In this document: piece after piece, positions 1-64,000 of the stretch | Layout of the letters: every line of letters begins with the position of its first letter | How positions within the stretch are numbered: the stretch's first letter is position 1 | Source: an uncultured Bacillota bacterium | Lineage (GTDB): Bacteria; Bacillota; Clostridia; Christensenellales; Borkfalkiaceae | DNA length: 64,000 nt | Reading direction: 5' to 3' | NCBI GenBank assembly: GCA_949287895.1 | Contig: CASEIS010000118.1 | Span: 2,808 to 66,807, forward strand | Made by a program: the position numbers and the translations under genes | The notes under the pieces: generated by a model | What the model was told of the DNA's origin: nothing | Database searches by the model: none | The model's input: the letters and a program-made list of their open reading frames with translations, nothing else

Positions 1-2
1 TC

Positions 3-134
3 TCTTTGGAGGAGCGCATGGGCTGCGGTATCGGCGCCTGCCTCGTGTGCGTGTGCAAAAAGAGCGGTTCGGAGGAAAACGTGCGCGTCTGCAAGGACGG
101 GCCCGTCTTCGATATCAATGAGGTGGAGATCTGA
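3..134 (+). CDS. pyrK: Dihydroorotate dehydrogenase electron transfer subunit, C-terminal fragment (5' end outside window)
   Basis: Frame 3 reads [18 protein letters not shown]...[10 protein letters not shown], the PyrK 2Fe-2S motif; its TGA overlaps the pyrD ATG. Confidence 0.9.
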
Positions 135-1045
135 TGGCAAAGCTGAATGTCAATATCTGCGGGGTGGACTTCAAGAACCCCGTCATCGCGGCGAGCGGTA
201 CCTTCGGGTTCGGCAAAGAGTTTGACGAGATCTACGACATCTCCTGTCTGGGCGGCATCAGTACCAAGGGGCTGACGCTTGAGCCGCGGCTCGGCAATCC
301 GACGCCCCGCATCGCGGAGGCGCACGGCGTCATCCTCAATTCTGTCGGCCTGCAGAACCCGGGCGTCGACGCGTTTTTGCGCGACGACCTCGACTTTTTG
401 AAGGGCAAACACATCGCGATCGTCGCCAACGTTGCCGGGCGCACGCTGGACGACTATGCGGGGATCTGCGCGCGGCTGGACGGTTTGGTCGATATGATCG
501 AACTGAACATCTCCTGCCCCAACGTCAAATGCGGCGGCATGGCGTTCGGTATCCGCCCGGAGAGCGTAAAGGAGGCGACGCGCGTCGCCAAGAGCGCGCT
601 CAAGCATACGCCGCTCATGGTCAAACTTTCTCCCAACGTCGAGAGCATTCCCGCCAACGCGCGCGCGGCGGAGGAGGGCGGCGCGGACGCGCTTTCCCTC
701 ATCAATACCCTCAACGGTATGGTCATCGATATCGAGCGGCGCAGGCCGTTTTTTGCCAACGTCACGGCGGGCGTGTCGGGTGCGGGCATCCGCCCGATCG
801 CGGTGCGCATGGTCTGGGAGGCGTGCAATGCGGTCAGCATCCCCGTCATGGGGATGGGCGGGATCACCTGCGCGGAAGACGCGCTGCAATTTATCCTCGC
901 GGGTGCGGCCGCGGTGCAGGTGGGTACGGCGAATTTCTCGGATACCCTCGCCATGCCCAAGATCATCGAAGGCCTGAATGCGTGGCTGGATGCGCACGGC
1001 GTCGCCGACATCAACGAGCTGCGCGGCGCGCTGCAGCTCGGCTGA
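134..1045 (+). CDS. pyrD: Dihydroorotate dehydrogenase 1B, catalytic subunit
   Basis: KNPVIAASGTFG, NSVGLQNPG, ELNISCPN and VKLSPN motifs; follows pyrK. Confidence 0.95.
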   Translation: MAKLNVNICGVDFKNPVIAASGTFGFGKEFDEIYDISCLGGISTKGLTLEPRLGNPTPRIAEAHGVILNSVGLQNPGVDAFLRDDLDFLKGKHIAIVANVAGRTLDDYAGICARLDGLVDMIELNISCPNVKCGGMAFGIRPESVKEATRVAKSALKHTPLMVKLSPNVESIPANARAAEEGGADALSLINTLNGMVIDIERRRPFFANVTAGVSGAGIRPIAVRMVWEACNAVSIPVMGMGGITCAEDALQFILAGAAAVQVGTANFSDTLAMPKIIEGLNAWLDAHGVADINELRGALQLG

Positions 1046-1072
1046 ACGAGGCGGGGCGGCCCTGCTTCGCGG

Positions 1073-1747
1073 TCAGAGCGTCTTGAACCGATATCCCTCG
1101 TTTTGGAAGTAGGAGATGATCTTCGGCAGCGCGCGCAGCGTCTGCCGATAGCCGACCCCGTCGTGCAGCAACAGCAGGACGGGGTCTTTATTTTGCGCGG
1201 TGCGGACGGCGTTTTCAAAGAGCTGTTCGGCGGAATAGTTGCCCTCCGCATCGCCTGCGGATGCGTTCCAATCGTAGTAACGGTAGCCTGCCGCTTTCAC
1301 GGCGGCGCGCAGATCGGGGCAGAGAAAGGAACCGCCCGGGAAGCGGTAGATCTTCCGGTCGTAACGTGGCAGCACGGCGCGGATGGCGGCGCGGCAGCGG
1401 CCGATATCCTCGATCAGCGCTTCGCGGCTGTGATAGATGGTGCCGTAGTCGTGCGTGTAGGTGTGGATGCCGATCGCGTGCCCCTCGGCCGCGGTGCGGC
1501 GCAGGATCTCTTCCCGCCCGCGGATCTGCCGCCCGATCACGAAGAAGGTCGCCTTGACGCCGAGATCGCGCAGGATATCGAGCACTTTGGGCGTCGTTGA
1601 GTCGGTCGGGCCGTCGTCGAAGGTGAGAAAGATGGTGCGTTCGCTCGCATCTGCCCGAACGGAAGGTGCGGCGGCTGCGGGGTACGTTCCGCAGGCGAGC
1701 GGGCATATGCAGAGCAGTGCGGCGAGGAGAAAGGAGAGCATCTTCAT
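1073..1747 (-). CDS. Secreted or lipoprotein polysaccharide deacetylase (CE4/NodB)
   Basis: LTFDDGP, HTYTH, RFPGG and LLLHD motifs; hydrophobic signal after MKMLSFLL; start uncertain (ORF track begins at 1816). Confidence 0.85.
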   Translation of the reverse strand: MKMLSFLLAALLCICPLACGTYPAAAAPSVRADASERTIFLTFDDGPTDSTTPKVLDILRDLGVKATFFVIGRQIRGREEILRRTAAEGHAIGIHTYTHDYGTIYHSREALIEDIGRCRAAIRAVLPRYDRKIYRFPGGSFLCPDLRAAVKAAGYRYYDWNASAGDAEGNYSAEQLFENAVRTAQNKDPVLLLLHDGVGYRQTLRALPKIISYFQNEGYRFKTL

Positions 1748-1836
1748 ACGGTATAGTTTGCGCGCGATGGCATATTCTGCGCGCGCGGCGGCAAATTCCG
1801 TGAAAAAATTTTTCAAAAAAATATCCTTTCAAACGG

Positions 1837-1865
1837 TTGACAAACTTTTGCGGGTATGGTATGAT
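1837..1865 (+). promoter_or_regulatory. SigA-type promoter of the T-box/trpB2 unit
   Basis: TTGACA-17 bp-TATGAT with extended TG. Confidence 0.8.
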
Positions 1866-1869
1866 TGAG

Positions 1870-2131
1870 AAAACCGATGAGGTAAAGTAGTAACCTGCGT
1901 GGACAAACGCACAGAGAGTTTCCGGCGGTGGGATGGAGACGGTTTGGCGCAGCGCGAATGGATTACCGAGGGCGGGTGCGAAAGGCAACGAGTAGTGCTC
2001 GACGTGGCTTTCACGTTACAGGAAGAGGATATGATAGTATCCGTAATGAGGCGGCGCCTGTTATGGCGCAGCGAACTTGGGTGGCAACACGATCGATTCG
2101 TCCCGAAACGAGTCGGTCGTGCTTTTTTTTG
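1870..2131 (+). promoter_or_regulatory. T-box riboswitch, Trp specifier
   Basis: AGAGA box in stem I, GAA-TGG-A specifier (TGG 1959-1961), T-box AACTTGGGTGGCAACACG (2074-2091), then hairpin and T-run. Confidence 0.9.
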
Positions 2132-2167
2132 TCAAAAAAATATTTTTATATCAGGAGGAACACAAAA

Positions 2168-3550
2168 ATGGCAACCAACCCGATCCCGTACAAGATCTAC
2201 CTTTCCGAAGACGAGATCCCGAAGCAGTGGTATAACCTGAACGCCGTCATGCAGCATAAGCACGAGCCGTTTTTGAACCCGGCTACGCTGCAGCCCTGCA
2301 AACCGGAGGAGCTTAAAGCCGTTTTCTGCGACGAGTGCGTCGATCAGGAGCTCAACCGCACGGACGTTTACATCGATATCCCGGAGGACATCCGTTCCTT
2401 CTACAAGATGTATCGCCCGTCGCCGCTGGTGCGCGCCTACGTCCTCGAAAAGGCGCTCGGCACGCCCGCGCATATATATTATAAGTTTGAGGGCAACAAC
2501 ACGTCCGGCTCGCACAAGCTCAACTCTGCCGTCGCGCAGGCGTACTACGCGAAGAAGCAGGGGCTGAAGTCGGTCACGACGGAGACGGGAGCCGGCCAGT
2601 GGGGCACGGCGCTCTCCATGGCGTGCGCTTTCTACGGGCTGGATCTCTCCGTGTATATGGTCAAGGTCTCCAGCGAGCAGAAGCCGTACCGCAAGGAGGT
2701 CATGCGCACCTACGGCGCGAAAGTCATTCCGTCCCCTTCGGATACGACGGAAGCGGGGCGCAAGATCCTCAAAGAGTTCCCCGGCACGGGCGGTTCGCTC
2801 GGCTGTGCCATCAGCGAGGCGGTCGAAAAGGCGGTCACGACGCCTGCTTGCCGCTACGTGCTCGGCAGCGTGCTCGACCACGTCGTGCTGCATCAGTCGG
2901 TCATCGGTCTCGAGAGCAAGGCGGCGATGGACAAATACGGCGTGCAGCCGGACGTCATCATCGGCTGCGTCGGCGGCGGCTCCAACTTCGGCGGCCTGAT
3001 CGCGCCGTTCATGGGCGACAAGATCCTCGGCAAGAACGACATCGAATTTATCGGCGTCGAGCCTGCGAGCTGCCCTTCGCTCACGCGCGGCAAGTTCGTC
3101 TACGACTTCTGCGACAGCGCGAAGATCACGCCGCTCGCCAAGATGTATACGCTCGGCTGCGAATTTATGCCTTCCGCCAACCATGCCGGCGGCCTGCGCT
3201 ACCACGGCATGAGCCCGATCGTCTCCGAACTCTATCACGAGGGGTTGATGCGCGCCGTCGCCGTCGAGCAGACAAAAGTGTTCGAGGCGGCAGAGCAGTT
3301 TGCGCGCACCGAGGGCATCCTTCCCGCACCCGAATCCAGCCACGCCATCCGCGTCGCCATCGACGAGGCGCTCAAGTGCAAGGAGACGGGTGAGGCCAAG
3401 ACCATTCTCTTCGGCCTGACCGGTACCGGCTACTTCGATATGGCGGCCTATAAACAGTACAACGACGGTACCATGACGGACAGCATCCCGACCGACGAGG
3501 ATCTCGCGAAGGGCTTTGCTTCCATTCCCGATATCCCGCAGAATAAATAA
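2168..3550 (+). CDS. trpB2: Tryptophan synthase beta chain, TrpB2 type
   Basis: IPKQWYNL, SGSHKLN (PLP Lys), TETGAGQWG, GGGSNFGG, HAGGLRYHG; RBS AGGAGG; no adjacent trpA. Confidence 0.92.
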   Translation: MATNPIPYKIYLSEDEIPKQWYNLNAVMQHKHEPFLNPATLQPCKPEELKAVFCDECVDQELNRTDVYIDIPEDIRSFYKMYRPSPLVRAYVLEKALGTPAHIYYKFEGNNTSGSHKLNSAVAQAYYAKKQGLKSVTTETGAGQWGTALSMACAFYGLDLSVYMVKVSSEQKPYRKEVMRTYGAKVIPSPSDTTEAGRKILKEFPGTGGSLGCAISEAVEKAVTTPACRYVLGSVLDHVVLHQSVIGLESKAAMDKYGVQPDVIIGCVGGGSNFGGLIAPFMGDKILGKNDIEFIGVEPASCPSLTRGKFVYDFCDSAKITPLAKMYTLGCEFMPSANHAGGLRYHGMSPIVSELYHEGLMRAVAVEQTKVFEAAEQFARTEGILPAPESSHAIRVAIDEALKCKETGEAKTILFGLTGTGYFDMAAYKQYNDGTMTDSIPTDEDLAKGFASIPDIPQNK

Positions 3551-3573
3551 CGGAATAAATTCAGATAAAACCA

Positions 3574-3602
3574 TTTACAAAGGCTCGTTTTAGTGGTATA
3601 AT
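3574..3602 (+). promoter_or_regulatory. SigA-type promoter upstream of galM
   Basis: TTTACA-17 bp-TATAAT with extended TG. Confidence 0.65.
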
Positions 3603-3761
3603 AGAGGGAGAACGATGGGTTCTCCCTCTATATATTGTGTTGGAGGGCTGCGGTGCCGTTCAGCGGCGCCGACAAAAATTCGCCCGTGCGCGGGCCGCGA
3701 TTGCGAGAGATCGCCCTTGCGGGGGACATGATCATAGAAATTCTCTTAAGGAGTTCAGACA

Positions 3762-4811
3762 ATGATTCAATCGAGCATATTCGGGAAGACGGCAGACGGC
3801 AGGAATGTAATGGCGTTTCGCATCAAGGACGGCGTCAATGAGGCGGTGATCCTGAGTATGGGTGGTATCATCCAGTCGCTGCGGGTCGCCGACAGGCGCG
3901 GTTACCCCGTCGACGTGGTCCTCGGTTACAACGACGTGGCGAGCTACGAGCGCTATCCCGAGTATATCGGCGGGATCATCGGCCGTTGCGCCAACCGCAT
4001 CGAGAACGGCCATATGTGCATCGACGGCGTCGACTACGACCTCTTCAAAAATGATCACGGTCACCATCTGCACGGCGGCCAGGTCGGCTTCGATAAAAAG
4101 CTTTGGAATTATGTCTTTGAAGGCCGCGACGGGAACACGCTCGCGCTGAGCATGACCAGCCCCGACGGCGATGAAAATTATCCGGGCAACCTGAACGTGC
4201 AGATCCGCTACTCTTTGGTGGACGGCGAGCTGCGCATCGAGTATGCCGCAATGGCCGACCGCAAGACGGTCATCAACATGACCAACCATGCCTGCTTCAA
4301 CTTGAACGGCGAGGCGGAAGGGGATGTGCTCGACCACGTGCTGACCATCAACGCAGACAAGATCACGCCGACGGACGACGCGCTCATCCCGCACGGATCC
4401 TTCCGCAACGTGAAGGGGACGCCCTTCGATTTCCGCACGCCGCACAAGATCGGCGAGAGGATCGGCGATACGTCGGACGCGGATATCGTCCGGCAGGGCG
4501 GTTACGACGTCAACTATCTGCTCAACAAGCGCCCGAACGAATTTACGAAGGCGGCGGAAGTGACGAGCGAGGAGACAGGCATCACGATGGAGGTACTCAC
4601 CAACAAGCCCGCGCTGCAGCTGTACACCTGCAACAAGCTCGACCATGACGGCAAGTCCGGGCATTACGGACCGCACGCCGGCCTCTGTCTTGAATCGCAG
4701 TTCATCCCGAACGCGGTCAACTGCCCGTCGTACGCGATGCACGGCGACCCCGTATTCGATAAAAATAAGATCTATCACTACGCTACGACCTACAAGTTCA
4801 CGCACAAATAA
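3762..4811 (+). CDS. galM: Aldose 1-epimerase (galactose mutarotase)
   Basis: GRCANRI, HLHGG, YPGNL, NMTNH, GYDVNY and GLCLESQ motifs. Confidence 0.9.
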   Translation: MIQSSIFGKTADGRNVMAFRIKDGVNEAVILSMGGIIQSLRVADRRGYPVDVVLGYNDVASYERYPEYIGGIIGRCANRIENGHMCIDGVDYDLFKNDHGHHLHGGQVGFDKKLWNYVFEGRDGNTLALSMTSPDGDENYPGNLNVQIRYSLVDGELRIEYAAMADRKTVINMTNHACFNLNGEAEGDVLDHVLTINADKITPTDDALIPHGSFRNVKGTPFDFRTPHKIGERIGDTSDADIVRQGGYDVNYLLNKRPNEFTKAAEVTSEETGITMEVLTNKPALQLYTCNKLDHDGKSGHYGPHAGLCLESQFIPNAVNCPSYAMHGDPVFDKNKIYHYATTYKFTHK

Positions 4812-4826
4812 TTCGCGGTTTACAGC

Positions 4827-4855
4827 GATCTATGTCAGAGAGAGTACTCTGTAAA
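4827..4855 (+). repeat. 29-bp dispersed motif, copy 1
   Basis: GATCTATGTCAGAGAGAGTACTCTGTAAA; intergenic. Confidence 0.8.
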
Positions 4856-4944
4856 TTGTTGAAAAATTCAATTTATTGCATATATTCTGCAAAACGGTGC
4901 CTTTCGCGCCGTTTTTGCGGTTTTGAAAGGAGCTGCCGATTTTT

Positions 4945-5481
4945 ATGAAATTTTTGATCGCTTCCGACATCCACGGCTCGTGCATCTATGCGCAGCGCAT
5001 CGCCGACCTTCTCGCGGAAGAGGGCGCCGATCAGCTGATCCTGCTCGGCGACATCTACAACCACGGGCCGCGCAATCCACTCCCCGAGGGCTACGACCCG
5101 ATGGGCGTCGCAAAGATCTTAAACGGCATGGTCGACCGACTGACCGTTATCAAGGGTAACTGCGACAGCGACGTCGATACGATGATCTCCGACTTCGAAT
5201 TCGTCTCGGAGGGGATCCTCATGTCGGGGGGCAAGAAGATTTTTTTGCAGCACGGCGATCGCTTCAGCATCGACGCGCTTCCCAAAAACTGCGGCGACGC
5301 CTTCTTCTACGGCCATTATCATACGGGGTTCATCGAACGCCGCGGCGGCGTGCTCGTCGCCAACTGCGGCTCGATATCCCTGCCCAAAAACGGAACGCCG
5401 CGCAGCTATCTCCTGCTGGACGGCGCCCATCTTTCGCTCAAAGATCTCGGCAAAAACGTCCTTGCCGAGGCGGACATCTGA
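4945..5481 (+). CDS. YfcE/MJ0936-family metallophosphoesterase
   Basis: SDIHG, GDIYNHGPRN, GNCD and GHYH motifs. Confidence 0.88.
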   Translation: MKFLIASDIHGSCIYAQRIADLLAEEGADQLILLGDIYNHGPRNPLPEGYDPMGVAKILNGMVDRLTVIKGNCDSDVDTMISDFEFVSEGILMSGGKKIFLQHGDRFSIDALPKNCGDAFFYGHYHTGFIERRGGVLVANCGSISLPKNGTPRSYLLLDGAHLSLKDLGKNVLAEADI

Positions 5482-5552
5482 TCGCAGCTTCGCCTGCAGC
5501 GAGATCTTCAAAACAGTTCAAAATTTATTTATGTATATGAGGTAAACGTCTT

Positions 5553-6533
5553 ATGGAAAAGATCCGGATCGGTATCGTCGGATACGGCAACCTGGGCCGC
5601 GGCGTGCAGTACGCGGCCACGCAGAACGAAGATATGGAAATCGTCGCCGTCTTCACTCGCCGCGACCCCGTGGCGGTCAAGACCGTTCTCCCCGTCAAGG
5701 TGGAGACGATGGAGGCGATGCAGAGTTACGTCGGTAAGATCGACGTCATGATCTTGTGCGGCGGCAGCGCGACAGACCTGCCCAAGCAGTCGGCAGAGGT
5801 CGTACGCCTGTTCAATACGGTGGACAGCTTCGACACGCACGCGCACATTCCCGAATATTTCGATCGCCTGGACGGGGCGGCGAAGGAAGCCGGCCACGTC
5901 GGAGCGATGAGCATCGGCTGGGATCCCGGCCTGTTCTCGCTCGCGCGCATCTACTTCGGTTCGGCGCTTTCGCAGGGCAAGACGTACACCTTCTGGGGCA
6001 AGGGGGTCAGCCAGGGGCACAGCGACGCCATCCGCCGCGTGCCCGGCGTCAAGGACGCGCGTCAGTACACCGTTCCCGTCGAGGAGGCGCTGCGCCGCGT
6101 GCGCAGCGGCGAAGAGCCCGAGCTGACCACGCGCGAGAAGCATACGCGCGAGTGCTACGTCGTCGCCGAAGAGGGCGCCGACCTCGCGCGCATCGAGCAC
6201 GACATCAAGACGATGCCCGATTATTTCGCCGACTACGATACGACGGTGTATTTTATTTCTGAAGAAGAGTTGCAGCGCGACCATGCCGGCATCCCGCACG
6301 GCGGCTTTGTGCTTCGCTCCGGCCGTTCGGCGACGGACAACCGCTTCCTGATGGAGTTTTCTTTGAAGTTGGACAGCAACCCGGAATTTACTTCGAGCGT
6401 GCTCGTCGCCTACGCGCGCGCCGTCTATCGCCTGCACAAAGAGGGGAAGACGGGCGCCGTCACCGCCTTTGACGTCGCACCGAAATATCTCAGCCCGCTC
6501 TCTGAAGCGGAGCAGCGCCGCCAGCTGCTTTGA
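5553..6533 (+). CDS. ddh: meso-Diaminopimelate D-dehydrogenase
   Basis: GYGNLG, CGGSATDLP, DSFDTH, GWDPG, FWGKGVSQGHSDA, NPEFTSS. Confidence 0.95.
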   Translation: MEKIRIGIVGYGNLGRGVQYAATQNEDMEIVAVFTRRDPVAVKTVLPVKVETMEAMQSYVGKIDVMILCGGSATDLPKQSAEVVRLFNTVDSFDTHAHIPEYFDRLDGAAKEAGHVGAMSIGWDPGLFSLARIYFGSALSQGKTYTFWGKGVSQGHSDAIRRVPGVKDARQYTVPVEEALRRVRSGEEPELTTREKHTRECYVVAEEGADLARIEHDIKTMPDYFADYDTTVYFISEEELQRDHAGIPHGGFVLRSGRSATDNRFLMEFSLKLDSNPEFTSSVLVAYARAVYRLHKEGKTGAVTAFDVAPKYLSPLSEAEQRRQLL

Positions 6534-6631
6534 TCGGCGGCAATATCGTATATAAGGGGCGCACCGATGTCGGCGCGCCTCTTTCTTTGTTTTGTTTTTT
6601 CACAGAAATTGCGGGAACTTTGGCGAAAGGA

Positions 6632-6660
6632 TTGCAACGGCGCGCGAAATGTGATAAAAT
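6632..6660 (+). promoter_or_regulatory. SigA-type promoter of the paaK-ior cluster
   Basis: TTGCAA-17 bp-TAAAAT with extended TG. Confidence 0.65.
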
Positions 6661-6704
6661 AATAAGTAACTGATTCCTTTTCGGAATAATCACGAGGTGG
6701 AGTT

Positions 6705-8000
6705 ATGATGTTCAGCCCAGAGATCGAAACGATCGACCGCAAAGCGCTGCGCGAAATGCAGCTGGAACGTTTGAAGTATATCGTGCGCTATGCGTATGAG
6801 AACGTGCCTATGTACCGCCGCCGGTTTGACGCGATCGGGCTCAAGCCGGAGCACATCCGCACGCTGAAAGATATCGAGCTGATCCCGTATACGACCAAAG
6901 ACGACCTGCGCGACAATTATCCCTTCGGGATGTTCGCCGTACCGATGAAAAAGATCATCCGTCTGCACGCGTCTTCGGGCACGACGGGCAAGCCCGTCGT
7001 CGGCGGCTATACGCGCAAGGACCTTGACAACTGGTCGACCTGCATCGCTCGCATCCTGACGATGGCGGGGGCGACGGATGAAGATATCTTCCACGTCGCG
7101 TTCGGCTATGGCTTGTTTACGGGCGGTTTCGGTCTGCATTACGGCGTCGAAAAGTTGGGCGCGACCGTCGTGCCCGTCTCTTCGGGCAACACCGAACGCC
7201 AGCTCATGCTGATGAAAGATTTCGGCGCGACGGCGCTGATCGCGACGCCGAGTTATGCGATGTACCTCGCCGAAACGGCCAAGAGCAAGGGGATCCTGCC
7301 CGACCTCAAGCTGCGCCTGATCTGCATGGGGGCGGAGGCCTCCACGGCGGAGATGCACGAGTCGCTGCAAAAGCTGTTCGGCGCCTTCCCGACCGAAAAC
7401 TACGGCTTGACCGAAGTGGGCGGCCCCGGCGTATCGGGCGAGTGCCGCGAAAAGGCGGGCATGCACATCAACGAAGATATGTTCTACCCCGAGATCGTCG
7501 ATATCGAGCACAACCGCGTGCTCGGCGAGGGCGAGCTCGGCGAAATGGTCATCACGACGTTGACCAAAGAGGGGATGCCCGTGCTGCGCTACCGCACCAA
7601 GGACATCACTTCCATCACCTACGAGCCCTGCCGCTGCGGCCGCACGCTCGCGCGCATGTCGCGCGTGGTCGGGCGCACGGACGACATGCTCATCATCCGC
7701 GGCGTCAACGTCTTCCCCTCGCAGATCGAGAGCGTCCTGATGAGTATGGACGAGCTGGGCAAGATGTACGAGATCGTCGTCGACCGCGTCAACTATATGG
7801 ATACCATCGAGGTGCGTGTGGAAGTGGACGACGCGAGCCTGTTGACCGACTACTCCAAGCTGGAGGCGCTCGTCGCCAAGATCAAGCACAACCTGCGCGT
7901 CGTGCTGCAGCTTGACGTCAAGGTCAAGCTGGTCGAGCCCTTCTCCATCCGCCGTACGGAAGGGAAGGTCAAGCGCGTCATTGACCTGCGTAAAAAGTAA
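6705..8000 (+). CDS. paaK: Phenylacetate-CoA ligase family protein, copy 1
   Basis: HASSGTTGKP, YGLFTGG, YGLTEVGGPG, RYRTKD, GRTDDMLIIRGVNVFPSQIE. Confidence 0.9.
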   Translation: MMFSPEIETIDRKALREMQLERLKYIVRYAYENVPMYRRRFDAIGLKPEHIRTLKDIELIPYTTKDDLRDNYPFGMFAVPMKKIIRLHASSGTTGKPVVGGYTRKDLDNWSTCIARILTMAGATDEDIFHVAFGYGLFTGGFGLHYGVEKLGATVVPVSSGNTERQLMLMKDFGATALIATPSYAMYLAETAKSKGILPDLKLRLICMGAEASTAEMHESLQKLFGAFPTENYGLTEVGGPGVSGECREKAGMHINEDMFYPEIVDIEHNRVLGEGELGEMVITTLTKEGMPVLRYRTKDITSITYEPCRCGRTLARMSRVVGRTDDMLIIRGVNVFPSQIESVLMSMDELGKMYEIVVDRVNYMDTIEVRVEVDDASLLTDYSKLEALVAKIKHNLRVVLQLDVKVKLVEPFSIRRTEGKVKRVIDLRKK

Positions 8001-8057
8001 AATATCCGGGCAAATGCCCGTTTCGCTTGCAAATCATTCACAGAGGTTAAGGTTATT

Positions 8058-9776
8058 ATGAAGAAATTGTTATTGGGAGATTTCGCCGTCGCGCGCGGCG
8101 CCTGGGAAGCGGGCGTTAAAGTGGCGACCGCGTATCCCGGCACCCCGTCGACCGAGATCACGGAGGAGCTTGCTCGCTACGACGACGTTTACAGCGAGTG
8201 GTCTCCGAATGAGAAAGTGGCTCTGGAAGTCGGGATCGGCGCGTCCATCCGCGGCGCGCGCACCATCGTTTCGATGAAGCACGTCGGCCTGAACGTCGCC
8301 TGCGACCCGCTCTTTACCGCGTCGTACACCGGCGTCAATGCTGGCCTCGTCATCGCCGTGGCGGACGACCCGTCCGTATTCAGCTCGCAGAACGAGCAGG
8401 ATACCCGCGTGACGGCCGTCAGCGCCCAGGTGCCCGTGCTCGAACCTTCGGACAGCATGGAATCGAAAGAGTTTGCCAAACTCGCGTTTGAACTCTCCGA
8501 ACAGTACGATACGCCCGTCATCCTGCGCATGACGACGCGCGTCGCACATTCGCAGAGCCTCGTCGAGCTGGGCGAGCGGCAGGAACTTCCCCTCAAAAAT
8601 TACGAAAAGAATATCGCAAAGTACGTCATGATGCCCGCCAACGCGCGCGTCAAGCACACCGTCGTCGAAGAGCGCATGGCGAAGATGTCGGCGGATGCCG
8701 ATACGCTCGCCATCAACCGCATCGAGATGGGCGATACCAAGATCGGCATCATCTGTGCGGGCGGCGTGTACGAATATGTGAAGGAGGCGCTCCCCGAAGC
8801 GAGCGTGCTCAAGCTCGGCATGGTCTATCCGCTGCCGTATAAACTCATCGAAAAATTTGCCGCGAGCGTCGACCGCTGCATCGTTGCGGAAGAACTCGCG
8901 CCGCATATCGAGACGCTCGTCAAGGCGCACGGCATCGCGGTGGAGGGCAAAAATATCTTCCCGCGCTGCGGCGAATTTTCTGCCAACCTCATCCGCCGCT
9001 GTATTCTCGGTGAGGATACGGCCGTCGCGCCCGCACAGGTGCCCGCGCGCCCGCCCGTGTTGTGTGCGGGCTGCCCGCATCGCGGCGTCTTCTACGTCCT
9101 TTCTAAACTCAAGCTCAACGTGCTCGGCGACATCGGCTGCTATACGCTGGGCGCCGTGCCGCCCCTCGGCTCAATGGACGCCGTCGTCTGCATGGGCGCG
9201 AGCATCGGCATGGCGATCGGCTTTGACAAGGCTGATCCAGAAGCGCATAAGCACTCGGTTGCGGTCATCGGCGACTCGACCTTCATCCACAGCGGCATCA
9301 CCGGGCTCATCGACGCCGTCTATAACAAGGCGCCGGTCACGGTCATCATCCTCGACAACCGCACGACGGGCATGACGGGGCACCAGAACCATCCTGCGAC
9401 GGGCAAGACCATCAAAAACGAGCCTACATACGAGCTCGACCTCGCGGTGGTGTGCCGCGCCGTCGGCGTGCCGAACGTGCGCACTGTCGACCCGGGCGAC
9501 CTCGCTGCAACGGAGCGGGCGGTCAAGGAAGAGCTCGCCAAAGACGAGGTTTCCGTCATCATCGCCAAAAAGCCGTGCGCGCTGCTGACAAAGCGGTTAT
9601 ATAAGGGATTCCGCATCAACGAAAACTGCAAGAAGTGCAAGGCGTGCCTCAAGCTCGGCTGCCCCGCGATCGTCAACGGCAAAGACGGCATCACCATCGA
9701 CGTCTCGCTGTGCACGGAGTGCGGGCTGTGCAAGGGCGTCTGCAAATTCGGCGCGATCGAAGGGGAGGTGCAGTAA
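8058..9776 (+). CDS. iorA: Indolepyruvate:ferredoxin oxidoreductase alpha subunit
   Basis: YPGTPSTEI, NEKVALE, MKHVGLNVA, CAGCPHR, GDIGCYTLG, GDSTFIHSG; C-terminal 2x[4Fe-4S] motifs. Confidence 0.95.
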   Translation: MKKLLLGDFAVARGAWEAGVKVATAYPGTPSTEITEELARYDDVYSEWSPNEKVALEVGIGASIRGARTIVSMKHVGLNVACDPLFTASYTGVNAGLVIAVADDPSVFSSQNEQDTRVTAVSAQVPVLEPSDSMESKEFAKLAFELSEQYDTPVILRMTTRVAHSQSLVELGERQELPLKNYEKNIAKYVMMPANARVKHTVVEERMAKMSADADTLAINRIEMGDTKIGIICAGGVYEYVKEALPEASVLKLGMVYPLPYKLIEKFAASVDRCIVAEELAPHIETLVKAHGIAVEGKNIFPRCGEFSANLIRRCILGEDTAVAPAQVPARPPVLCAGCPHRGVFYVLSKLKLNVLGDIGCYTLGAVPPLGSMDAVVCMGASIGMAIGFDKADPEAHKHSVAVIGDSTFIHSGITGLIDAVYNKAPVTVIILDNRTTGMTGHQNHPATGKTIKNEPTYELDLAVVCRAVGVPNVRTVDPGDLAATERAVKEELAKDEVSVIIAKKPCALLTKRLYKGFRINENCKKCKACLKLGCPAIVNGKDGITIDVSLCTECGLCKGVCKFGAIEGEVQ

Positions 9777-9777
9777 C

Positions 9778-10338
9778 ATGAAAAGTTTGGATATCCTGAT
9801 CGTCGGCGTCGGCGGGCAGGGGACGCTGCTCGCGAGCCGCGTCCTCGGCAAATACGCGCTCGAATGCGGATATGACGTCAAGCTGAGCGAGGTGCACGGC
9901 ATGGCACAGCGCGGCGGCAGCGTCATGACGTATGTCCGCATCGGCGAAAAGATCGCCTCTCCCATCATCGACGAGGGGCGGGCGGACCTCATCCTCGCCT
10001 TTGAAAAGCTTGAAGCGCTGCGCTACGCGCATTACCTCAAGCCGGATGGCGAGATCTTGTACTCCACGCAGGAGATCATGCCGATGCCCGTCGTGACGGG
10101 TGCTGCCGAATACCCGAAGGGGATCGAAGAGAAGCTGCGCGGCGTCGGTATCGACGCGCTCGACCTTGCGCTGCAGGCCGGCAACTCGAAGGCTGCCAAC
10201 TCGGTCATGCTCGGCGCGCTGTGCAAAAAGCTCGGGCTCGATCGCGAAAAATTTGAAGCGGCACTGCTCGCGAGCATTCCGCAGAAGACCATCGACATGA
10301 ACCGCCGCGCCTTTGAACTTGGCTACGCGGCCGTATAA
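9778..10338 (+). CDS. iorB: Indolepyruvate:ferredoxin oxidoreductase beta subunit
   Basis: GVGGQG, SEVHGMAQRGGSV, EKLEALR; directly after iorA. Confidence 0.93.
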   Translation: MKSLDILIVGVGGQGTLLASRVLGKYALECGYDVKLSEVHGMAQRGGSVMTYVRIGEKIASPIIDEGRADLILAFEKLEALRYAHYLKPDGEILYSTQEIMPMPVVTGAAEYPKGIEEKLRGVGIDALDLALQAGNSKAANSVMLGALCKKLGLDREKFEAALLASIPQKTIDMNRRAFELGYAAV

Positions 10339-10373
10339 TCATTCAAACGAACTTCAAATAAAGGGGAAACTGT

Positions 10374-11687
10374 ATGTCTAAAGTGAAAGATTACATCTAC
10401 CGCCCGGAGATCGAATGTCTCTCCCGCTCGGAGTTTGAAAACTTGCAGAGCGAACGTCTGCGCAAGACGGTCGAGCTTGTCTACAACAACTGCAAGCCGT
10501 ACCGCGCAAAAATGGACGCCTGCAAGCTGAAGCCTTCGGATATCCATTCGGTCGCCGACCTGCAAAAGCTGCCGTTTACTGTCAAGCACGATTTGCGCGA
10601 GGCGTATCCCTTCGGATTTTATTCGGCTCCCGCGCGCGACATCGTTGAAGTGCATGCCTCTTCGGGCACGACGGGCAAGCTGACCGTCGTCGGCTATACG
10701 CAGAACGATATCGACGTCTGGGCTGAGGTCGCCGCGCGCTCCCTCGCCATGGCGGGCGTCACCAAAGATTCACTCGTGCACGTCGCGTACGGCTACGGCC
10801 TCTTTACGGGCGGCCTCGGCGCGCATTACGGCGCGCAAAGGATCGGCGCGAGCACCGTTCCCGCGAGCGCGGGCAACACCATCCGCCAGCTGACGCTGCT
10901 GCGCGATTTCGGTGCAACGCATCTCTGCTGCACGCCGTCGTATGCCATCTTTCTCGGTACGGAGATCGAAAAGGCGGGGATGAACATTGAAGACTTTTCA
11001 CTCGTAGGCGGCGCATTCGGCGCCGAGCCCTGGACATACCAGATGCGTGACGAGCTGGAGCGCCTGCTCCATATCGATGCGCTGGATATTTACGGACTTT
11101 CGGAGATCAGCGGCCCCGGCGTTGCCATGGAGTGCATGCAGAAGCATGGAAGCCATGTGCAGGAGGATCACTTTATCCCCGAGATCATTGACCCGGAGAC
11201 GCTCGAGCCGCTCCCGTACGGCAGCGAGGGCGAACTCGTATTCACGACCATCACCAAGACAGGCCAGCCGCTCATCCGTTACCGCACGCGCGACCTGTGC
11301 ACGCTGACGGCAGGCAAATGTGCCTGCGGCCGTACGACCGTCAAGATGAGCAAGGTGAAGGGCCGCTCGGACGATATGCTGATCATCCGCGGCGTCAACG
11401 TCTTCCCGTCGCAGATCGAAGCGGCGATCATGAACGTCGCCGGTGTTTCGCCTCATTACATGATCTACGTCGACCGTATCAATAACCTCGACGTGATCGA
11501 GATCGACATCGAGCTTGCCGGCAACCTCACGCCGGACAAGGTCTCGGACATCGAGTCCATCAAGAAGAAGGTGGAGACGGAGATCAACTCGTATATCGGC
11601 CTGAGCGCAAAGATCAAGCTGTGCGAGAGCGGCTCCATTCGCCGCAGTGAAGGCAAGGCTGTGCGCGTCATCGACCGCAGAGAGTGA
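10374..11687 (+). CDS. paaK: Phenylacetate-CoA ligase family protein, copy 2
   Basis: HASSGTTGK, FGAEPW, DIYGLSEISGPG, GRSDDMLIIRGVNVFPSQIE. Confidence 0.9.
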   Translation: MSKVKDYIYRPEIECLSRSEFENLQSERLRKTVELVYNNCKPYRAKMDACKLKPSDIHSVADLQKLPFTVKHDLREAYPFGFYSAPARDIVEVHASSGTTGKLTVVGYTQNDIDVWAEVAARSLAMAGVTKDSLVHVAYGYGLFTGGLGAHYGAQRIGASTVPASAGNTIRQLTLLRDFGATHLCCTPSYAIFLGTEIEKAGMNIEDFSLVGGAFGAEPWTYQMRDELERLLHIDALDIYGLSEISGPGVAMECMQKHGSHVQEDHFIPEIIDPETLEPLPYGSEGELVFTTITKTGQPLIRYRTRDLCTLTAGKCACGRTTVKMSKVKGRSDDMLIIRGVNVFPSQIEAAIMNVAGVSPHYMIYVDRINNLDVIEIDIELAGNLTPDKVSDIESIKKKVETEINSYIGLSAKIKLCESGSIRRSEGKAVRVIDRRE

Positions 11688-11742
11688 GATCTCTGCGGCG
11701 GTGCGCACCCCGATCATAAAAAGAAATAAGGAGGAAAATCGT

Positions 11743-12165
11743 ATGTTAGTCAAACAGCTTTCCGTATTTATGGAGAACCGCCCGGGCAGACTGTATAAGC
11801 TGACCCACGCTTTAGGCAAAGAGGGGATCGACTTCGTCACCCTCTCCATTGCGGACACCAAGGACTTCGGCATCGTGCGCTTCATTGCGCGCGACAACGA
11901 ACGCGCGTATGAGATCCTGAAAAATGAAGGCTTTACCGTCGGCATTACCGAGCTGATCGGCGTCGAAGTGGACGACAAGCCCAACGCTCTGGCGGAGGTC
12001 ATCGCCCTGATCGAGGCGGCGAATATCAACATCGAATACCTGTATTCGTTCGTCTTGACCAATCATAACTCGGCCAAGATCCTGATGCGCGTCGAGGACA
12101 CCGAACACGCACTCAAAATTTTGACGGAGAAGGGGATCAAACTGCTTTCCGAAAAGATCCTCTGA
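11743..12165 (+). CDS. Tandem ACT-domain protein
   Basis: KQLSVFMENRPGRL and INIEYLY; this type commonly follows paaK; RBS AGGAGG. Confidence 0.85.
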   Translation: MLVKQLSVFMENRPGRLYKLTHALGKEGIDFVTLSIADTKDFGIVRFIARDNERAYEILKNEGFTVGITELIGVEVDDKPNALAEVIALIEAANINIEYLYSFVLTNHNSAKILMRVEDTEHALKILTEKGIKLLSEKIL

Positions 12166-12190
12166 GCGAGCGAACAAGTCGATTTGCAGT

Positions 12191-12219
12191 GATATATGTC
12201 ATGCATAGTACTATGCAAA
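12191..12219 (+). repeat. 29-bp dispersed motif, copy 2
   Basis: GATATATGTCATGCATAGTACTATGCAAA; intergenic. Confidence 0.85.
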
Positions 12220-12283
12220 TCTGTAAAATCACATTTATATTTTGAAAATTTTTTGTTAGAACGGCATTTTGCCGGGAGGCTTT

Positions 12284-13609
12284 ATGAACGATAGAGATAC
12301 GTTGCGCATCAACGAGGCAGGACACTTGGAGATCGGCGGCGCGGATACGGTCGAGCTTGCCGAAAAGTTCGGCACGCCGCTGTATGTGATGGATGAAAAA
12401 TACATCCGCGATATGTGCGCTATTTACCGCGACACGATCGACCGCGAATACGACGGAAACGGGACCGTTTTATATGCGTCTAAGGCTTTTTCTTGCATGG
12501 CGATCTACCGGATCGCGGCGGAGGAAAAGATCGGCGTCGACGTCGTGTCGGGGGGAGAGCTGTACACTGCCATGAAGGCGGGATTTCCCGCGGAGCGCAT
12601 CTATCTGCACGGCAACAACAAGCTGCAGTCTGAGCTTGCGTACGCGCTCGAGTGCGGCGTCGGTACCATCGTCGTCGACGCCTATGCGGAGATCGACCTG
12701 CTCGATGCGCTTTGTGCGGCGTGCGGCAGGGTGCAGGACGTGCTCATCCGCGTCAATCCCGGCGTCGAGGCGCACACGCATCATTTTATCCAGACGGCCA
12801 AGACGGACAGTAAATTTGGGTTTTCCTTTGCGGACGGCACCGCAGAAAAGGTGACGCGGTATGCGCTGACAAAACAGAATCTGCGCCTGCGCGGCTTCCA
12901 TTGCCATATCGGTTCGCAGATCTTTGAGAAGCAGTCGTTCACCGCGGCCGTCGACCGTATGCTCAAGTTTATGTCGCAGATGAAACAGCACCACGGGTTC
13001 GAAGCGGAGGTGCTCAATCTCGGCGGCGGCTACGGCATTTGGTACGCCGAAGGGGATGCCAAGATCTCGAAGGACGGCTATGCCGACTACCTGCGCGCGA
13101 TCATTGCCGAATTAAAGGAGAAGGCGGATAGTTATGGCGTCAAACGGCCGCACCTCGTGATCGAGCCGGGCCGCTCTATCGTCGGCGAGGCGGGGATCAC
13201 GCTGTATACGGTGGGGAACATCAAGGACATCCCCGGCGTACGCAAGTATGTCGCCATCGACGGCGGCATGTTCGACAATCCGCGCTATGCGCTGTATCAG
13301 GCAAAATATACGCCCGTGCTCGCCAACCGCGCCAATGAGCCTGCAACGGAGACGGTATCCATCGCCGGCAAGTGCTGTGAGAGCGGCGACCTGATCTGCG
13401 TCGACGTGCAGCTGCCTCCGGCGCAAAGCGGCGATATCCTCGCCGTGCTTTCTACGGGCGCCTACAATTATTCGATGGCGAGCAACTACAACCGCAATCC
13501 GATCCCTCCCGTCGTGCTCGTGCGGGACGGAGAAGCCGATTATATCGTCAAGCCGCAGACGTACGAAGATATCGTCCGCAACGACGTCATTCCAGACCGC
13601 TTGCGCTGA
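12284..13609 (+). CDS. lysA: Diaminopimelate decarboxylase
   Basis: GTPLYV, YASKAF, DVVSGGE, HCHIGSQ, EPGRSIV, CCESGD, GAYNYSM. Confidence 0.95.
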   Translation: MNDRDTLRINEAGHLEIGGADTVELAEKFGTPLYVMDEKYIRDMCAIYRDTIDREYDGNGTVLYASKAFSCMAIYRIAAEEKIGVDVVSGGELYTAMKAGFPAERIYLHGNNKLQSELAYALECGVGTIVVDAYAEIDLLDALCAACGRVQDVLIRVNPGVEAHTHHFIQTAKTDSKFGFSFADGTAEKVTRYALTKQNLRLRGFHCHIGSQIFEKQSFTAAVDRMLKFMSQMKQHHGFEAEVLNLGGGYGIWYAEGDAKISKDGYADYLRAIIAELKEKADSYGVKRPHLVIEPGRSIVGEAGITLYTVGNIKDIPGVRKYVAIDGGMFDNPRYALYQAKYTPVLANRANEPATETVSIAGKCCESGDLICVDVQLPPAQSGDILAVLSTGAYNYSMASNYNRNPIPPVVLVRDGEADYIVKPQTYEDIVRNDVIPDRLR

Positions 13610-13633
13610 CGCAGCCGATGCGGAACGGAACAG

Positions 13634-13667
13634 CGGCCCGGTTTTTCAAAAACCGGGCCGTATTTTT
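13634..13667 (+). terminator. Intrinsic terminator after lysA
   Basis: CGGCCCGGTTTTT/AAAAACCGGGCCG inverted repeat followed by a T-rich tail. Confidence 0.7.
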
Positions 13668-13778
13668 GTGGTCGTGCGGTCGGGTACGGTATTGCCCGTT
13701 CATTGAGATCACGCTGCACCGTTTGCGCAGTTTTTTACAGAAAAATCGCGGCAAAGACAAAAAAATTCCCCACCGCCG

Positions 13779-13807
13779 TTGCATTCTTGGCGGCAGTATG
13801 GTATAAT
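13779..13807 (+). promoter_or_regulatory. SigA-type promoter
   Basis: TTGCAT-17 bp-TATAAT with extended TG. Confidence 0.7.
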
Positions 13808-13839
13808 AGCAGGGATATCAGCGAGAGGATTTATTACGA

Positions 13840-15324
13840 ATGAAAATTGGATTTGACAACGATCGGTACGTACAGCTGCAGAGTGAAAAGATCTTGGAGC
13901 GCATCCGCCAGTTCGACAACAAGTTGTATCTGGAATTCGGCGGGAAATTGTTTGACGATATGCACGCTTGCAGGGTGCTTCCCGGATTTGAAAGCGACGC
14001 TAAGTGCCGGATCCTCTTGACGCTGAAAGAGCAGTCGGAGATCATTTTTGTGATCAGCGGCGCCGATCTCGAGCGCAACAAGATCCGCGCCGATTTCGGC
14101 ATTCCGTACGGCACAGACGTGCTGCGGCTGATCGATAAGCTGCGCGGCCTCGGCCTGAATATGAACAGCGTCGTCGTGACGCAGTATCTCGGGCAGCCGG
14201 CGGCCGACAAGTTCATCAATAAACTGAAAAATCACGGGCTGCGTACCTACATCCATCACAAGACGAAGGGGTACCCGACGGAAGTGGACGTCATCGTTTC
14301 GGACGAAGGGTACGGCGCCAACCCGTACATCGAGACGACCAAACCGCTCGTCGTCGTCACGGCGCCCGGTCCCGGTAGCGGCAAGTTGGCGACCTGCCTG
14401 TCGCAGCTCTATCACGAATACAAGCGGGGCGTGCGCGCCGGATATGCCAAGTTCGAGACATTCCCGATCTGGAATCTGCCGCTGCGCCACCCGGTCAATG
14501 TCGCCTATGAGGCGGCGACGGCCGATCTCGGCGACATCAATATGATCGATCCGTATCACCTCGAAGCGTACGGTGAGACGACAGTCAATTACAACCGCGA
14601 TATCGAGTGCTTCCCCATCGTGCGCTCCATCCTCGCTAAGATCACGGGCGATGAGGATATCTACAAATCGCCGACGGACATGGGCGTCAACATGGCAGGG
14701 TTCGGCATCGTGGACGACGAGGTGGTGCGCAGAGCGGCTCGCCAGGAGATCGTTCGCCGCTACTTCAAAGCGGAATGCGACTACAAGATGGGCAACTGCA
14801 CCAAGGACACCGTCGAGCGCATCCGCCTGCTCATGAACGAGAACAAACTTTCCGTAAACGACCGCGCGGTCGTCAAGCCCGCACTGGAAAAGGCGGAATC
14901 GGCGGGGTGCGCGGCCGTCGCGCTCGAGCTGGAAGACGGCACTTTCGTGACGGGTAAATCGAATAAACTGATGACCGCCTGCGCGAGCGCCGTGCTCAAT
15001 GCGATCAAGACGCTCTCGCGCATCGCCGACGATATGCTGCTGCTCTCGCCCATCGTCCTTTCGCCCATCATCGGCCTGAAAAAGGACGTGCTGCGCGAAG
15101 ATAAAGTCAAACTCAGCCTTGGCGACGTGCTGACGGCTCTTTCCATCTGCGCGGCGACCAACCCGATCGCTGAAAAGGCGATGAGTATGCTCGTCAACCT
15201 GCGCGACTGTGAGGCGCATTCTTCCTGCATTTTGCCGGAAGCAGATCAGTCTGTCATGCGTAAACTCGGCATCCGCCTGACCTGCGAGCCGGAATACGGC
15301 AGTAAAGACTTATACGGTTTTTGA
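13840..15324 (+). CDS. DUF1846 / UPF0371 family protein
   Basis: MKIGFDN, KLYLEFGGKLFDD, TAPGPGSGK, YAKFETFPIWNLP, SPTDMGVN. Confidence 0.85.
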   Translation: MKIGFDNDRYVQLQSEKILERIRQFDNKLYLEFGGKLFDDMHACRVLPGFESDAKCRILLTLKEQSEIIFVISGADLERNKIRADFGIPYGTDVLRLIDKLRGLGLNMNSVVVTQYLGQPAADKFINKLKNHGLRTYIHHKTKGYPTEVDVIVSDEGYGANPYIETTKPLVVVTAPGPGSGKLATCLSQLYHEYKRGVRAGYAKFETFPIWNLPLRHPVNVAYEAATADLGDINMIDPYHLEAYGETTVNYNRDIECFPIVRSILAKITGDEDIYKSPTDMGVNMAGFGIVDDEVVRRAARQEIVRRYFKAECDYKMGNCTKDTVERIRLLMNENKLSVNDRAVVKPALEKAESAGCAAVALELEDGTFVTGKSNKLMTACASAVLNAIKTLSRIADDMLLLSPIVLSPIIGLKKDVLREDKVKLSLGDVLTALSICAATNPIAEKAMSMLVNLRDCEAHSSCILPEADQSVMRKLGIRLTCEPEYGSKDLYGF

Positions 15325-15430
15325 TTCGGGCGCACGCGCCGCCCGTTCTCCCGAAACCGGTCCGGGAGGGGAATACTAAAACGACAGACCGGACGGCAGG
15401 TTTTGCTTGCCGCAAAGAAGGAGATATCTT

Positions 15431-16006
15431 ATGGTAATCGATGCCATTACGATCGTCGTCGCCATTCTATTGGCGGGGCTCGGGGTCGTGGTCGGGTTCG
15501 GGCGCACGCTGCGCTTCTTTACGAACGGGATCTTCGGCTTCATCATTTCGATCGTATTTTGTTTCGCGTTCGGCGGCATGATCGCCTCCATCGGCCCCAT
15601 TGCCGACGGGATCAGCTGGCTGAATGAGTGGTTGGGCGGCATTTGGAGCTTTTTTGCGACCATCCGCCTTGCAACGATTATTTACTACATCGTCTTGTTC
15701 CTGCTCGTGCAGCTACTCCGTTCGCTGATCGTGCTCATGTTGGAAAAACTATTTTCCATCGATGTGCTCCCGATGCGGATCCTGAACGGCATTCTCGGTG
15801 CGATCTTGATGGTCGTCGCCGTGTTTATCTTGCTCTTGCTCGTCCTTGCGATCTTTGAACTCTTCGACACGAGCGATTTTGTGCAGAGTATGCTGAACCG
15901 CCTGGACGGGACCTTCTTGAAGACGCTGTATCTGAACAATCCGATCGATTTTACGCAGATCTTTGCCAACGCGCAGGAGGGCACCGAAGCGGTGCTGTGC
16001 CTTTGA
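15431..16006 (+). CDS. Membrane protein, CvpA-like
   Basis: About four hydrophobic segments, N-terminal IDAITI..GFGR and LNGILGAIL pattern; RBS AAGGAG. Confidence 0.5.
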   Translation: MVIDAITIVVAILLAGLGVVVGFGRTLRFFTNGIFGFIISIVFCFAFGGMIASIGPIADGISWLNEWLGGIWSFFATIRLATIIYYIVLFLLVQLLRSLIVLMLEKLFSIDVLPMRILNGILGAILMVVAVFILLLLVLAIFELFDTSDFVQSMLNRLDGTFLKTLYLNNPIDFTQIFANAQEGTEAVLCL

Positions 16007-16028
16007 TTCAGTGATTTTGCCATTGCGC

Positions 16029-16061
16029 AAAGCGGCAGGACATATGTCCTGCCGCTTTTTT
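16029..16061 (+). terminator. Intrinsic terminator
   Basis: AAAGCGGCAGGAC/GTCCTGCCGCTTT stem with T-run. Confidence 0.75.
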
Positions 16062-16161
16062 GTTTTTTGGCAAAAAATAGCCGCGCTTGCGGTTTTTGGA
16101 TACATACACCGCAGTGCCCGCATAGGATGGAGAGAGGGACTATTGCGGAGGAAAAACAAAG

Positions 16162-16935
16162 GTGGAATGGTTGTTATCGCTGCCGCCGTGGGTAACGGCG
16201 CTGCTTGCGACCTGTTTTACGTATGCAATGACGGCGCTCGGTGCGGCGCTCGTGTTTGCCGTGCGGCGGTGCAGCGCCGCTGTGATCGACGGAATGCAGG
16301 GGACTGCGGCCGGGCTGATGATCGCGGCGAGTTTCTTTTCACTGCTGCTGCCCGCCAAGGAAAGTTTGGAAGGGCAGGGTGCGGCGGCTGCGCTGATCTT
16401 GACGTTCGGGTTTTGCTTCGGCGCGGCTTTCATATTGCTTACAGAATTGTGGATGCGCAGGAGCAAGCGGTTCTCCGACCGGGAACGCAGGAGCGGCGCC
16501 CTCACCTGTTTTGCGATGACGCTGCACAATATCCCCGAAGGGTTCGCCGTCGGTGTCGCCTTTGGCTCGATCGGCGGCGGCAATACGTTTGTCGCTGCGG
16601 CGATGTTGGCGCTCGGCATCGGCATTCAAAATTTCCCTGAAGGACTGTGCGTAGCGGTCCCACTGCGGCGGCAGGGAATGACCGCCGGTAAAGCTTTCTT
16701 TTTCGGGCAGCTATCGGGGCTGGTCGAGATCGCCGCAGGCGTGCTCGGCGCCGTCGCCGTGCAGGCAATCAAACTCTTGCTGCCTTGGGCGCTGTCCTTT
16801 TCGGCAGGGGCAATGATCGTCGTATCCTGCGGGGAGTTGATCCCGTCATGTGTGCATGAAAACGAGCGCGTCGCCCTCCCGTGGATCACGGGCGGATTTG
16901 CCCTGATGATGCTGCTCGACGTCTTATTAGGATAG
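16162..16935 (+). CDS. ZIP-family metal transporter (ZupT/GufA-like)
   Basis: AAGLMIAASFFSLL, TLHNIPEG, IGIQNFPEG, AGAMI. Confidence 0.88.
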   Translation: MEWLLSLPPWVTALLATCFTYAMTALGAALVFAVRRCSAAVIDGMQGTAAGLMIAASFFSLLLPAKESLEGQGAAAALILTFGFCFGAAFILLTELWMRRSKRFSDRERRSGALTCFAMTLHNIPEGFAVGVAFGSIGGGNTFVAAAMLALGIGIQNFPEGLCVAVPLRRQGMTAGKAFFFGQLSGLVEIAAGVLGAVAVQAIKLLLPWALSFSAGAMIVVSCGELIPSCVHENERVALPWITGGFALMMLLDVLLG

Positions 16936-16986
16936 GCTCGTTCGCTAATTGTGCCGAAATAAGCCGTATAAACAATTTTTGCCCAT

Positions 16987-17015
16987 TTCGCATAGTACTA
17001 TGTCACACATAGTTT
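16987..17015 (-). repeat. 29-bp dispersed motif, copy 3
   Basis: Minus strand AAACTATGTGTGACATAGTACTATGCGAA; between convergent transcription units. Confidence 0.85.
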
Positions 17016-17023
17016 ATAAATAA

Positions 17024-17051
17024 GAAAGGAGCCGGACAGTTTGTCCGGCTC
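17024..17051 (-). terminator. Terminator after the SRP RNA
   Basis: GAGCCGGACA/TGTCCGGCTC stem with CTTTC tail on the minus strand. Confidence 0.65.
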
Positions 17052-17067
17052 GCCGTCTGCGAAAGAA

Positions 17068-17332
17068 CTGTGCATCCTCCGTTGAAAATGTGCGCCGAAG
17101 CGTTAACACCGCAGGTGACTCCTGCAAAGCTTCCTTATGGCACACGAACACATCCGCTTAGTGCTGCTATATCCCTATCCTGACACGGTTCACGGCAGTC
17201 CGTTGCATAAGACCTTGCGATCAACGTTCCTTACGGAGCGCGGCCTTCCACGCGCAAGTCCGCGGGAGGCGTTCGGTTCTGCTATAGCGGATTGCAGATG
17301 CAGGGCACCGCTAACTCCCCACCTAGCACAGC
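17068..17332 (-). ncRNA. ffs: Signal recognition particle RNA, large (Alu-containing) bacterial type
   Basis: 5' GCTGTGCTAGGTGGGGAGTTAGCGGTGCCCTG..CTGCAATCCGCT Alu domain; helix 8 GTGTCAGG...AGCAGCAC; complementary ends; upstream TTGCAA-17-TAAAAT. Confidence 0.92.
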
Positions 17333-17508
17333 AATACTATTTTATACTATGCCGAAAAAATTTGCAACTGATTTCGCAAACTATCTTCGTGAAAATCTGC
17401 AAAGCATGGCAAATGCGCGCGAATTCTGCACAGAAGTTGCCGTGAACAGTTGCGAAAACCTGCCCGCTTGTATTATAATAGTAATTAGTTTGGACAAGGA
17501 GGCGACTT

Positions 17509-17748
17509 ATGCCGCATATATCGGTCAAAATGTTGGAAGGCAGAAGTGAGGAGCAAAAACAGAAGCTCGCCGCTGCGCTCGTGCGCACGCTGACGGAACA
17601 GCTGCACTGTTCTGATCATTACGTGACTTGCACGGTCGAAGATTACAGCCCTGAGGCCTGGCAGGAGGTCTTCCGTACGGAGATCGCGGAAAAGCCGAAG
17701 GACGTCGTCTATAAAAAAGCGGAATACGACCCCAAAAGCCTGCTGTAA
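17509..17748 (+). CDS. 4-Oxalocrotonate tautomerase family protein
   Basis: N-terminal Pro after Met; PHISVKMLEGRSEEQKQKL. Confidence 0.85.
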   Translation: MPHISVKMLEGRSEEQKQKLAAALVRTLTEQLHCSDHYVTCTVEDYSPEAWQEVFRTEIAEKPKDVVYKKAEYDPKSLL

Positions 17749-17793
17749 GGCGAGGGCCGCAAAATTATACAACAACATTCGTAAGGAGTTATT

Positions 17794-18600
17794 ATGGCGG
17801 AATGTACACATGACTGCGGCAGCTGCGGCGAGGACTGCGCCCGGCGCGATATGCACAAAGCGCCGCATGAACTGAGCAAAATCAAAAAAGTGATCGGCAT
17901 CGTGAGCGGCAAGGGCGGCGTCGGCAAATCATTGACGTCGGCTATGCTCGCCGTGACGGCAGAGCGCAACGGCTTCCGCACGGCGATCCTCGATGCAGAT
18001 ATCACGGGCCCATCCATCCCTAAAATGTTCGGCATCACCGAAAAGGCGATGGGTACGGAGCTTGGCATCCTCCCAGTCAAGAGCAAAAAGGGGATCGAGA
18101 TCATGTCGATGAACCTGCTGCTTGAAGAGGATACAGACCCCGTGATTTGGCGCGGCCCGGTCATCGCCGGCGCGGTGCTGCAATTCTGGACGGACGTCAT
18201 CTGGAATGACGTCGACTATATGTTCGTCGATATGCCCCCCGGGACGGGCGACGTGCCGCTGAGCATTTACCAGTCTATCCCTCTGGACGGGATCATCGTC
18301 GTGACGACGCCGCAAGATCTCGTCTCGATGATCGTTTTGAAGGCGGCGCATATGGCCGAAAAGATGAACATCCCTATCCTCGGCATCGTCGAGAACATGA
18401 GCTATGTGATTTGCCCCGACTGCGGGAAGAAGATCGAGATCTTCGGCAAGAGCCGCGTCGGCGAACTTGCTGCAGAAGTCGGTTGCAAGAACGTCGCGCA
18501 CATTCCCTTCGATCCCGCGCTGACCAAATGTGCCGACAGCGGGCTGATCGAGCTGTTTGAAGGGGATTACCTGGACGAGCTGTTCCGCTCGATCGAGTAA
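17794..18600 (+). CDS. Mrp/NBP35/ApbC Fe-S cluster carrier ATPase
   Basis: N-terminal Cys cluster, SGKGGVGKS, DADITGPS, WRGP, DMPPGTGD, ENMS..CPDC. Confidence 0.92.
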   Translation: MAECTHDCGSCGEDCARRDMHKAPHELSKIKKVIGIVSGKGGVGKSLTSAMLAVTAERNGFRTAILDADITGPSIPKMFGITEKAMGTELGILPVKSKKGIEIMSMNLLLEEDTDPVIWRGPVIAGAVLQFWTDVIWNDVDYMFVDMPPGTGDVPLSIYQSIPLDGIIVVTTPQDLVSMIVLKAAHMAEKMNIPILGIVENMSYVICPDCGKKIEIFGKSRVGELAAEVGCKNVAHIPFDPALTKCADSGLIELFEGDYLDELFRSIE

Positions 18601-18684
18601 ACCGTTTCATTTGGCACGGGCAAATGCCTCGCGAGTGGCAACGGTATAAAAAAGAAAAGCCGCCCTTTTCAGGACGACTTTTCT

Positions 18685-18771
18685 TGGTGCCGCTGGTCGG
18701 ACTCGAACCGACACGGTATCGCTACCACTGGATTTTGAGTCCAGCGCGTCTGCCAATTTCACCACAGCGGC
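18685..18771 (-). tRNA. tRNA-Leu(CAA)
   Basis: Cloverleaf with anticodon arm CTGGA-CTCAAAA-TCCAG, long variable arm, encoded CCA. Confidence 0.97.
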
Positions 18772-18913
18772 AATTTGCATTCGCATTGTTAATTATACAA
18801 TAAAACAGAAAATATAGCAAGCAAAAAGCAAATCGATTTGTAAATTTTTCCCCGCGCCTTCACAATGAGTGAAGAGCGGCATGCCGCATCGACGAAAATG
18901 AGAAAAGCGGTGT

Positions 18914-18942
18914 TTTACAGAGTACTATGTGTGATATAGAAC
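18914..18942 (-). repeat. 29-bp dispersed motif, copy 4
   Basis: Minus strand GTTCTATATCACACATAGTACTCTGTAAA; contains the ATG at 18927. Confidence 0.8.
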
Positions 18943-19349
18943 GAGCAAAATCATTGTTAGAAGGGCATTCTGTCGTCTGCGTTTGCGGCGACGCGGTGCA
19001 TATCCGCGATGAGCGAGGGATCCGTCCATTGCTCGAAATGATCGGGCGCGGCGAATCGCTGCGCGGTTTTACCGTCGCGGATAAGATCGTCGGGAAGGCT
19101 GCGGCGCTCTTGTTTGCGATCTTGCAGCCGGATGCGCTGCATGCGCGCGTACTGAGCGAGGGCGGCGCGGCCGTGCTTGAAAAATACAAGATCCCGTACA
19201 CCTGCGACGTTCGCACGGCAAAGATCATCAACCGCGCGGGCACGGATATCTGCCCGATGGAGCGGACGGTGCTCGCCATCGACGATCCGCAGGAAGCGCT
19301 CGCGGCGCTGCGGCAGACGGCGGCGAGGCTGCGTGCCGGCGCGCAATAA
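18927..19349 (+). CDS. DUF1893 family protein
   Basis: RGIRPLL, VADKIVGKAAA, IINRAG..CPME. Confidence 0.8.
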   Translation: MCDIERAKSLLEGHSVVCVCGDAVHIRDERGIRPLLEMIGRGESLRGFTVADKIVGKAAALLFAILQPDALHARVLSEGGAAVLEKYKIPYTCDVRTAKIINRAGTDICPMERTVLAIDDPQEALAALRQTAARLRAGAQ

Positions 19350-19361
19350 GAGCAAAGGAAA

Positions 19362-19384
19362 GGACAGCACGCGAGGTGCTGTCC
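19362..19384. terminator. Hairpin between convergent DUF1893 and lexA genes
   Basis: GGACAGCAC/GTGCTGTCC stem; T-rich tail on the minus strand. Confidence 0.6.
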
Positions 19385-19436
19385 CGTATTCCCTTCATCG
19401 GAGAATTTGTGTGCTCATTTTGATGTTGCCGCTCTA

Positions 19437-20027
19437 CTAAAAGCGGCGTACCAGCCCGATCACCTTGCCGAGGATCGAGACCTCGTCGACGACGATGTCG
19501 TCCATCGTCGGGTTTTCGGGATGGAGTACATAATATCCGTCTTTTTTGAAGAAGCGCTTGACGGTCGCGCTGTCGTCGAGCAGGGCGACGACGATATCGC
19601 CGTTTTCGGCTGTCTGCTGGCGGCGGACGACGATCTTATCGCCGTCGAGGATGCCCGCGTCGATCATGCTCGTGCCCTGCACGTTGAGCATGAACAGCTC
19701 GCTGCCTGCAAAGCTCCCGGCGGGGAACGAGTAGTAGTCCTCGTAATTTTCATAGGCGAAGATGGGCTGGCCGGCCGTGACAGTACCGATGAGCGGGATG
19801 TTGACGGAGGAGCTCCGCTTGAAGCTGACTGCGCGGTTCTTATTCGGCGAACGCGAAAGCAGCCCTTCGTTCTTCAGCTTTTCGAGATAATAATAGGCGG
19901 ATGCCGTCGATTTGATGTGCAGTTCGGCGCAGATTTCGCGCACGGTAGGAGAGTAGCCGTATTCGGCATTGTACTCGTTGATATAATTCAGAACTGCCTG
20001 CATCTTGTTTCTGCTGCTCTCAGACAT
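19437..20027 (-). CDS. lexA: SOS repressor LexA
   Basis: GYSPTVREIC winged helix, VTAG cleavage site, GTSM, ATVKRF; RBS AGGAGG. Confidence 0.95.
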   Translation of the reverse strand: MSESSRNKMQAVLNYINEYNAEYGYSPTVREICAELHIKSTASAYYYLEKLKNEGLLSRSPNKNRAVSFKRSSSVNIPLIGTVTAGQPIFAYENYEDYYSFPAGSFAGSELFMLNVQGTSMIDAGILDGDKIVVRRQQTAENGDIVVALLDDSATVKRFFKKDGYYVLHPENPTMDDIVVDEVSILGKVIGLVRRF

Positions 20028-20051
20028 CGCGCATTCCTCCTGCTGTCTACC

Positions 20052-20090
20052 ATTATAACAGAAATCTTTCCGAAAAGCAAACAAATGTTT
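20052..20090 (-). promoter_or_regulatory. lexA promoter with adjoining SOS-box-like palindrome
   Basis: Minus strand TTGCTT-17-TATAAT; AAAC-AAAT-GTTT (20079-20090) resembles GAAC-N4-GTTC and touches the -35. Confidence 0.7.
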
Positions 20091-20144
20091 ATAAAATTCT
20101 TGATTATTTTTGCATAACGCGCTATAATTTGTGCGGAGGTCGGT

Positions 20145-20327
20145 ATGGAAACGCAAAAATGTGTATTGTATGACCGCGACTGCATCGGCTGCTTAGAGTG
20201 CGAGATGTGCGATCTGGATCCGAATAAGGTGTGTGATAACTGCGGCAAGTGCCTGGATATCAAAGACTTCGCGACGATCAAGATCGACAAGATCGTGGCG
20301 GACGAACCGGGCAAAGCGGGGAAATAA
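20145..20327 (+). CDS. Small Cys-rich protein (8 Cys), function unknown
   Basis: RBS GGAGG; promoter TTGATT-17-TATAAT (20100-20128); CIGCLECEMCDLDPNKVCDNCGKC. Confidence 0.7.
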   Translation: METQKCVLYDRDCIGCLECEMCDLDPNKVCDNCGKCLDIKDFATIKIDKIVADEPGKAGK

Positions 20328-20385
20328 TGGATGGTCGCGGCGTGGGGCTGCGGCGAGGCGTGCGTGGGAAACTGCGGAGGTTGCG

Positions 20386-22641
20386 ATGAAAGAGAAAAGA
20401 GCTGAAGTGTTGGCTCCCGCGGGGGATGCTGCGGCGTTGAAAGCGGCGCTTGCTGCCGGAGCGGATGCGGTCTATCTCGGCCTGCAAGATTTTTCTGCGC
20501 GCAAGTCTGCCGCCAACTTTACCGTCGAAGATCTTAGCTCTGCTACCCGCCGCGCACACGCGCTCGGCGCGAAGATCTACGTCGCCCTGAATACGCTCGT
20601 CAAGGATGAAGAACGCAATGGCTTTTTTACGAGCGCACTGCAGGCGTGGAACGCGGGTGCTGATGCGCTGATCATACAAGATCTCTTCCTTGGCCGCGAA
20701 CTGAAGGGGCTGTATCCGGAGATGGAGCTTCATCTCTCTACCCAGGCGGGCGTCTGCAATGCGGAGGGGGCGAGCCTCGCCAAAGAATGTGGCTTTACGC
20801 GCGTCATTCTCGCCCGCGAGACGCCGCTTGCCGACATCAAGCGCATCGCCGCGATCATCGAGACGGAATGTTTTGTGCAGGGCGCGCTCTGCACCTGCTT
20901 TTCGGGACAATGTTACTTTTCATCTGCCGTCGGCGGAAACAGCGGCAACCGCGGCCTGTGTAAACAGCCTTGCCGCAAGCGCTACTCCATCGACCGTGCA
21001 GGCTTTGAAAAACCCGCCTATCGCCTCTCCCTCGCCGATCTGTGCGTGGGGAAGGACATCGTAAAGCTGCTGGAGGCGGGCGTATCCTCCTTCAAGATCG
21101 AGGGGCGCATGCGTTCCGCCGCCTATGTGGGCGCCGCCGTGCGGTACTACCGCGACATCCTTGATGGAACGGGGAATTTGGCGGAAGATCTTTCCGACCT
21201 GAAACGCACCTTCAACCGCGGCAACTACACCAAGGGCTACCTCTTCGGGCAGGATCAGAATTTGCTCTCGTCTGCCATCCAGGGGCACATCGGCGAAGCT
21301 GTCGGCAAGCTCGAGGGGAAGGACAAGAGCGGGCGCTACCTGTTTGTGCGCTCCGCCTTTGTGCCGCAAGATAAAGACGGCTTCAAGATCATCCGCGGCG
21401 GCGCGGAAGAAGTGGGCGGCGCGGCCTGGCACAGCAGCTACCCGGCTGGCAAGGGCGGCTTTTATCTCCCGTTTGACGCAAAATACCGCCGCGGTGACGA
21501 TGTTTGCCTGACGCTGGACAACGCGCTCGCAGTGCGCATCGAAAGCCGCCGCCGCACGGCTGAAGTGCGGCTTCGCATCGCGATGCGTGCCGGGGAACCG
21601 CTGCGCGTCACGGCGTGCGGCAGCTTCGGCGAGTACAGCGCGCAGTCTCCCTTTACAGCCGAGATCTCGCGCAACCGTCCGACGACGGCAGAAGATCTCG
21701 CCGATTGCTTTGCGAAGGTAGACGGCCTGCCCGTCAGCGTCCGCTTTGACGAGGTCTGTGCGGACGGGCAGAGCTTTGCCGTGCGTTCGCAGCTGAACGC
21801 ATTCCGCCGCGCGGTGTGGGCGGACATCTACGAGCGCCTCTCAGCGACGCATCCGCCGCTGGAGGACCGCGGCTTTCCCTCGCATCCCGCGTTTGCGGCG
21901 GAGCCGGCGCAGGGGAAGATCGCCGTCATCGACCGCGATTTTTCGGCGCCCTGCTACCGGGGTCGGATGCTCGATTATGCCATCTTTGACCCTGTCGACT
22001 GCAATAATCAGGGGAATATTCGCGATTTTTTGGAAAATGCGAAGTACTATGCCAGGCATAAATACCTCTATCTACCAGCATACTGCACGGGCGAAGATCT
22101 GAAGCTGTACGAGCCGCTGCTGCCGCTGTTTGACGGCATCTACGCGGACGGATATTATGCGCTGCGGCTGTGCCGCGAAAACAATATCCCTCTCTTTGCA
22201 GGGACGGGAATGAACCTCTTCAACCGCGCCGACGCGCTCGGTGCGCTTGGTGCGGGCGCGGGAGAGATCGCGCTCTCCAAGGAGCTATCTCTGACCGAGA
22301 TCGGGGCGATCGGCGTCCCGTCCGCCTTTGTATTTGCGGGCGGGCGGACGCGGCTGATGGACCTCGGGCATTGTCCGTTCGGGAAGCGCTGCGTATCCTG
22401 CGACCGCACCGTCGACCGCTATACGCTGCGCGATGAGGCCGGGCGGGAATTTCCGCTGCTGCGCGCAGAGCGCTCCGCCTGCCGCTTTACCGTCTACAAC
22501 TGCGTCCCGCTGCGCGTCGATTGCGGCGGCAATAAGCTGTTCGATCTGAGCGCCTCGACGCCGGAAGAAAAGGAGCGCATCCTCTCCGGAACCGGGGGCG
22601 GCGCGTTCACGGCAGGGGCATCTAAAAAAGGAATTTATTGA
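20386..22641 (+). CDS. Peptidase U32 family protein (RlhA-like Fe-S RNA hydroxylation protein)
   Basis: EVLAPAG, GADAVYLG, HLSTQ, LARE, LCTCFSGQC, NRGLCKQPCR, FKIEGRM. Confidence 0.85.
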   Translation: MKEKRAEVLAPAGDAAALKAALAAGADAVYLGLQDFSARKSAANFTVEDLSSATRRAHALGAKIYVALNTLVKDEERNGFFTSALQAWNAGADALIIQDLFLGRELKGLYPEMELHLSTQAGVCNAEGASLAKECGFTRVILARETPLADIKRIAAIIETECFVQGALCTCFSGQCYFSSAVGGNSGNRGLCKQPCRKRYSIDRAGFEKPAYRLSLADLCVGKDIVKLLEAGVSSFKIEGRMRSAAYVGAAVRYYRDILDGTGNLAEDLSDLKRTFNRGNYTKGYLFGQDQNLLSSAIQGHIGEAVGKLEGKDKSGRYLFVRSAFVPQDKDGFKIIRGGAEEVGGAAWHSSYPAGKGGFYLPFDAKYRRGDDVCLTLDNALAVRIESRRRTAEVRLRIAMRAGEPLRVTACGSFGEYSAQSPFTAEISRNRPTTAEDLADCFAKVDGLPVSVRFDEVCADGQSFAVRSQLNAFRRAVWADIYERLSATHPPLEDRGFPSHPAFAAEPAQGKIAVIDRDFSAPCYRGRMLDYAIFDPVDCNNQGNIRDFLENAKYYARHKYLYLPAYCTGEDLKLYEPLLPLFDGIYADGYYALRLCRENNIPLFAGTGMNLFNRADALGALGAGAGEIALSKELSLTEIGAIGVPSAFVFAGGRTRLMDLGHCPFGKRCVSCDRTVDRYTLRDEAGREFPLLRAERSACRFTVYNCVPLRVDCGGNKLFDLSASTPEEKERILSGTGGGAFTAGASKKGIY
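22036..22064 (-). repeat. 29-bp dispersed motif, copy 5 (inside CDS)
   Basis: Minus strand TATTTATGCCTGGCATAGTACTTCGCATT. Confidence 0.65.
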
Positions 22642-22669
22642 GTACTTTGGTACTCTGTGTGTTTGAATT

Positions 22670-25039
22670 ATGGAAAACGCGATCCTGAAAAAATTGGAAC
22701 TGAATAAGGTGCTCGCGAGCGTCGCGAGCTATGCCGTGTTGGATGAAACAAAGGACAAGATCTGTGCCATGCAGCCGAGCACAGACCTGCAGGAGGTCGC
22801 GGCCATGCAGGAACTGACGGCCGAGGCGGACGCCGCACTCTTCCGCTACGGCGTCGGGCGCATCGAGTGCTTTCCGCCCCAGCGCGACGAATTGGATCGC
22901 GCGCAGAAGGGGGCTTCGCTCTCCTGTGCCGAGCTCCTCTCAGCGGCGGCGCTGCTGCGCTCCGCGCGCGTCGCTTTCCGCTCTGTACAGGGGTTGCCCG
23001 AGGAGAGTTCGGTGCGCCTGCGTGAGATCGCGTCCGGCATCTATTTCGACGAAGCGCTCGAAAAGGATATTACCGACAAGATCCTCGGCGAGGACGAAGT
23101 GAGCGACTATGCGAGCGACGCGCTGCTGAATATCCGCCGTTCCATCCGCTCCCTTAACGAGCGCATCCGCGCCAAGCTCGGCGAGTATCTGAGCGGCGAA
23201 GGCGCCAAATACCTGCAGGATGCGATCGTCACCATGCGCGACAACCGCTACGTCCTGCCCGTGCGCGCCGAGCACAAGGGGAAGATCCGCGGCTTCGTGC
23301 ACGACCGCTCGGCGAGCGGCGCGACCTTTTTCATCGAGCCGGAACAGATCCTCGACATGAACAACGAGCTGCGCGAATTGGCGGCGGCGGAAAAGGAGGA
23401 GATCGAGCGCATCTTGGCGCAGCTGTCTCACCGCGTCGGCGGCATGGCCGAGCAGCTGCGCGGCGACATCGAACGGCTGTGCGAGATAGACTCCGCCTAC
23501 GCGAAGGCGGAGTACTCATATAAGACCAAGTGCACGCAGCCCCGCCTCAACGATGCGGGCGTGCTGCGCATCGAAAAGGGGCGGCACCCGCTGCTAGACC
23601 CCAAGACAGCCGTGCCCGTCTCCCTCGCCTTTGGCAAAGGGGATCGATTTTTGCTCATTTCCGGCCCGAATACGGGCGGCAAGACGGTCACGCTGAAGAT
23701 GTGCGGCCTGTTCTGCATGATGGCCTGCTGCGGGCTCTTCCTTCCTGCAGCGGAGGGGACAGAGGTCGCCGTGTTCGGGCAGATCTTCTGCGACATCGGC
23801 GACGCGCAGTCGATCGAAGAAAACTTGTCCACCTTTTCTTCGCATATCCGCAATATCATCGGCATCCTCGAGCGCGCCGATGCGGGCAGCCTCGTCCTCA
23901 TCGACGAGCTCGGCGGCGGAACGGACCCCGACGAGGGTCAGGCGCTCGCCAAGGCGATCTTGTCCGAGCTGCTGCGGCGGGGCTGCCGCGGTATCGTCAC
24001 GACGCACTATACCTCCCTCAAGGAGTTTGCTTATGCGACGGACGGCATCGAAAACGCGAGCATGGAGTTTGACATGAACACGCTGCAGCCGCTCTATCAC
24101 ATCGACCTGGGCGTGCCGGGCAGCAGCAACGCCATCGCCATTTCTCGGCGATTGGGGCTTTCAGAAAGAGTATTGCAGGATGCCGTCGCAAATCTTTCGG
24201 AGGGCGGTCAGAAATTTGAAAATATCCTGCGCACCGCCGAACAGAGCCGCATCGAGGCGGACGAGGCCAAAAAGCAGGCCGATCGGCTGAAGGCAGAGTG
24301 GAGTGCAAAACTCGCCGAGGTGGATGCCGAGCGCGAAAAGCTGAAAAAAGAGCGCGAGAAGCTGTTTTCGACGGCGAAGATGGAGAGTCGCCGCATCGTG
24401 CACGAGCGGACGGAGCAGGCGGAGGCGCTGCTTGCCGAGATCGAGGAAGTCGCAAAAAAGAAGGAGCTGACGGAAGCCGACCTCATTCGCGCGCGCACGC
24501 TCAAAAACAAACTGGCCGACAAGGCGTATGACACGGCGCGCGAGGAGGAAGAAAGGCCGACGGGTGCGCGCATTTCCGTCAAAGATCTGCACATCGGAGA
24601 CCGCGTATTCGTGCAGGCGATCGGTTCGGTCGGCGAAGTGCTCTCCGTCAACGAAAAAAAGAAGGAGGCGGAGGTGCTCGTCGGCAGTATGCACATCAAT
24701 GTCAAAGAAAAGGACTTGTTCGGCGTGACCGGCAGCGCGCGCAAAAAGGAGCGCGACCGCGTGCAAGTCGTGCGCAAGACAGAGCCCGTTGCGGCCGTGC
24801 AGACGGAGATCAATCTCTTGGGGATGACCGTCCCGGAAGCCATCCAGGAAGTGGACCAATTTATCGACAAAGCGGTGCTCGCCGGGTTGGAAGAGGTCAA
24901 GATCATCCACGGCGTCGGCACCGGAAAGCTCAAAGAGGGGATCCGCCGCCATCTGCGCGAGATGCGAAATGTGCAGGAATTCCGCGCCGGCGCTTACGGC
25001 GAAGGCGCCGCCGGCGTCACCATCGTCAAACTGCGCTGA
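22670..25039 (+). CDS. mutS2: MutS2 (endonuclease / ribosome collision factor)
   Basis: GRHPLL, SGPNTGGKT, DIGDAQSIEENLSTFSSH, DELGGGTDP, C-terminal Smr domain IIHGVGTG. Confidence 0.95.
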   Translation: MENAILKKLELNKVLASVASYAVLDETKDKICAMQPSTDLQEVAAMQELTAEADAALFRYGVGRIECFPPQRDELDRAQKGASLSCAELLSAAALLRSARVAFRSVQGLPEESSVRLREIASGIYFDEALEKDITDKILGEDEVSDYASDALLNIRRSIRSLNERIRAKLGEYLSGEGAKYLQDAIVTMRDNRYVLPVRAEHKGKIRGFVHDRSASGATFFIEPEQILDMNNELRELAAAEKEEIERILAQLSHRVGGMAEQLRGDIERLCEIDSAYAKAEYSYKTKCTQPRLNDAGVLRIEKGRHPLLDPKTAVPVSLAFGKGDRFLLISGPNTGGKTVTLKMCGLFCMMACCGLFLPAAEGTEVAVFGQIFCDIGDAQSIEENLSTFSSHIRNIIGILERADAGSLVLIDELGGGTDPDEGQALAKAILSELLRRGCRGIVTTHYTSLKEFAYATDGIENASMEFDMNTLQPLYHIDLGVPGSSNAIAISRRLGLSERVLQDAVANLSEGGQKFENILRTAEQSRIEADEAKKQADRLKAEWSAKLAEVDAEREKLKKEREKLFSTAKMESRRIVHERTEQAEALLAEIEEVAKKKELTEADLIRARTLKNKLADKAYDTAREEEERPTGARISVKDLHIGDRVFVQAIGSVGEVLSVNEKKKEAEVLVGSMHINVKEKDLFGVTGSARKKERDRVQVVRKTEPVAAVQTEINLLGMTVPEAIQEVDQFIDKAVLAGLEEVKIIHGVGTGKLKEGIRRHLREMRNVQEFRAGAYGEGAAGVTIVKLR

Positions 25040-25157
25040 AGGCGGGCGGCCGCAGCTTCCGCGCGCGGCCGGACGATGGACAAAGGCGGAGAGCATAACT
25101 TTCCTTTCCCGTTCATACATTGACTTGATCGATGTGTTAGACGGGAGGTAGGATGAC

Positions 25158-25874
25158 TTGAAACGCTCCTCGAAAGTTGCCCTCATCACCAACCTTTGCT
25201 TGGCCGGCTTGCTGCTGATCGTGGGAACGGTGTGTTTTTATCCCTTCGATATTTCGACGGCGGGAAAGCCGACCGATCGCGTCTATTATGCGGGAAACCG
25301 GGAAAGCGCGTACGTTTCTCTCATGTTCAACGTCTATTGGGGGACGGAATATATCCCGGCCATCCTCGATACTTTGGATGAATATGGCGTCAAAACGACC
25401 TTTTTTATCGGCGGAAGCTGGGCAGACGATCATGCCGAAACGCTGCGCGAGATCGTACGGCGCGGGCATGAATTGGGCAACCACGGTTATTTTCATAAAG
25501 ATCCGGACAAACTTTCGTATGAACAGAACCGCGAGGAGATCCGCCTGTGCGGCGAGCTTGTCGAAATGCTGACCGAACAGACGATGACGCTCTTTGCGCC
25601 CCCGTCAGGCGCCTATTCGGACGCGGCGGTCGATGCGGCCGAGGACCTCGGGTACAAGGTCATTTTGTGGTCAAAGGATACGATCGACTGGCGCGACCAC
25701 GACAGCGCGCTCATTTTTGACCGCGCGGCGGACGTGCGGGGTGGCGACCTCGTTTTGATGCACCCGACCAAAGAGACGGCGGCGGCGCTGCCGTCCGTCT
25801 TGCAACATTATAAAGACAGCGGCCTCGAGCCAGTGCCTGTATCCGTCAATATCGGCGGTGCGGTGCTTGGCTGA
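25158..25874 (+). CDS. Polysaccharide deacetylase family protein (YlxY/PdaB-like)
   Basis: N-terminal TM, SLMFNVYWG, HELGNHG, LFAPPSG, LMHPT; precedes an M16 peptidase. Confidence 0.8.
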   Translation: MKRSSKVALITNLCLAGLLLIVGTVCFYPFDISTAGKPTDRVYYAGNRESAYVSLMFNVYWGTEYIPAILDTLDEYGVKTTFFIGGSWADDHAETLREIVRRGHELGNHGYFHKDPDKLSYEQNREEIRLCGELVEMLTEQTMTLFAPPSGAYSDAAVDAAEDLGYKVILWSKDTIDWRDHDSALIFDRAADVRGGDLVLMHPTKETAAALPSVLQHYKDSGLEPVPVSVNIGGAVLG

Positions 25875-25910
25875 GGCGCGCGGCAATAATTTCACCATTG
25901 GAGTAAAGAC

Positions 25911-27164
25911 ATGGATCTGGTTTACAGCAAAAAATTTCTGAGCGGGCTGCGGCTCGTCGTCAAAAAGATGGATGGACTTTTGTCAGTGAGTATGGGGGTG
26001 CTCGTCGGGACGGGATCGTGTTACGAGACCGCCGCCGAAAACGGCATTTCTCATTACATCGAACACATGATGTTCAAGGGAACGCAAAAGAGGACTTCTT
26101 TTGAGATCTCGGATGCAATGGACCGCATCGGGGCGCAGGTCAATGCGTTTACGTCGAAAGACCTGACTTGTTACTATGCGAAGTCGACGACTGAACACGC
26201 GGGCGAGGCATTTGAGATCTTGTCTGATTTTGTCATGCATTCGACCTTTCCTGAAGATGAGATGGAACGCGAAAAGGGGGTCGTCCTCGAAGAGATCGCC
26301 ATGACGGAGGATACGCCGGACGACCTTTGCCTGGATGTGCTCGCCGAAGCGTATTTCGGGAAAGAGAGCTATGGCCGCCCCATTTTGGGCCCTGCCGAAA
26401 ATGTGCGCCGATTTACCCGCCGTGAGCTGTTCGATTATATCGCAGAGCGCTATAATCCCGAAAATATGGTCGTGTCCTTTGCGGGCAATATTGACCCGCA
26501 CGAGGCGGAGGCGCTTGTCGGGCAATATCTCGAGCCGGAACTGCAAAAGCGCAACTATGTTCCGCGCCAAAAGGTGATCGTGCAGTGCGAACAAAGCCTC
26601 GTGCGCACCAAAGATATCGAGCAGGTACACATCGCCTTTGCCTATCCGTCGCTCCCGCGCGAGGACAAGCGCATGGACGCCGCGCTCATCGTCAATACCG
26701 TACTCGGCGGGGGAATGAGTTCGCGCCTGTTCCAGCGCGTACGCGAACAGCTCGGCCTCGCCTATACCGTCTATTCGTACATCTCTTCCTTTACAGAAGG
26801 AGGTATTTTGACCGTGTATGCGGGCGTCAATCCTTCGAATGTACAGAAGGCATGTGAAGCCATTTTTGAGACGATCGAGGCTCTCCGCAAGGATAAAATC
26901 ACGGCGGAGGAATTTAAGAGGGGAAAGGAGCAGCTGAAATCTTCCCTGATCCTCGCGCAAGAGAATACAGCATCGCAGATGATCGCATACGGAAAATATA
27001 TGCTCTATAACGATGCGCTGCTCGATCTCGAAAAGCGGGTTGAAAAAATCGGCGCACTGACGCAGGACGACTGCGCCGAGGCGCTTGCCTGCAACTTTGA
27101 TCCGACGAAAATGGCGGCTGCCGCTGTCGGCAAAATTGAGAAACCTATCGCGCTTGACCGTTAA
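25911..27164 (+). CDS. M16 (pitrilysin) family zinc peptidase
   Basis: HYIEHMMFKGT (HxxEH), NAFTS, GGGMSSRLFQ.VRE. Confidence 0.92.
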   Translation: MDLVYSKKFLSGLRLVVKKMDGLLSVSMGVLVGTGSCYETAAENGISHYIEHMMFKGTQKRTSFEISDAMDRIGAQVNAFTSKDLTCYYAKSTTEHAGEAFEILSDFVMHSTFPEDEMEREKGVVLEEIAMTEDTPDDLCLDVLAEAYFGKESYGRPILGPAENVRRFTRRELFDYIAERYNPENMVVSFAGNIDPHEAEALVGQYLEPELQKRNYVPRQKVIVQCEQSLVRTKDIEQVHIAFAYPSLPREDKRMDAALIVNTVLGGGMSSRLFQRVREQLGLAYTVYSYISSFTEGGILTVYAGVNPSNVQKACEAIFETIEALRKDKITAEEFKRGKEQLKSSLILAQENTASQMIAYGKYMLYNDALLDLEKRVEKIGALTQDDCAEALACNFDPTKMAAAAVGKIEKPIALDR

Positions 27165-27194
27165 AATCGATCGATATATCGCATTTTTTGCACG

Positions 27195-27223
27195 TTTGCA
27201 TAGTACTATGTCTGACAAAATTT
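27195..27223 (-). repeat. 29-bp dispersed motif, copy 6
   Basis: Minus strand AAATTTTGTCAGACATAGTACTATGCAAA; contains the ATG at 27208. Confidence 0.85.
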
Positions 27224-27714
27224 TCGGATTTTCGCCTGTTTTCGACGAACACAGCCGCGTGCTCATTTTAGGAAGCTTTCCATCTGTTCAAAGCCGCAAG
27301 GTGGATTTTTATTACGGCAACAAGCAAAACCGCTTTTGGCCGATGCTCGGGCGTTATTTCGGGGAAAGGATCGAAGAGGGGCGGTCGTGGCGGCGCGATT
27401 TTGTCTTGCGGCACGGCGTCGCGCTTTGGGATATCGTCGTTGCCTGCAATATCCGCGGCTCGTCTGACGCGAGCATTCGTGATTACGAGATCGCCGACCT
27501 CGACGAAGTGCTGCGCACCGCGCCCGTCGAATGCATTTTGCTGAACGGCGCGATGGCGCACCGCTTCTTTTGCGAGCGGTACGCCGCGGTCGGGATCCCG
27601 TTTATAAGGATGCCTTCGACCAGCCCGGCCAACCCGCGCTATCGGGAAGCGGAGTGGTTTGCCGCGTTGGACGCAGTCTTTGCCCGCGGCAAAGCAGTGG
27701 AGAGCAACATATGA
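27208..27714 (+). CDS. DNA-deoxyinosine glycosylase (UDG superfamily)
   Basis: LILGSFPS, FYYGNKQNRFW, ALWD, GSSDASI, MPSTSPAN. Confidence 0.85.
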   Translation: MSDKIFGFSPVFDEHSRVLILGSFPSVQSRKVDFYYGNKQNRFWPMLGRYFGERIEEGRSWRRDFVLRHGVALWDIVVACNIRGSSDASIRDYEIADLDEVLRTAPVECILLNGAMAHRFFCERYAAVGIPFIRMPSTSPANPRYREAEWFAALDAVFARGKAVESNI

Positions 27715-28409
27715 AAAATTACGACGCGATCGTCGCCGACCTGCGCTCGATGCGCGACGAAACATACCGCGCGTTCAACGAGCGCATCGCCAATATACCT
27801 GCGGGCAGCAGCATCGGTGTACGCACGCCGGCGCTGCGCGCCTATGCGAAGGAGCTCGTGCGGGCGGAGGGTTTTTCGCTCGGCGAGCTCTTCTCCTTTC
27901 CGAACGATATCTACGAGATCCGCCTGCTGCAATGCCTCGGCGTCGGTTATTGCAAGATACCTTTCGGCGAGCGTGCCGATTGGATCCGCCGCGCCGTCTC
28001 CATCATCGACGGTTGGTCCGTCTGTGACCTGTTATGCTCGACGCTGCGCATCCCGAAGGCCGCAAAACAGTCTTTTTTGACAGAAATAGAGTATTATGTC
28101 AGACATGGATCGGAGTTTTCGCAGCGTTTTGCCTACGTGATGCTGCTCGGCAACTATGTCGACGAAGCACATCTATCCTTTATTTTTTCTGCGCTTGACC
28201 GAGCCGAAACAAAATTTTACTATACCCATATGGGGGCGGCATGGCTGCTGTGCGAGGTGCTTGTCAAGTTTTACGAAGCGGGCGTCGCCTATCTGAAGGA
28301 GGGTGCGCTCGATGCTGCGACCAAACGCAAGGCGATCCAAAAGGCTTGTGAGAGCTTTCGACTGACCGCCGAGCAAAAAAACTTTCTGAAACTTTTGAAA
28401 AAGGGATGA
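27711..28409 (+). CDS. DNA alkylation repair protein (AlkD-like)
   Basis: GVRTPALR, IDGWSVCD, YYTHMGAAW, AIQKACESFR; ATGA overlap with the upstream gene. Confidence 0.82.
   Translation: MKNYDAIVADLRSMRDETYRAFNERIANIPAGSSIGVRTPALRAYAKELVRAEGFSLGELFSFPNDIYEIRLLQCLGVGYCKIPFGERADWIRRAVSIIDGWSVCDLLCSTLRIPKAAKQSFLTEIEYYVRHGSEFSQRFAYVMLLGNYVDEAHLSFIFSALDRAETKFYYTHMGAAWLLCEVLVKFYEAGVAYLKEGALDAATKRKAIQKACESFRLTAEQKNFLKLLKKG
28083..28111 (-). repeat. 29-bp dispersed motif, copy 7 (inside CDS, core variant)
   Basis: Minus strand GATCCATGTCTGACATAATACTCTATTTC. Confidence 0.6.
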
Positions 28410-28492
28410 AAATCCAAAAAAAGTGTGGTACAATATGACAGATGCGGTCATTTGTACCGCAGAAGCATTACAATTCACATACGGAGAGAATC

Positions 28493-30697
28493 ATGGAAAT
28501 CGTAATGAAGCTGGCGGAAGAGTTTCCGTCTATACGCGCAGATCACATACGGAACATCGTGTCGCTCATCGATGAGGGGAACACGATCCCGTTTATCGCC
28601 CGCTATCGCAAGGAGATGACGGGCAGCTGCGATGACCAGGTCTTGCGCGAACTTGACGAGCGGCTGCAGTATTTGCGCAACCTTGAAAAGCGCAAAGAAG
28701 AAGTCGCAAAGGCGATCTCGGAACAGGGGAAAATGACGGACGAGCTGCGCGCGGCGCTGGAAGCTGCGGCAACACTGACGGAGGTGGAAGACATCTACCG
28801 CCCGTATAAACAAAAAAAGAAGACGCGCGCCGGCGCGGCCATCGAGCGCGGCTTGCAGCCGCTTGCAGACCTCATCCTCGCGCAGGATCCCGCAGTCGAT
28901 GTGCGCGCAGCGGCAGAGGGGTACATCGACGAGGAGAAGGGCGTGCCCGATGCGGACGCAGCCATCGCGGGCGCCAAGGACATCATCGCGGAGTTGGTCT
29001 CCGACGATGCCAACGTCCGCAAAAAGCTGCGCAACCTCTTTATGAAGAACGGTACGATCGAGACGAAACTCGTCAATACCGATAAAGACGGCGCCAAGAC
29101 GTACGAGATGTACGCCGATCACGAAGAAAACGTCGCGGAGATCAAGGGGCATCGCGTCCTCGCCATCAACCGCGGCGAAAAGGAAGGATTCCTCAAAGTC
29201 AAGATCACGTTTGACGACGCGATCGCTAAGCGCATCGCGGGGGCGGGGTATCTGAAAAACGCCGGCTATGCGACGCAGCTCGTCAAAGAGGCGATCGACG
29301 ACGGCTACACTCGCCTGTTATATCCGTCCATCGAACGCGAGGTGCGCGCCGCACTGACGGAGAGTGCGAGCGATCAGGCGATCAAGATGTTCGAGCTCAA
29401 CCTCAAACCGCTGCTGATGCAGCCGCCCGTCAAGGACAAAGTGACGCTCGGCCTCGACCCGGCGTACCGCACCGGCTGCAAGATCGCCGTCGTCGACGGT
29501 ACGGGCAAGGTGCTCGACAAGACGGTCGTCTATCCGACGCCCGGCCCCAAGCAGAATGTCGGCGCTGCCAAGGCAAAGCTCAAGGAGCTGATCCAAAAAT
29601 ATTCCGTCGATATCATTTCCATCGGCAACGGTACTGCGTCGAAGGAAAGCGAGATATTCGTCGCCGAGCTCATCAAGGAGATCAAAGAGGAGACGGGGCG
29701 AGAGGTCGCCTACATCGTCGTCTCCGAGGCGGGGGCGTCCGTCTATTCGGCGAGCCCGCTCGGCGCGGAAGAGTTCCCCGATTTCGACGTCGCGGAGCGC
29801 AGCGCCGTATCCATTGCGCGCAGGCTGCAGGATCCGCTCGCAGAGCTCATCAAGATCGATCCGAAGTCCATCGGCGTCGGACAGTACCAGCACGATATGG
29901 ATAAAAAGCGGCTGGACAGCGTGCTCTCCGGCGTGCTCGAAGACTGCGTCAACAGTGTCGGCGTTGACTTGAATACGGCGAGTGTCTCCCTCCTGAAATA
30001 TGTAGCGGGGCTGAATGCCGGCATCGCCAAAAATATCGTCTCTTACCGCGAGGAACACGGCAAATTTTATTCTCGCCGCGAGATCCTCAAAGTTCCTAAA
30101 TTGGGCGAAAAGGCCTTTACGCAGTGCGCGGGATTTTTGCGCATCACAGACGGCGAAAATATCCTGGATAATACCGCCGTCCACCCCGAATCGTATGCCG
30201 CCGCCCAAAAGCTGCTCACCCTGTTCGGCTATACCGCAGAAGACGTGAAGGAGGGCAAGATCGGCGATCTGCCGCAGAAGGTGTGCTCTTACGGCGAGGA
30301 CCGCGCTGCCGCCGAGACGGGCACGGATCTGCCCACGCTGCGCGACATCGTCGCAGAGATCGTCAAACCCGGCCGCGACATCCGCGATTCCTTCCCCAAA
30401 CCTGTCCTGCGCAGCGATATCATGGACATCAAGGACCTCATGCCCGGCATGGAACTGACGGGCACCGTGCGCAACGTGGTCGACTTCGGCGCCTTCGTCG
30501 ACATCGGCGTGCATCAGGACGGGCTCGTGCACCTTTCGGAGATCACCGACCGCTACATCCGCCATCCCAGCGATGTGCTCGAGGTGGGGCAGACGGTCAC
30601 CGTTTGGGTCAAGGATGTCGACGTCAAGAAAAACCGCATCGGCCTGACCATGAAAAATCCTGCCGCCAAGAAAAAACCGCGGGCAAAAGCGCAGTAA
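28493..30697 (+). CDS. tex: Tex-family RNA-binding transcriptional accessory protein
   Basis: EGNTIPFIARYRKE, LDPAYRTGCK, SEAGASVYSAS, GVGQYQHD, C-terminal S1 domain. Confidence 0.95.
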   Translation: MEIVMKLAEEFPSIRADHIRNIVSLIDEGNTIPFIARYRKEMTGSCDDQVLRELDERLQYLRNLEKRKEEVAKAISEQGKMTDELRAALEAAATLTEVEDIYRPYKQKKKTRAGAAIERGLQPLADLILAQDPAVDVRAAAEGYIDEEKGVPDADAAIAGAKDIIAELVSDDANVRKKLRNLFMKNGTIETKLVNTDKDGAKTYEMYADHEENVAEIKGHRVLAINRGEKEGFLKVKITFDDAIAKRIAGAGYLKNAGYATQLVKEAIDDGYTRLLYPSIEREVRAALTESASDQAIKMFELNLKPLLMQPPVKDKVTLGLDPAYRTGCKIAVVDGTGKVLDKTVVYPTPGPKQNVGAAKAKLKELIQKYSVDIISIGNGTASKESEIFVAELIKEIKEETGREVAYIVVSEAGASVYSASPLGAEEFPDFDVAERSAVSIARRLQDPLAELIKIDPKSIGVGQYQHDMDKKRLDSVLSGVLEDCVNSVGVDLNTASVSLLKYVAGLNAGIAKNIVSYREEHGKFYSRREILKVPKLGEKAFTQCAGFLRITDGENILDNTAVHPESYAAAQKLLTLFGYTAEDVKEGKIGDLPQKVCSYGEDRAAAETGTDLPTLRDIVAEIVKPGRDIRDSFPKPVLRSDIMDIKDLMPGMELTGTVRNVVDFGAFVDIGVHQDGLVHLSEITDRYIRHPSDVLEVGQTVTVWVKDVDVKKNRIGLTMKNPAAKKKPRAKAQ

Positions 30698-30701
30698 AGC
30701 A

Positions 30702-30730
30702 TTGACAAAATAAATCAAATTTAGTAAAAT
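30702..30730 (+). promoter_or_regulatory. SigA-type promoter of acpP
   Basis: TTGACA-17 bp-TAAAAT. Confidence 0.75.
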
Positions 30731-30759
30731 AGTTGCACATACAGGAGGAAATGAACGCC

Positions 30760-30987
30760 ATGTTTGAAAAAGTTCGCTCTATGCTCGCCAAACAGCTGAA
30801 CTTGCAGCCGGACAAGATCACGCCGGAAAGTGACGTCGTCAAAGACCTCGGCGCCGATTCGCTCGACGTCGTCGAATTGCTGATCTCGCTGGAAGACGAT
30901 TACGGGATCTCCATCCCCGAAGACGACATCGTCAACGTCAAGACGGTGCAGGATATCGTCGACATGATCGAACGTCTGGAAAAGTAA
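30760..30987 (+). CDS. acpP: Acyl carrier protein
   Basis: DLGADSLDVVEL phosphopantetheine site. Confidence 0.93.
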   Translation: MFEKVRSMLAKQLNLQPDKITPESDVVKDLGADSLDVVELLISLEDDYGISIPEDDIVNVKTVQDIVDMIERLEK

Positions 30988-30996
30988 GACAAAACG

Positions 30997-31027
30997 CGCC
31001 CCGCGGTTCGCGGGGCGTTCTTTTTTT
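30997..31027 (+). terminator. Intrinsic terminator after acpP
   Basis: CGCCCCGCG/CGCGGGGCG stem with T-run. Confidence 0.75.
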
Positions 31028-31050
31028 GTCCGCGCGGCCTTCGGGAGCGG

Positions 31051-31079
31051 TTGCATATCGGCGGCGATTCTGCTATAAT
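31051..31079 (+). promoter_or_regulatory. SigA-type promoter of polA
   Basis: TTGCAT-17 bp-TATAAT with extended TG. Confidence 0.7.
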
Positions 31080-31122
31080 ATCGGCAAAGCCGCGTTCGGC
31101 GCGGCGGAAACGAGGAATGTTC

Positions 31123-33684
31123 ATGAAAAATTTGGTCCTTATCGACGGAAACAGCTTGCTCAACCGCGCCTTTTACGGGATGCGTCCGCTCACGACGCGC
31201 AGCGGAACGCCGACCAACGCGGTCTTCGGGTTCGTCAAACTGCTGCTCAAACTGATCGGAGATATCCGGCCGGACGGGCTGATCGTGACCTTCGACCTCA
31301 AGGCACCGACCTTCCGCCATAAAATGTACGATGGCTATAAGGCGACGCGCAAGCCCATGCCGGATGATCTCGTCGTACAGGTCGGCATCCTCAAAGAGCT
31401 GCTCCGCTCCATGCGCTTTACCCTGTGCGAAAAGGAGGGATATGAGGCGGACGACCTGATCGGGACCCTCTCGCATAAATTCGAAGATACGAAGAGCATC
31501 GTCATCACGGGCGACCGCGATGCCTATCAGCTGGTCGACGGCCGCACGGACGTCTATTTTACCAAGACGGGCGTCTCCGAATTGCTCAAATTGAATGAAG
31601 AAAATTTTGCGGAAATCGTCGGCTACACGCCGTCACAAGTCATCGAGATGAAGGCATTGATGGGGGATCATTCGGACAATATCCCCGGCGTGCCCGGCAT
31701 CGGCGAAAAGACGGCGCTCGACCTCGTACACCGCTTCGGCGACCTCGATGGCGTCTATGCCCACCTCGAAGAGACGACGCCCGCCGTACACAAAAAACTG
31801 GAGGCGGGCCGAGAGTCCGCTTACCTCTCGCGCAAACTCGCCACCATCGACCGCAACGTACCGCTCGACCTGCCACCTGATGCGGGCAGCATCCATATGC
31901 CCTTTTCTGCGGAAGTGCGCGCACAGTTTGTACAGCTCGAGTTCACTTCTTTTTTGAAGATGGACCTCTTTGAAGAGGATGCGCCTGCCGACCCGCAGAC
32001 GTGTGCCGCCTGCTGCACGCGCGTCCAAGTGACGGATGTCGATGCTTTTTTGCGGGAGATGCAGGGGGTCGCCTGTTTCTCCGCCGCCCGTCTGCATGAA
32101 ACGCTGTATGTCTGCAGCGGTGAAAAGGAATTTGTCCTTGCGCCCCGCCGCACCCTTTTAGACGACGGGCTGCCCGATGAGGAGATCGCCCGCGCCATGC
32201 GCGCGCTCTTTGCGAATGAGGGCGCGACTGCGATCCTGTACGGGAAGAAAAATTTTCGTCACTATCTGCGCGCCTGCGGGGCAGAGCTTTGTTGCCGGGC
32301 GGAAGATGTGTCTCTCCTGAAGTATCTCGTCGACTACAGCGGCAAAGACGATAACCTCGCATATGTATTGCAGAGTACGGGCATGGATGAAAGTACGCCC
32401 GCGTTCGGCGTGCTGCAGCTGTATAAGCTCTTCTCTGAAAAACTGCGCGCGGAGGGGATGGAGTCTCTCTACCGCGACGTCGAGCTGCCGCTGAGCGACG
32501 TGCTCTATGACATGGAAGTGAGCGGCGTCAAGATCGATACGGCGACTTCGGAACAGTACGAGAAGCGCTACCGCGAACAGATCGCGGCGATCACAGAGCG
32601 CATCTACAGCGCGGCGGGCGAGAAGTTCAACTTGAATTCGCCCGCGCAGCTCGGAAAGATCTTGTTTGAAAAGCTCGGTCTGCCTGCCCCCAAAAAGAGC
32701 AAGCGCGGGAACTATTCGACGAGCGCGGACGAATTGGAAAAGCTGCAGGACGACTACGCGATCGTGCGCGACGTGCTGCAGTGCCGCCATTATCAAAAGC
32801 TGCTCTCGACGTACATCGACGGTTTTCGCCCGCTGATCGACCCGAAGACGCACCTCGTCCATACGACGTACAACCAGGTACAGACCTCGACGGGGCGGCT
32901 TTCCAGCCTCAACCCGAATTTACAGAACATTCCCGTCCGCGACGAGGAGGGGCGCGAGCTTCGCAAGCTGTTCGTCGCGCGCGGTGATGACCGCATCCTC
33001 ATCGACGCCGACTATTCGCAGATCGAGCTGCGGCTTCTCGCGCATTTTTCGGGATGTAAGGAGCTGATCGAAGCTTACCGCGAGGGGAAGGATATCCATA
33101 CGCTCACCGCCTCGCAGGTGTTCGGCGTTCCGCTCGAGCAGGTGACGCCGGCGCAGCGGCGGGAGGCGAAGGCGGTCAACTTCGGGATCATCTACGGGAT
33201 CAGCGACTTCGGGCTCGCCTCCAACCTGCATATCCCGACCAAACAGGCCGGCGAATATATCCGGCGCTACTTTGCGACTTATTCGGATGTCAAAAACTAT
33301 ATGGATTCGAACGTCGCCTTCGCGCGCAAAAACGGATATGTGACGACGCTGCTCGGGCGCAAGCGCATGATCAACGAGATCCGCTCTTCCAACTATAATG
33401 TCCGTTCCTTCGGCGAGCGCGCGGCGATGAACATGCCGCTGCAGGGCAGTAGCGCCGACATCATCAAGCTCGCGATGATCCGCATCGCAAAACGGCTGCG
33501 CGAAGGCAATTTCCGCTCGCAGCTCATCCTGCAGGTACACGACGAGCTGGTCATCGACGCCTTTGAAGAGGAAAAGGAAGAGGTTTCGCGCATCCTGCAA
33601 TACGAAATGGAGAGCGCCGTGCAGCTGTCCGTGCCGTTGGTCGCGGACGTGCACTGCGGGAAAAATTGGTATGAGGCAAAGTAA
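31123..33684 (+). CDS. polA: DNA polymerase I
   Basis: LIDGNSL, YEADD, GDHSDNIPGV 5' nuclease; TGRLSS, DYSQIELR, AKAVNFGIIYG, LQVHDE. Confidence 0.97.
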   Translation: MKNLVLIDGNSLLNRAFYGMRPLTTRSGTPTNAVFGFVKLLLKLIGDIRPDGLIVTFDLKAPTFRHKMYDGYKATRKPMPDDLVVQVGILKELLRSMRFTLCEKEGYEADDLIGTLSHKFEDTKSIVITGDRDAYQLVDGRTDVYFTKTGVSELLKLNEENFAEIVGYTPSQVIEMKALMGDHSDNIPGVPGIGEKTALDLVHRFGDLDGVYAHLEETTPAVHKKLEAGRESAYLSRKLATIDRNVPLDLPPDAGSIHMPFSAEVRAQFVQLEFTSFLKMDLFEEDAPADPQTCAACCTRVQVTDVDAFLREMQGVACFSAARLHETLYVCSGEKEFVLAPRRTLLDDGLPDEEIARAMRALFANEGATAILYGKKNFRHYLRACGAELCCRAEDVSLLKYLVDYSGKDDNLAYVLQSTGMDESTPAFGVLQLYKLFSEKLRAEGMESLYRDVELPLSDVLYDMEVSGVKIDTATSEQYEKRYREQIAAITERIYSAAGEKFNLNSPAQLGKILFEKLGLPAPKKSKRGNYSTSADELEKLQDDYAIVRDVLQCRHYQKLLSTYIDGFRPLIDPKTHLVHTTYNQVQTSTGRLSSLNPNLQNIPVRDEEGRELRKLFVARGDDRILIDADYSQIELRLLAHFSGCKELIEAYREGKDIHTLTASQVFGVPLEQVTPAQRREAKAVNFGIIYGISDFGLASNLHIPTKQAGEYIRRYFATYSDVKNYMDSNVAFARKNGYVTTLLGRKRMINEIRSSNYNVRSFGERAAMNMPLQGSSADIIKLAMIRIAKRLREGNFRSQLILQVHDELVIDAFEEEKEEVSRILQYEMESAVQLSVPLVADVHCGKNWYEAK

Positions 33685-34273
33685 ATTGCGCGTCGCCGTG
33701 ACGGGCGGCATCGGCAGCGGAAAGAGCACTGTGCTCCGCCTGATCGGCGAGCTCGGCTATCCCGTCTTTTCCGCCGATGCGATCGGGCGGCGTATCTATG
33801 AGGATGAAGCGGTGCTGCGCGCCGTGCGCGCGCGCTTCCCGCAGTGCCTGTGCGGTGACGCCGTCGACCGCAAGGCGCTGTCAAAGGTCGTCTTTTCGGA
33901 TCCGGAAGCGCTGCAGGCGTTGGACGGCATCACGCACCCCGCCATCATGCGCCGCCTGCGCGATGCAATGGACGCCGCCCCCGGCCCGCTTGCCTTTGCG
34001 GAGGTGCCGCTTTTATTTGAGAGCGGGACGGAAGGCGATTTCGACCGCGTCATCGTTGTCCGCCGCCCAAAGGAGGCGCGCATCCGTTCCGTCGTCGAGC
34101 GGGACGGACTGACGCGCGCAGAAGTGCTCGCGCGCATGCAAAATCAATTTGATTACGAAAAAAACTCGTTGGATGGGCATACTGTTATAGAAAACGACAG
34201 CGGCCTGGCTGCGCTGCGCGCGGAGGTCGAACGGGTGGTGCATGCAATCGCGCTCGAGGCGGAACAACGTTAA
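33671..34273 (+). CDS. coaE: Dephospho-CoA kinase
   Basis: VTGGIGSGKS, ITHP, EVPLLFE; follows polA. Confidence 0.93.
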   Translation: MRQSKLRVAVTGGIGSGKSTVLRLIGELGYPVFSADAIGRRIYEDEAVLRAVRARFPQCLCGDAVDRKALSKVVFSDPEALQALDGITHPAIMRRLRDAMDAAPGPLAFAEVPLLFESGTEGDFDRVIVVRRPKEARIRSVVERDGLTRAEVLARMQNQFDYEKNSLDGHTVIENDSGLAALRAEVERVVHAIALEAEQR

Positions 34274-34790
34274 ATGGACGACGGCAGCGGCTTTTTTGCT
34301 CCTGTTTGCGGCGCTGATCTGCGCCGTATATGCCTTTTATGTGCCTAAGCGCCGGGCTGAGCTTGTCGCCGCCGGAGCGGCAGAATTCGACGTCGAGGAG
34401 TCGCTCGTCTTTGCCGTTATCCGCGCGGAGAGCAACTTCCGCAGCGACGCCGTCAGCCGGGCGGGCGCCGTCGGTTTGATGCAGCTGATGCCGTCTACAG
34501 CCGCGTTCGCCGCGGCGTCGCTCGGCCTCGAAGAATACGACCTCTTCGAACCGCGTGACAACGTACGCCTCGGGACCTGGTACCTCGGCTATTTATCGGA
34601 GCGCTTTGAGCGTCTCGACGAGATCCTCGCCGCCTATAATGCAGGGGAGGGCACGGTGCGCCGTTGGCTGCGCGATCCTTCTCTCGCCGACGCGAGCGGC
34701 CGCCTGGCATATATCCCGTATGCGGAGACGCGGCGCTACGTCGCCCGCGTAAAAAATTTTTATTTTTGTTACAATTTCTTTTACGGATAA
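34242..34790 (+). CDS. Lytic transglycosylase (SLT domain)
   Basis: IRAESNF, GAVGLMQLMP, AAYNAG, ETRRYV; start uncertain. Confidence 0.88.
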   Translation: MQSRSRRNNVKWTTAAAFLLLFAALICAVYAFYVPKRRAELVAAGAAEFDVEESLVFAVIRAESNFRSDAVSRAGAVGLMQLMPSTAAFAAASLGLEEYDLFEPRDNVRLGTWYLGYLSERFERLDEILAAYNAGEGTVRRWLRDPSLADASGRLAYIPYAETRRYVARVKNFYFCYNFFYG

Positions 34791-34831
34791 CTTGACATTT
34801 CGTTCGCGATATGGTAAACTAAATCTTGCTT

Positions 34832-34916
34832 GTGAGGATGGCGGAACTGGCAGACGCGTACGTTTGAGGGGCGTATGGAGAAATCCGTGTGGGTTCAAGT
34901 CCCATTCTTCACACCA
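34832..34916 (+). tRNA. tRNA-Leu(GAG)
   Basis: Cloverleaf with anticodon arm TACGT-TTGAGGG-GCGTA, encoded CCA; promoter TTGACA-17-TAAACT (34792-34820). Confidence 0.96.
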
Positions 34917-34920
34917 AAGA

Positions 34921-34948
34921 AGAGCATCGCGAACGCGATGCTCTTTTT
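34921..34948 (+). terminator. Terminator after tRNA-Leu
   Basis: AGAGCATCGC/GCGATGCTCT stem with T-run. Confidence 0.8.
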
Positions 34949-35044
34949 CTGTGTCCGATCCTTTTTGAAGTTTTCAGCCATGCGCGCCCGCGCGGACTTT
35001 ACCGCGCCTGAAGGCAGGCGCGGCGGCGATTGGAGGGAAAACGC

Positions 35045-36601
35045 ATGAGATTCAGCCGCGCGATCGATCCGCTGCGGGAGCGCCGCCTATATCGTCCCTT
35101 CGCAGAACGGCCGTTTTTTCGCTTTTTAGACGGGTATACCTATATCTTTATCTATGCGGCGCTCGTGTTTATCAGCTCACTGTGCGGCCAGGAAGCGCTC
35201 GTCTTTGGGCTGACCGCTCTTTTGGTCGTGCTCATCTGTCTATTCGCCGACGACGCGCGCGCCCTCGTTCCGCCGATCGTTCTCATCATCTACGCCGTCA
35301 GTTGGAGACATACGCCGCAGGGCGAGTCAGACTTTTTCAATACGCCCGCCGCTTTCGTCTCGTTCGGCGTCCTCGGCGCTGTTGCCGTCGCGGCACTCGT
35401 CTTTCGCCTGCTCGCCTTTCCGGCCAAACAGGGTGGCCGCTTTCCCGGGCTGCGCGCGGGGCTCGTCGCTCTTGCGGCCGCCTTTTTGCTGAACGGCGCT
35501 TTATCGGCCGATTTTGTACTGTCCGACATCCTTTTTGGCGCGCTCATCGCCTTTTCCTTTCTTGCGCCCTGCCTCCTGATCCGCCGCACCTGTGTATATC
35601 GCAAAGATAACGGCCTGTATTTTGCAGTCTGCTGCTTTGCCGCCGGGCTCGTTATCTTTCTGCAGATCGTCTATGCGCTCTTGTTTCGCAGCGTCTGGGA
35701 GGCGGAGAGCGGTGCACTGTTTACGGGCGTCCGCCTTTTGCAAAATTTCCTTACGGACGGCGCCCTGCCGCAAGGCCTTTCCATCAGCAAAGACGCCATG
35801 ATCGCGGGGTGGGGGATGAGCAATAATTTCGGCGGGATGCTCGCGATGTTCATCCCTGCGACGCTATACCTCGCCTACAAAGTGAGGAGGGGATGGCTGT
35901 TCTATCTCTTTGCCTTTCTGCAGCTGGGCGCCGTTGCCTGCACGCTCAGCCGCACTGCGCTCCTGACGGGCGGGGTCCTGCTCGTCGGCGGAGCCGTCAT
36001 CCTTTCTGTCGCGCGCAGCCCGCGTCGCCCCTTTGTGCTCGCCTGCAATGCCGCCGTCATTCTCGCCGCCGCTGCGGCAGGGGTGCTGTTCTTTGACCGC
36101 ATCCGCGAGATCTTTGCCGTCATCTTCGACCGCGGTTTCGGCGACTCTAACCGCTTCGCGATCTGGGCATATGGTTTAGAAAAATTCTTCGAATCGCCTC
36201 TCTTTGGCGCCGGATTCGACCTTCATTTTTATCCGGATTTCGGCTTTGACATCGCAAACTGGGTCTTCCCGGATATGTTCCATAACATCTTCGTGCAGAT
36301 CTTCGCCAGCTGCGGGCTCGTCGGTATGGCGGCGTATCTGTACCATCTTTCGCAGGTGCTGTGCCTGCTGTTGCGCCGCCCGACAGCAGACCGCCTGCTT
36401 TACCTCGGCATTTTCCTCGCCGTCAGCGGCGCTTCATTGCTGGACAACCATATTTTCCACATATTCCCGGCGCTTTTATATTCCCTTGCCCTCGGCTTTT
36501 GGGAAACGGATGCCGCTGCCGCCGCCCGTCTGCCGCTAGCCGCCGGAAAAGCGTGTTTTTTCCGTCCGTCTCCCTCTCTTAAACCGCTGCCGGAAAGATA
36601 A
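35045..36601 (+). CDS. O-antigen ligase/Wzy-like polytopic membrane protein
   Basis: Many TM segments; NNFGG, TLSRTA, RFAIW, PLFGAG, HNIFVQ motifs. Confidence 0.7.
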   Translation: MRFSRAIDPLRERRLYRPFAERPFFRFLDGYTYIFIYAALVFISSLCGQEALVFGLTALLVVLICLFADDARALVPPIVLIIYAVSWRHTPQGESDFFNTPAAFVSFGVLGAVAVAALVFRLLAFPAKQGGRFPGLRAGLVALAAAFLLNGALSADFVLSDILFGALIAFSFLAPCLLIRRTCVYRKDNGLYFAVCCFAAGLVIFLQIVYALLFRSVWEAESGALFTGVRLLQNFLTDGALPQGLSISKDAMIAGWGMSNNFGGMLAMFIPATLYLAYKVRRGWLFYLFAFLQLGAVACTLSRTALLTGGVLLVGGAVILSVARSPRRPFVLACNAAVILAAAAAGVLFFDRIREIFAVIFDRGFGDSNRFAIWAYGLEKFFESPLFGAGFDLHFYPDFGFDIANWVFPDMFHNIFVQIFASCGLVGMAAYLYHLSQVLCLLLRRPTADRLLYLGIFLAVSGASLLDNHIFHIFPALLYSLALGFWETDAAAAARLPLAAGKACFFRPSPSLKPLPER

Positions 36602-36737
36602 ACTACATTTTTTATAAAATCGTTGTTTTAGGTATTATCTGTTGTAAAACATGGTAAAATCTGTAGAATCGGCTTACTCCCCGGCCCGGCATGGCGGAAT
36701 TTTCTTGCAATTTTTTCGAACTTTTTTCGCGGAACTA

Positions 36738-36766
36738 TTGAAAATCATAAGATTCTATTGTATAAT
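36738..36766 (+). promoter_or_regulatory. SigA-type promoter of the glycogen operon
   Basis: TTGAAA-17 bp-TATAAT with extended TG. Confidence 0.7.
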
Positions 36767-36812
36767 AGTTTAAGAAGAAAGGCACATGATGCCGCAAAAA
36801 CGGAGGAAGATG

Positions 36813-38693
36813 ATGGACAATACAGTCGATTTCCCGTTGTATGTATTTCACCACGGCAAGAACTATAAGGCATACGAATTCTTCGGTGCGCATCCATACA
36901 AGGAAGATGGCAAAAAAGGGTTTATTTTCCGCGTCTGGGCGCCGCACGCAGAGGAGGTATCTGTCGTCGGCGACTTCAACGAGTGGAACCCGGAATCGAA
37001 CAAGATGCGCCGCCTGTTAGACGGCGAGACGTTCGAGCTGTTTATCCCCGGCCTGAAGACTTATTCGATCTACAAATATTGTATCCGCACCAAAGACGGG
37101 CGCTTCCTTTATAAGGCCGATCCGTATGCGTTCCATGCGGAGACACCCTCAAAAACGGCTTCCAAAACGTATGATCTTTCCGGCTTCAAGTGGTCGGATA
37201 AGGAGTACCTCAAAAAGCGTAAGACGCGCAACCCGTATTCGTCGCCGATGAACATCTACGAGATGAACGCGCTCTCGTGGCGGCAGTACGGCGACGGCAA
37301 CTATTTCGACTTCAACAAACTGATCGACGACCTGATCCCGTACCTGAAGGAGATGGGCTATACGCACGTCGAGTTCATGCCGCTGAGCGAGTATCCGTAC
37401 GACGGCTCGTGGGGGTACCAGGTGACCGGCTATTTTGCGATCACCTCCCGCCTCGGTACGCCGCACGACTTCATGCATCTCATCAACGAGTGCCACAAGA
37501 ACGGGATCGGCGTCATCATGGACTGGGTCCCCGCGCATTTCCCGAAGGACGCGCACGGCCTGTACGAATTTGACGGCCAGCCTCTGTACGAGAGCCCCGC
37601 TTGGGACAGGCAGGAGCACAAGAGCTGGGGCACCCGCCGCTTCGACTACGGCCGCAGCGAAATCTTGTCCTTCCTGATCTCCAACGCATATTTCTTCTTT
37701 GACAAATTTCATATCGACGGGCTGCGCGTCGACGCGGTTGCGTCCATGCTCTATCTCGACTACGACAAGCGCCCGGGAGAATGGCTGCCCAATAAATACG
37801 GCGAGAACAAGAACCTCGAGGCGATCGAGTTTCTGCGCCGCCTGAACACGACCATCTTCTCACAGTTCCCCGACGCGCTGATGATCGCCGAAGAGTCCAC
37901 CGCGTGGCCGCTGGTCACAAAGCCGGTCGACATCGGCGGCCTCGGCTTCAACTTCAAGTGGAACATGGGCTGGATGAACGACGTGCTCGACTATATGCAG
38001 ACAGATCCGTACTTCCGCAAGGGCAATCACAACAAGCTGACCTTCTCGATGATGTACGCATTTACCGAGAACTACGTTCTTCCCATCTCGCACGACGAGG
38101 TCGTGTACGGCAAAAAGTCTCTCATCGACAAGATGCCGGGCAGCTACGAAGAGAAGTTCGCCAACCTGCGTGCCTTCATGGGCTATATGATGTCGCATCC
38201 GGGCAAGAAGCTGCTCTTCATGGGCTGCGAATTCGGCCAGTTCAAGGAGTGGAATTATAAAGAGGGGCTGGACTTCTTCCTCAAAGAGTATCCGCTGCAC
38301 CAGAAGCTGTCGGATATGAACGCCGCCCTGAATAAATTCTATGCGACGACGCCCGCATTCTATGAGATCGAAGATTCGTGGGACGGCTTCGAGTGGATCG
38401 CCGCGAACGACGCCGACCGCAACGTCGTGGCGTATCTGCGGCGCGACAAGGCGCAGACGACCTATCTCGTCGTCGTGAACTTCTCCGGCGTCAAGACGGA
38501 GGGGTACCGCCTCGGCGTCCCGAAGGGCAAGTATAAGGTGGTCTTCAATACAGATCATCCGAAATACGGCGGAAGCGGCGAGATGAAGAAGCGCATCTTC
38601 AATACCGAGCGCAAGCCCAGCCACGGCAAGGAATACTCGATCAAGATCGAGATCCCGAAGCTGACCTGCATCTATCTGCAGAAAATACTGTGA
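36813..38693 (+). CDS. glgB: 1,4-alpha-glucan branching enzyme
   Basis: FRVWAP, SWGYQVTG, DWVPAHFP, RVDAVASM, AEESTAWP, SHDEVV. Confidence 0.97.
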   Translation: MDNTVDFPLYVFHHGKNYKAYEFFGAHPYKEDGKKGFIFRVWAPHAEEVSVVGDFNEWNPESNKMRRLLDGETFELFIPGLKTYSIYKYCIRTKDGRFLYKADPYAFHAETPSKTASKTYDLSGFKWSDKEYLKKRKTRNPYSSPMNIYEMNALSWRQYGDGNYFDFNKLIDDLIPYLKEMGYTHVEFMPLSEYPYDGSWGYQVTGYFAITSRLGTPHDFMHLINECHKNGIGVIMDWVPAHFPKDAHGLYEFDGQPLYESPAWDRQEHKSWGTRRFDYGRSEILSFLISNAYFFFDKFHIDGLRVDAVASMLYLDYDKRPGEWLPNKYGENKNLEAIEFLRRLNTTIFSQFPDALMIAEESTAWPLVTKPVDIGGLGFNFKWNMGWMNDVLDYMQTDPYFRKGNHNKLTFSMMYAFTENYVLPISHDEVVYGKKSLIDKMPGSYEEKFANLRAFMGYMMSHPGKKLLFMGCEFGQFKEWNYKEGLDFFLKEYPLHQKLSDMNAALNKFYATTPAFYEIEDSWDGFEWIAANDADRNVVAYLRRDKAQTTYLVVVNFSGVKTEGYRLGVPKGKYKVVFNTDHPKYGGSGEMKKRIFNTERKPSHGKEYSIKIEIPKLTCIYLQKIL

Positions 38694-38749
38694 CCGAGCA
38701 TTCGGCCGCGTATTGATAAAAAAGTCAAATTAATTTTTGGGGGTAAAAT

Positions 38750-39955
38750 ATGCAAAGAAAGAAAGAATGCGTTGCAATGTTGCTTGCCGGCGGGCAGGGG
38801 AGCAGGCTGTATGCACTGACCAACAATATTGCAAAGCCGGCAGTCCCGTTCGGCGCGAAGTATCGTATCATCGACTTTCCGCTTTCGAACTGCGTCAACT
38901 CGGGGATCGACACCGTCGGCGTCCTGACGCAGTACCAGCCGCTTGTCCTGAACGAGTACATCGGCAACGGGCAACCGTGGGATCTCGACCGCAACTTCGG
39001 CGGCGTGCACGTCCTGTCTCCCTATCAGAAAAAGTCGAAATCGGCTTGGTATGAAGGGACGGCAAACGCCATCTACCAGAACCTGAACTTCATCAAGATG
39101 TACAACCCGAGCTACGTCTTGATCTTGTCCGGCGACCACATCTACAAGATGGATTACAGCAAGATGCTGCGCGCGCATATCGAAAAGAATGCCGACTGCA
39201 CGATCGCTGCGATCCAGGTCCCGCTGAAGGAGGCTTCCCGTTTCGGTATCCTCAATACCAATCCGGACGGCTCCGTCTACGAATTCGAAGAAAAGCCGAA
39301 ACAGCCGAAGAGCACGCTCGCTTCGATGGGCGTGTACATATTCACGGCCGAAAAGATGTATAAATATCTGGAAGCGGACGACGAAGATCCGAATTCCTCC
39401 AAAGATTTCGGCAAAAACGTGCTTCCCGCCATGCTTAACGCGGGCGAGCGCATGTTTGCCTATCAGTTCGAAGGGTATTGGAAGGACGTCGGCACGATCA
39501 GCTCGCTGTGGGAAGCGAACATGGATCTGCTCGGCGAAGACCCTGCGTTCGACGTCGCGGACAACGCGTGGAAGATCCACTCGCGCAACCCGCTCGCTCC
39601 GCCCGCATACCTTGGCGACCATTCCGTCGTCAAAAATTCGATGATCGCACTCGGCAGCGAAGTGTACGGCACGGTCGAAAACAGCGTGCTGTCCAGCAAC
39701 GTCATCATCGAAGAGGGCGCTGTCGTGCGCGACAGCGTCATCATGAGCAATACCGTCGTCCATAAGGGGGCGGTCGTCAATTATTCGATCATCGACGAGA
39801 GCGTCGCCATCGAAGACGGCGCAAAGATCGGCGAGGATAAAGAGTCGGCCAAGGGCATCAGCGTGCTCGGCCGCGGCATCACGGTCGGCAAAAACGCCAA
39901 AGTTGCAGCCGGGAACATTGTCGATAAATCTATTAAAGAAGGGGAGGAAGCGTAA
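38750..39955 (+). CDS. glgC: Glucose-1-phosphate adenylyltransferase
   Basis: [34 protein letters not shown]. Confidence 0.96.
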
Positions 39956-39957
39956 TC

Positions 39958-41064
39958 ATGTCTGCAGTTGGCGTTATTTTTTCGAATATCCACGACGATA
40001 ACATCCCTGAGCTTTCGCATCAGAGGACGATGGGCTCGCTCCCGTACGGCGGCCGCTATCGCCTGATCGACTTCGCGCTCTCCAATCTCGTCAATTCCGG
40101 CGTCACGACCGTCGGCATCATCACTAAAAACAACTATCAGTCGCTGATGGACCACCTGGGCAGCGGCAAAGACTGGGATCTCGCCCGCAAGACGGGCGGC
40201 CTCGTCCTGCTCCCTCCCTTCGGCGCGGTCGACAACGGCGGGCTGTATCGCAGCCGCCTCGAGGCGCTGAAGGGGATCACAGGGTTCCTCGTCCGCCGCA
40301 ATGAAGACTACGTCATCCTCTGCGACTGCGACGGCGTCTACCACATGGACTTCACCAAAGTCATCGACTATCACGAGGCCAAACAGGCGGATATCACGCT
40401 CGTCTGCCATAATGAAGAGATCGGCAACTCCGCCCATTACACCCTCGTGCAGTCTGACGAAAGCGGCCGCGTCGTCGATATCAAGATGAACGAGTCTGTC
40501 GGCGGCTCCAACAAGTTCTTCAGCAACATCCTGGTCATCAACCGCAATTTCCTGCTGCGCCTGATCAACGACGCGTCGGTGCACGGCTACCAGAGTTTGG
40601 AAGAGGACATCCTTCGCCGCAACATCGTCAGCCTGAAGATCTACTGCTACGACTTCCACGGCTATCATGCGACGATCGACTCGCTGCGCTCGTACTATGC
40701 GCACAACATGGAGCTTTTGAACAAGCCCATTCGCGACGAGCTGTTCGGCGACCGCGATATCTATACGAAGGTCCGCGACTCCGCGCCCACGAAGTACGGC
40801 GACTTCGCCGACGTGCGCAACTCGCTCGTTTCGGACGGCTGCCTCGTCGAGGGCACGGTCGAAAACAGCATCCTGTTCCGCGGCGTCAAAGTCGGCAGGG
40901 GAACGGTGGTGCGCAATTCCATCGTGATGCAGGATACGATCATCGGCGAAAATGTGCGCATGAACTGCGTCATCACCGATAAAAACGTCGTCATCCGCGA
41001 CCGCCGCGAGCTGTCCGGCTGCGAGATCCAGCCGTATTTCCTCGCCAAGGGCACGATGATCTGA
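39958..41064 (+). CDS. glgD: ADP-glucose pyrophosphorylase subunit GlgD
   Basis: GGRYRLIDFALSN, SLMDHLGSGKDWDL, IYTKVRD; follows glgC. Confidence 0.93.
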   Translation: MSAVGVIFSNIHDDNIPELSHQRTMGSLPYGGRYRLIDFALSNLVNSGVTTVGIITKNNYQSLMDHLGSGKDWDLARKTGGLVLLPPFGAVDNGGLYRSRLEALKGITGFLVRRNEDYVILCDCDGVYHMDFTKVIDYHEAKQADITLVCHNEEIGNSAHYTLVQSDESGRVVDIKMNESVGGSNKFFSNILVINRNFLLRLINDASVHGYQSLEEDILRRNIVSLKIYCYDFHGYHATIDSLRSYYAHNMELLNKPIRDELFGDRDIYTKVRDSAPTKYGDFADVRNSLVSDGCLVEGTVENSILFRGVKVGRGTVVRNSIVMQDTIIGENVRMNCVITDKNVVIRDRRELSGCEIQPYFLAKGTMI

Positions 41065-41124
41065 TACCCGGGAATATCATTGCACAATTGTATAAATCAT
41101 TTCGAAAGGAGGGATCTATTTCTC

Positions 41125-42897
41125 ATGCCGGCTAAAGCGAAAAGCAAAAAGACGGAAGATGCCGTTGTCGATAAGGGGGCGACGGTCGTAACGGAACAGG
41201 AAGCAACCAAGGCAGACGAAGTTTCGGCGGAACCGAAGAAAACGGCGGCAAAGAAGCCGGCCGCACGCAAGCCGCGCGCCAAAAAGGCCGCGCCTGCGGC
41301 GGAACAGCCTGCCGAGGAAAAAACCCCTGTAGAATCAATTGAAGAAGCAAAACCTGCCGAGGAGGCTGCAGCCGAACCTGCAGCCGCCGAGGCGCCTGCC
41401 GAACCCGCAGCCGAGCCTGCGGCGGAAGAGGCACAGCCTGAAATCGAGGAGGTATCGGAAATTACTGTTATGCCTAAAAAGAAGATCTTGTTTGTCGCAT
41501 CCGAGTCTACCCCGTTCATCGCGACGGGCGGCCTCGCCGAGGTGATCGGCTCTCTCTCGAAGGCGCTCGCCGCCAACGAAAGCTACGACGTACGCGTCGT
41601 CATCCCGCTGTATTCGGATATTTCGTGGGATTACCGCAGCAAGTTCAAGTATCTCGGCAACATCTTCGTTCCGCTCGCGTGGCGCAACCAGTATTGCGGC
41701 ATCTTCAGCTACGCGATGAACGGCGTGACCTTCTACTTCATCGATAACGAGTATTACTTCAAGCGTCCCGGGTGCTATGGCTACTATGACGACGGCGAGC
41801 GCTATGCGTTCTTCTGCCGCAGCGTCATGGAGATCATGCCCTTCCTGAACTTCTATCCGGACATCATGCACTGCCACGACTGGCAGGCGGCATTGGCGGC
41901 CATCTATCTGAAGACCATCTATTGCTTCCGCCCCGAATACCAGTTCATCCGCGCGCTGTTCACCATCCACAACATCGAGTACCAGGGCAAATATTCGCTG
42001 GATATTTTGGAAGATCTCTTCGGCATCTCCAATACCTGGAAATATCTGCTCGAGTATAACAAGTGCATCAACTTGATGAAGGCCGCGATCGAGTGCTGCG
42101 AGAAGTTCTCGACGGTCAGCCCGCACTACGCGATGGAGATCAAAGATCCGTACTATTCGCACGGCCTCGACCCGATCGTCCGCCGCAACGAGTTCAAGCT
42201 GGTCGGCATCCTGAACGGCATCGATACGGACGCGTATAACCCCGCGACGGACATCTCCATCTTCAGCCATTACAGTATCGACGACCTCGAGCCCAAAAAG
42301 CGCTGCAAGGAAGAGCTGCAGAAGATGTTCAATCTGCCTGTCAAACCCGACACGCCGATCATCGCCATCATCTCCCGCCTCGTCGCACACAAGGGCCTCG
42401 ACCTCGTCCGCACCGTCATCGAAGAGGTATTGCGGCAGGACGTTCAGGTCATAATACTTGGCAAGGGCGATTCTTCGTACGAGAATTACTTTACCGACCT
42501 GTCTCGCCGCTACGTCGGCAAACTGGTCACGATCATTGCGTTCAATCCGGATCTTTCCAGAAAGATCTATTCGGGCGCCGATCTGTTCCTGATGCCTTCG
42601 AAGTCGGAGCCTTGCGGGCTCTCGCAGATGATCGCGAGCCGCTACGGCACCGTGCCCATCGTCCGCGAGACGGGCGGCCTGTACGACAGCATCAAACCTG
42701 TCGGCAACGGCGGCAACGGGTTTACCTTTGCCAACTACAATGCATATGATATGTTGTACGTCATTCGTGAGGCGATCAACTGCTACTATAACAAAGATTT
42801 CTGGCCTGAATTGATGCGGCGGGTCATGTCCGTCGATTTCAGCTGGCAGCGTTCCGCGAAAGAGTACGAAAAAGTTTATGGGGAAATGTTGAAATAA
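41125..42897 (+). CDS. glgA: Glycogen synthase with an approximately 115-aa low-complexity N-terminal extension
   Basis: ILFVASE, TGGLAEV, HCHDWQ, TIHNIEYQG, PSKSEPCGLSQM, RETGGL; RBS AAGGAGG before 41125. Confidence 0.92.
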   Translation: MPAKAKSKKTEDAVVDKGATVVTEQEATKADEVSAEPKKTAAKKPAARKPRAKKAAPAAEQPAEEKTPVESIEEAKPAEEAAAEPAAAEAPAEPAAEPAAEEAQPEIEEVSEITVMPKKKILFVASESTPFIATGGLAEVIGSLSKALAANESYDVRVVIPLYSDISWDYRSKFKYLGNIFVPLAWRNQYCGIFSYAMNGVTFYFIDNEYYFKRPGCYGYYDDGERYAFFCRSVMEIMPFLNFYPDIMHCHDWQAALAAIYLKTIYCFRPEYQFIRALFTIHNIEYQGKYSLDILEDLFGISNTWKYLLEYNKCINLMKAAIECCEKFSTVSPHYAMEIKDPYYSHGLDPIVRRNEFKLVGILNGIDTDAYNPATDISIFSHYSIDDLEPKKRCKEELQKMFNLPVKPDTPIIAIISRLVAHKGLDLVRTVIEEVLRQDVQVIILGKGDSSYENYFTDLSRRYVGKLVTIIAFNPDLSRKIYSGADLFLMPSKSEPCGLSQMIASRYGTVPIVRETGGLYDSIKPVGNGGNGFTFANYNAYDMLYVIREAINCYYNKDFWPELMRRVMSVDFSWQRSAKEYEKVYGEMLK

Positions 42898-42919
42898 TTT
42901 TTAACGGTAGGAGTAGGAC

Positions 42920-45355
42920 ATGAGCAGTACGAAAAGCATTACCGAAAAAGAAGTGCAGACATTGATCCAGGGCAAGTTGTCGCGTTACTTCGGCGTGTCG
43001 CCGAAGGAGGCGTCCATCGACCAGATCTACAAGGCCGTCGTGATGAGTGTTCGCGACATTCTCCTGGAAAAGCGTCAGCAATTCCATAAGGTAATGAAGA
43101 GCAAAAAGGGCAAGCGCGTCTATTATCTGTGCATGGAATTTTTGCTCGGAAGATCACTCAAAAACAACATTTACAACCTTGGTCTCGGCGATGCTTACAG
43201 CAAAGCGCTGAAGTATTTCAACCTGACGCTGGAAGACCTGTACGAACAGGAACCGGATGCCGGCCTCGGCAACGGCGGTCTGGGTCGTCTCGCGGCATGT
43301 TTTATGGATGCGCTGGCTACCGGGAATTACCCGGCCATGGGTTACTCCATTCGCTATGATTATGGCTTGTTCAAACAGAAGATCGTCGACGGCTGGCAGA
43401 CGGAATTGCCTGATATTTGGCTCCCGGGCGGCGAAGTGTGGCTGACGCAGCGCAGCGACAAATCCTGCACCGTCAAGTTTGACGGCTGGGTGAAAGAGGA
43501 CTGGACGGAAACCGGCCTCAAAGTGACCTACGGCGGTTACAAAGAGGTGGAAGCGGTCGCCTACGACATGATGATCTCGGGCAAAGACTGTGAAGCCGTC
43601 TCGGTGCTCCGCCTGTGGAGAGCGCGCAACATCTCGCACTTCGACATGAAGCTGTTCTCGCAGGGCGACTACCTGCGCTGCATGCAGGAGGAGAACGAGG
43701 CTGAAGTTATTTCTAAAGTTCTCTATCCTGCAGACGATCACTATGAGGGCAAGTCGCTGCGCCTCAAGCAGCAATATTTCCTCGTCTCTGCATCCCTGCA
43801 GAACATCATCAACGACCACAAGCACCGGTACGGGCCGCTCAGCCTGCTCCCGCAGCAGGCCGCGATCCACATCAACGATACGCATCCCGCGCTCGCAATC
43901 CCCGAGCTCATGCGCCTGTTGATGGATGAAAACGGCTTCACCTGGGACGATGCCTGGAACATCGTCACCTCGACGTTTGCTTACACCAACCATACGGTCA
44001 TGGCGGAAGCGCTTGAGACCTGGCAGGAAGATCTGATCGCCCGCCGTCTGCCGCGCATCCACATGATCCTCAAAGAGATCAACCGCCGTTTCTGCAACGA
44101 CCTGTGGGCGCGCTTCCCCGGGCAGCATCAGTTCATCGACAGCATGGCCGTCATTTCCAACGGCCAGGTGCGCATGGCAAACCTGTCCGTGATCGGTTCG
44201 CACAAGGTCAACGGCGTCTCTGCACTGCACAGCGAGATCATCAAAAAGAGCATCTTCAACGGCTTCTATCAGATTTGGCCGGAAAAGTTCACGAATGTGA
44301 CGAACGGCATCGCGCATCGCCGCTGGCTTTGCCAATCTAACCCGGAACTGTGCGAGCTGCTCAACGATTGCATCGGCGACGGCTATGTCAAAGACGCGCA
44401 GCAGCTCTCCCAGTTCAAGAAGTTTGAAGACGACCAGAGCGTGCTCAAGCGCCTCGCTGAGATCAAGCATACGAAAAAGAAGCAGTTCGCCGATTACGCC
44501 TATAAAAAAGAGGGCGTCGTCATCGATCCGGACAGCGTCTTCGATGTGCAGGCAAAGCGCATGCACGAGTACAAGAGGCAGCTTCTTAATGCGATGAACA
44601 TCATCTCGCTGTATGCCGAGCTGCTCGACGATCCGAACAAAAATATCCAGCCGCAGACCTTTATCTTCGGTGCAAAGGCGGCTTCCGGCTATCTGCGTGC
44701 AAAACAGTTCATCAAGCTGATCTGCTTCCTCGCCGAAGACATCAAAAAGCACCCGAAGATTCATGAAAAGCTCAACGTCGTCTACATGGAAAACTACAAT
44801 GTGACGATGGCAGAGACGATGATCCCCGCGACGGACGTCAGCGAGCAGATCTCTCTCGCAGGCAAAGAGGCGAGCGGTACCAGCAACATGAAGTTCATGA
44901 TGAACGGTGCCATTACGATCGGCACGCTGGACGGCGCGAACGTCGAGATGAGCGAAGTTGTCGGCCAGGACAACATCTTCATCTTCGGCCTGCGCGCGGA
45001 AGAAGTGGAGGAGATGTGGTCGAAAGGGTACAACGCCAGCCTGCAGTACAACCAGAACCCGCTTATCCGCAGAGTGATCGAAATGATGCTGCGCGGCTTC
45101 AACGGCGAATCTTTCTCCGAGATCACGAATTACTTGCTCACAGGTGCGCCTGTCGCCGACCCGTATATGTGTATGGCAGACTTCGAGTCTTACCATACGA
45201 CGCAGAAAAAGATCAAAGACCTGTATGCGGAAGACAAGATGCGCTGGTCCAAGATCTCGCTGAACAATATCGCCGCTTCCGGCATCTTCTCGGCGGACCG
45301 CAGCATCAAGGAGTATGCGGATAATATTTGGCATCTGAAGGCGCTCAAGGTGTAA
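42920..45355 (+). CDS. glgP: Glycogen phosphorylase
   Basis: LGNGGLGRLAAC, LKQQYF, INDTHP, YTNHT, EASGTSNMK, GTLDGANVE. Confidence 0.97.
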   Translation: MSSTKSITEKEVQTLIQGKLSRYFGVSPKEASIDQIYKAVVMSVRDILLEKRQQFHKVMKSKKGKRVYYLCMEFLLGRSLKNNIYNLGLGDAYSKALKYFNLTLEDLYEQEPDAGLGNGGLGRLAACFMDALATGNYPAMGYSIRYDYGLFKQKIVDGWQTELPDIWLPGGEVWLTQRSDKSCTVKFDGWVKEDWTETGLKVTYGGYKEVEAVAYDMMISGKDCEAVSVLRLWRARNISHFDMKLFSQGDYLRCMQEENEAEVISKVLYPADDHYEGKSLRLKQQYFLVSASLQNIINDHKHRYGPLSLLPQQAAIHINDTHPALAIPELMRLLMDENGFTWDDAWNIVTSTFAYTNHTVMAEALETWQEDLIARRLPRIHMILKEINRRFCNDLWARFPGQHQFIDSMAVISNGQVRMANLSVIGSHKVNGVSALHSEIIKKSIFNGFYQIWPEKFTNVTNGIAHRRWLCQSNPELCELLNDCIGDGYVKDAQQLSQFKKFEDDQSVLKRLAEIKHTKKKQFADYAYKKEGVVIDPDSVFDVQAKRMHEYKRQLLNAMNIISLYAELLDDPNKNIQPQTFIFGAKAASGYLRAKQFIKLICFLAEDIKKHPKIHEKLNVVYMENYNVTMAETMIPATDVSEQISLAGKEASGTSNMKFMMNGAITIGTLDGANVEMSEVVGQDNIFIFGLRAEEVEEMWSKGYNASLQYNQNPLIRRVIEMMLRGFNGESFSEITNYLLTGAPVADPYMCMADFESYHTTQKKIKDLYAEDKMRWSKISLNNIAASGIFSADRSIKEYADNIWHLKALKV

Positions 45356-45373
45356 CCAAGCAGCAAAAGTATC

Positions 45374-47185
45374 ATGAATATCTACTATAATCCCTTAGAC
45401 GTACGCTGTAAGAGCATCATCGGCGGGATTGAGCAAAACCAGGAATTGCATATCCGTGTTTACGGCAAAAGTACTGAGCCTTGTCTGTTCGTCCTGCATA
45501 AGGACGGACAGTCTGGGGCTCAATATTTGCATATGGATCCCGTTGCGGATGGATGGAGTTTGCTCTTAAACCTGCAGGAACCGGGCCTCTATTTTTACCA
45601 CTTCCAATTCGGAGAACGCTATGTCGCCGGCTGCGGAAAATTTCGCAACATTGAATTTTCCGAATCGATCACAGAGTACCAGATCTTAGTATATCGCAAA
45701 GGTTTCCAAACGCCGGACTGGTTCAAAGGGGGGATCATGTATCAGATCTTCCCCGATCGTTTTTACAAGAGCGGCGACGTAACTGTCGCTCCGGAAAAAT
45801 GGCTGCATCAAAGTTGGTACGAGGCGCCCGAATACCGCATGAACGCCGAAGGCAAGGTCCTCAACAATGACTTTTTCGGCGGAAATATTCGCGGTATTCT
45901 CGAAAAGCTCGACTATTTACAGAGCCTGCACGTCACGATCATCTATCTCAATCCGATTTTTCGCTCCTTTTCCAATCACCGATACGACACGGGTAACTTT
46001 ATGGAGATCGATCCGACGTTCGGCACAGAGGAGGAGTTTGCCGAGCTCGTAGAGGAATGCCGGAAGCGCGGCATGCGCATCATGCTGGACGGCGTCTTCA
46101 ACCATACGGGCGATGATAGCTTGTATTTTAATAAATACGGGCGTTATAATGAAGTAGGGGCATATCAATCTAAAAATTCAAAGTACTATGCGTGGTATAG
46201 TTTTATTCATTATCCTGAAAAGTACCACGCCTGGTGGGGGATCGATAATTTGCCCGCCGTTAACGAAGAGGAGCCGTCGTATGCCGCGTACATAACGGGC
46301 GAAGACGGGGTCCTCAAACATTGGATGCAATACAAGCTCGGCGGATTCCGTTTGGACGTCGCCGATGAACTCCCCGACGAGTTTATCGAGAAGATCCGCG
46401 CAGCCGTCAAGAGCTCAGATCCAAACGCGATCGTCCTCGGCGAAGTGTGGGAGGACGCCTCCAACAAGATCGCTTACAGCAAGCGCCGCAAATATTTTTG
46501 GGGCAACGAGCTGGACAGCGTGATGAATTATCCGCTCAAGGACGCGATCATCCAGTTTATCACCAGCGGCAACACGACGACCTTCCGCCAGACGATCGCC
46601 ATGTTGCGCGACAACTACCCGAAGACCGTCCTCGACTCGCTGATGAACATACTCGGCACGCATGATACTGCGCGCATCCTGACGGCGATGGGCGGCGTCT
46701 GTGCGTACACCAAAGACGAGATGAGCCGCATCAAGATGGACGAGGCGGCCCGCAAAAAGGCTGCCGAGCGCGTCAAAGCGGCGACCGTTCTGTTGCTTAC
46801 CGTCTTTGGCGTGCCGTGCATCTACTACGGCGATGAGATCGGCATGGAAGGGTATTCTGATCCATTTTGCCGGTTTCCGTTCGATTGGGAACACATGGAT
46901 GCAGAGATGCTCGCGCATTACCGCCGCTTGACACATATCCGATCTTCTCTCTCCGTATTCCGCGACAGCGAATATAAGGAGCTTTTCGCCGATGAAAATT
47001 GCATCGTCTATGAACGGCGAAAGGGGAAAGAGGTAGCCGTCGTCGTCATGAACTGCGGCCATAACCGCTATGATATGAAATATCGCGGCAAGTTGTTCGA
47101 CCTCCTCCACGGCAATGCGGTGCACCGCGACCACTTTGCTATAATGCCGCACTATTACACGATTTTAAGCAATCATCTGGTGTAA
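45374..47185 (+). CDS. GH13 glycoside hydrolase (amylopullulanase/neopullulanase-like)
   Basis: YQIFPDRF, SNHRYDT, DGVFNH, RLDVADE, GEVWED, GTHDT, IYYGDE. Confidence 0.88.
   Translation: MNIYYNPLDVRCKSIIGGIEQNQELHIRVYGKSTEPCLFVLHKDGQSGAQYLHMDPVADGWSLLLNLQEPGLYFYHFQFGERYVAGCGKFRNIEFSESITEYQILVYRKGFQTPDWFKGGIMYQIFPDRFYKSGDVTVAPEKWLHQSWYEAPEYRMNAEGKVLNNDFFGGNIRGILEKLDYLQSLHVTIIYLNPIFRSFSNHRYDTGNFMEIDPTFGTEEEFAELVEECRKRGMRIMLDGVFNHTGDDSLYFNKYGRYNEVGAYQSKNSKYYAWYSFIHYPEKYHAWWGIDNLPAVNEEEPSYAAYITGEDGVLKHWMQYKLGGFRLDVADELPDEFIEKIRAAVKSSDPNAIVLGEVWEDASNKIAYSKRRKYFWGNELDSVMNYPLKDAIIQFITSGNTTTFRQTIAMLRDNYPKTVLDSLMNILGTHDTARILTAMGGVCAYTKDEMSRIKMDEAARKKAAERVKAATVLLLTVFGVPCIYYGDEIGMEGYSDPFCRFPFDWEHMDAEMLAHYRRLTHIRSSLSVFRDSEYKELFADENCIVYERRKGKEVAVVVMNCGHNRYDMKYRGKLFDLLHGNAVHRDHFAIMPHYYTILSNHLV
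46175..46203 (-). repeat. 29-bp dispersed motif, copy 8 (inside CDS)
   Basis: Minus strand AAACTATACCACGCATAGTACTTTGAATT. Confidence 0.6.
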
Positions 47186-47193
47186 AACTTTCT

Positions 47194-47222
47194 TTTGTAT
47201 AGTACTATGCCAGACATAATAC
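47194..47222 (-). repeat. 29-bp dispersed motif, copy 9
   Basis: Minus strand GTATTATGTCTGGCATAGTACTATACAAA; intergenic. Confidence 0.85.
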
Positions 47223-47235
47223 CGTCTTAATCGCG

Positions 47236-48159
47236 ATGAAGATCCGTTCCTGCTTATCAATCATCCTTATCCTCGCACTGCTTTTGTTATGCGGCTGTTC
47301 TGCCGTCTTTACGCGCGCAGATAGCCCGCAAGAGATCGAGCTGCAGCCCTCCGCACAAGACAGCGCCGAGGTCGATCCGTCCTGCCGCAGTCAGGGCGCC
47401 GTCGTCTCGATCGTCTCGATCGGGACTTTTCGGTATGGCCTCGCACTCGGTTCCGTCGTCAGCATCACGTCCGGCGTCATCATCGATCATGAGGGGTACG
47501 TCGTTTCCTCGTCGGAAGCAGCGCTGCCTACGCTGATCGATCAAAACGGCGATATCTATGTCGGTGAAGCGACGGCGATCTATGCTGTCCTTTCCGATGT
47601 GTATCAAAACGATCGCTCGCTCTATAAATTAGATCTTGTCGATATGGACGAAGATCGCGGCCTGGCACTGCTTTCCTTTTATGATCGGTTTTACTATGAT
47701 GCCGAAGATTTCGGCTCCGGCGATAGGGTCGGCCGCACGGAAGGCTTCCCGATCGTCGCCGAATTTTCTGCTGAGACGGCTTTGACCGGAATGCCTTGCA
47801 CCATCATCGGCAATGCGATCAGCGGCGTCATGAACGATCTGCAATATCCGTTTTCGATGGAATACGTCTGTCTTTCGGCTTCGCGCGGCATCGTCGCATC
47901 TGCAAGCGCCGCCGATTTTCTCATTTCTGCAGCCATCAGCGCAGAGATGGGCGGCAGCGCGATCTTTGATGCGAGCGGTTATCTGATCGGCCTCGTTTCT
48001 CAAAAGTTGCCCGGCGATACGGCAGGGGATTCGACCTATCTCGAAAATATCGCATCCGGCATTTGTTCCGCGGCGATCATCGATTACATTGATACTGTTT
48101 CGGCCTCGTTACATGTGCCGATCCCGTACACGGTCGCAACCGGGGAGGCCGCCGCATGA
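47236..48159 (+). CDS. Lipoprotein with one degenerate trypsin-like (S1C) domain
   Basis: Lipobox LCGC; AVVSI, SGVIIDHEGYVVS, IIGNAI, EMGGSAIFDASGYLIG; catalytic His and Ser motifs lost. Confidence 0.65.
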   Translation: MKIRSCLSIILILALLLLCGCSAVFTRADSPQEIELQPSAQDSAEVDPSCRSQGAVVSIVSIGTFRYGLALGSVVSITSGVIIDHEGYVVSSSEAALPTLIDQNGDIYVGEATAIYAVLSDVYQNDRSLYKLDLVDMDEDRGLALLSFYDRFYYDAEDFGSGDRVGRTEGFPIVAEFSAETALTGMPCTIIGNAISGVMNDLQYPFSMEYVCLSASRGIVASASAADFLISAAISAEMGGSAIFDASGYLIGLVSQKLPGDTAGDSTYLENIASGICSAAIIDYIDTVSASLHVPIPYTVATGEAAA

Positions 48160-50060
48160 GACGCTGCAGACATTTTTTCCGCTTCTATTGTTTGCCGGTG
48201 CTGTTGGCCGCAGCCTTACTTTTACTCTCTGCCTGCGGCATCGCTGCACCGCCGGAATACGACGGCAACAGGCGCTTTGAAACAGCCTATACTGAAACGG
48301 ACGAGAGCCTTTCGACCAACTTTTCCGAAGCCTATGCCGCCGCATCCGCATCCGTCGTTATGGTCGAAGTCCGTGCCTCTGCAGCCGATATCACTTACGG
48401 CAGCGGCGCCGTCATTGACGGCGAACAGGGCTACATCCTGACCTCTTCGTCGTTGGTTGCGCGCGATGCGATCACCGAGCCGACATATACGGTTACTTTT
48501 GCCGACGGAAACAGCGCCTCCGCGACGCTGTATGGGTACGGCGCGCGTTCAACCGGCCGCTGGTTCTATCGTTCGCCATCGGTGAGCGACGACCGCATCC
48601 CGAGCAACGCCGATATTGCCGTTTTAATTGTAGACGGCGCTGCAAATGGGCGCTATACCGACTTGAACGGAACGGAGCACGCTTTGCCGCAAGCGCTCGC
48701 CTTTGCGGATTCAGACGCGCTTACTTATGGCGAAAGCTGTTTTCTTATCGGGACCGTCGTCAGCAAAGATGGCGCCAAGCCAGGATTGGCTGCCGAAGGA
48801 CTTATCTCCAAACCATCCAATACACATACTTCAAATTTTGAATTTGCAGACGGCAGCAGCCTGTTTGACGGCTCGTTTGCCTATCTCGTGCAGACGAGCA
48901 TCCAAACGAATAGCGGAAATGAAGGCGCGCCGTTGCTCAACGAGGCCGGGCAGATCGTCGGTCTGATCAACCGCCGCGCCGAGACGACGGAGCGCTATGT
49001 ACAAGGCGAAGCGTACGGGCTCTCTTTTGCGACACCTTCGACAGTGATCTGCGATACGCTCGCTGACGGCGGGATCGATATCCAGCCGGAAGAAACGCCG
49101 CTGCCTACGCGCGAAAGTATCATTTCAAACGCCGATTCCATTCACATGGCGACCGATCCCGTCGCACAGATCCTGATGCGGCGCCGCCCGGCCGTCACGT
49201 CCTCTCAAAGTCAATACATCGGCAGTTCCGATTATTACGTCGCCGATGCAAGCTCGCCGATCATTTTCGCTGCGGCAAAACAATGGGCGCAAGCATCTAC
49301 AAGCGCGCAAAAAGTCGCCGCGGCGACACTGGATAAAGTCGTCAAAATTATTGTTTACTCTGATCACATCGGCGCAGAAGAAGTGATCAATCTCAGTGAA
49401 GGAAGCGGCTTTCTCGTCCATTCGAGCGGCCTTGTCATGACGAATTTGCACGTCCTCAATAAATTGACCGAGCGCAACCAAATCGAAGCGGGTACCGCCA
49501 ACGCACGAGTCGATATCGAGGGTATTTCAGTCTTTGCCGTCTTTGAAAACGGAACGGACCGCTATGGACGCTTTATCCTGTTGCCGATGGATGTCGTCGC
49601 TTATCAGCAGCAGGGGGACCTGGCCGTGCTGCGCTTCCAAAACCAGATCTTTACCGAAACGGACAGCGACGAACCCGCAGAGGGATTTGCCGATATCTGT
49701 ACCTTTGAAAAGACGCTGCCGCAGCGCGGCGATACGGTCTATGCCATCGGCAACGCTGTCGCGTACGGCATTTCGATCGCGGACGGCATCGTTTCACTGC
49801 CAAATTCATCGTATTACCGCGACGAATTCGGCTATGACATGATCCAGACAGATTGCCCGATCAACGGGGGCAATTCCGGTGGCCCGATGTTGAATGCCGA
49901 AGGTCACGTCATCGGCGTCAATACGCTCGGCATCGGCGGCGAACTTACAACAAAATATGGCTATGAAAATATCAGCTGGGCCATCCCGGCAGCCTTTGCA
50001 GAACAATTTTTGCAGGCGGTGCTGCAAGGCCAAAGCGGAAACGGCGTCACCATCGTGTGA
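48156..50060 (+). CDS. Lipoprotein with two trypsin-like (S1C/HtrA-type) domains and no PDZ
   Basis: Lipobox LSAC; domain 1 GSG..ILTSSS, DIAVL, GNEGAP; domain 2 GSG..MTNLHV, DLAVL, GNSGGP. Confidence 0.82.
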   Translation: MRRCRHFFRFYCLPVLLAAALLLLSACGIAAPPEYDGNRRFETAYTETDESLSTNFSEAYAAASASVVMVEVRASAADITYGSGAVIDGEQGYILTSSSLVARDAITEPTYTVTFADGNSASATLYGYGARSTGRWFYRSPSVSDDRIPSNADIAVLIVDGAANGRYTDLNGTEHALPQALAFADSDALTYGESCFLIGTVVSKDGAKPGLAAEGLISKPSNTHTSNFEFADGSSLFDGSFAYLVQTSIQTNSGNEGAPLLNEAGQIVGLINRRAETTERYVQGEAYGLSFATPSTVICDTLADGGIDIQPEETPLPTRESIISNADSIHMATDPVAQILMRRRPAVTSSQSQYIGSSDYYVADASSPIIFAAAKQWAQASTSAQKVAAATLDKVVKIIVYSDHIGAEEVINLSEGSGFLVHSSGLVMTNLHVLNKLTERNQIEAGTANARVDIEGISVFAVFENGTDRYGRFILLPMDVVAYQQQGDLAVLRFQNQIFTETDSDEPAEGFADICTFEKTLPQRGDTVYAIGNAVAYGISIADGIVSLPNSSYYRDEFGYDMIQTDCPINGGNSGGPMLNAEGHVIGVNTLGIGGELTTKYGYENISWAIPAAFAEQFLQAVLQGQSGNGVTIV

Positions 50061-50091
50061 ACGCCGTTTTTTTATGCCTCGCGAGAGGAGA

Positions 50092-50619
50092 GCAAAACAC
50101 TGCGTAAAATACTGCGCGTAGGGTATCGCTCGCTGCGGGAAGAGAGCGCGCCGTTTTGCCAAAACCGCCGGCCAAACGCATCGGTGCCCGGCATCACGCG
50201 GGCCATGATCGACCGCCTGACAACAAATTATGCAGCTCTTTTGACGAAGTCGAAAAGACGTCCGTCATTTTTATTGGCTTGATTGAAAGTGCAATGGATG
50301 CTGCGCGCCGTACAGATCAAACAAAATGCGCCGCGAGTGACAGAATATAGGCGAGCCATCCATCAAAGCCTCGCACAAATTCTGTCTCAGCGCGCCTTAG
50401 AGGCTCTTTTGTTCATATATAAATTCAATGAAAACAAACACACCTCAAACCGCCGCGATAACCGATAGAATCTGAAAGGCAAACTTGTGCACCAGGATGA
50501 TTCATTTTATAAAGGCGGCGCCAAAGCATCAAAGCACGAAAGAATTCAAAACATTAGGCCACACCACCTCGTTTTATGCCTATTTATTCGTAAAAGTCGT
50601 GTTTTACGCAGTGTTTTGC
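50092..50619. repeat. Perfect 18-bp inverted repeat pair (50092-50109 and 50602-50619)
   Basis: GCAAAACACTGCGTAAAA and TTTTACGCAGTGTTTTGC. Confidence 0.85.
50585..50612. other. Candidate dif-type recombination site (11-6-11)
   Basis: TATTCGTAAAA-GTCGTG-TTTTACGCAGT; 7-bp inverted arms around a 6-bp spacer, about 210 bp upstream of the recombinase. Confidence 0.55.
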
Positions 50620-50786
50620 GTGTCTTGTTTTCTCCTCTACCACAAAAAGATGCGTGGCGCGTCATTCAATATAAGGAAGCTCTCACGTATAAAATTGCCG
50701 CCTGATGCGCTCTTACCGGCCCGCGCACAACAATTCCGGCTGCTTGCAGGCATATGCAGGCCCCTATGAATTTTTCAGACAAATCG

Positions 50787-50815
50787 TTGATTTTTTTGCC
50801 GTCATGCGGTATAAT
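50787..50815 (+). promoter_or_regulatory. SigA-type promoter of the recombinase gene
   Basis: TTGATT-17 bp-TATAAT ending 9 nt before the ATG. Confidence 0.7.
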
Positions 50816-50824
50816 ATCCTATAT

Positions 50825-51886
50825 ATGGCCGAGCAATCTTTTTACCAAAAACGAAATATCAAAAATTTAGAGCGCATCGAAGGCCTTTTAGAAGAGCTTC
50901 CACCCTTTGTTGAAGAATACTTTTTGGGGATCGAGAACCAGACGAGCACGCTGACAAGGCTCAATTACGCCTACGATCTGCGCATTTTTTTCGATTATCT
51001 CTCCAAAAAGCGGCTGCACGGAAAGGACGTTCGCTCCATCACCCTATCCGACCTCGAGGCGGTCTCTGCGACCGATATCGAGCGGTTTATCAGCTATCTG
51101 TCCAATTATGAGTTCCGCGGGGCGCACGAAAGCTGCAACGAACGCGCAAAAGCGCGCAAACTGTCGACCATCCGCGCCATGTTCAAGTACTTTTTTAAGA
51201 AGGAAAAGATCAGCGTCGACAACGCGGCAAAGGTTACGATGCCCAAACTGCACGAAAAAGAGATCATCCGCCTGGAGCCGAACGAGATCGCCGATTTGCT
51301 GAACTGCGCCGACTCGGGCAGCGGCATGAGCAACCACCAGCGCGCGTTCCATGACAGGACGCGCGTGCGCGACGTCGCAATTTTGACGCTCTTTTTGGGA
51401 ACGGGCATCCGTATCAGCGAGCTCGTCGGGTTGAACGACGAAGACATTGACTTTTCTTCTAACAGCTTCAAGGTGACGCGCAAAGGCGGCAACCAGGCTA
51501 TCCTCTACTTTTCGCAGGAGGTCGCCGATGCGCTCGCGCGCTACATGGCTTTTAAGGAAGAAGACCCGGAGATCCCGGAAGGCGAGCACGCACTGTTTCT
51601 GTCACTGAAAAAGCAGCGCATCAGCATCCGCGCCGTCGAAAACCTCGTCAAAAAATACAGCCGCATCATCTCGCCGCTGAAAAAGATCTCTCCCCATAAA
51701 CTCCGCAGCACCTATGGCACGCAGCTGTATCGGGAGACCAAGGATATCTACGTCGTCGCCGACGTACTCGGGCACAAAGACGTCAATACGACGCGCAAGC
51801 ATTACGCAGCCATCAGCGAGGACGTGCGCCGCGACGTGGCCGAAAAGGTACACCTGCGCGAACAAGACCCTCCACAGGACAAATGA
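50825..51886 (+). CDS. Xer-family tyrosine recombinase (single, XerS-like size, 353 aa)
   Basis: GIRISE, TRKGG, PHKLRST, LGH, RKHY give a complete R-K-H-R-H-Y set; housekeeping context next to hflX. Confidence 0.88.
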   Translation: MAEQSFYQKRNIKNLERIEGLLEELPPFVEEYFLGIENQTSTLTRLNYAYDLRIFFDYLSKKRLHGKDVRSITLSDLEAVSATDIERFISYLSNYEFRGAHESCNERAKARKLSTIRAMFKYFFKKEKISVDNAAKVTMPKLHEKEIIRLEPNEIADLLNCADSGSGMSNHQRAFHDRTRVRDVAILTLFLGTGIRISELVGLNDEDIDFSSNSFKVTRKGGNQAILYFSQEVADALARYMAFKEEDPEIPEGEHALFLSLKKQRISIRAVENLVKKYSRIISPLKKISPHKLRSTYGTQLYRETKDIYVVADVLGHKDVNTTRKHYAAISEDVRRDVAEKVHLREQDPPQDK

Positions 51887-51900
51887 GCGCGATCATGCGC

Positions 51901-51929
51901 GATTTATGTCACGCATAGTACTTTGCAAA
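51901..51929 (+). repeat. 29-bp dispersed motif, copy 10
   Basis: GATTTATGTCACGCATAGTACTTTGCAAA; between the recombinase and hflX. Confidence 0.85.
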
Positions 51930-51931
51930 AT

Positions 51932-53197
51932 ATGGAAATACGCGAAAATATCGACCAAAACGGAATTCAAGAAAAAATTTATATCGTACAGCCCATCTTA
52001 AACGACGAGGCGCTCGCCCTGCGCGACGAGGCTGTATCGCTGATCGAAAGCGCGGGCGCGCTCTACGCGGGCACCATCTTCCAGAAGATCCGCGATGTCA
52101 ACCCCGCAACTTTTATCGGGCCGGGCAAGCTGCAGGAGCTGCGCGAGCGGCTGGACGGGCTGGATGTGACCGTCCTCTTCAACGGCGAACTGACCCCCTC
52201 CCAAACGCTCAACATCTCCGCCGCGCTGGACAATAAAAAGGTGATCGACCGCACCACGCTCATTCTCGATATCTTTGCCAACAATGCGCGCAGCAGCGAA
52301 GGCAAGCTGCAGGTCGAACTCGCGCAGCTGCAGTATATGTATCCGCGCCTCAAAGGCAAAGGCGAAGCGCTCTCCAGGCTCGGCGGCGGGATCGGCACGC
52401 GCGGCCCGGGCGAAACGAAATTAGAAACGGATCGCCGTCGCATCCGCATGCGGATCGCCTATTTGAAAGATCGCCTCAACACACTTGAAAATCGCCGCGA
52501 GCTCGTCAATGCGCGCCGCAAAAAGGAATCTGCACGGCGCATCGCGCTCGTCGGCTATACAAATACAGGGAAATCGACCCTGCTCAACTTGCTGACGGGC
52601 GCCGATGTTCCTGCCGAAGATCGCCTGTTTGCGACGCTCGACCCTACGACGCGCCGCCTCGTCATCGACGGGATCGAGTTCTTGCTCACCGATACTGTCG
52701 GTTTTTTGCGCGAACTGCCGCACAACCTGATCTCCGCATTCCACTCGACGCTCGAAAGCGCGCTCAACTGCGACCTCGCGCTGATCGTCTGTGACGCGAC
52801 GAGCGATTATCGGATGCAATACGAGACGACGCTGCAGACGCTCAAAGAGCTCGAATGTGACGTTCCTTGCCGCATCGTCATGAACAAGTGCGAATCGATC
52901 GATTGCTTTGACGAATATCCCCGCGATGCGATCTTTATCTCCGCTAAAGAGAATATCGGTATCGATCGCCTTCGGCAGGAAATCTTAAGACATTTTTCCG
53001 CCGATATGTCGACCGTCTGCCTGCGCATCCCCTACACGCGCATGAACGAATACGCGCGCGTCAAAGGTTATGCAGCGGAGAGCGACTTTCGCTATATGGA
53101 TGACTGTGTAGAGCTGTCGGCACGCATCCCGAACATCCACCTGTCGAAGTTTGCCCCCTTTCGCATCCCCGACCGCGAGGAAAAACAGCCTCGGTAA
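51932..53197 (+). CDS. hflX: Ribosome-splitting GTPase HflX
   Basis: IDRTTLILDIF, GGIGTRGPGETKLE, GYTNTGKS, LFATLDPT, DTVGF; start uncertain. Confidence 0.95.
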   Translation: MEIRENIDQNGIQEKIYIVQPILNDEALALRDEAVSLIESAGALYAGTIFQKIRDVNPATFIGPGKLQELRERLDGLDVTVLFNGELTPSQTLNISAALDNKKVIDRTTLILDIFANNARSSEGKLQVELAQLQYMYPRLKGKGEALSRLGGGIGTRGPGETKLETDRRRIRMRIAYLKDRLNTLENRRELVNARRKKESARRIALVGYTNTGKSTLLNLLTGADVPAEDRLFATLDPTTRRLVIDGIEFLLTDTVGFLRELPHNLISAFHSTLESALNCDLALIVCDATSDYRMQYETTLQTLKELECDVPCRIVMNKCESIDCFDEYPRDAIFISAKENIGIDRLRQEILRHFSADMSTVCLRIPYTRMNEYARVKGYAAESDFRYMDDCVELSARIPNIHLSKFAPFRIPDREEKQPR

Positions 53198-53201
53198 AGG
53201 C

Positions 53202-53230
53202 GATCTACGTGTGGCATAGTACTCTGCAAA
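53202..53230 (+). repeat. 29-bp dispersed motif, copy 11
   Basis: GATCTACGTGTGGCATAGTACTCTGCAAA; between convergent genes. Confidence 0.85.
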
Positions 53231-53328
53231 ATCAAAAAATTCACTCTTTCGCGCTCAAAAACTATCATTTATTAATGAACATCCATACGCATCTCAAAAG
53301 TCTGTACGGCTTTCAGGATGCGTATTTT

Positions 53329-56300
53329 TTATTTGAATAAGGCGAGCTGCGCAGCCGTCTCTCGTGAGAACGCACGCACATGAAAGGAAGTGGGCCCGGC
53401 ACATGGCCGGGCCCACAAAATCATATTTTTTGTTCCTTGTGCGGCGCGGCCGGCGCGCCGCACGTGGCAGGCTTCGGGCTGCGTCGTTTCAGTCTGCGAG
53501 TTGTTTTCAACCACAAAGTCGCCTTCAGCCTGGCGATTGTTATAGGCATACAAGTCTTTGCAGCTCCCCACGATCGATTCGAGCGGTGTCATCGAAACGT
53601 TGCCCGTCACATGGATATTGCACGTCTCATACGTGTTGCCCGTCGCGTATTGCAGCGACCCGACGAGGCCAGCAGCGAAGTTTGCAGACGAGATCGTTTG
53701 CGCCGTATTGACGTTGCCGGTCACCAAGCCGACGTTGTACATATGCCCGACAATGCCGCCGGAAGAACCGCCGCCGGTCACCGAACCGCTGTTTCTGTTG
53801 CCGGTGACCTCGATCATCTCTTTACGAGGATAGTTGCTATCCGCCCCATTGTAACGCGCCCAGCCGACGATGCCGCCCGTGCCAAACGTATTGGCAGAAG
53901 TTGAAGCATTGGTAACATCTGCCGTATTCACGTTATTCGTGATGCAGCCATAGTTCTGCTGTTCGCCGACAATGCCGCCTACAGACTCGCCATTGCCGTT
54001 GACGGCTCCCGTATTCGTGCAGCCCGTGACATTTGCCGAAGACAGGCCGACGATGCCGCCTACGCCCAAATAACCGGTCACCGTGCCGTTGTTGGTGCAG
54101 CTTTCGATCTGCATAGCGACATCAAGGCCGGTATAATATGCCGCACCGATGATACCTCCCGTATTGCCGCCCGTACCCGTGGCAGTGACTGCCGCATTGT
54201 TCGTGCAGCCACGGATCGTGCCCTGCACCGTCATGCGGCCGACGATGCCGCCGTTGCCGCGCGAAGCGGTGACGCTGCCGCTGACCGTTATATTCTCGGC
54301 CGTTCCGTTGCCGACCAGCAGGCCGATGGCGCCGCCGGCGCACTCGTTATCGGAAACATTGATCGCTACCTCAGAAAGCACGAGATCGCAGACTTTGCCG
54401 CCATCGACGACGCCAAACAGCCCGATGGCCGTATCTCCGCTGCCGGATGTGATCTTCAATCCGGAAATCGTATGATTATTGCCATCAAAAGTGCCGCGGA
54501 AAGGCTTACTCGCTTCAGTATAGGTATTGCCGTCGCGCTCGCCCTGCCCGATAGGCGTCCACTCTTGGCCGTTCAGGTCGATATTCGCCGCAAGGGTGAC
54601 CGTCTTGCCGGAAAAATCATTCCCTGCATTGACGAGCTGCGCCAACCCGGCAAATTGCTCCGCATCGTTGATCGTGTACGCCGCTGCGGAGGCATCGTAC
54701 CAAGACGTATCGACCGTCACACCATCCCACTGGCGCTGCACGACGAAGTAATAATAGGCGGGGGCACTCTCATCCTCTACCCAAATAAAGGGTCTCGAAT
54801 GTTCGGACAGTCTCTTGTAGCTTGTCATTTCACACAAATCGCCCTGCACGATGGTGTACCCTTCAGCAGCCGTCAATTTGTTGATTGACCCGTCGTTGAG
54901 ATTATAGAAAGTGCCGCCGATCACGCGAAGCGGTGCGTTTCCGTAGAAACAGTAGCCGAGGTTGGTATCGGTAAATGTTACATTGTTCGCATCCATATAC
55001 GGGCAATCGAAGAAACCGCCGGAAACAAGCTCAATACCGTTTTGATTATAGTTGCGGAACGCAGTCAAAGTGCCGGCAAAATACCCGCCGGAAATTTCTT
55101 TGACGACACCGGAAGAGCTGATATACAAACCAAATGAACCGGACATGGCTGCAGAGTCATAAGTTTCAGGATGCCCCTTGTAACTGCCGCCGGAGATTTT
55201 ATCGATCGTGCCGCTTGCCACATAAATGGCTCCGTAGCCGCCTGCGACCTCCATTGTCACCTGAACATTCACGTTGAGCTCGCCGATATTCCCATAATTT
55301 ACAACGCCGTATCCCTTGCCGCCGACAATATTGCCGTTCGTAAGCGAAGTGATCGTACCGCGATTGACGATGCCGCTGTTCAATCTCGAAGTCAGCGTAT
55401 AGCCGCCTAAATCGATGGAAACAGTCACTCCTGCAGGAACGGTCGCGTTTGGCTATCGACCGTGATGTCGTCTGCGAGGACGATTTTGGCGCCGTTCAGC
55501 TGCAGCGCGTTGAGCAGCGCAGTCTGATTAGTGACGGTAGCATTGATCGACGCACCGTCCTGCACTGTCACATTCGCGATGCTGCCATCGTTTTCCACTT
55601 CTATCGCACCGGACCCGCTAATATTGAGCGACGGGACGGTGACGCCCTCCTCGATGACGAGGTTGGTCGAAGAATTTGTTGCAGACGTATCGACGGAGAC
55701 CGCCTCGACCGACGCGCCCTGTGCGAACTCGACCGTCGCCTTCGAGTTTGCCGAAGGCTCAGCCTCGACCGTGCCGACCGATGCGCCCGCCTCCACGACG
55801 GCGCGCCCGCTGTTGACAGTCAGCGTGTCGACGTTGCCGTACACGTGCAGGGAGTCCCCCGCGACGGAAGTCGCGGTGATACTGCTGGCATCGTTGTAGA
55901 CGTTCACGGTGCCGTATTGCGCGTTGATCGTCAGCGAGCCGACTTTATAGCCGCAGACGTTGATGGTCTTGCTGTCGCTAAAGCTGATGCTGACATCTTG
56001 ACTTGCCCAGGTTTCAGCCGAGCCGCCGAGCACGAGCGTTTCGCCGTCCTTCAGGTTGCTGATCGTGCTTTCGAGATTCGTCGTTGCATCCACGATATAG
56101 ACGCAGCTTTCCGTCGCCGCGGCACTCGTATCTGCGTTGCCCTGCACCGCTTCGACCGTGAGCACAAACGCGCAGCTCTTCCCCTGCGCAGAGTTGCCCG
56201 CATACTCGGGCAGCTCGATGACTATGTAGCGGGTCTGCGAAGCGGCTGCATCTTTCTCCCACGCGCTCGTGAAGTTGTTGTAATAGGTGTAGGTACCCTC

Positions 56301-56705
56301 CGTGCCGGACGTCGTCGCAGCGCTCACGCCGAAGAGAAGCTGCTGCTGCAGCGCCTGATCGCCCGAAGCCGCCATCGTAAAGCGCTGGGCGTACGCCACG
56401 TTGGAGGTATTTGCGATCGAAATTTCCACGACGAGTTTGTCGCCCGGGGTCATGCGATCCAAAACGATGGAGCTTCCGTCGACGCTCGCCGTGCCGCCGT
56501 TTTCAAAGGTGCCGTTTTGAGCTGTCGCCTCACCCATCGAATAGGTCGTCGTACTCACGATCGTCGCCTGTACGTCGACCGTGCCGCTGCTCACCGCGAT
56601 GTTGACCTTGCTCTCGCTCGTAAACAGCGCCATGACCGCGCCCGCGATCAGGCTCATGCACAGCACGATCGTCAAGATCGATATCGCCAAAACCTTTTTC
56701 TTCAT
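53329..56705 (-). pseudogene. TasA-domain plus beta-helical/GLUG-like surface protein 3, split by a frameshift (ORFs 55425-56705 and 53329-55428)
   Basis: SipW-type signal peptide; similarity to paralog 59240-62122 continues across a frame change near 55448; GGIVG repeats. Could be a sequencing indel. Confidence 0.65.
53390..53416 (-). terminator. Probable terminator of the SipW operon
   Basis: GTGGGCCCGGC/GCCGGGCCCAC 11-bp stem with TTCCTTTC tail on the minus strand. Confidence 0.6.
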
Positions 56706-56732
56706 TCGTTTGCCTCCTTTCAAAAAATTGAA

Positions 56733-59123
56733 TTATGCACCGTAGCCCCACTGCTCTCCTTGAAAGAGAATATTGTCGCCCGTCGCATAACTTATTGCTT
56801 GCAATGTATTCTCCGAAACAGTATTGCTCGACGAAGATGTAGAAACCGCCAGCCCGCCGATACCGCCGCAGTAAGCACGGCCAAAGTAAGTCGTCCCGGA
56901 CGAATAGTCGATGTCGTTTTCGGTTGCCGCACCCTTGACGTCGGCAGTTATTTTGCTGCTTTGAACAGTGCACCCCGTGACGTAAGCCGTTTGTGCCACA
57001 GAATAATACAGCCGATCGCCGCCCGCACCGACAATGCCGCCGGCATTGGCCGTCCAACCGTCTGAAACGGCAGACACCTGAACGTTATCCGCCGTACAAT
57101 TTTTGACGGTGCCGACATACGCATGATATCCGCTCATATTTGCCGCGATGGTTACGCCTGCCACGCCGCCGGCCGAACTGATAAGCCATGCCTCCGCCGT
57201 TACGGAGGAATCTTTTACGGTAACATCTTCGATCGTTCCGAAATTCACGCCTGCAACGATCCCTGCGTACACGTCGCCGCGCTGCACGGCCCTGCCGTCG
57301 CTCGCGGCGCCATTATCCGTAACATTGACGGTGCAATTTGTAAAGTTCAAATTCTTGACCGTACCCGTAACGACGCCGAATAAACCCGCATAGTTGTACG
57401 AGTTTTTATAAGTTTCCCAACCGGTGGAGGTCCCGCCCAGCACGGCGTTCGATGCGGAAACGGACATATTTGAGATCGTATGTCCGCCGCCATCCAACGT
57501 GCCGTCAAAGCAATAGTTGTCGACGTTTGTGCCGATGGGCGTCCAGTCGCTGCCGGCAAGGTCGATATCGTCGGTGAGCGTGATCGTCTTGCCGGCATAG
57601 TCGTCTCCGCCGTTCACGTCCTGCGCAAAGTAGCGCAAACCGTTCGCGTTTGAAACGATGTACCCGCCGGTTTCGTGGTCGTAGCTGAACCCGTCGGCGA
57701 TGTACTCGGACAAGAGCGTGACGCCTTCCGAAATATTCCCCGCCGTAACGCCGATGTTGTCGCTCGCAAGGATGGAGATGCCCTCCTGCGAATTTTCCTT
57801 GTTGATCGCCTTGCTATTGATGCCGGTAAAGTTGTTGTTCGCAACGACAACTTCGCCGGGATAGTTTGTGTTGACGCTCACAACGCCGCGGGACGTATCC
57901 TTCAGCTGGAACCCGCTGAAATCGTTGTTTTCGATCGTAACGTCGATGACGAGGTTGTTAGGAACAGTGCCGCCCCAGGCATCTGCATTTTGGCTCATCT
58001 CGTTGACGCGCACGCCATAGCCGCAGCTCGTACCGATAAAACGATTGTCGGAAATGACGCCGCTGACCAGCTTGAGCTTGATGGGCGTGCTGTTATCGCC
58101 CGTCGCTCTGAACACATTGTTGATGATGGTCACGTTCCGCACGCCCGGGTCGTCGTTGCCGATGAGATCCCAAGAACCTGCTTCCAGCGTAAAGCCGTCG
58201 ATGACGACGTCGACATCGTATTTCGCAAACAGGATGGCGCCGCTGCTATAACCGCTGGCCGTACTGCCGATCACCGTCTCTGCCGTGCCGCGAGAGGGGT
58301 CGCCGGCCGACACGCCGGCCTGTGCGCCCTTGAGCGTAAACGATTTATCGACCAGGATCCCGTAACTCAGATCACCGTTGATCGAAGAAGTATATGTATT
58401 TGAAGGCAGGTCGAACTCCCCTGCCGACACATACACGGTGCCGCCGTCGCTGACGGCGTCGATCGCCGCAAGCAGCGCCTGCCCGTTCTCTGCAGCCGAG
58501 CCCGCGGCCGTGACGAACACTTCGTCATTTTTCATCTCCGCGTTGCCCTGCACCGCTTCTACGCTGAAGACGATCTCTGTGCTGAGCTCCTGGCACTCGT
58601 TGCCCGCCGTCGTCGGAAGTTCGACCGTCATTTTGACCGCATTCGGCTGCGACCCTATGGGGAGCGCCTGCCAGATGCCGAATTGGATATCTTCGGCGGC
58701 GATGCGCAGGTTGCTGTAGAGCAGATCGTTGCCTTCATTGCGCATGAGCAGGCGGTATTGTGCATTCACGTTAGAGTTGTTTTTGATGTTGATCGTAAAC
58801 GTCACTTTATCGCCGGGGGTCATGTTCGTCAGGATGAGCGAACCGCCCGCATCGATGGCAGCCGTGCCGCCGTTCGAAAAAGTATCGGTCGTATCATTCG
58901 CGGCATTTGTGCTGTCTGTGATCGTGCCGTCTGCGTCGATCGCCGTGGGCGAATATACGAAGACGGACGAAGTGTCGATCGTCGCCACGACGTCGACCGT
59001 GCCGCTGCTCACCGCGATGTTGATCTTGCTCTCGCTCGTAAACAGCGCCAAGACCGCGCCCGCGATCAGGCTCATGCACAGAACGATCGTCAAGACCGAT
59101 ATCGCTAAAACTTTTTTCCTCAT
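56733..59123 (-). CDS. TasA-domain plus beta-helix/GLUG-like surface protein 2
   Basis: MRKKVLAIS..AVLA-LFTSES signal, PGDK..EAVQGNA domain, pectin-lyase-like strands, WTPIG..FDGTLDG module. Confidence 0.78.
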   Translation of the reverse strand: MRKKVLAISVLTIVLCMSLIAGAVLALFTSESKINIAVSSGTVDVVATIDTSSVFVYSPTAIDADGTITDSTNAANDTTDTFSNGGTAAIDAGGSLILTNMTPGDKVTFTINIKNNSNVNAQYRLLMRNEGNDLLYSNLRIAAEDIQFGIWQALPIGSQPNAVKMTVELPTTAGNECQELSTEIVFSVEAVQGNAEMKNDEVFVTAAGSAAENGQALLAAIDAVSDGGTVYVSAGEFDLPSNTYTSSINGDLSYGILVDKSFTLKGAQAGVSAGDPSRGTAETVIGSTASGYSSGAILFAKYDVDVVIDGFTLEAGSWDLIGNDDPGVRNVTIINNVFRATGDNSTPIKLKLVSGVISDNRFIGTSCGYGVRVNEMSQNADAWGGTVPNNLVIDVTIENNDFSGFQLKDTSRGVVSVNTNYPGEVVVANNNFTGINSKAINKENSQEGISILASDNIGVTAGNISEGVTLLSEYIADGFSYDHETGGYIVSNANGLRYFAQDVNGGDDYAGKTITLTDDIDLAGSDWTPIGTNVDNYCFDGTLDGGGHTISNMSVSASNAVLGGTSTGWETYKNSYNYAGLFGVVTGTVKNLNFTNCTVNVTDNGAASDGRAVQRGDVYAGIVAGVNFGTIEDVTVKDSSVTAEAWLISSAGGVAGVTIAANMSGYHAYVGTVKNCTADNVQVSAVSDGWTANAGGIVGAGGDRLYYSVAQTAYVTGCTVQSSKITADVKGAATENDIDYSSGTTYFGRAYCGGIGGLAVSTSSSSNTVSENTLQAISYATGDNILFQGEQWGYGA

Positions 59124-59239
59124 TGCTATCCTCCCTCTGACCTTTCAGGCGGCGCCGCGAATGTCGATCCGCGGCGCAACCCGCTGCCAATTTCATACAC
59201 TTTCTGCGCCGCTACGCCGCATGAGGCGGCGGCATTCAC

Positions 59240-62122
59240 TCACTGAATAACGATCGTAAGGTTGGATGTTTCGACGCCGCTGTAATTGACCGTGGCCACA
59301 CAGATATCTCCCGCAGTCGTTCCGCTGACGGTGCCGTCGTTGGTGCATCCGATGATGTTGGCGATGAGTTCATAATACCCCATGTTGCCCTCGATGCCGA
59401 GCGCGCCGGCAATGCCGCCCGCCCTGTTCGAGCCGGTGATCGTGCCGTGGTTTACACAGTTTTCGATGGTCGGAGCCAAGTGATCGACACTGTCATCATA
59501 TCCGGTCAGGAAGCCGACAATGCCGCCGGCGCCATAGCCGCTATTATCGGTTACAGCACCATTGTTGATGCAATTGACGATTTTTGTATTGCCGCCGGCA
59601 TTGTACGCCGTACCGACGATGCCGCCGGCCTGCTGTCCGCCATTGACCGTCGCTTCATTAACACAGTTGGTAACGGTGACGTCTTCGCTGACGATGCACC
59701 CGATGACGCCGCCCGTATAGTAGTTGCCCTTCACGTTGCCGGAAACAGTGACGTTTTCAACGGTGCCGTTTCTGATCCTGCCGACGAGGATGCCGACCGC
59801 ATTGCCTGCCGCCGCGACGGATGCCTCTGCGATCGTAACATTTTTAAGTGTTACGCCCGCCGCAGCATACCCGAACAAGCCGATATTTCCTACATTGCCA
59901 TCATTATTATTGATCGTAAGCCCGGTGATCGTCTTTTCGTTTCCGTCAAATGTGCCGGCGAACCTAGAACTACTCTGCCCGATGGGCGTCCACTCGATAT
60001 TTTCGAGATCGATATCCGCCGTGAGAGTGATCGTCTTTCCCGCGAAGGTATCGCCGCCGTTTACGAGCTGCGCAATGTATCGCAGTTCGGCCGCTCCGGA
60101 AACGAAAAATTCTGTGCGCTCATCCTGCACCATCTCTCCGGAGAAGCCCGCATCGAACGTACCGCCTTTGATAATGGTGGGCGCGTTGCCGTCTACGCGG
60201 ATATAATCGTGAATAAGGTCGGCAAAGGTGCCGTCGTTTACGGTGATGGAACCGGTACCGCTCGCACCAAAGAACGCGATGTCATTGTTTGCGTTCCTCG
60301 TATAGGTGCCGCCATTGAGCACGACTTCGCCGTCGTTTGAAGTATAGACGATGCGCCAAAGGTTCGTTTCCGTGCCATAACCGAGGGTATAGCTGCCGTC
60401 ATTCACGGTGACGAGGCCGCCATCGGAAGAGATCAGCCCGTTGGTCCTGCCATAAGCATGCGCGTTCTCGATCGTGAGCGACGCCTCGCCGCTTTCGATG
60501 GGCCCGCTCGCAAAGACATATGCGTAGCCGCCTTTGGTGTAATTATCGCAGGCGGTAAAGTAACCGCCATTGATGGTCATCGTATTGTAATTGCGCACCG
60601 CGTTGCCGCGATTGACGCCGTTCGCGTTTTCGCGGTCGGTATCGCTGTCGCCGAACGTACCGTTGTTCACGATCATCGTGCCATAATTCTCCAACACGTG
60701 GCGGCCCTGCGCTTCCAGATCCGTCGTATAGACACAGCCGGTATCCGTCACACCGTCGGCATTCGTGTCGTTGATGGTGAGCGTCCCGCGGTTGCAGATC
60801 AGCGTGCCGGCATTGGAGCCGGCGATATCATAGCCGTTGAGGTTGAGAATCGCGCTGACCCCTTCCGGAATGACGAGCTGCTGCGAAGTTTCGATATCGC
60901 CCGCGAGGTCGATCGTGCCGCCCACTTGCAGGGCAAACACAAGTTCTTCCTGCGTATCGATCTCCCTGCCGGACATTTCGACGTCGCCGTCGCCGGAGAC
61001 ATCGACATCGGGGACGGCGACGCCCTCCTCGATGACGAGGTTGGTCGAAGAGCCTGTTGCAGACGTATCGACGGAAATCGCCTCGACCGACGCGCCGAGC
61101 ACGATCTCGACCGTCGCATTGGAGCTTTCTGAAGGCTTAGCCACGACCGTGCCGACCGACGCGCCCGCCTCCACGACGGCGCGCCCGCTGTTGACCGTCA
61201 GCGTATCGACGTTGCCGTACACGTGCAGAGAGTTCCCCGCGACGGAGGTCGCGGTGATGCTGCCGGCATCGCTATAGACGTTCACGGTGCCGCTCGGGGC
61301 ATCGATCGTCAGCGAGCCGACCTTATAGCCGCAGACATAGATGGTCTTGCTATCTTCATAACTGATGCTGACGGTTGCATTTGCCCAAGTTGAGGCCGAA
61401 CCGCCGAACACGATCTTGTCGCCGTCCTTCAAGTTGCTGATTACACTTGAAAGAGCATCCGCGCTTTCCACGATATGGACGACGGCGGCATCTTCGCTCT
61501 GCACAGGGGCGTTGCCCTGCACCGCTTCGATGGTGAACAGCAGCGAGCAGCTCTGCCCCTGCGCCGAATTGTTCACATATGCAGGGAGCTCGACCGTAAC
61601 ATACAGCGATTCCGTCGCGGCATCCGAAGCCTTGCTGACCCACGGGGTGCTCACGGCGGCATAGTTATAAGTGCCGTCCGCCGCAGTAGAGACGCCCACC
61701 ATGAGCTGGCGATATAACACTTCGCTGCCGTCTGCCATGCCGAACGTCATGCGCCGCTGATAGGCGACGTTCGAATTGTTTTCAATGCTGATCGCAAAGG
61801 TCACTTTGTCGCCCGGGGCCACATTCGTCAAAACGAGCTTACCGGTTGCGTCGATGACAGCCGTGCCGCCATTGACGAAGGTGTCGTTTGTATCATTCGC
61901 GGCATTCGCAGCGTTTGTGATCGTGCCGTCTGCACTGATCGCCGTGGGCGAATATACGGAGACGGTCGAAGGGTCGATCGTCGCCACGATGTCGACCGTG
62001 CCGCTGTTCACCGCAATGTTGACCTTGCTCTCGCTCGTAAACAGCGCCAAGACCGCACCCGCGATCAGGCTCATGCACAGCACGATCGTCAAGATCGATA
62101 TCGCTAAAACCTTCTTCTTCAT
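59240..62122 (-). CDS. TasA-domain plus beta-helix/GLUG-like surface protein 1
   Basis: Same signal peptide and TasA-like domain; WTPIG..FAGTFDG module and GGIVG repeats; no LPXTG or TM anchor seen. Confidence 0.78.
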   Translation of the reverse strand: MKKKVLAISILTIVLCMSLIAGAVLALFTSESKVNIAVNSGTVDIVATIDPSTVSVYSPTAISADGTITNAANAANDTNDTFVNGGTAVIDATGKLVLTNVAPGDKVTFAISIENNSNVAYQRRMTFGMADGSEVLYRQLMVGVSTAADGTYNYAAVSTPWVSKASDAATESLYVTVELPAYVNNSAQGQSCSLLFTIEAVQGNAPVQSEDAAVVHIVESADALSSVISNLKDGDKIVFGGSASTWANATVSISYEDSKTIYVCGYKVGSLTIDAPSGTVNVYSDAGSITATSVAGNSLHVYGNVDTLTVNSGRAVVEAGASVGTVVAKPSESSNATVEIVLGASVEAISVDTSATGSSTNLVIEEGVAVPDVDVSGDGDVEMSGREIDTQEELVFALQVGGTIDLAGDIETSQQLVIPEGVSAILNLNGYDIAGSNAGTLICNRGTLTINDTNADGVTDTGCVYTTDLEAQGRHVLENYGTMIVNNGTFGDSDTDRENANGVNRGNAVRNYNTMTINGGYFTACDNYTKGGYAYVFASGPIESGEASLTIENAHAYGRTNGLISSDGGLVTVNDGSYTLGYGTETNLWRIVYTSNDGEVVLNGGTYTRNANNDIAFFGASGTGSITVNDGTFADLIHDYIRVDGNAPTIIKGGTFDAGFSGEMVQDERTEFFVSGAAELRYIAQLVNGGDTFAGKTITLTADIDLENIEWTPIGQSSSRFAGTFDGNEKTITGLTINNNDGNVGNIGLFGYAAAGVTLKNVTIAEASVAAAGNAVGILVGRIRNGTVENVTVSGNVKGNYYTGGVIGCIVSEDVTVTNCVNEATVNGGQQAGGIVGTAYNAGGNTKIVNCINNGAVTDNSGYGAGGIVGFLTGYDDSVDHLAPTIENCVNHGTITGSNRAGGIAGALGIEGNMGYYELIANIIGCTNDGTVSGTTAGDICVATVNYSGVETSNLTIVIQ

Positions 62123-62141
62123 CGTTCAATCTCCCTTTGCA

Positions 62142-62762
62142 TTATGCGTTCGTCTTTTGCAGCGCATAAACTTGCAAGTCAAACTCTAAACCGGCATTCT
62201 GCGCGGCATTGTTGTTGCTGTTGTCAGTAAACTCTGCGCGCACCGTAAAGGTCTGCGCGTCGCCCCCCGCATAAAATGCGCCGAGGTCGATGTCGACCGC
62301 ATCGTCGAGCATGAACTGCCCCTTCTGTACGCCGCCTGCAGAGATGGTGATCTGAATTTGATCCGCCAGCGCAAGCTCCAGCGCCTCGGCGTCGTTGTCC
62401 TCATTCCAAAGAATGCGCACGCCGTAATCGAAGGCGACATCGCCAAAATTACGCACGCGGATCTCCGCCTCGTACCAGCAGCCGGGGACGATCGTATTGA
62501 CGTCGAACAGCACGCTCGTATCGTCTACAAGGTCGACCATCGTCGTGTCCTTCTCTCCTACAACCAACATGCCGTTTGTTTCGTCAAGCTCACGGCTCTG
62601 GTAGCCGATACGCTCCAGCCCGACCTGCAGCGTCCCCGCCTGCAGGTGGTTGTTGACGGTAAAACAATCGGAAAACAGTGCATAGGTCGCACCCAACAGC
62701 AGCGCAAGGCAAAGACAAATCGTTACCAGCGCCACGATCACAGCGCGGATCCTTTTACCCAT
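62142..62762 (-). CDS. TasA/camelysin-family protein with SipW-type signal peptide
   Basis: GATYA-LFSD, N..QAGTL, IVPG, NFGDV and C-terminal AQNAGLEFDLQVYALQ pattern. Confidence 0.8.
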   Translation of the reverse strand: MGKRIRAVIVALVTICLCLALLLGATYALFSDCFTVNNHLQAGTLQVGLERIGYQSRELDETNGMLVVGEKDTTMVDLVDDTSVLFDVNTIVPGCWYEAEIRVRNFGDVAFDYGVRILWNEDNDAEALELALADQIQITISAGGVQKGQFMLDDAVDIDLGAFYAGGDAQTFTVRAEFTDNSNNNAAQNAGLEFDLQVYALQKTNA

Positions 62763-62925
62763 AGACACACCTCCCGTTCAATTTGCGCCGCTGCAAGACA
62801 AACGCATCGACGCTATCGACGACCGCCGAAGCGGTCGATGAATACGATCACCGGGCGCGCGCACGAAAATGTGCGCGCAGCGCCCCGATCGTGCCGCGCA
62901 CGCACAGGCGCGCCCGACATCTCAC

Positions 62926-63129
62926 TTATCGACGCACCTGCGCATCCCGCTCCGGCTCGTCCGCAGCGGGCGCTACCTCCTCCGAAACATCGCCCTGCGG
63001 CTGCTGTGCCTGCACAGGCACAGCACGGTCTGCGCGGTCTCCGCGCACGAGATCGATGATCACAACCACGATCGCGAAAACGCTCACGATCCCTGCCCAA
63101 ATCATAAACAAAATCAGTGCAAGTTTCAT
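62926..63129 (-). CDS. Small single-pass membrane protein
   Basis: RBS GGAGGTG; hydrophobic N-terminus and acidic tail; lies inside the operon. Confidence 0.55.
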   Translation of the reverse strand: MKLALILFMIWAGIVSVFAIVVVIIDLVRGDRADRAVPVQAQQPQGDVSEEVAPAADEPERDAQVRR

Positions 63130-63149
63130 TTCCGGCACCTCCTTATTTT

Positions 63150-63995
63150 TCACGCTCCGGCGTCCGGCGGATCAGACTGTTCCGCTTTCGGCTCCTCTGC
63201 CGACAGGCCGCTCTCCTGCGGCGCGCTCTCTGCCGCACAGTCCGCTCCGCTTGCCGTCGCTTCCGCCAAACGGCGCTTCAACTCCTCGATCTCCTCGTCC
63301 TTTTTCTTCTGCTCTGCCTGCAAGTCGTCCTTTTTCTTTTGCGAAAAGACGCCGACGATGCGGATAACTTCCAGCGCGATGATGATCAGGCACGGAACGA
63401 TGATGATCAAAAACAGGCCCCACGGGCTGCGCACCGCCGTAAACAGGTACCCGAGTACGACGCTCTTGCCCGTCACTTTGCCCAAAACATAATTCGGGCT
63501 GTCGGTCTGCGAAGTGTCGATGACCTGCTGCAAGACGCCGGACTCTGTATTTTTATTGTCGCCCGCCAACGTAATGGTATAGCCGCCGTTGGCGTTCGGA
63601 ATGATCTCGATAATGCGGTGCGTGATCGTCTCCTGCTCGGTATAGACGTAGCGAAACGTGAGTACGTCGCCCACCTGCAGCTCGCCGTACCAAGCGGAGG
63701 CTTCCTCCTCGCCTTCGGGGACCCGCTCGATAAAAATGAGCGAATGGACGGGAATATCTTTGATCTTGTACCCGCTCACGTCCGTTTGGTCGCACTTTTC
63801 CATCGACGGCGACAGTACGAGGCGCATCTCATGCCCGAACAGTTCGACAGCCCCGTCCACATCCCGCTTTGCCGTGATCGTCAGGATCAGGCCGAGCAGA
63901 CACAGCAAGAAAAAACAAACGAACAGAACGTCGACAACGATCGACAAGACCTTTTTGATCTTTGCGTATTTTGCCTCTTTGATAGATTCCGACAC
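63150..63995 (-). CDS. sipW: SipW/Sec11-type (S26B) signal peptidase I
   Basis: VLSPSME (Ser), GDVLTF, ITHRII (His), AGDN; TM segments at both ends; start is at the window edge. Confidence 0.8.
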   Translation of the reverse strand: MSESIKEAKYAKIKKVLSIVVDVLFVCFFLLCLLGLILTITAKRDVDGAVELFGHEMRLVLSPSMEKCDQTDVSGYKIKDIPVHSLIFIERVPEGEEEASAWYGELQVGDVLTFRYVYTEQETITHRIIEIIPNANGGYTITLAGDNKNTESGVLQQVIDTSQTDSPNYVLGKVTGKSVVLGYLFTAVRSPWGLFLIIIVPCLIIIALEVIRIVGVFSQKKKDDLQAEQKKKDEEIEELKRRLAEATASGADCAAESAPQESGLSAEEPKAEQSDPPDAGA

Positions 63996-64000
63996 GGCGC

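Follow-up and report, generated by a model that had tools for sequence, protein, structure and literature searches.

The 64-kb window analyzed here, the whole stretch of DNA under study, carries eleven copies of an asymmetric 29-bp motif that belong to an array centered on dif: the sites are restricted to one domain of the chromosome, their polarity switches at dif, and they are kept at orthologous places. We put the probability at roughly 60% that this dif-centered, orientation-switching array is made up of high-affinity sites for a putative sequence-specific DNA-binding protein complex and that it would serve as a polar barrier or guide. All genomes compared were metagenome-assembled genomes (MAGs), with contig order inferred; the window lies in G000, a 1.7-Mb MAG of the Borkfalkiaceae, and G020 is a better-assembled relative with dnaA on contig C4.

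Motif copies in the window and their anatomy

We made a position weight matrix (PWM) from the eleven window copies and used it for scans, and we took gene context from our own gene calls together with Pfam and Rfam (Table 1). The eleven copies listed in the initial annotation were all recovered at their positions and on their strands, with PWM scores of 30.7 to 45.4 bits. A consensus search allowing up to 3 mismatches found 5 copies in the window versus 0 in 100 dinucleotide-preserving shuffles. The PWM scan of the window yielded no further independent copy, the extra weak hits being opposite-strand echoes of the same sites. The flanking genes are unrelated, as had been claimed from the sequence, and the placement of two copies between convergent genes (16987 and 53202) and of three inside coding sequences (22036, 28083, and 46175) was borne out as well. 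The copy at 18914 overlaps the likely start codon of the DUF1893 gene, while the one at 27195 is identical in G020 and present in G053. The junction at the 12191 copy has no synteny in G053 or G017.

Table 1. Motif copies, dif-like site, and recombinase gene in the window
Feature	Position	Strand	PWM score (bits)	Context
Motif copy	4827..4855	+	39.7	Between aldose 1-epimerase and metallophosphoesterase genes; orientation against the arm rule
Motif copy	12191..12219	+	42.9	Between ACT-domain gene and diaminopimelate/ornithine decarboxylase-type gene; orientation against the rule
Motif copy	16987..17015	-	40.2	Convergent 3' ends of ZIP transporter gene and SRP RNA; ortholog in G020:C7
Motif copy	18914..18942	-	41.2	Between tRNA gene (-) and DUF1893 gene (+); ortholog in G020:C7
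Motif copy	22036..22064	-	35.0	Within peptidase U32 gene; same place in G020 and in the distant congener G053
Motif copy	27195..27223	-	42.4	Between M16 peptidase and UDG-family genes; overlaps likely UDG start
Motif copy	28083..28111	-	30.7	Weaker copy; within DNA-alkylation-repair gene; ortholog in G020:C7
Motif copy	46175..46203	-	34.5	Weaker copy; within alpha-amylase-family gene; ortholog in G020:C7
Motif copy	47194..47222	-	42.2	Innermost left of dif; fills 50-bp spacer between amylase gene and trypsin-like lipoprotein gene
Dif-like palindrome	50582..50615			Core CGTAAAA-N6-TTTTACG plus outer arms; ~210 bp upstream of recombinase gene
XerS-like single tyrosine recombinase	50825..51886	+		353 aa from conserved start; Pfam Phage_integrase and SAM-like domains
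Motif copy	51901..51929	+	45.4	Innermost right of dif; 14 nt past recombinase stop codon
Motif copy	53202..53230	+	41.0	Between convergent hflX gene and 684-aa gene; also in G020, G042, and G011

The core of the motif is 29 to 48 bp long, and the overall element, which extends past the 29 bp of the initial annotation, consists of an asymmetric core (-8 to 39) with helix-phased A/T tracts on one side. Two overlapping palindromes had been proposed, and both dyads are real: the first, TATGYSWSRCATA, is centered at position 11, and the second, CATAGTACTATG, which overlaps it, is centered at 19/20 and is imperfect because position 23 is free. The strong arm, or second overlapping dyad, of each site reads CATAGTACT-n-TGCAAA; a weak arm lies at -8 to 0, and an A tract occupies positions 35 to 39. 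The A/T tracts are phased at 10 to 10.5 bp out to about position 90; in each of the two genomes analyzed, none of 500 circular-shift controls reached this phasing. The motif has no match in Rfam (in the window, only the SRP RNA and one tRNA reach threshold), and we know of no operator that could be named as a match to it; a known operator was one of the outcomes that the initial annotation had set against its own reading.

Domain, polarity, and conservation of the sites

By PWM scan, G000 contains about 90 motif copies in total (~88 to 128), and their distribution is not uniform. There were 0 sites on the 377 kb of G000 that match G020 contigs C4 (with dnaA), C6, C8, and C10, versus 75 sites on the 763 kb that match C1, C2, C3, C7, and C9 (Poisson P value ~4 × 10−9). 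G020 itself has 108 sites on C1, C2, C3, C5, C7, C9, C11, C19, and C22; on ~0.69 Mb of its other contigs, the dnaA contig among them, no sites were seen, and the 118-kb C6 had just one. In G053, which has a 1.9-Mb contig, 23 of the 24 sites, spread over ~0.8 Mb, lie outside the 1.77-Mb dnaA-bearing stretch (binomial P value ~6 × 10−11) and within the terminus-proximal third, and the 22 sites of G017 fall on 4 contigs that make up 475 kb of 1.8 Mb. Most species carry ~10 to 25 copies per genome on a site-bearing domain of ~15 to 30% of the chromosome, versus 90 to 110 copies on ~55% in the clade of G000, G020, G001, and G051, so the label "terminus" should be read broadly for this domain. The sites also do not gather at the promoters of one regulon, since they are found between thyA and folA, pyrF and pyrK, and fumA and fumB, between convergent genes, and within coding sequences. 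The distribution thus supports the earlier reading of the copies as putative binding sites of a chromosome-architecture protein, and none of the refuting outcomes that the initial annotation named came about.

The orientation of the motif, and with it the leading-strand skew, inverts at the dif-like site in this genus and in a sister genus. On the window-syntenic contig G020:C7, the minus strand carries 9 of the 10 sites to the left of dif, and the plus strand carries 8 of the 11 to the right (Fisher test, P value = 0.008). In the sister genus, on G057:C2, with the dif core at 78.7 kb, the corresponding fractions are 6/6 and 5/7 (P value = 0.02). The left arm of G053:C2, for which fork direction was taken from dnaA on the same contig, has the reverse-complement motif on the terminus-pointing leading strand in 5 of 6 sites. 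GC skew could not set the direction of replication independently because the coding-strand effect dominates GC3 skew.

The distant congeners G053, G017, and G004 have sites at places orthologous to those of G000 sites, and across the genus these places include operon interiors and coding sequences. Gene identity across the genus is just 65 to 80%, yet the sites are orthologous there and in the sister genus. The site upstream of hflX (51901) gave a PWM hit of at least 12 bits in 23 of the 24 congeners in which the locus was spanned. Among 63 orthologous pairs from G000 and G020, the motif was 91% identical versus 79 to 81% in the flanks, with the informative positions 95 to 100% identical and the degenerate ones resembling the flanks. 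Judged from these identities, the motif sites are under purifying selection.

The dif-like site and known terminus systems

The dif-like palindrome is kept in 18 species of the genus, in a spacer whose remainder is not kept, and its core recurs in roughly half of a set of 151 genomes from the order. The adjacent recombinase has XerS as its best NCBIfam match (204.7 bits, under the cutoff of 267); it is 71 to 85% identical across the genus from residue ~27 to 41 on, and no other full-length integrase turned up in G000. Throughout the genus, its gene is bracketed by dif and a motif copy. The outer arms of dif read CTATGCGT and ACGCATAG in 12 of the 18 species, the same 8-mer being the commonest motif center, but they read CACTGCG/CGCAGTG in 6 species and CACTTCG/CGAAGTG in the sister genus, where the motif remains CATAGTAC. 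The proposed likeness of the motif to a XerD arm of dif was unsupported, the 8-mer being common to dif outer arm and motif in some species and not in the sister genus. The 3' part of the motif, CTATGCAAA, resembles the dif arm CTATGCGTAAAA.

The Ter sites bound by Tus or RTP are 23 to 30 bp long and asymmetric and form two opposed groups that converge on the terminus. Like Tus-Ter of Escherichia coli and RTP-Ter of Bacillus subtilis, the motif is long, strongly conserved, and asymmetric; its sites form two opposed orientation groups toward the terminus (G020:C7, G057:C2, and G053:C2) and occur in the terminus-proximal portion of the chromosome only. As in RTP-Ter, two dyads overlap in the motif, and one part of it is strong while the other is weak. 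Unlike in either system, its sequence is unrelated, neither a Tus nor an RTP homologue was found, and, to our knowledge, the ~60-bp phased A/T arm has no counterpart there.

Known matS sites are 13-bp symmetric palindromes, GTGACRNYGTCAC, without polarity. The motif resembles the matS/MatP system of enterobacteria in that a few dozen sites lie within a terminus-centered domain of some hundred kilobases, as in G053, and are placed within and between genes whatever their function; it differs in being asymmetric and polar, with a different logo, and no MatP homologue was found. Its leading-strand polarity inverts at dif like that of KOPS, SRS, and AIMS, and its density of about one per 6 to 13 kb, increasing toward dif, is also KOPS-like (KOPS properties, PMC5357621). 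KOPS, however, are 7- to 8-mers read by the FtsK gamma domain over the whole replichore, whereas the motif spans 29 to 48 bp and is absent from the origin half, and FtsK with a gamma domain is present also in a genus without the motif. PMC11840125, citing Karaboja 2021, describes XDS as dif-like ter sites that work together with XerD. The motif sites share with the XDS of B. subtilis their restriction to the terminus, their clustering around dif, and, in some species, part of the sequence of the dif arms. In contrast to XDS, which are few half-dif sites bound by XerD, they occur in a lineage with a single XerS-like recombinase, they resemble dif arms in some species but not in others, and they lack the dif core.

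Proposed function, alternatives, and significance

In the array that we propose, each site comprises the symmetric dyad TATGYSWSRCATA, the overlapping dyad or strong arm, and, opposite the latter, a weak arm, with ~60 bp of helix-phased A/T tracts on its origin-facing side; given these tracts, ~100 bp of DNA per site is probably bent or wrapped. The same end of the site (position 1) faces dif on both chromosome arms, and the bound protein would therefore present one face to travelers from origin to terminus and the other to travelers going the wrong way. Such an array may set the limits of the terminus domain by acting as a polar barrier or guide, in the likeliest form as a multisite replication fork trap and, next to that, as a directional SMC barrier or unloader or a DNA translocase guide. 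Searches for RTP (PF02334) in G000, for Tus (PF05472) in 9 congeneric genomes, and for MatP (PF06303) in G000, G020, G053, and G057 gave no hit; the role would thus not be filled by one of these known proteins. A point against the array reading is the number of sites, 20 to 110, as known fork traps have ~10. Another is that site orientation agrees with the direction of local genes, too. The new sites that arose by insertion in the G000 clade hint at a copying mechanism.

One alternative that we regard as unlikely is a REP/MITE-like family of short repeats, selfish or domesticated, spreading by a single-strand (Y1/IS200-type) or similar route in one orientation relative to the fork; weaker selection around the terminus would let its copies gather there. 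Replication-linked insertion orientation is typical of IS200/IS605, and, like REP/BIME elements with RAYT, the motif is short, partly palindromic, mostly extragenic, and present in tens to hundreds of copies, often after genes, within operons, or between convergent genes. Such spread would fit the rise in copy number in the G000 clade, the two short hairpin-capable dyads, the Y1_Tnp genes carried by 24 of the 41 genomes from this genus, and the presence of at least one site in a clade-specific segment between otherwise nearly abutting genes (the 4827 copy, in a segment of ~100 to 130 bp; the spacer is 5 to 15 nt long and without the motif in G017, G053, and G004). Y1_Tnp, however, is uncorrelated with copy number: G001, with ~90 sites, has none and G000 has a fragment only, while full copies occur in species with few sites. 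The initial annotation had weighed the copies as possible ends of a MITE or IS, but no larger repeat ends in them; we found no similarity past the motif, no terminal repeats or target duplications at the copies, and no association with RAYT. Unlike REP/BIME elements, the sites are selected, with constraint exactly on the informative positions, and orthologous across genera. By eye, all combinations occur at positions 9/13 and at 16/23 with no pairing kept, and no compensatory changes that would keep a stable imperfect hairpin were seen there. The absence from the origin half is sharper than expected of a gradient of relaxed selection, and we know of no REP family for which domain restriction and a polarity switch at dif are described.

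Quite improbable, in our assessment, is a transcription-linked element, either an operator or promoter module of a global regulator (e.g., of the PadR family) or a roadblock at the ends of transcription units, whose orientation would follow the genes. The reverse-complement motif is indeed codirectional with the upstream gene in ~78% of intergenic cases (50 of 65 in G020), but 10 of the 65 are antisense to both neighbors, the genus-wide hflX site among them. Only 7 sites in G020 tell the replichore reading from the gene-direction reading, splitting 5:2 in favor of the replichore, and the difference between polarity (86%) and gene bias (78%) is marginal (P value = 0.055). Further points for a transcriptional role are that ~22% of sites come directly after a hairpin and T run, that both motif strands contain extended -10-like sequences by eye (TGnCATAGT/TGnCATAAT), and that the hflX start codon, without a Shine-Dalgarno sequence, lies 2 nt past the 51901 copy. 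In both genera, a gene for a PadR-like membrane protein also has a motif copy 80 to 125 nt upstream, and TGTCAGACA dyads occur in the leader of the PadR-like gene of the motif-less genus g19, the PadR half-site being ATGT/ACAT; the PadR-like gene, though, is present in that genus without the motif. Against this role, neighbor genes are unrelated, many sites are operon internal, convergent, or intragenic, no fixed position upstream of functionally linked genes is seen, many sites have separate, ordinary TTGACA-N17-TATAAT promoters downstream, and a regulon leaves the absence from the origin-proximal half and the switch at dif without a reason. We consider it very improbable that the sites are pseudo-dif sites bound by the XerS-like recombinase itself, as an analogue of the SMC-unloading XDS of B. 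subtilis. The 8-mer shared with the dif outer arms, the likeness of the 3' part to a dif arm, and the bracketing of the recombinase gene all favor such binding; however, the dif arms vary while the motif stays constant, so the two do not covary, the conserved core CGTAAAA is missing from the motif, and two outer-arm elements 5 bp apart probably could not seat two recombinase monomers in the manner of dif.

Very few bacteria are known to have dedicated terminus systems: enterobacteria have Tus-Ter and MatP-matS, and Bacillus has RTP-Ter and XerD-XDS. Tentatively, and at somewhat less than even odds, we suggest that the Borkfalkiaceae have a previously unknown terminus system, in which a putative protein other than Tus, RTP, or MatP would bind and wrap 20 to 110 polar sites converging on an XerS-type dif. 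Together, the sites would act as a directional barrier on the scale of the chromosome, either by trapping forks or, in the manner of CTCF, by blocking SMC or translocases according to site orientation, and the array would have grown from ~15% to ~55% of the chromosome within one genus. The motif is a sharply defined DNA handle, being long, polar, confined to the terminus domain, and centered on dif, and it could be used to fish out the putative binder and to probe fork arrest, SMC unloading, or membrane tethering. Site numbers of ~20 to ~110 within one genus offer a natural series on the growth of an array, and in fragmented MAGs for which GC skew is of no help, the terminus and both arms of the chromosome can be located from the sites and the way they point. 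The motif thereby bears on the question of how replication terminates and how the terminus is organized in most bacteria, including gut Clostridia.

Anatomy, gene context and conservation of the motif

The initial annotation had reported eleven copies of an asymmetric 29-bp motif (near GATCTATGTCnnRCATAGTACTnTGCAAA) in the window, and we recovered all eleven at the same places and on the same strands, each scoring 31 to 45 bits with a matrix built from the eleven. When the consensus was searched with up to 3 mismatches, it matched 5 window copies, versus 0 in 100 dinucleotide-preserving shuffles. A matrix scan of the window gave no twelfth independent copy, and the extra weak matches were opposite-strand echoes, since the motif is partly symmetric. 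Across this genome (G000, a 1.72-Mb MAG with 62% G+C that is fragmented into 177 contigs), the scan returned 88 copies at a threshold of at least 26 bits and 128 at at least 14 bits.

Alignment of the G000 copies revealed that the element exceeds 29 bp. Counting from the first base of the motif, a symmetric dyad, TATGYSWSRCATA, is centered on position 11, and its middle five bases are found in both orientations. The strong arm consists of the near-invariant CATAGTACT, one free base, and TGCAAA; opposite it lies a weaker mirror arm from position 10 to position -8. An A tract occupies positions 35 to 39, and more A/T tracts follow at positions ~46 to 48, 56 to 60, 67 to 70, 77 to 80, and 87. These tracts have a period of 10 to 10.5 bp and occur on the 3' side only, and in both G000 and its better-assembled relative G020, 0 of 500 circular-shift controls were as strong. 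Hairpin-type covariation, of RNA or DNA, was not seen by eye among the degenerate positions, and Rfam had no family at the motif sites in the window. We infer from this anatomy a protein-binding site whose DNA is bent in register over ~100 bp and which the protein would bind and wrap. Some copies form tandem pairs in the same orientation, 23 to 64 bp apart (G001:C10:7742-7781 in another high-copy relative; G020:C1:3257-3338 and 105658-105729).

We called the window genes ourselves and then checked them with Pfam and Rfam. The flanking genes were functionally unrelated, as had been claimed, and included those for an aldose epimerase, a phosphoesterase, a lysA-type decarboxylase, a ZIP transporter, SRP RNA, a tRNA, DUF1893, U32 and M16 peptidases, UDG-family and alkylation-repair proteins, an amylase, a trypsin-like lipoprotein, the recombinase, and HflX. 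Our calls also placed two of the eleven copies between convergent genes and three within coding sequences, in agreement with the earlier reading. Our gene caller produced false ORFs in the SRP RNA/tRNA stretch. The start codon of hflX lies 2 nt past the motif end (window 51929-51934) without a Shine-Dalgarno sequence, and its N-terminal residues are kept in G020; the hflX mRNA may be leaderless or have a very short leader, starting within the motif. An ATG within the motif (reverse strand of CATAGTACT) is the likely start of the DUF1893 gene (window 18927) and the UDG-family gene (27208). As a general start codon, the motif-internal ATG was rejected, as only 17 to 22 of 88 sites are followed by an open frame of 60 codons or more, about the expectation at 62% GC; it may be a real start for these two genes only.

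Features adjoining or related to the motif copies
Feature	Location	Strand	Remarks
Large bacterial SRP RNA	window 17068-17331	-	173 bits; adjoins motif copy
tRNA gene	window 18688-18771	-	adjoins motif copy
LexA repressor gene	window 19437-20027	-	~500 bp from 18914 copy
dif-like palindrome, core CGTAAAA-N6-TTTTACG	window 50582-50615		~210 bp upstream of recombinase gene (~100 bp from longest open frame)
PadR-like membrane protein, 681 aa	G000:C124:32757-34802 (L207:1610-3655)

The left part of the motif exceeded the control in 41 of 41 genus genomes sampled, with 3 to 20 copies in most species and 43 to 84 in G000, G001, G020, and G051. The motif was also present in the sister genus (g18) and was absent from a further genus (g19, represented by G144) and from 16 other families sampled. 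Beyond the G000 clade, conservation holds for the left and central part of the motif and loosens at its TGCAAA end. Nine of the 11 window sites, including the three intragenic ones, had a copy at the same offset (~10.1 kb) on G020:C7, the contig syntenic with the window. The 4827 copy had its counterpart elsewhere on that contig, and for the 12191 copy no counterpart was found; two distant congeners, G053 and G017, lack synteny at its junction. Across 63 orthologous G000/G020 site pairs, the 29 bp were 91% identical versus 79 to 81% in the flanks, with informative positions 95 to 100% identical and degenerate positions flank-like. At the place preceding hflX, a matrix match of at least 12 bits was found in 23 of 24 congeners with a spanning locus, where hflX DNA is only 65 to 81% identical. 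Nearly all sites of G053, G017, and G004, a third distant congener, map to spots where G000 has a site too. These comparisons indicate that the copies are stable, selected sites and not a drifting repeat.

New sites have appeared in the clade despite this overall stability. The epimerase-phosphoesterase spacer measures 5 to 15 nt in G017, G053, and G004, and 115 to 133 nt in G000 (window 4812-4944), G020, and G054, where it holds the motif and a terminator-like hairpin. Since the two genes nearly abut in the former three species and are split in the latter three, they may be a former pair uncoupled by a motif-bearing spacer.

Chromosomal placement and orientation relative to dif

Next, we looked into how the sites are distributed along the chromosome, all genomes being MAGs whose contig order was inferred. 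In G053, dnaA lies at 1,226 kb of a 1.925-Mb contig, and 23 of 24 sites (control, 3) fell either in the initial 150 kb of this contig or on three further ones, ~0.8 Mb in total, leaving 1 mismatched site in the other 1.77 Mb (P value ~ 6 × 10−11). The 22 sites of G017 were confined to four contigs amounting to 475 kb of 1.8 Mb. In G020, nine contigs carried 108 sites (control, 0); among the sites listed (all but eight), just one was on the 118-kb C6 and none was on the ~0.69 Mb of other contigs, which include the dnaA contig, and scanning C4, C6, and C8 plus part of C10 with the matrix gave one match in 396 kb. G000 contigs matching site-free G020 contigs had 0 sites in 377 kb, versus 75 in 763 kb for contigs matching the rest (P value ~ 4 × 10−9), and the density in G000 was greatest, at 15 per 100 kb, on those contigs that share synteny with the window. 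The sites are thus not uniformly distributed, the distribution that would have spoken against a terminus role, and show origin-side depletion in G053, G020, and G000. From the counts in these four genomes, the motif is excluded from the origin-proximal part of the chromosome and concentrated around the region holding the window. Two lone sites outside the terminus domain, G020:C6:35125 and G053:C2:1287420 (the latter ~61 kb from dnaA), each have a small PadR-family gene 2 to 2.6 kb away, and the pair may represent one orthologous site.

The dif-like palindrome is the sole conserved piece of a 650-bp spacer and is kept in 18 species. With up to 2 mismatches allowed, 77 of 151 genomes in the order had one or two occurrences of its core, against control matches that were not negligible; this palindrome may represent an XerS-type dif common to the Christensenellales. 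The adjacent recombinase was the sole full-length integrase found in G000; it is 71 to 85% identical genus-wide from residue ~27-41 of the open frame onward (conserved start, probably Met41), and its top NCBIfam match was XerS, under the curated cutoff. In the streptococcal XerS/difSL system, a lone recombinase gene adjoins its site (PMC5357621), and here too a single recombinase gene lies beside the dif-like site.

Orientation switches at this site. Of the window copies, the seven at 16987 through 47194 are on the minus strand and the two past dif are on the plus strand. On G020:C7, 9 of 10 sites left of dif were minus and 8 of 11 to its right were plus (P value = 0.008), and in G057, of the sister genus, the corresponding numbers around the dif core at 78.7 kb were 6 of 6 and 5 of 7 (P value = 0.02). 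G169 showed the same switch at its dif core, and 4 of 5 sites on the dif contig of G117 fit. On the left arm of G053:C2, with fork direction taken from dnaA on the same contig, the reverse-complement motif was on the leading strand toward the terminus in 5 of 6 sites. Position 1 of the motif therefore faces dif, and the strong arm and phased A/T tracts face the origin, except in the 4827 and 12191 copies, both at clade-new or rearranged places. Gene direction and replication direction are confounded; seven G020 sites discriminate between them, 5:2 in favor of the chromosome arm, and the difference between polarity (86%) and gene co-orientation (78%) was marginal (P value = 0.055). Replication direction was judged from dnaA, dif, and gene direction; GC and GC3 skew were dropped for this use because a coding-strand effect dominates GC3, with a coding-strand C excess of ~0.25 (GC3 skew about -0.25 whatever the contig; C1, C2, C3, C7, and C9 of G020). 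Plain GC skew mostly mirrors gene direction in these genomes, and the peak of cumulative GC skew in the window, at about 33 kb, does not coincide with the dif-like site (50.6 kb).

Alternative readings and candidate binding proteins

We evaluated whether the sites could serve transcription. Rather than sitting at the promoters of a single regulon, many are operon-internal, convergent, or intragenic: conserved sites lie between thyA and folA, pyrF and pyrK, the genes for both subunits of fumarase, and relA and a hydrolase gene, as well as between the convergent uvrA and DUF4363 genes and within the U32 peptidase gene. A hairpin and T run immediately precedes ~22% of sites, and the reverse complement of the motif was co-directional with the upstream gene in ~78% of intergenic cases. 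A housekeeping promoter was rejected, TTGACA-N17-TATAAT promoters being separate and downstream of many sites, and the spacings did not fit the sigma-54, sigma-E/K/F/G, or sigma-D consensus sequences. A REP-like origin stays alive, either as a rival or as the means by which a functional array grows, because some copying process exists, as seen in the copy-number growth and the clade insertion in the epimerase-phosphoesterase spacer. A link to RAYT/REP elements was rejected, as RAYT-type (Y1) transposases do not track copy number. The copies have no similarity to each other past the motif and are not the ends of a larger repeat; a larger mobile element was likewise rejected, a BLAST search with one whole motif-bearing spacer finding nothing outside the motif.

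One candidate for the binder was the recombinase. The outer arms of dif are CTATGCGT / ACGCATAG in 12 of 18 species (CTATGCG...CGCATAG), an 8-mer that is also the commonest motif center, CACTGCG...CGCAGTG in 5 to 6 species, and CACTTCG...CGAAGTG in the sister genus. Both sides of the palindrome change together, a pattern suggesting that the recombinase reads the outer arms or that they must pair. The left outer arm is decayed in G000 and G020. The likeness between arms and motif is real in some species and missing in others and in the sister genus, and we downgraded it as evidence of XerS binding; since six congeneric species and the sister genus have different arms but an unchanged motif, we think that the recombinase is not the binder.

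Homologues of known terminus proteins were not found (RTP in G000; Tus in nine genus genomes; MatP in G000, G020, G053, and G057), and the protein would therefore be new. Among small genes beside sites, inspected by eye, NrdR-, Rrf2-, sigma-, and LytTR-like N termini were seen, with no convincing candidate for a dedicated DNA-binding protein. A small PadR paralogue of the sister genus with a motif-like upstream sequence was rejected: in G020, that sequence is the gene's own -10 region (TATAGTATT), at the two-mismatch noise level. The 681-aa PadR-like membrane protein has an N-terminal PadR winged helix, an acidic, proline-rich, low-complexity disordered linker of ~400 aa, and a C-terminal multipass membrane domain, an unusual membrane-anchored DNA-binding architecture kept across the family. 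In both genera that have the motif, its gene is preceded by a copy 80 to 125 nt upstream, and in the motif-less genus the leader holds TGTCAGACA dyads. As the gene is present in that motif-less genus too, the protein is a weak lead.

A candidate site array of the terminus domain

The motif copies are best explained as a site array for a sequence-specific protein complex that would bind, wrap, and act chromosome-wide, because the sites are long, highly informative, and asymmetric, have a helically phased arm, are restricted to the terminus domain, switch polarity at dif, and are conserved at orthologous places independently of context. With this polarity, anything moving from origin to terminus would meet the same face on both arms. 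A multisite replication fork trap would rank first among the functions; the length and tightness of the sites and their two overlapping dyads resemble RTP-Ter. Second would come a directional SMC barrier or unloader (for reviews of terminus factors that unload SMC or make it stall, see PMC11840125 and PMC8669397). Guidance of a translocase would be a less likely role, as even the genus that lacks the motif has an FtsK whose gamma domain is normal. The terminus-organizing site system proposed in the initial annotation has thus withstood examination of its distribution, regulon, and repeat ends, and there is a fair chance that the protein and mechanism behind these terminus-domain DNA sites are new.

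Follow-up and report, generated by a model that had tools for sequence, protein, structure and literature searches.

Chromosome-direction signals have been described in detail in only a few model species, and comprise KOPS/SRS, the Ter sites, and matS. The last of these is a 13-bp palindrome without direction, which is read by MatP. To our knowledge, fork traps are known from two lineages only, and no described family combines confinement to the terminus side, polarity, and convergence on a single-recombinase dif module. The translocases FtsK and SpoIIIE are oriented by KOPS/SRS, which include GGGNAGGG in E. coli, the SRS of B. subtilis, and A-rich heptamers in Lactococcus (PMC5357621, PMC3936747). 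The described fork traps are Tus-Ter in E. coli and RTP-Ter in B. subtilis (PMC10331603, PMC8347550).

The motif analyzed here is a non-coding site of 20-40 bases from one genus of uncultured Clostridia of the gut, and it appears to represent a new type of direction sign for the chromosome. It is an asymmetric double-stranded DNA site, with a conserved core of ~20 bp, AGTACTATG-N5-CATA, that is extended to 37-40 bp in this species. The core contains the palindrome CATAGTACTATG, and a third half-site, CATA (+14 to +17), is also strongly conserved and renders the motif asymmetric in every species; its two dyads, GCAnAGTACTnTGC and CTATG-N5-CATAG, overlap by sharing one half-site. The motif was read throughout in form B, TTTGCAnAGTACTATGyvnGrCATArwTCGCnGCAAA, and copies were scored in bits with a position matrix; what the initial annotation had listed as minus-strand copies are copies of form B read on the plus strand. 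The motif greatly exceeds chance: at 16 bits or more, 112 raw matches were found in the genome, compared to none in the reversed genome. Most copies (84 of 97) lie outside predicted genes, 3 of the 84 at contig ends, and in orthologous copies from species with 33-62% GC the variable positions drift, while the conserved ones are maintained.

Several conventional identities were rejected. A sigma-70-type promoter is contradicted by a promoter scan that made no calls at the copies, by the 27 of 81 copies that are directed at the 3′ end of a gene running towards them, by a canonical promoter located between the motif and the next gene in 7 of 18 cases, and by uvrB, which has its own conserved promoter and LexA box. 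An intrinsic terminator was set aside, as the element has no stable hairpin and canonical terminators adjoin it on either side. A hairpin repeat was rejected on the predicted folds (-3.5 to -11.5 kcal/mol, z-scores +0.5 to -2.9), which differ from copy to copy; the top-ranked co-varying column pairs were nearly all adjacent, and no palindrome stem pair was found among them.

Within the window (the whole 64,000-nucleotide stretch that was analyzed), the matrix scan recovered the eleven copies that had been reported, seven reading one way (16987-47222) and two the opposite way (51901 and 53202), together with the two exceptions at 4827 and 12191. Coordinates are collected in the table below.

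Features of the window, with motif strands given for form B
Feature	Position	Strand	Score (bits)	Remarks
Motif copy, rule-breaker	4818..4856	-	45.8	directed away from dif-like site
Motif copy, rule-breaker	12182..12220	-	53.8	near-consensus
Motif copy	16986..17024	+	41.9	directed at dif-like site
Motif copy	18913..18951	+	49.7	directed at dif-like site
In-gene copy, lower-scoring	22035..22073	+	35.4	U32 peptidase reading frame
Motif copy	27194..27232	+	50.2	directed at dif-like site; after M16 peptidase gene
In-gene copy, weak	28082..28120	+	20.9	C118 position 30897
In-gene copy, lower-scoring	46174..46212	+	29.8	encodes K-Y-Y-A-W-Y
Motif copy, innermost on left arm	47193..47231	+	49.7	directed at dif-like site, 3.4 kb away
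dif-like palindrome	50584..50613	.		12-6-12, core CGTAAAA-GTCGTG-TTTTACG; motif orientation reverses here
Xer-type tyrosine recombinase gene	50705..51886	+		Pfam Phage_integrase + SAM_1
Motif copy, innermost on right arm	51892..51930	-	55.5	directed at dif-like site, 1.3 kb away
hflX, last + strand gene	51932..53197	+		Pfam
Motif copy	53193..53231	-	44.2	directed at dif-like site; convergent gap; also in L002

In the window alone the orientation pattern is marginal (runs test, P = 0.033 for the 7+4 copies and P = 0.071 for the nine intergenic ones); when the entire 88-kb contig is counted, 13 of its 15 copies are directed at 50.6 kb (P = 0.007). Three of the seven plus-strand copies (22035, 28082, and 46174) lie within coding sequence and have lower scores, and the second of these is probably the seventh copy of the initial annotation. 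The other two encode K-Y-Y-A. Across the copy at 22035, the coding score of the peptidase frame is still positive, and the frame reads N-A-K-Y-Y-A-R-H-K; the stretch at 46174 with its K-Y-Y reading has a counterpart in the same position in L002-L005, relatives whose GC content is as low as 33%, and a function of this copy is doubtful. The copy at 16986 separates a ZIP transporter gene from the SRP RNA gene, next to the 3′ end of the latter, and that at 18913 is flanked by a tRNA gene (-) and a DUF1893 gene (+). The two innermost copies are conserved: the left one keeps its position and orientation in L002, L003, and L004, and the right one, which abuts the hflX start, does so in the same three relatives and in G001 and G032. 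The right copy opposes both flanking genes. Positioned after the dif-like site and before the genes change strand, it obeys the dif rule over the gene rule in six genomes.

The first rule-breaker lies between the stop codon of an aldose epimerase gene (4811) and the next gene. It is missing in G012, in which the two genes are 3 nt apart, and alignment coordinates suggest that it is likewise missing in G011 and G013, with the genes ~10 nt apart. The second lies between an ACT-domain gene and a LysA-like gene, at a synteny breakpoint relative to G001, and is an example of the reversed copies that are close to consensus. An inversion, which had been considered as the cause of the two exceptions, is contradicted by the finding that both oppose their own flanking genes (two plus-strand neighbors in the case of the first), and that the G001 orthologue of the first has the same orientation.

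The point at which orientation flips had been placed at a candidate dif site, and conservation agrees with this placement. G001, L002, L003, and L004 all carry the palindrome upstream of their recombinase gene, and its counterpart in G032 is a perfect 13-6-13 palindrome, located where the GC skew peaks and the genes change strand. A search of the assembly for a classical XerCD-type dif gave no match. The recombinase gene, whose region contains a canonical promoter at 50787-50815, is the only full-length tyrosine recombinase match of the assembly. The change of bulk gene direction reported at about 53.3 kb was located between 53197 and 53329; this switch after hflX is conserved, and hflX would, judging from synteny with G032, lie on the lagging strand. 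The GC-skew peak falls on the dif-like site in G032, and lies ~16 kb aside in the window and in G001. A GC-skew inflection far away, which would have refuted the initial annotation, was thus not what these genomes showed. A lone Xer gene, a palindrome, and a GC-skew switch, which characterize single-recombinase Xer/dif modules, are all present, the skew peak of the window with the offset just given. The flip in the window is the meeting place of two chromosome arms.

In this genus, the motif is limited to 25-45% of the chromosome, on the terminus side, with an inferred contig order in every genome. The 97 copies of this assembly (G000) are confined to 38 of 177 contigs (0.68 Mb), compared to 64 contigs expected under a uniform model (minimum 51 in 2000 simulations). 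On the copy-bearing contigs, ~84 intergenic copies are distributed over 295 intergenic gaps of at least 60 nt (~28%), and on the remaining 1.03 Mb none of 400 such gaps holds a copy. The dnaA contig of this assembly has no copies, and among the strict-pattern matches listed for 17 genomes none lay on the dnaA contig (the G001 list is complete); one 1-mismatch match was found 61 kb from dnaA in G032. Two relatives showed the same split into copy-rich and copy-free contigs. In G001, the 310 kb analyzed from C12, C24, C27, and C6 contained no copy and 60 kb of C9 a single weak match, compared to 30 copies in 310 kb of C22 and C34; when contigs of G000 and G001 were matched, copy-rich paired with copy-rich and copy-free with copy-free. 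Of the genes on copy-rich contigs, 42% had a G032 orthologue within the 0.7 Mb on the terminus side, compared to 10% on copy-free contigs (P = 5e-37). Of 27 pattern matches in G032 itself, 24 fall within stretches on the terminus side (part of the 0.7 Mb analyzed out of 2.6 Mb), and the 3 in the other 1.9 Mb equal the control count. Most species have 1-17 strict-pattern matches, and G000, G001, and G051 have 57-82. Copy number varies ~30-fold across the genus, with gains and losses between species.

Since this assembly is fragmented, the extended orientation scans were run in relatives, among them a near-complete congener of 8 contigs (G032) and the closest well-assembled relative (G051). On each arm, most copies follow replication and converge on the dif-like site beside the lone Xer-type recombinase gene. 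In G032, with replication direction taken from GC skew, 21 of 24 scan copies read with replication, as do all 18 strong copies (at least 29 bits; P = 8e-6) and all four copies in convergent gaps; the copies at 118223, 153628, and 41582 do so against their neighboring genes. Contig C5 of G032 has its dif-like site at 119.4 kb; the five copies on the left side of this site are all directed at it, and the only one on the right, a weak in-gene copy, is directed away. In G000, 49 of 57 copies match the replication direction obtained from G032 orthologues and 8 (14%) oppose it, and agreement is complete in convergent (6/6) and divergent (3/3) gaps. In G051, 57 of 65 copies have the majority orientation of their contig and 8 (12%) the opposite one, and orientation reverses at the dif-like site of the terminus contig, C7. 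Polarity is weak in G001, where the ratio on the 117-kb arm is 8:6 and 11 of 17 copies are directed at the dif-like site. Random orientation beyond the window, which would have refuted the initial annotation, was not seen in G032 or G051, and the proposed mirror symmetry around the terminus was recovered in G032, G051, and the majority of G000 copies, but only weakly in G001 and with a reversed minority. Gene and replication directions are largely confounded, and only a handful of copies tell them apart.

We consider it somewhat probable that the sites are protein-bound and give direction to a DNA-tracking machine heading for the terminus: a protein would bind the sites, and a machine tracking along the DNA would be steered terminus-ward. 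The location of copies just past gene ends would follow because the site is too long for coding sequence or promoter regions. A guide for an FtsK/SpoIIIE-type translocase, KOPS-like but long and on the terminus side only, is a tentative candidate, and the assembly contains a gene of the FtsK type that includes a gamma domain. A leaky, Ter-like polar barrier to replication forks is rather unlikely, and some other tracking process quite improbable. It is also rather unlikely that the sites form a previously unknown fork trap, with dozens of asymmetric two-dyad sites and a terminator protein unrelated to Tus/RTP; two opposed groups of sites would then have their innermost members 1.3 and 3.4 kb from the dif-like site. 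The steering of a tracking machine has to be weighed against the confounding noted above, with its few separating copies, the weak polarity in G001, the reversed copies in G000 and G051, the displaced skew peak in the window, the differences from known translocase guides and fork traps given below, the inferred order of contigs, and the ~30-fold range in copy number, with copies coming and going, which fits a spreading repeat.

Such a repeat, selfish or domesticated and of the REP or miniature-element kind, could acquire polarity without any function at the terminus if its copying were tied to replication, for example by insertion of single-stranded DNA on one template strand. The different counts between species are as it predicts, the copy upstream of uvrB is found only in G000 among 16 full-length loci scanned, the copy at 4827 is shared with G001 and missing in G012 where the genes abut, copies occur at synteny breakpoints, and a 37-bp site is not repeatedly reachable by point mutation, so that templated spread is required. 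However, neither a consistent hairpin nor stem covariation was found, conserved positions are held in orthologues whose variable positions drift, and the one Y1 transposase gene fragment in the assembly (109 residues, contig C27) lies 5 kb from the nearest copy. We know of no terminus-side restriction in REP-like repeats, and consider this origin unlikely. Transcription offers another account, in which the flip is a by-product of an element tied to the 3′ end of the preceding gene, in the same direction, and unlinked to replication. Of the G000 copies between same-strand genes, 50 of 61 are co-oriented with these genes; a co-oriented gene end lies upstream of 66 of 81 copies, occupancy is higher for convergent than for divergent gaps (16/107 vs 4/115, P = 0.004), and 13 of 79 strong copies have a terminator T-tail that starts at most 40 nt before the core. 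This account nevertheless leaves the 400 copy-free gaps on 1.03 Mb and the terminus-side restriction in G032 unexplained, and in G001 the same-strand gaps show only an 11:8 ratio of co-oriented to opposed copies. Where genes and replication conflict, copies side with replication (three in G032, and the hflX copy in six genomes), as do 9 of 9 copies in the convergent and divergent gaps of G000, with its inferred replication direction. The restricted distribution, the terminus-side location, and the polarity with replication are the grounds on which our own earlier gene-direction reading was given up, and a transcriptional by-product is now quite unlikely. Marks of a terminus domain, read by a structuring protein in the manner of matS and MatP, would likewise be restricted to the terminus side, and the 24 sites of G032, close to the number of matS sites, and the palindrome in the core fit this idea. 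Direction is unnecessary in a domain marker, whereas all 18 strong G032 sites are polar, and the CATA half-site brings asymmetry in every species; a domain mark with incidental polarity is very unlikely.

If a protein reads the motif, it would be a new factor in the termination of replication or the segregation of chromosomes, and would act in a large group of uncultured anaerobes from the gut. A true fork trap would mean that polar fork arrest had arisen independently for a third time. For practical purposes, contigs of draft genomes from this genus can be ordered and oriented around the terminus by means of the motif.

Among known systems, the XerS/difSL and XerH/difH modules resemble the flip point only, with a recombinase of ~350-390 residues beside a palindrome with AAAA...TTTT inner arms at the terminus (PMC5357621); the dif-like CGTAAAA-N6-TTTTACG is unlike the difSL and difH sequences, and recombination at it is predicted. 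REP/RAYT elements share the tens to hundreds of short intergenic repeats, mostly at gene 3′ ends, and the differences in copy number among close species, but the present motif has no stable hairpin, no GTAG-type foot, and no flanking RAYT gene, and occupies one chromosomal domain. With matS/MatP it shares sequence-specific sites in a terminus-centered domain, a few tens per genome, whereas it is asymmetric and polar and matS is directionless.

The Tus-Ter and RTP-Ter sites (23-30 bp) also occur on the terminus side only and are mirrored about the terminus, and the motif shows the same two opposed groups. RTP sites consist of two half-sites with a dimer on each, which makes them polar, and two overlapping dyads are present here. 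Known traps, however, have ~10 sites, all correctly oriented, in contrast to 24 to ~100 here, with 0-14% reversed; the copies at 4818-4856 and 12182-12220 are reversed on their own arm, whereas the strong copies of G032 are all correct. No Tus or RTP homologue was found in the assembly, which is 84% complete and has no match to PF02334 or PF05472. KOPS/SRS differ in having 7-8 bases, in occurring genome-wide, and in lying mostly in genes; the present core is ~20 bp (37-40 bp in this species), contains a palindrome, is nearly always intergenic, and is missing from at least half of the chromosome, on the origin side. What the motif shares with KOPS/SRS is an asymmetric word that runs from origin to terminus on both arms and meets at dif, with some reversed copies tolerated and one copy per 6-25 kb near the terminus. 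A single-recombinase Xer system that depends on FtsK and adjoins its dif site is likewise known (PMC5357621), and the switch in strand skew that marks KOPS/SRS is found here in G032 (21/24), G000 (49/57), and G051 (57/65), and weakly in G001 (11/17).

The motif was found to form a family of terminus-side sites that are polar with respect to replication and converge on the dif-like site. On its consensus strand (B), it reads aTTTGCAnAGTACTATGyvnGrCATArwTCGCnGCAAA and comprises a core, CATAGTACTATG, which is a perfect palindrome, a dyad, CTATG-N5-CATAG, which shares one half-site with the core palindrome, and weaker outer arms, TTTGC...GCAAA. A position matrix derived from 68 seed copies, and applied with a genome cut-off of at least 16 bits, gave 112 raw matches in the genome, compared to 0 in the reversed genome; once merged, these correspond to 97 elements in the assembly. 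In the window, the matrix scan returned the copy positions and strands recorded in an initial annotation (seven with B on the + strand, there termed minus, and four with B on the − strand). Three of the seven B-on-+ copies lie inside coding sequence and have lower scores. The intragenic copies at 22035-22073 and 46174-46212 both encode K-Y-Y-A, and reach 30-35 bits because these codons (AAG TAC TAT GC) recreate the core; the 46174 stretch, including its K-Y-Y reading, was found again at the same place in relatives. An AGTACT at 22641 was rejected as a copy, with a score of −10 bits. In orthologous copies from relatives of 33-62% GC, the conserved positions are held and the variable positions drift.

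Coordinates of the motif copies and of neighboring features in the window (motif copies by start)
Feature	Coordinates	Strand	Basis or observation
Motif copies, B on +	16986, 18913, 22035, 27194, 28082, 46174, 47193	+	matrix scan
Motif copies, B on −	4818, 12182, 51892, 53193	−	matrix scan
SRP RNA gene	17068-17331	−	canonical promoter TTGCAA-17-TAAAAT; clear intrinsic terminator
tRNA gene	18688-18771	−	canonical promoter TTGCTA-17-TATAAT
dif-like site	50584-50613		palindrome
xer	50705-51886	+	Xer-type tyrosine recombinase gene
hflX	51932-53197	+	
Run of large genes with long near-identical DNA blocks	53329-62768	−	direct repeats D1-D4, D6, D10

Promoter-like traits of the motif include a −35-like TTTGCA, the boxes TACTAT and CATAAT (TGnCATAAT), and upstream T-tracts phased by ~10 bp. 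A promoter was ruled out by the copies in convergent gaps, by promoters located downstream of the motif, by the case of uvrB, and by the mixed functions of the downstream genes. The motif is present in 16 of 107 convergent gaps versus 4 of 115 divergent gaps (P = 0.004), and in 27 of 81 cases the gene ahead of the copy runs towards it, 3′ end first. Where copies are 60-400 nt from the next gene, a canonical TTGACA-17/18-TATAAT promoter intervenes in 7 of 18. Throughout the genus, uvrB has a TTGACT/TATAAT promoter of its own together with a LexA box, and it carries the motif upstream only in the species studied here; the genes downstream of the motif are functionally a miscellany. At the uvrB locus (L061:1400-1560, contig C39 of the assembly, and 15 relatives), a Firmicutes-type LexA box, GAACATTTGTTYG, lies downstream of TTGACT-17/18-TATAAT, and both are conserved genus-wide. 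A sigma-54 promoter was rejected on inspection by eye, as GG and GC lie one base too far apart and only a minority of copies have the GG. An RNA element, terminator or REP hairpin was also rejected, the folds being weak, different between copies and without covariation; nearly all of the top-ranked co-varying column pairs are adjacent columns, and 0 are stem pairs. The motif is therefore taken to be a double-stranded DNA site. No Rfam family covers the motif copies, and canonical terminators adjoin the motif on either side. A full-text literature search with the core sequence returned nothing relevant. The B. subtilis Ter site and the SlmA site share a GTACT core with the motif; only 5-6 bases are involved, and the likeness was not counted as evidence.

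The motif occurs on only 38 of the 177 contigs of the assembly (0.68 Mb), whereas 64 would be expected under a uniform model. These copy-rich contigs hold ~84 intergenic copies and 295 intergenic gaps of at least 60 nt; the remaining 1.03 Mb, to which the dnaA contig belongs, has 400 such gaps and 0 copies. The same split was seen in a sister genome (G001), in which C12, C24, C27 (dnaA), and C6 have 0 copies (310 kb fetched), C9 has one weak match in 60 kb, C34 and C22 carry 17 and 13 copies, respectively, and C22 and C17 each consist of one rich and one empty part. Between the two genomes, rich contigs are orthologous to rich, and empty to empty. In G032, a congener with a 2.6-Mb genome in 8 contigs (dnaA on a contig of 1.93 Mb, at 1.23 Mb), 24 of 27 pattern matches fall within C2 0-150 kb, C3 0-230 kb, C4 148-157 kb, and C5 39-162 kb, and the other 1.9 Mb gave three, which equals the control count. 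The GC skew of this genome has replication heading to those ends of C2, C3, and C4 that carry copies, and to the dif-like site on C5, and its contig sizes allow a balanced chromosome with the copy-bearing stretches around the terminus. Orthologues in the terminus-side 0.7 Mb of G032 were found for 42% of the genes on the copy-rich contigs of the assembly, compared to 10% on its empty contigs (P = 5e-37). On the dnaA contigs of 17 genomes, there was no strict-pattern match among the matches listed; one match with a single mismatch lies 61 kb from dnaA in G032. A chimeric genome bin is an unlikely cause of the patchy distribution, because a completeness of 84% with 4.5% contamination misfits two independent partial genomes, and because the same partition was found again in G001, G032, and G051, the closest well-assembled relative. 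Two diverged copies of a ~12-kb block of housekeeping genes, with 76-84% nucleotide identity to the window, are present in G001 (C37 29-40 kb versus C34 12-23 kb plus C22 1-6 kb); they stem from a segmental duplication or from a mixed bin, so that the G001 assembly may be mixed.

The flip point is a real feature of the terminus. The dif-like palindrome, CGTAAAA-GTCGTG-TTTTACG plus outer arms, is conserved directly upstream of xer in G001 and in three further loci of relatives (L002, L003, and L004). The xer gene is the sole full-length tyrosine recombinase match in the 84% complete assembly, anywhere in which a classical dif gave no match, and the arrangement is like that of the XerS/XerH single-recombinase systems, whose site lies beside its own recombinase gene (PMC5357621). 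In G032, the dif-like site (C5, 119.4 kb) forms a perfect 13-6-13 palindrome and marks both the maximum of the cumulative GC skew and the reversal of gene direction. A change of gene direction at ~53.3 kb, reported initially for the window, was confirmed, with + genes until the end of hflX (53197) and − genes from 53329 to the contig end, and this switch downstream of hflX is conserved in relatives; neither G001 nor G032 has, at the equivalent position, the large-gene cluster that follows. Judged by synteny to G032, the genes just past the dif-like site, xer and hflX, are lagging-strand encoded; the gene switch (53.3 kb) is therefore distinct from the dif-like site (50.6 kb). The GC-skew inflection sought at the terminus coincides with the dif-like site in G032, but is ~16 kb off in the window and G001, where the cumulative peaks (~34-36 kb and C34 ~130-140 kb, respectively) occupy the same orthologous place. 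Genes at 35-53 kb of the window have more C than G on the coding strand, though they are directed towards the dif-like site.

Several other observations concern this region. One dif-like arm, CACTGCGTAAAA, has a second copy ~490 bp leftward (50092-50109 versus 50602-50619), inverted relative to the right arm, and additional half-sites occur near the dif-like site in L002, L003, and L004; possible explanations are accessory arms and an invertible segment. The outer arms of the dif-like site in several relatives are ATCTATGCG...CGCATAGAT (G001 C34 ~119.6 kb, L004, and G032 C5 119399), and the same 8-9 bases make up the second dyad of the motif (CTATGCG...CATAGAT), a likeness that may be coincidental, because the outer arms differ in the assembly studied here. 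The hflX ATG (51932; window 51919-51934) lies 7 nt past the TACTTT of a motif core, without a Shine-Dalgarno sequence, and the distance in L002 and L003 is likewise 6-7 nt; a leaderless transcript with its start inside the motif may serve for hflX translation.

The terminus-centered polarity proposed in the initial annotation was supported when the tests suggested there were run in relatives. In G032, 21 of 24 copies read along the GC-skew direction, including all 18 copies of at least 29 bits, and the three exceptions are weak, intragenic copies. In G051, whose match coordinates are the same as those of L002, 57 of 65 copies have the majority orientation of their own contig; on the terminus contig, 5/5 copies to the left of the site and 7/10 to the right point inwards, and an opposite-strand gene block contains or adjoins two of the three exceptions. 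With replication direction inferred from the leading or lagging state of G032 orthologues, 49 of 57 copies in the assembly match, including 6/6 convergent-gap and 3/3 divergent-gap copies. Polarity is weak in G001 (8:6 on a 117-kb arm; 11/17 towards the site), and all seven copies within 45 kb of its dif-like site point inward. Copies 4818 and 12182, already singled out as rule-breaking, are indeed reversed, the former in G001 as well. Synteny breakpoints relative to G001 were found near 12.2, between 13.6 and 13.8, and near 16 kb, as had been suspected, but the rule was not rescued; an inversion does not explain these two copies, because both oppose their own genes.

If the motif followed the preceding gene, and genes reverse at the terminus, the flip would be a by-product of gene direction, and, in the assembly, 50 of the 61 copies flanked by same-strand genes are indeed co-oriented with them. 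This explanation was overturned, as it misfits both the restricted distribution and the polarity data of G032, in which copies 118223, 153628, and 41582 run along replication and against the adjoining genes, and 4/4 convergent-gap copies read along replication. Moreover, the xer-hflX copy opposes the two genes beside it and is aimed at the dif-like site; this was seen in the window, L002, L003, L004, G001, and G032. A repeat that spread with a replication bias stays a live rival to a functional site, because some copy-and-paste process must exist: a 37-bp site is beyond repeated origin by point mutation, and species differ by gains and losses of copies. The motif, however, has neither a hairpin nor a linked transposase. 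A lone IS200/IS605-type Y1 transposase fragment (contig C27 of the assembly, 10154-10312, L001; 109-residue frame, 51 bits) is not flanked by the motif.

For a functional site, a protein would read the motif, which would then give direction to a DNA-tracking process. A translocase guide is a possible, if tentative, assignment that tallies with the 12-14% of reversed copies tolerated, the occurrence of one copy every 6-25 kb, and the convergence on the dif-like site; an FtsK-type gene with a gamma domain is present in the assembly. A polar fork barrier, which we consider rather unlikely, tallies with the length of the site, its two dyads, and its confinement to the terminus side; reversed copies close to the consensus, high copy numbers, and the absence of any Tus or RTP match from the 84% complete assembly argue against a strong barrier. 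Known translocase guides differ from the motif in being 7-8 bases long and genome-wide (PMC5357621, PMC3936747). The two-dyad build of the motif, in turn, recalls the RTP sites, which consist of two half-sites with a dimer on each (PMC10331603).

Follow-up and report, generated by a model that had tools for sequence, protein, structure and literature searches.

The tyrosine recombinase gene and the short inverted-repeat site upstream of it, found in the 64,000-nucleotide stretch of DNA analyzed here (the window), very likely represent a single-recombinase chromosome dimer resolution module of the XerS/difSL kind that lies at the replication terminus. Resolving chromosome dimers is central to the cell cycle of bacteria. 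The site was found to be conserved among relatives, linked to the recombinase gene and located at the terminus, and no canonical XerC/XerD pair was found in the genomes searched. The conservation, the terminus position and the absence of such a pair support the preliminary description, which had proposed a single-recombinase dimer resolution module with its own dif sequence.

The 28-mer, in the letters first given, reads TATTCGTAAAA-GTCGTG-TTTTACGCAGT and occupies positions 50585-50612 of the window. Both the sequence with its AAAA-N6-TTTT core and the position proposed for it were borne out, and the 28-mer was found to lie within a 13-6-13 dif-type site, TTTATTCGTAAAA/GTCGTG/TTTTACGCAGTGT, at 50583-50614 (no strand is assigned to this site, nor to the repeat copies and the segment described below). 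The 28-mer occurred only once in the window when up to three mismatches were allowed, and 100 shuffled windows gave no occurrence. It was likewise found once, at up to six mismatches, in the 1.7-Mb draft genome to which the window belongs (G000; 177 contigs, 1.72 Mb, 62% G+C, 84% complete). Scored against the arm consensus, the window site reached 23/26, the top value in its own genome, where the background did not exceed 20. The end of the site is separated from the ATG of the recombinase by 212 nt, in agreement with the spacing of about 210 bp first estimated. Between the stop codon of the upstream protease gene (50060) and the recombinase ATG (50825) there is a gap of 764 nt that contained short open reading frames (ORFs) only. 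An RNA gene in this gap was rejected on the absence of Rfam matches at E values up to 1, and the two longest ORFs of a 476-nt segment within it had no match among the PHROGs, so the earlier view of a gap of about 760 bp with no convincing gene was upheld.

The recombinase gene (50825-51886, plus strand) encodes a XerS-like protein of 353 amino acids with PF00589 and PF02899 matches. The catalytic residues R196, K220, H291, R294, H317 and Y327 were all present and were invariant in an alignment of 19 orthologues, confirming that the enzyme is catalytically complete. In a comparison with NCBIfam models, the XerS equivalog NF003462 gave 204.7 bits, below its cut-off of 267, with residues 13-342 aligned to positions 5-356 of the 360-position model. 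The XerC, XerA and XerD models scored 161.9, 158.2 and 151.5 bits, and the protein stayed under the equivalog cut-offs of XerC (335 bits) and XerD (329.6 bits) as well; no XerH-specific model was among the NCBIfam matches. XerS was the top NCBIfam model in all 19 of 19 orthologues. XerS is the nearest named relative of the recombinase, yet the equivalog test failed. Solved structures of XerD and XerA were among those matched at E values of 1e-10 or better. Among the 120 best relatives, no specific name was found in public databases, and the Atlas label was a generic recombinase/integrase.

A promoter-like sequence, TTGATT-17-TATAAT (50787-50815, plus strand), ends 9 nt before the recombinase ATG, and the pattern TTGnTT-17-TATAAT, ending 6-9 nt ahead of the ATG, was present in 23 of 24 genus-level loci. 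Since no room is left for a ribosome-binding site between the promoter and the ATG, the recombinase transcript probably has no leader, or hardly any. Downstream lies hflX (51923-53197, plus strand; TIGR03156, 377 bits), a conserved neighbor that followed the recombinase gene in 61 of 154 loci. The further neighbors in the window were an alpha-amylase-family gene and two trypsin-like protease genes, and the statement that no phage or ICE genes lie nearby was correct. The two protease genes (307 and 634 amino acids; 47236-50060) overlap by 4 nt, and approximately 370 N-terminal residues of the 634-amino-acid protease had no family match.

A scan at one genome per species yielded at least 598 relatives, with Gallimonas-, Scatosoma- and Christensenella-like assemblies of the order Christensenellales among them. 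Of the 30 relatives searched genome by genome, 19 had an orthologue, each a single one, which was 76-80% identical in members of the genus and 46-57% identical in those of other families of the order. The palindromic site was seen ahead of the gene at almost all loci of the relatives. With a score of 22/26 or more, it was present within 1.5 kb upstream of the gene in 74 of 97 orthologous loci, whereas none of the 97 downstream controls of equal length reached this score (maximum 20). The median distance from site to start codon was 180 nt for the 74 sites, 31 of which had perfectly symmetric 13-nt arms, and the consensus was (A/T)CTAT(G/T)CG(C/T)AAAA-N6-TTTT(A/G)CG(C/A)ATAG(T/A). When 150 further Clostridia genomes were sampled evenly, 20 had an orthologue of at least 44% identity, 15 of them in other orders, and the same site was seen upstream in six other-order Clostridia loci. 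The proposed conservation of the 28-mer upstream of orthologous recombinases was thus observed in the genus, in the order and in other orders of Clostridia, and the predicted one-enzyme system is widespread in gut Clostridia. The label "atypical" that had been given to the site did not hold: the site is standard for its lineage, though unusually asymmetric and apparently rearranged in the window genome. The orientation of the 6-nt center relative to the gene flips between close relatives, CACAGC in L003 and L139-L141 versus GCTGTG in L004 and L009, while the arms remain symmetric.

The position of the site relative to the terminus was determined in two single-contig complete genomes from other families of the order. 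In G022 (2,560,186 bp), the cumulative GC skew peaked at 2,269,332, the gene was located at 2,269,467-2,270,507, the site at 2,270,631-2,270,654, and dnaA at 910,801, 53% of the circle away. The corresponding positions in G026 (2,422,126 bp) were 25,634 for the skew maximum, 24,207-25,211 for the gene, 25,327-25,350 for the site and 1,254,057 for dnaA, 51% of the circle away. The site therefore lay 1.3 kb (G022) and 0.3 kb (G026) from the cumulative skew maximum, with dnaA opposite. Five genomes of relatives each carried one site at zero or one mismatch, G022 having one additional, weaker 1-mismatch match. On the contig of the window, the GC skew changes from positive to negative with a cumulative maximum at 34,893, 15.7 kb from the site, while the AT-skew maximum and a switch of coding strand lie at about 53,420, just past hflX and 2.8 kb from the site. 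These nearby switches place the window site in the terminus region of its own draft contig, where the fit to the skew switch is approximate only. In line with the expectation of a unique site at the skew inflection, the site was thus unique per genome and lay at the inflection in the two complete relatives, and approximately so on the own contig.

This position also bears on a rival explanation, in which the palindrome chiefly acts as an operator or attachment site, serving autoregulation or mobile elements, and the recombinase would be a domesticated integrase that has no role in dimer resolution. Such a function would agree with the placement of the site upstream of the recombinase gene, with orphan arms that often lie beside the recombinase promoter in other lineages, and with the full sites present on two viral contigs (both described below). 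Nevertheless, an operator would not be expected to lie within 0.3-1.3 kb of the skew maximum in two unrelated complete genomes, and the window site is located approximately 170 nt upstream of the promoter. Furthermore, the occurrence of one orthologue per matched genome across the order, with changing neighbors, fits a housekeeping role. We consider the operator or attachment-site explanation very unlikely and retain the dimer resolution module as the preferred reading.

If the module is a one-enzyme system, no XerC/XerD pair is expected in the same genome. Searches of G000, G020, G022, G024 and G026 gave no match above the 329.6-bit cut-off of the XerD model, and the terminus recombinase itself was the best match to this model in four of the five genomes. 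In G022, another recombinase of 314 amino acids scored 173 bits on the XerD model, above the terminus enzyme and far below 329.6. In the own genome, the window recombinase was the sole full-length PF00589 protein, accompanied by two short fragments. FtsK with a gamma domain was encoded once in each of the five genomes. In addition, a search of the own genome with the dif sequences of E. coli and B. subtilis, a weak test, gave no match at up to seven mismatches. It had been noted in advance that a classical dif with an xerC/xerD pair elsewhere would speak against the module; no such pair was found above the family cut-offs in the five genomes, and no classical dif-like sequence was detected by this weak test. 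As side observations, three relatives (G026:C1:35958, G024:C5:136510 and G022:C1:2327923) carried ftsK at a distance of just 10-57 kb from the site, which places the translocase gene itself near the terminus, and three tyrosine-recombinase genes were arranged in tandem on one strand at G024:C5:588350-591093. Tandem recombinase trios are a layout met on mobile elements.

Because the own genome is a draft in 177 contigs and 84% complete, it leaves room, taken alone, for a missing xerC or xerD. The system could then be of the two-recombinase XerC/XerD type, with the partner gene absent from the incomplete assembly and a heterodimer acting on the site, and the asymmetry of the window site, in which 8 of 13 arm positions match, would agree with two different proteins. 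However, the near-complete relatives G026, G020 and G024 (95-98% complete, G026 being a single contig) contained no XerC/XerD-like protein near the cut-offs, the next-best match to the XerD model in G026 reaching 43.8 bits. Moreover, most sites in the family are perfectly or nearly symmetric, which fits one protein binding both arms. A missing partner is thus very unlikely, and the single-recombinase module is favored.

For this module, a course of events can be proposed by analogy with Xer, Cre and XerH. A pair of recombinase molecules would occupy the two arms of the site, and FtsK would probably be what joins the two sites of a dimeric chromosome as the septum closes. The enzyme would cleave at the borders of the 6-bp center, and a two-step strand exchange would add a crossover that converts the dimer into monomers. 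Binding, cleavage and dependence on FtsK are what we infer from these analogous systems.

The window site was among the least symmetric of the family. Its right arm, ACACTGCGTAAAA when written as the reverse complement, and its center GTCGTG correspond to variants present in other members of the genus, while its left arm TTTATTCGTAAAA is a variant native to more distant lineages (L052 and L085). Judged from these variants, the site is a hybrid, with the right arm and center of its own lineage and the left arm of others. The preliminary description had overlooked a 21-nt inverted repeat formed by the right arm with 7 nt of its outer flank. One copy, GTG-TTTTACGCAGT-GTTTTGC, is located at 50599-50619, and its inverted partner, an orphan arm with outer flank (GCAAAAC-ACTGCGTAAAA-TAC), at 50092-50112; the two differ by one mismatch and are 95% complementary. 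The copy at 50092-50112, a left arm of ancestral type that matches the right arm and lies 476 nt upstream, is a half-site only, in which TAC is followed by non-arm sequence, and is homologous to an extra upstream arm in the closest relatives. These three relatives (L149, L143 and L238; 84% protein identity) share the arrangement arm-TACACC-arm-center GTCGCG-right arm. Homology to them ends after the first arm and TAC (50112) and restarts exactly at CGTAAAA (50589). The same interval is 476 nt long in the window versus 11 nt in the three relatives. The resulting 476-nt orphan segment (50113-50588) separates the displaced arm from the inner, conserved portion of the site, and its last 6 nt (TTTATT) form the outer part of the present left arm.

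No relatives of the segment were found in its own genome, nor was there a match in 245 fetched loci by blastn and tblastx or in 50,697 phage records by blastn. A phage origin was rejected on the lack of matches to phage records and fetched loci and of PHROG matches for its two longest ORFs, and a MITE or IS-type repeated element was rejected as well, the segment being single-copy in the genome, where only the 18-21-nt arm unit is repeated. In another assembly, a 99%-identical protein (P0001) was called with extra N-terminal sequence that runs across the same hybrid site, showing that the hybrid arrangement is not an artefact of a single assembly. The near-identical strain from which P0001 comes lacks one G within 50753-50770 of the window, so that a spurious upstream ORF spanning the site is fused to the recombinase in a 462-amino-acid call, and automatic gene calls can thereby hide the site. 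When metagenomes were scanned for an allele of this species with an empty site, no match exceeded 84% identity.

The pair of repeats at 50092-50112 and 50599-50619 could alternatively bound an invertible switch of 486 nt that is flipped by the adjacent recombinase, after the model of fimS or the RecV switches of Clostridioides difficile. A 21-nt repeat of 95% complementarity flanking 486 nt directly upstream of a tyrosine recombinase gene would suit such a switch, as would a minus-strand promoter-like site inside the interval. However, the left copy is a half-site with no second arm, and in the relatives examined the extra arm either has another location (21 nt upstream or downstream of the site) or was not seen. 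In the second assembly (P0001), the site and no less than the final 88 nt of the segment are oriented as in the window. In addition, the recombinase and its site are located at the terminus in relatives that have no such segment at all. An invertible switch is accordingly extremely unlikely, and the dimer resolution module remains the preferred reading.

Further orphan arms were found apart from the window site. A third exact copy of CGTG-TTTTACGCAGT-GTTTTG is located at G000:C114:10260-10280, between rsmG and a downstream gene, and a genus-type right arm, TTTTACGCATAGAT, lies 63 nt ahead of it (span G000:C114:10195-10280); a matching left arm is absent from both. The CGTG-TTTTACGCAGT-GTTTTG unit was present no more than once per genome in 48 further members of the genus. 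Five loci (L053, L072, L076, L077 and L091) carried an orphan arm approximately 50 nt before the recombinase gene, with the full site 1-3 kb off. The orphan arm at these loci is identical to the arms of the site, with an A/T-rich hexamer (for example TATTTT or TAAATA) after it, and in L076 and L091 the seryl-tRNA synthetase gene (serS) is located between it and the full site. An orphan arm by the recombinase gene could be an operator or an old position of the site. Directly upstream of the site in the closest relative L149 (L149:1-2330), a run of small minus-strand ORFs was observed, several with a hydrophobic stretch, together with a 265-amino-acid ORF carrying a P-loop-like GCGKD motif. The small ORFs had no match in Pfam or PHROGs. 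This region could be an integrated small element; a filamentous prophage is not claimed for these membrane-like peptides and the P-loop protein, which lack Pfam and PHROG matches.

The arrangement of a displaced arm, 476 nt and a hybrid site may be the scar of a recombinase-mediated insertion at the border of left arm and center, similar to those of mobile elements exploiting Xer (IMEX), a tentative reading to which we give rather less than an even chance. It is suggested by the junction at the arm/center border and by the center that is still joined to the chromosomal right arm. Counting against it, the segment has neither genes nor relatives, the metagenome scan gave no empty-site allele of the species, a third copy of the arm unit lies on another contig, and orphan arms near the site are common in the family. 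Since they are common there, and since the housekeeping gene serS can lie between site and orphan arm, such arms may have another origin or a regulatory role. Taken together, the rearranged window site and the orphan arms elsewhere point to a possible insertion hotspot at the site. If the insertion is real, the enzyme now acts on a site whose arms differ at five of the six outer positions and, in view of the recurrent orphan arms, the terminus site would be a frequent entry point for foreign DNA in gut Clostridia; alternatively, the extra copies would be accessory or regulatory binding sites.

Viral contigs were also inspected for the attachment junction predicted from such an insertion, and this candidate was rejected. 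The 18-mer gave one match that was not site-like, and the 16-mer (arm and TAC) matched 14 viral contigs, 12 of which shared one conserved context and none of which had a site-like second arm. These matches are consistent with chance or unrelated sequence. As an independent observation, full symmetric sites were present on two viral contigs, at L261:1278-1305 and L262:6894-6921, one contig being 4.8 kb in size with long ORFs and the other 90.9 kb. No Xer-like gene was found within the fetched flanks of the two sites. The contigs may derive from phages that depend on the enzyme of the host to integrate or to resolve multimers.

With the predicted module, the bacteria with one-enzyme systems would come to include a large group of gut Clostridia, most of them uncultured. 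Its site could serve as a simple sequence marker of the replication terminus in fragmented Clostridia genomes, and the defined pair of site and enzyme could be of use for genetic tools in gut Clostridia. The symmetric arms also raise the questions of how one enzyme orders the strand exchanges and how FtsK controls it.

Among known systems, IMEX include the CTX, VGJ and TLC phages and the gonococcal island, which are several kb in size and use XerCD. The window arrangement resembles them in that putative foreign DNA lies between a good and a degenerate site, with the junction at the arm/center border and the center still linked to the chromosomal right arm, as expected from the exchange of one pair of strands. 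It differs in that the window segment is only 476 nt long, without genes and without relatives.

The single-recombinase systems named in the literature are XerS, XerH, XerL and archaeal XerA (PMC5357621, PMC9765430 and the dif-prediction paper). The bacterial ones are hosted by streptococci and lactococci (XerS), epsilon-proteobacteria (XerH) and Legionellales (XerL) (PMC5357621, PMC9765430). No description of a one-enzyme Xer/dif module in Clostridia was found in the literature searched and, to that extent, the module is an unreported Clostridia variant of the single-recombinase Xer/dif kind. The closest parallel is XerS/difSL of Streptococcus and Lactococcus (Le Bourgeois 2007; Nolivos 2010, PMC2965235; reviewed in PMC5357621). 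In common with it, the module comprises a single recombinase of about 355 amino acids, a site immediately upstream of its own gene, a location at the terminus, arms that end in AAAA before the center and begin with TTTT after it, and genomes in which FtsK with a gamma domain was present and XerC/XerD was not found. In contrast to difSL, which is 31 bp long with unequal arms and a longer center (PMC5357621), the Clostridia site has a 13-6-13 (or 11-6-11) structure with a 6-nt center and is often a perfect palindrome. Moreover, the protein remains under the XerS cut-off (204.7 versus 267 bits), and the hosts are Clostridia (Christensenellales and other orders) instead of Lactobacillales. The XerH/difH system of Helicobacter and Campylobacter (Bebel 2016, PMC5241119; PMC5357621) likewise has a single recombinase with a site near its gene and an AAAA and TTTT inner core around a short center. 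However, it belongs to a different phylum, its outer arm sequence is another, and no XerH chain was among the solved-structure matches of the window recombinase at E values of 1e-10 or better. With XerL/dif of Legionellales, whose site is exploited by a mobile element carrying a dif mimic (PMC9765430), the module shares the single recombinase and the long uninterrupted inverted repeats of the site. Whereas in L. pneumophila over 400 kb separate xerL from dif and XerL is reported to show no detectable sequence homology to known Xer proteins (PMC9765430), the recombinase gene and the site are adjacent in the Clostridia module, and its recombinase is clearly Xer-like.
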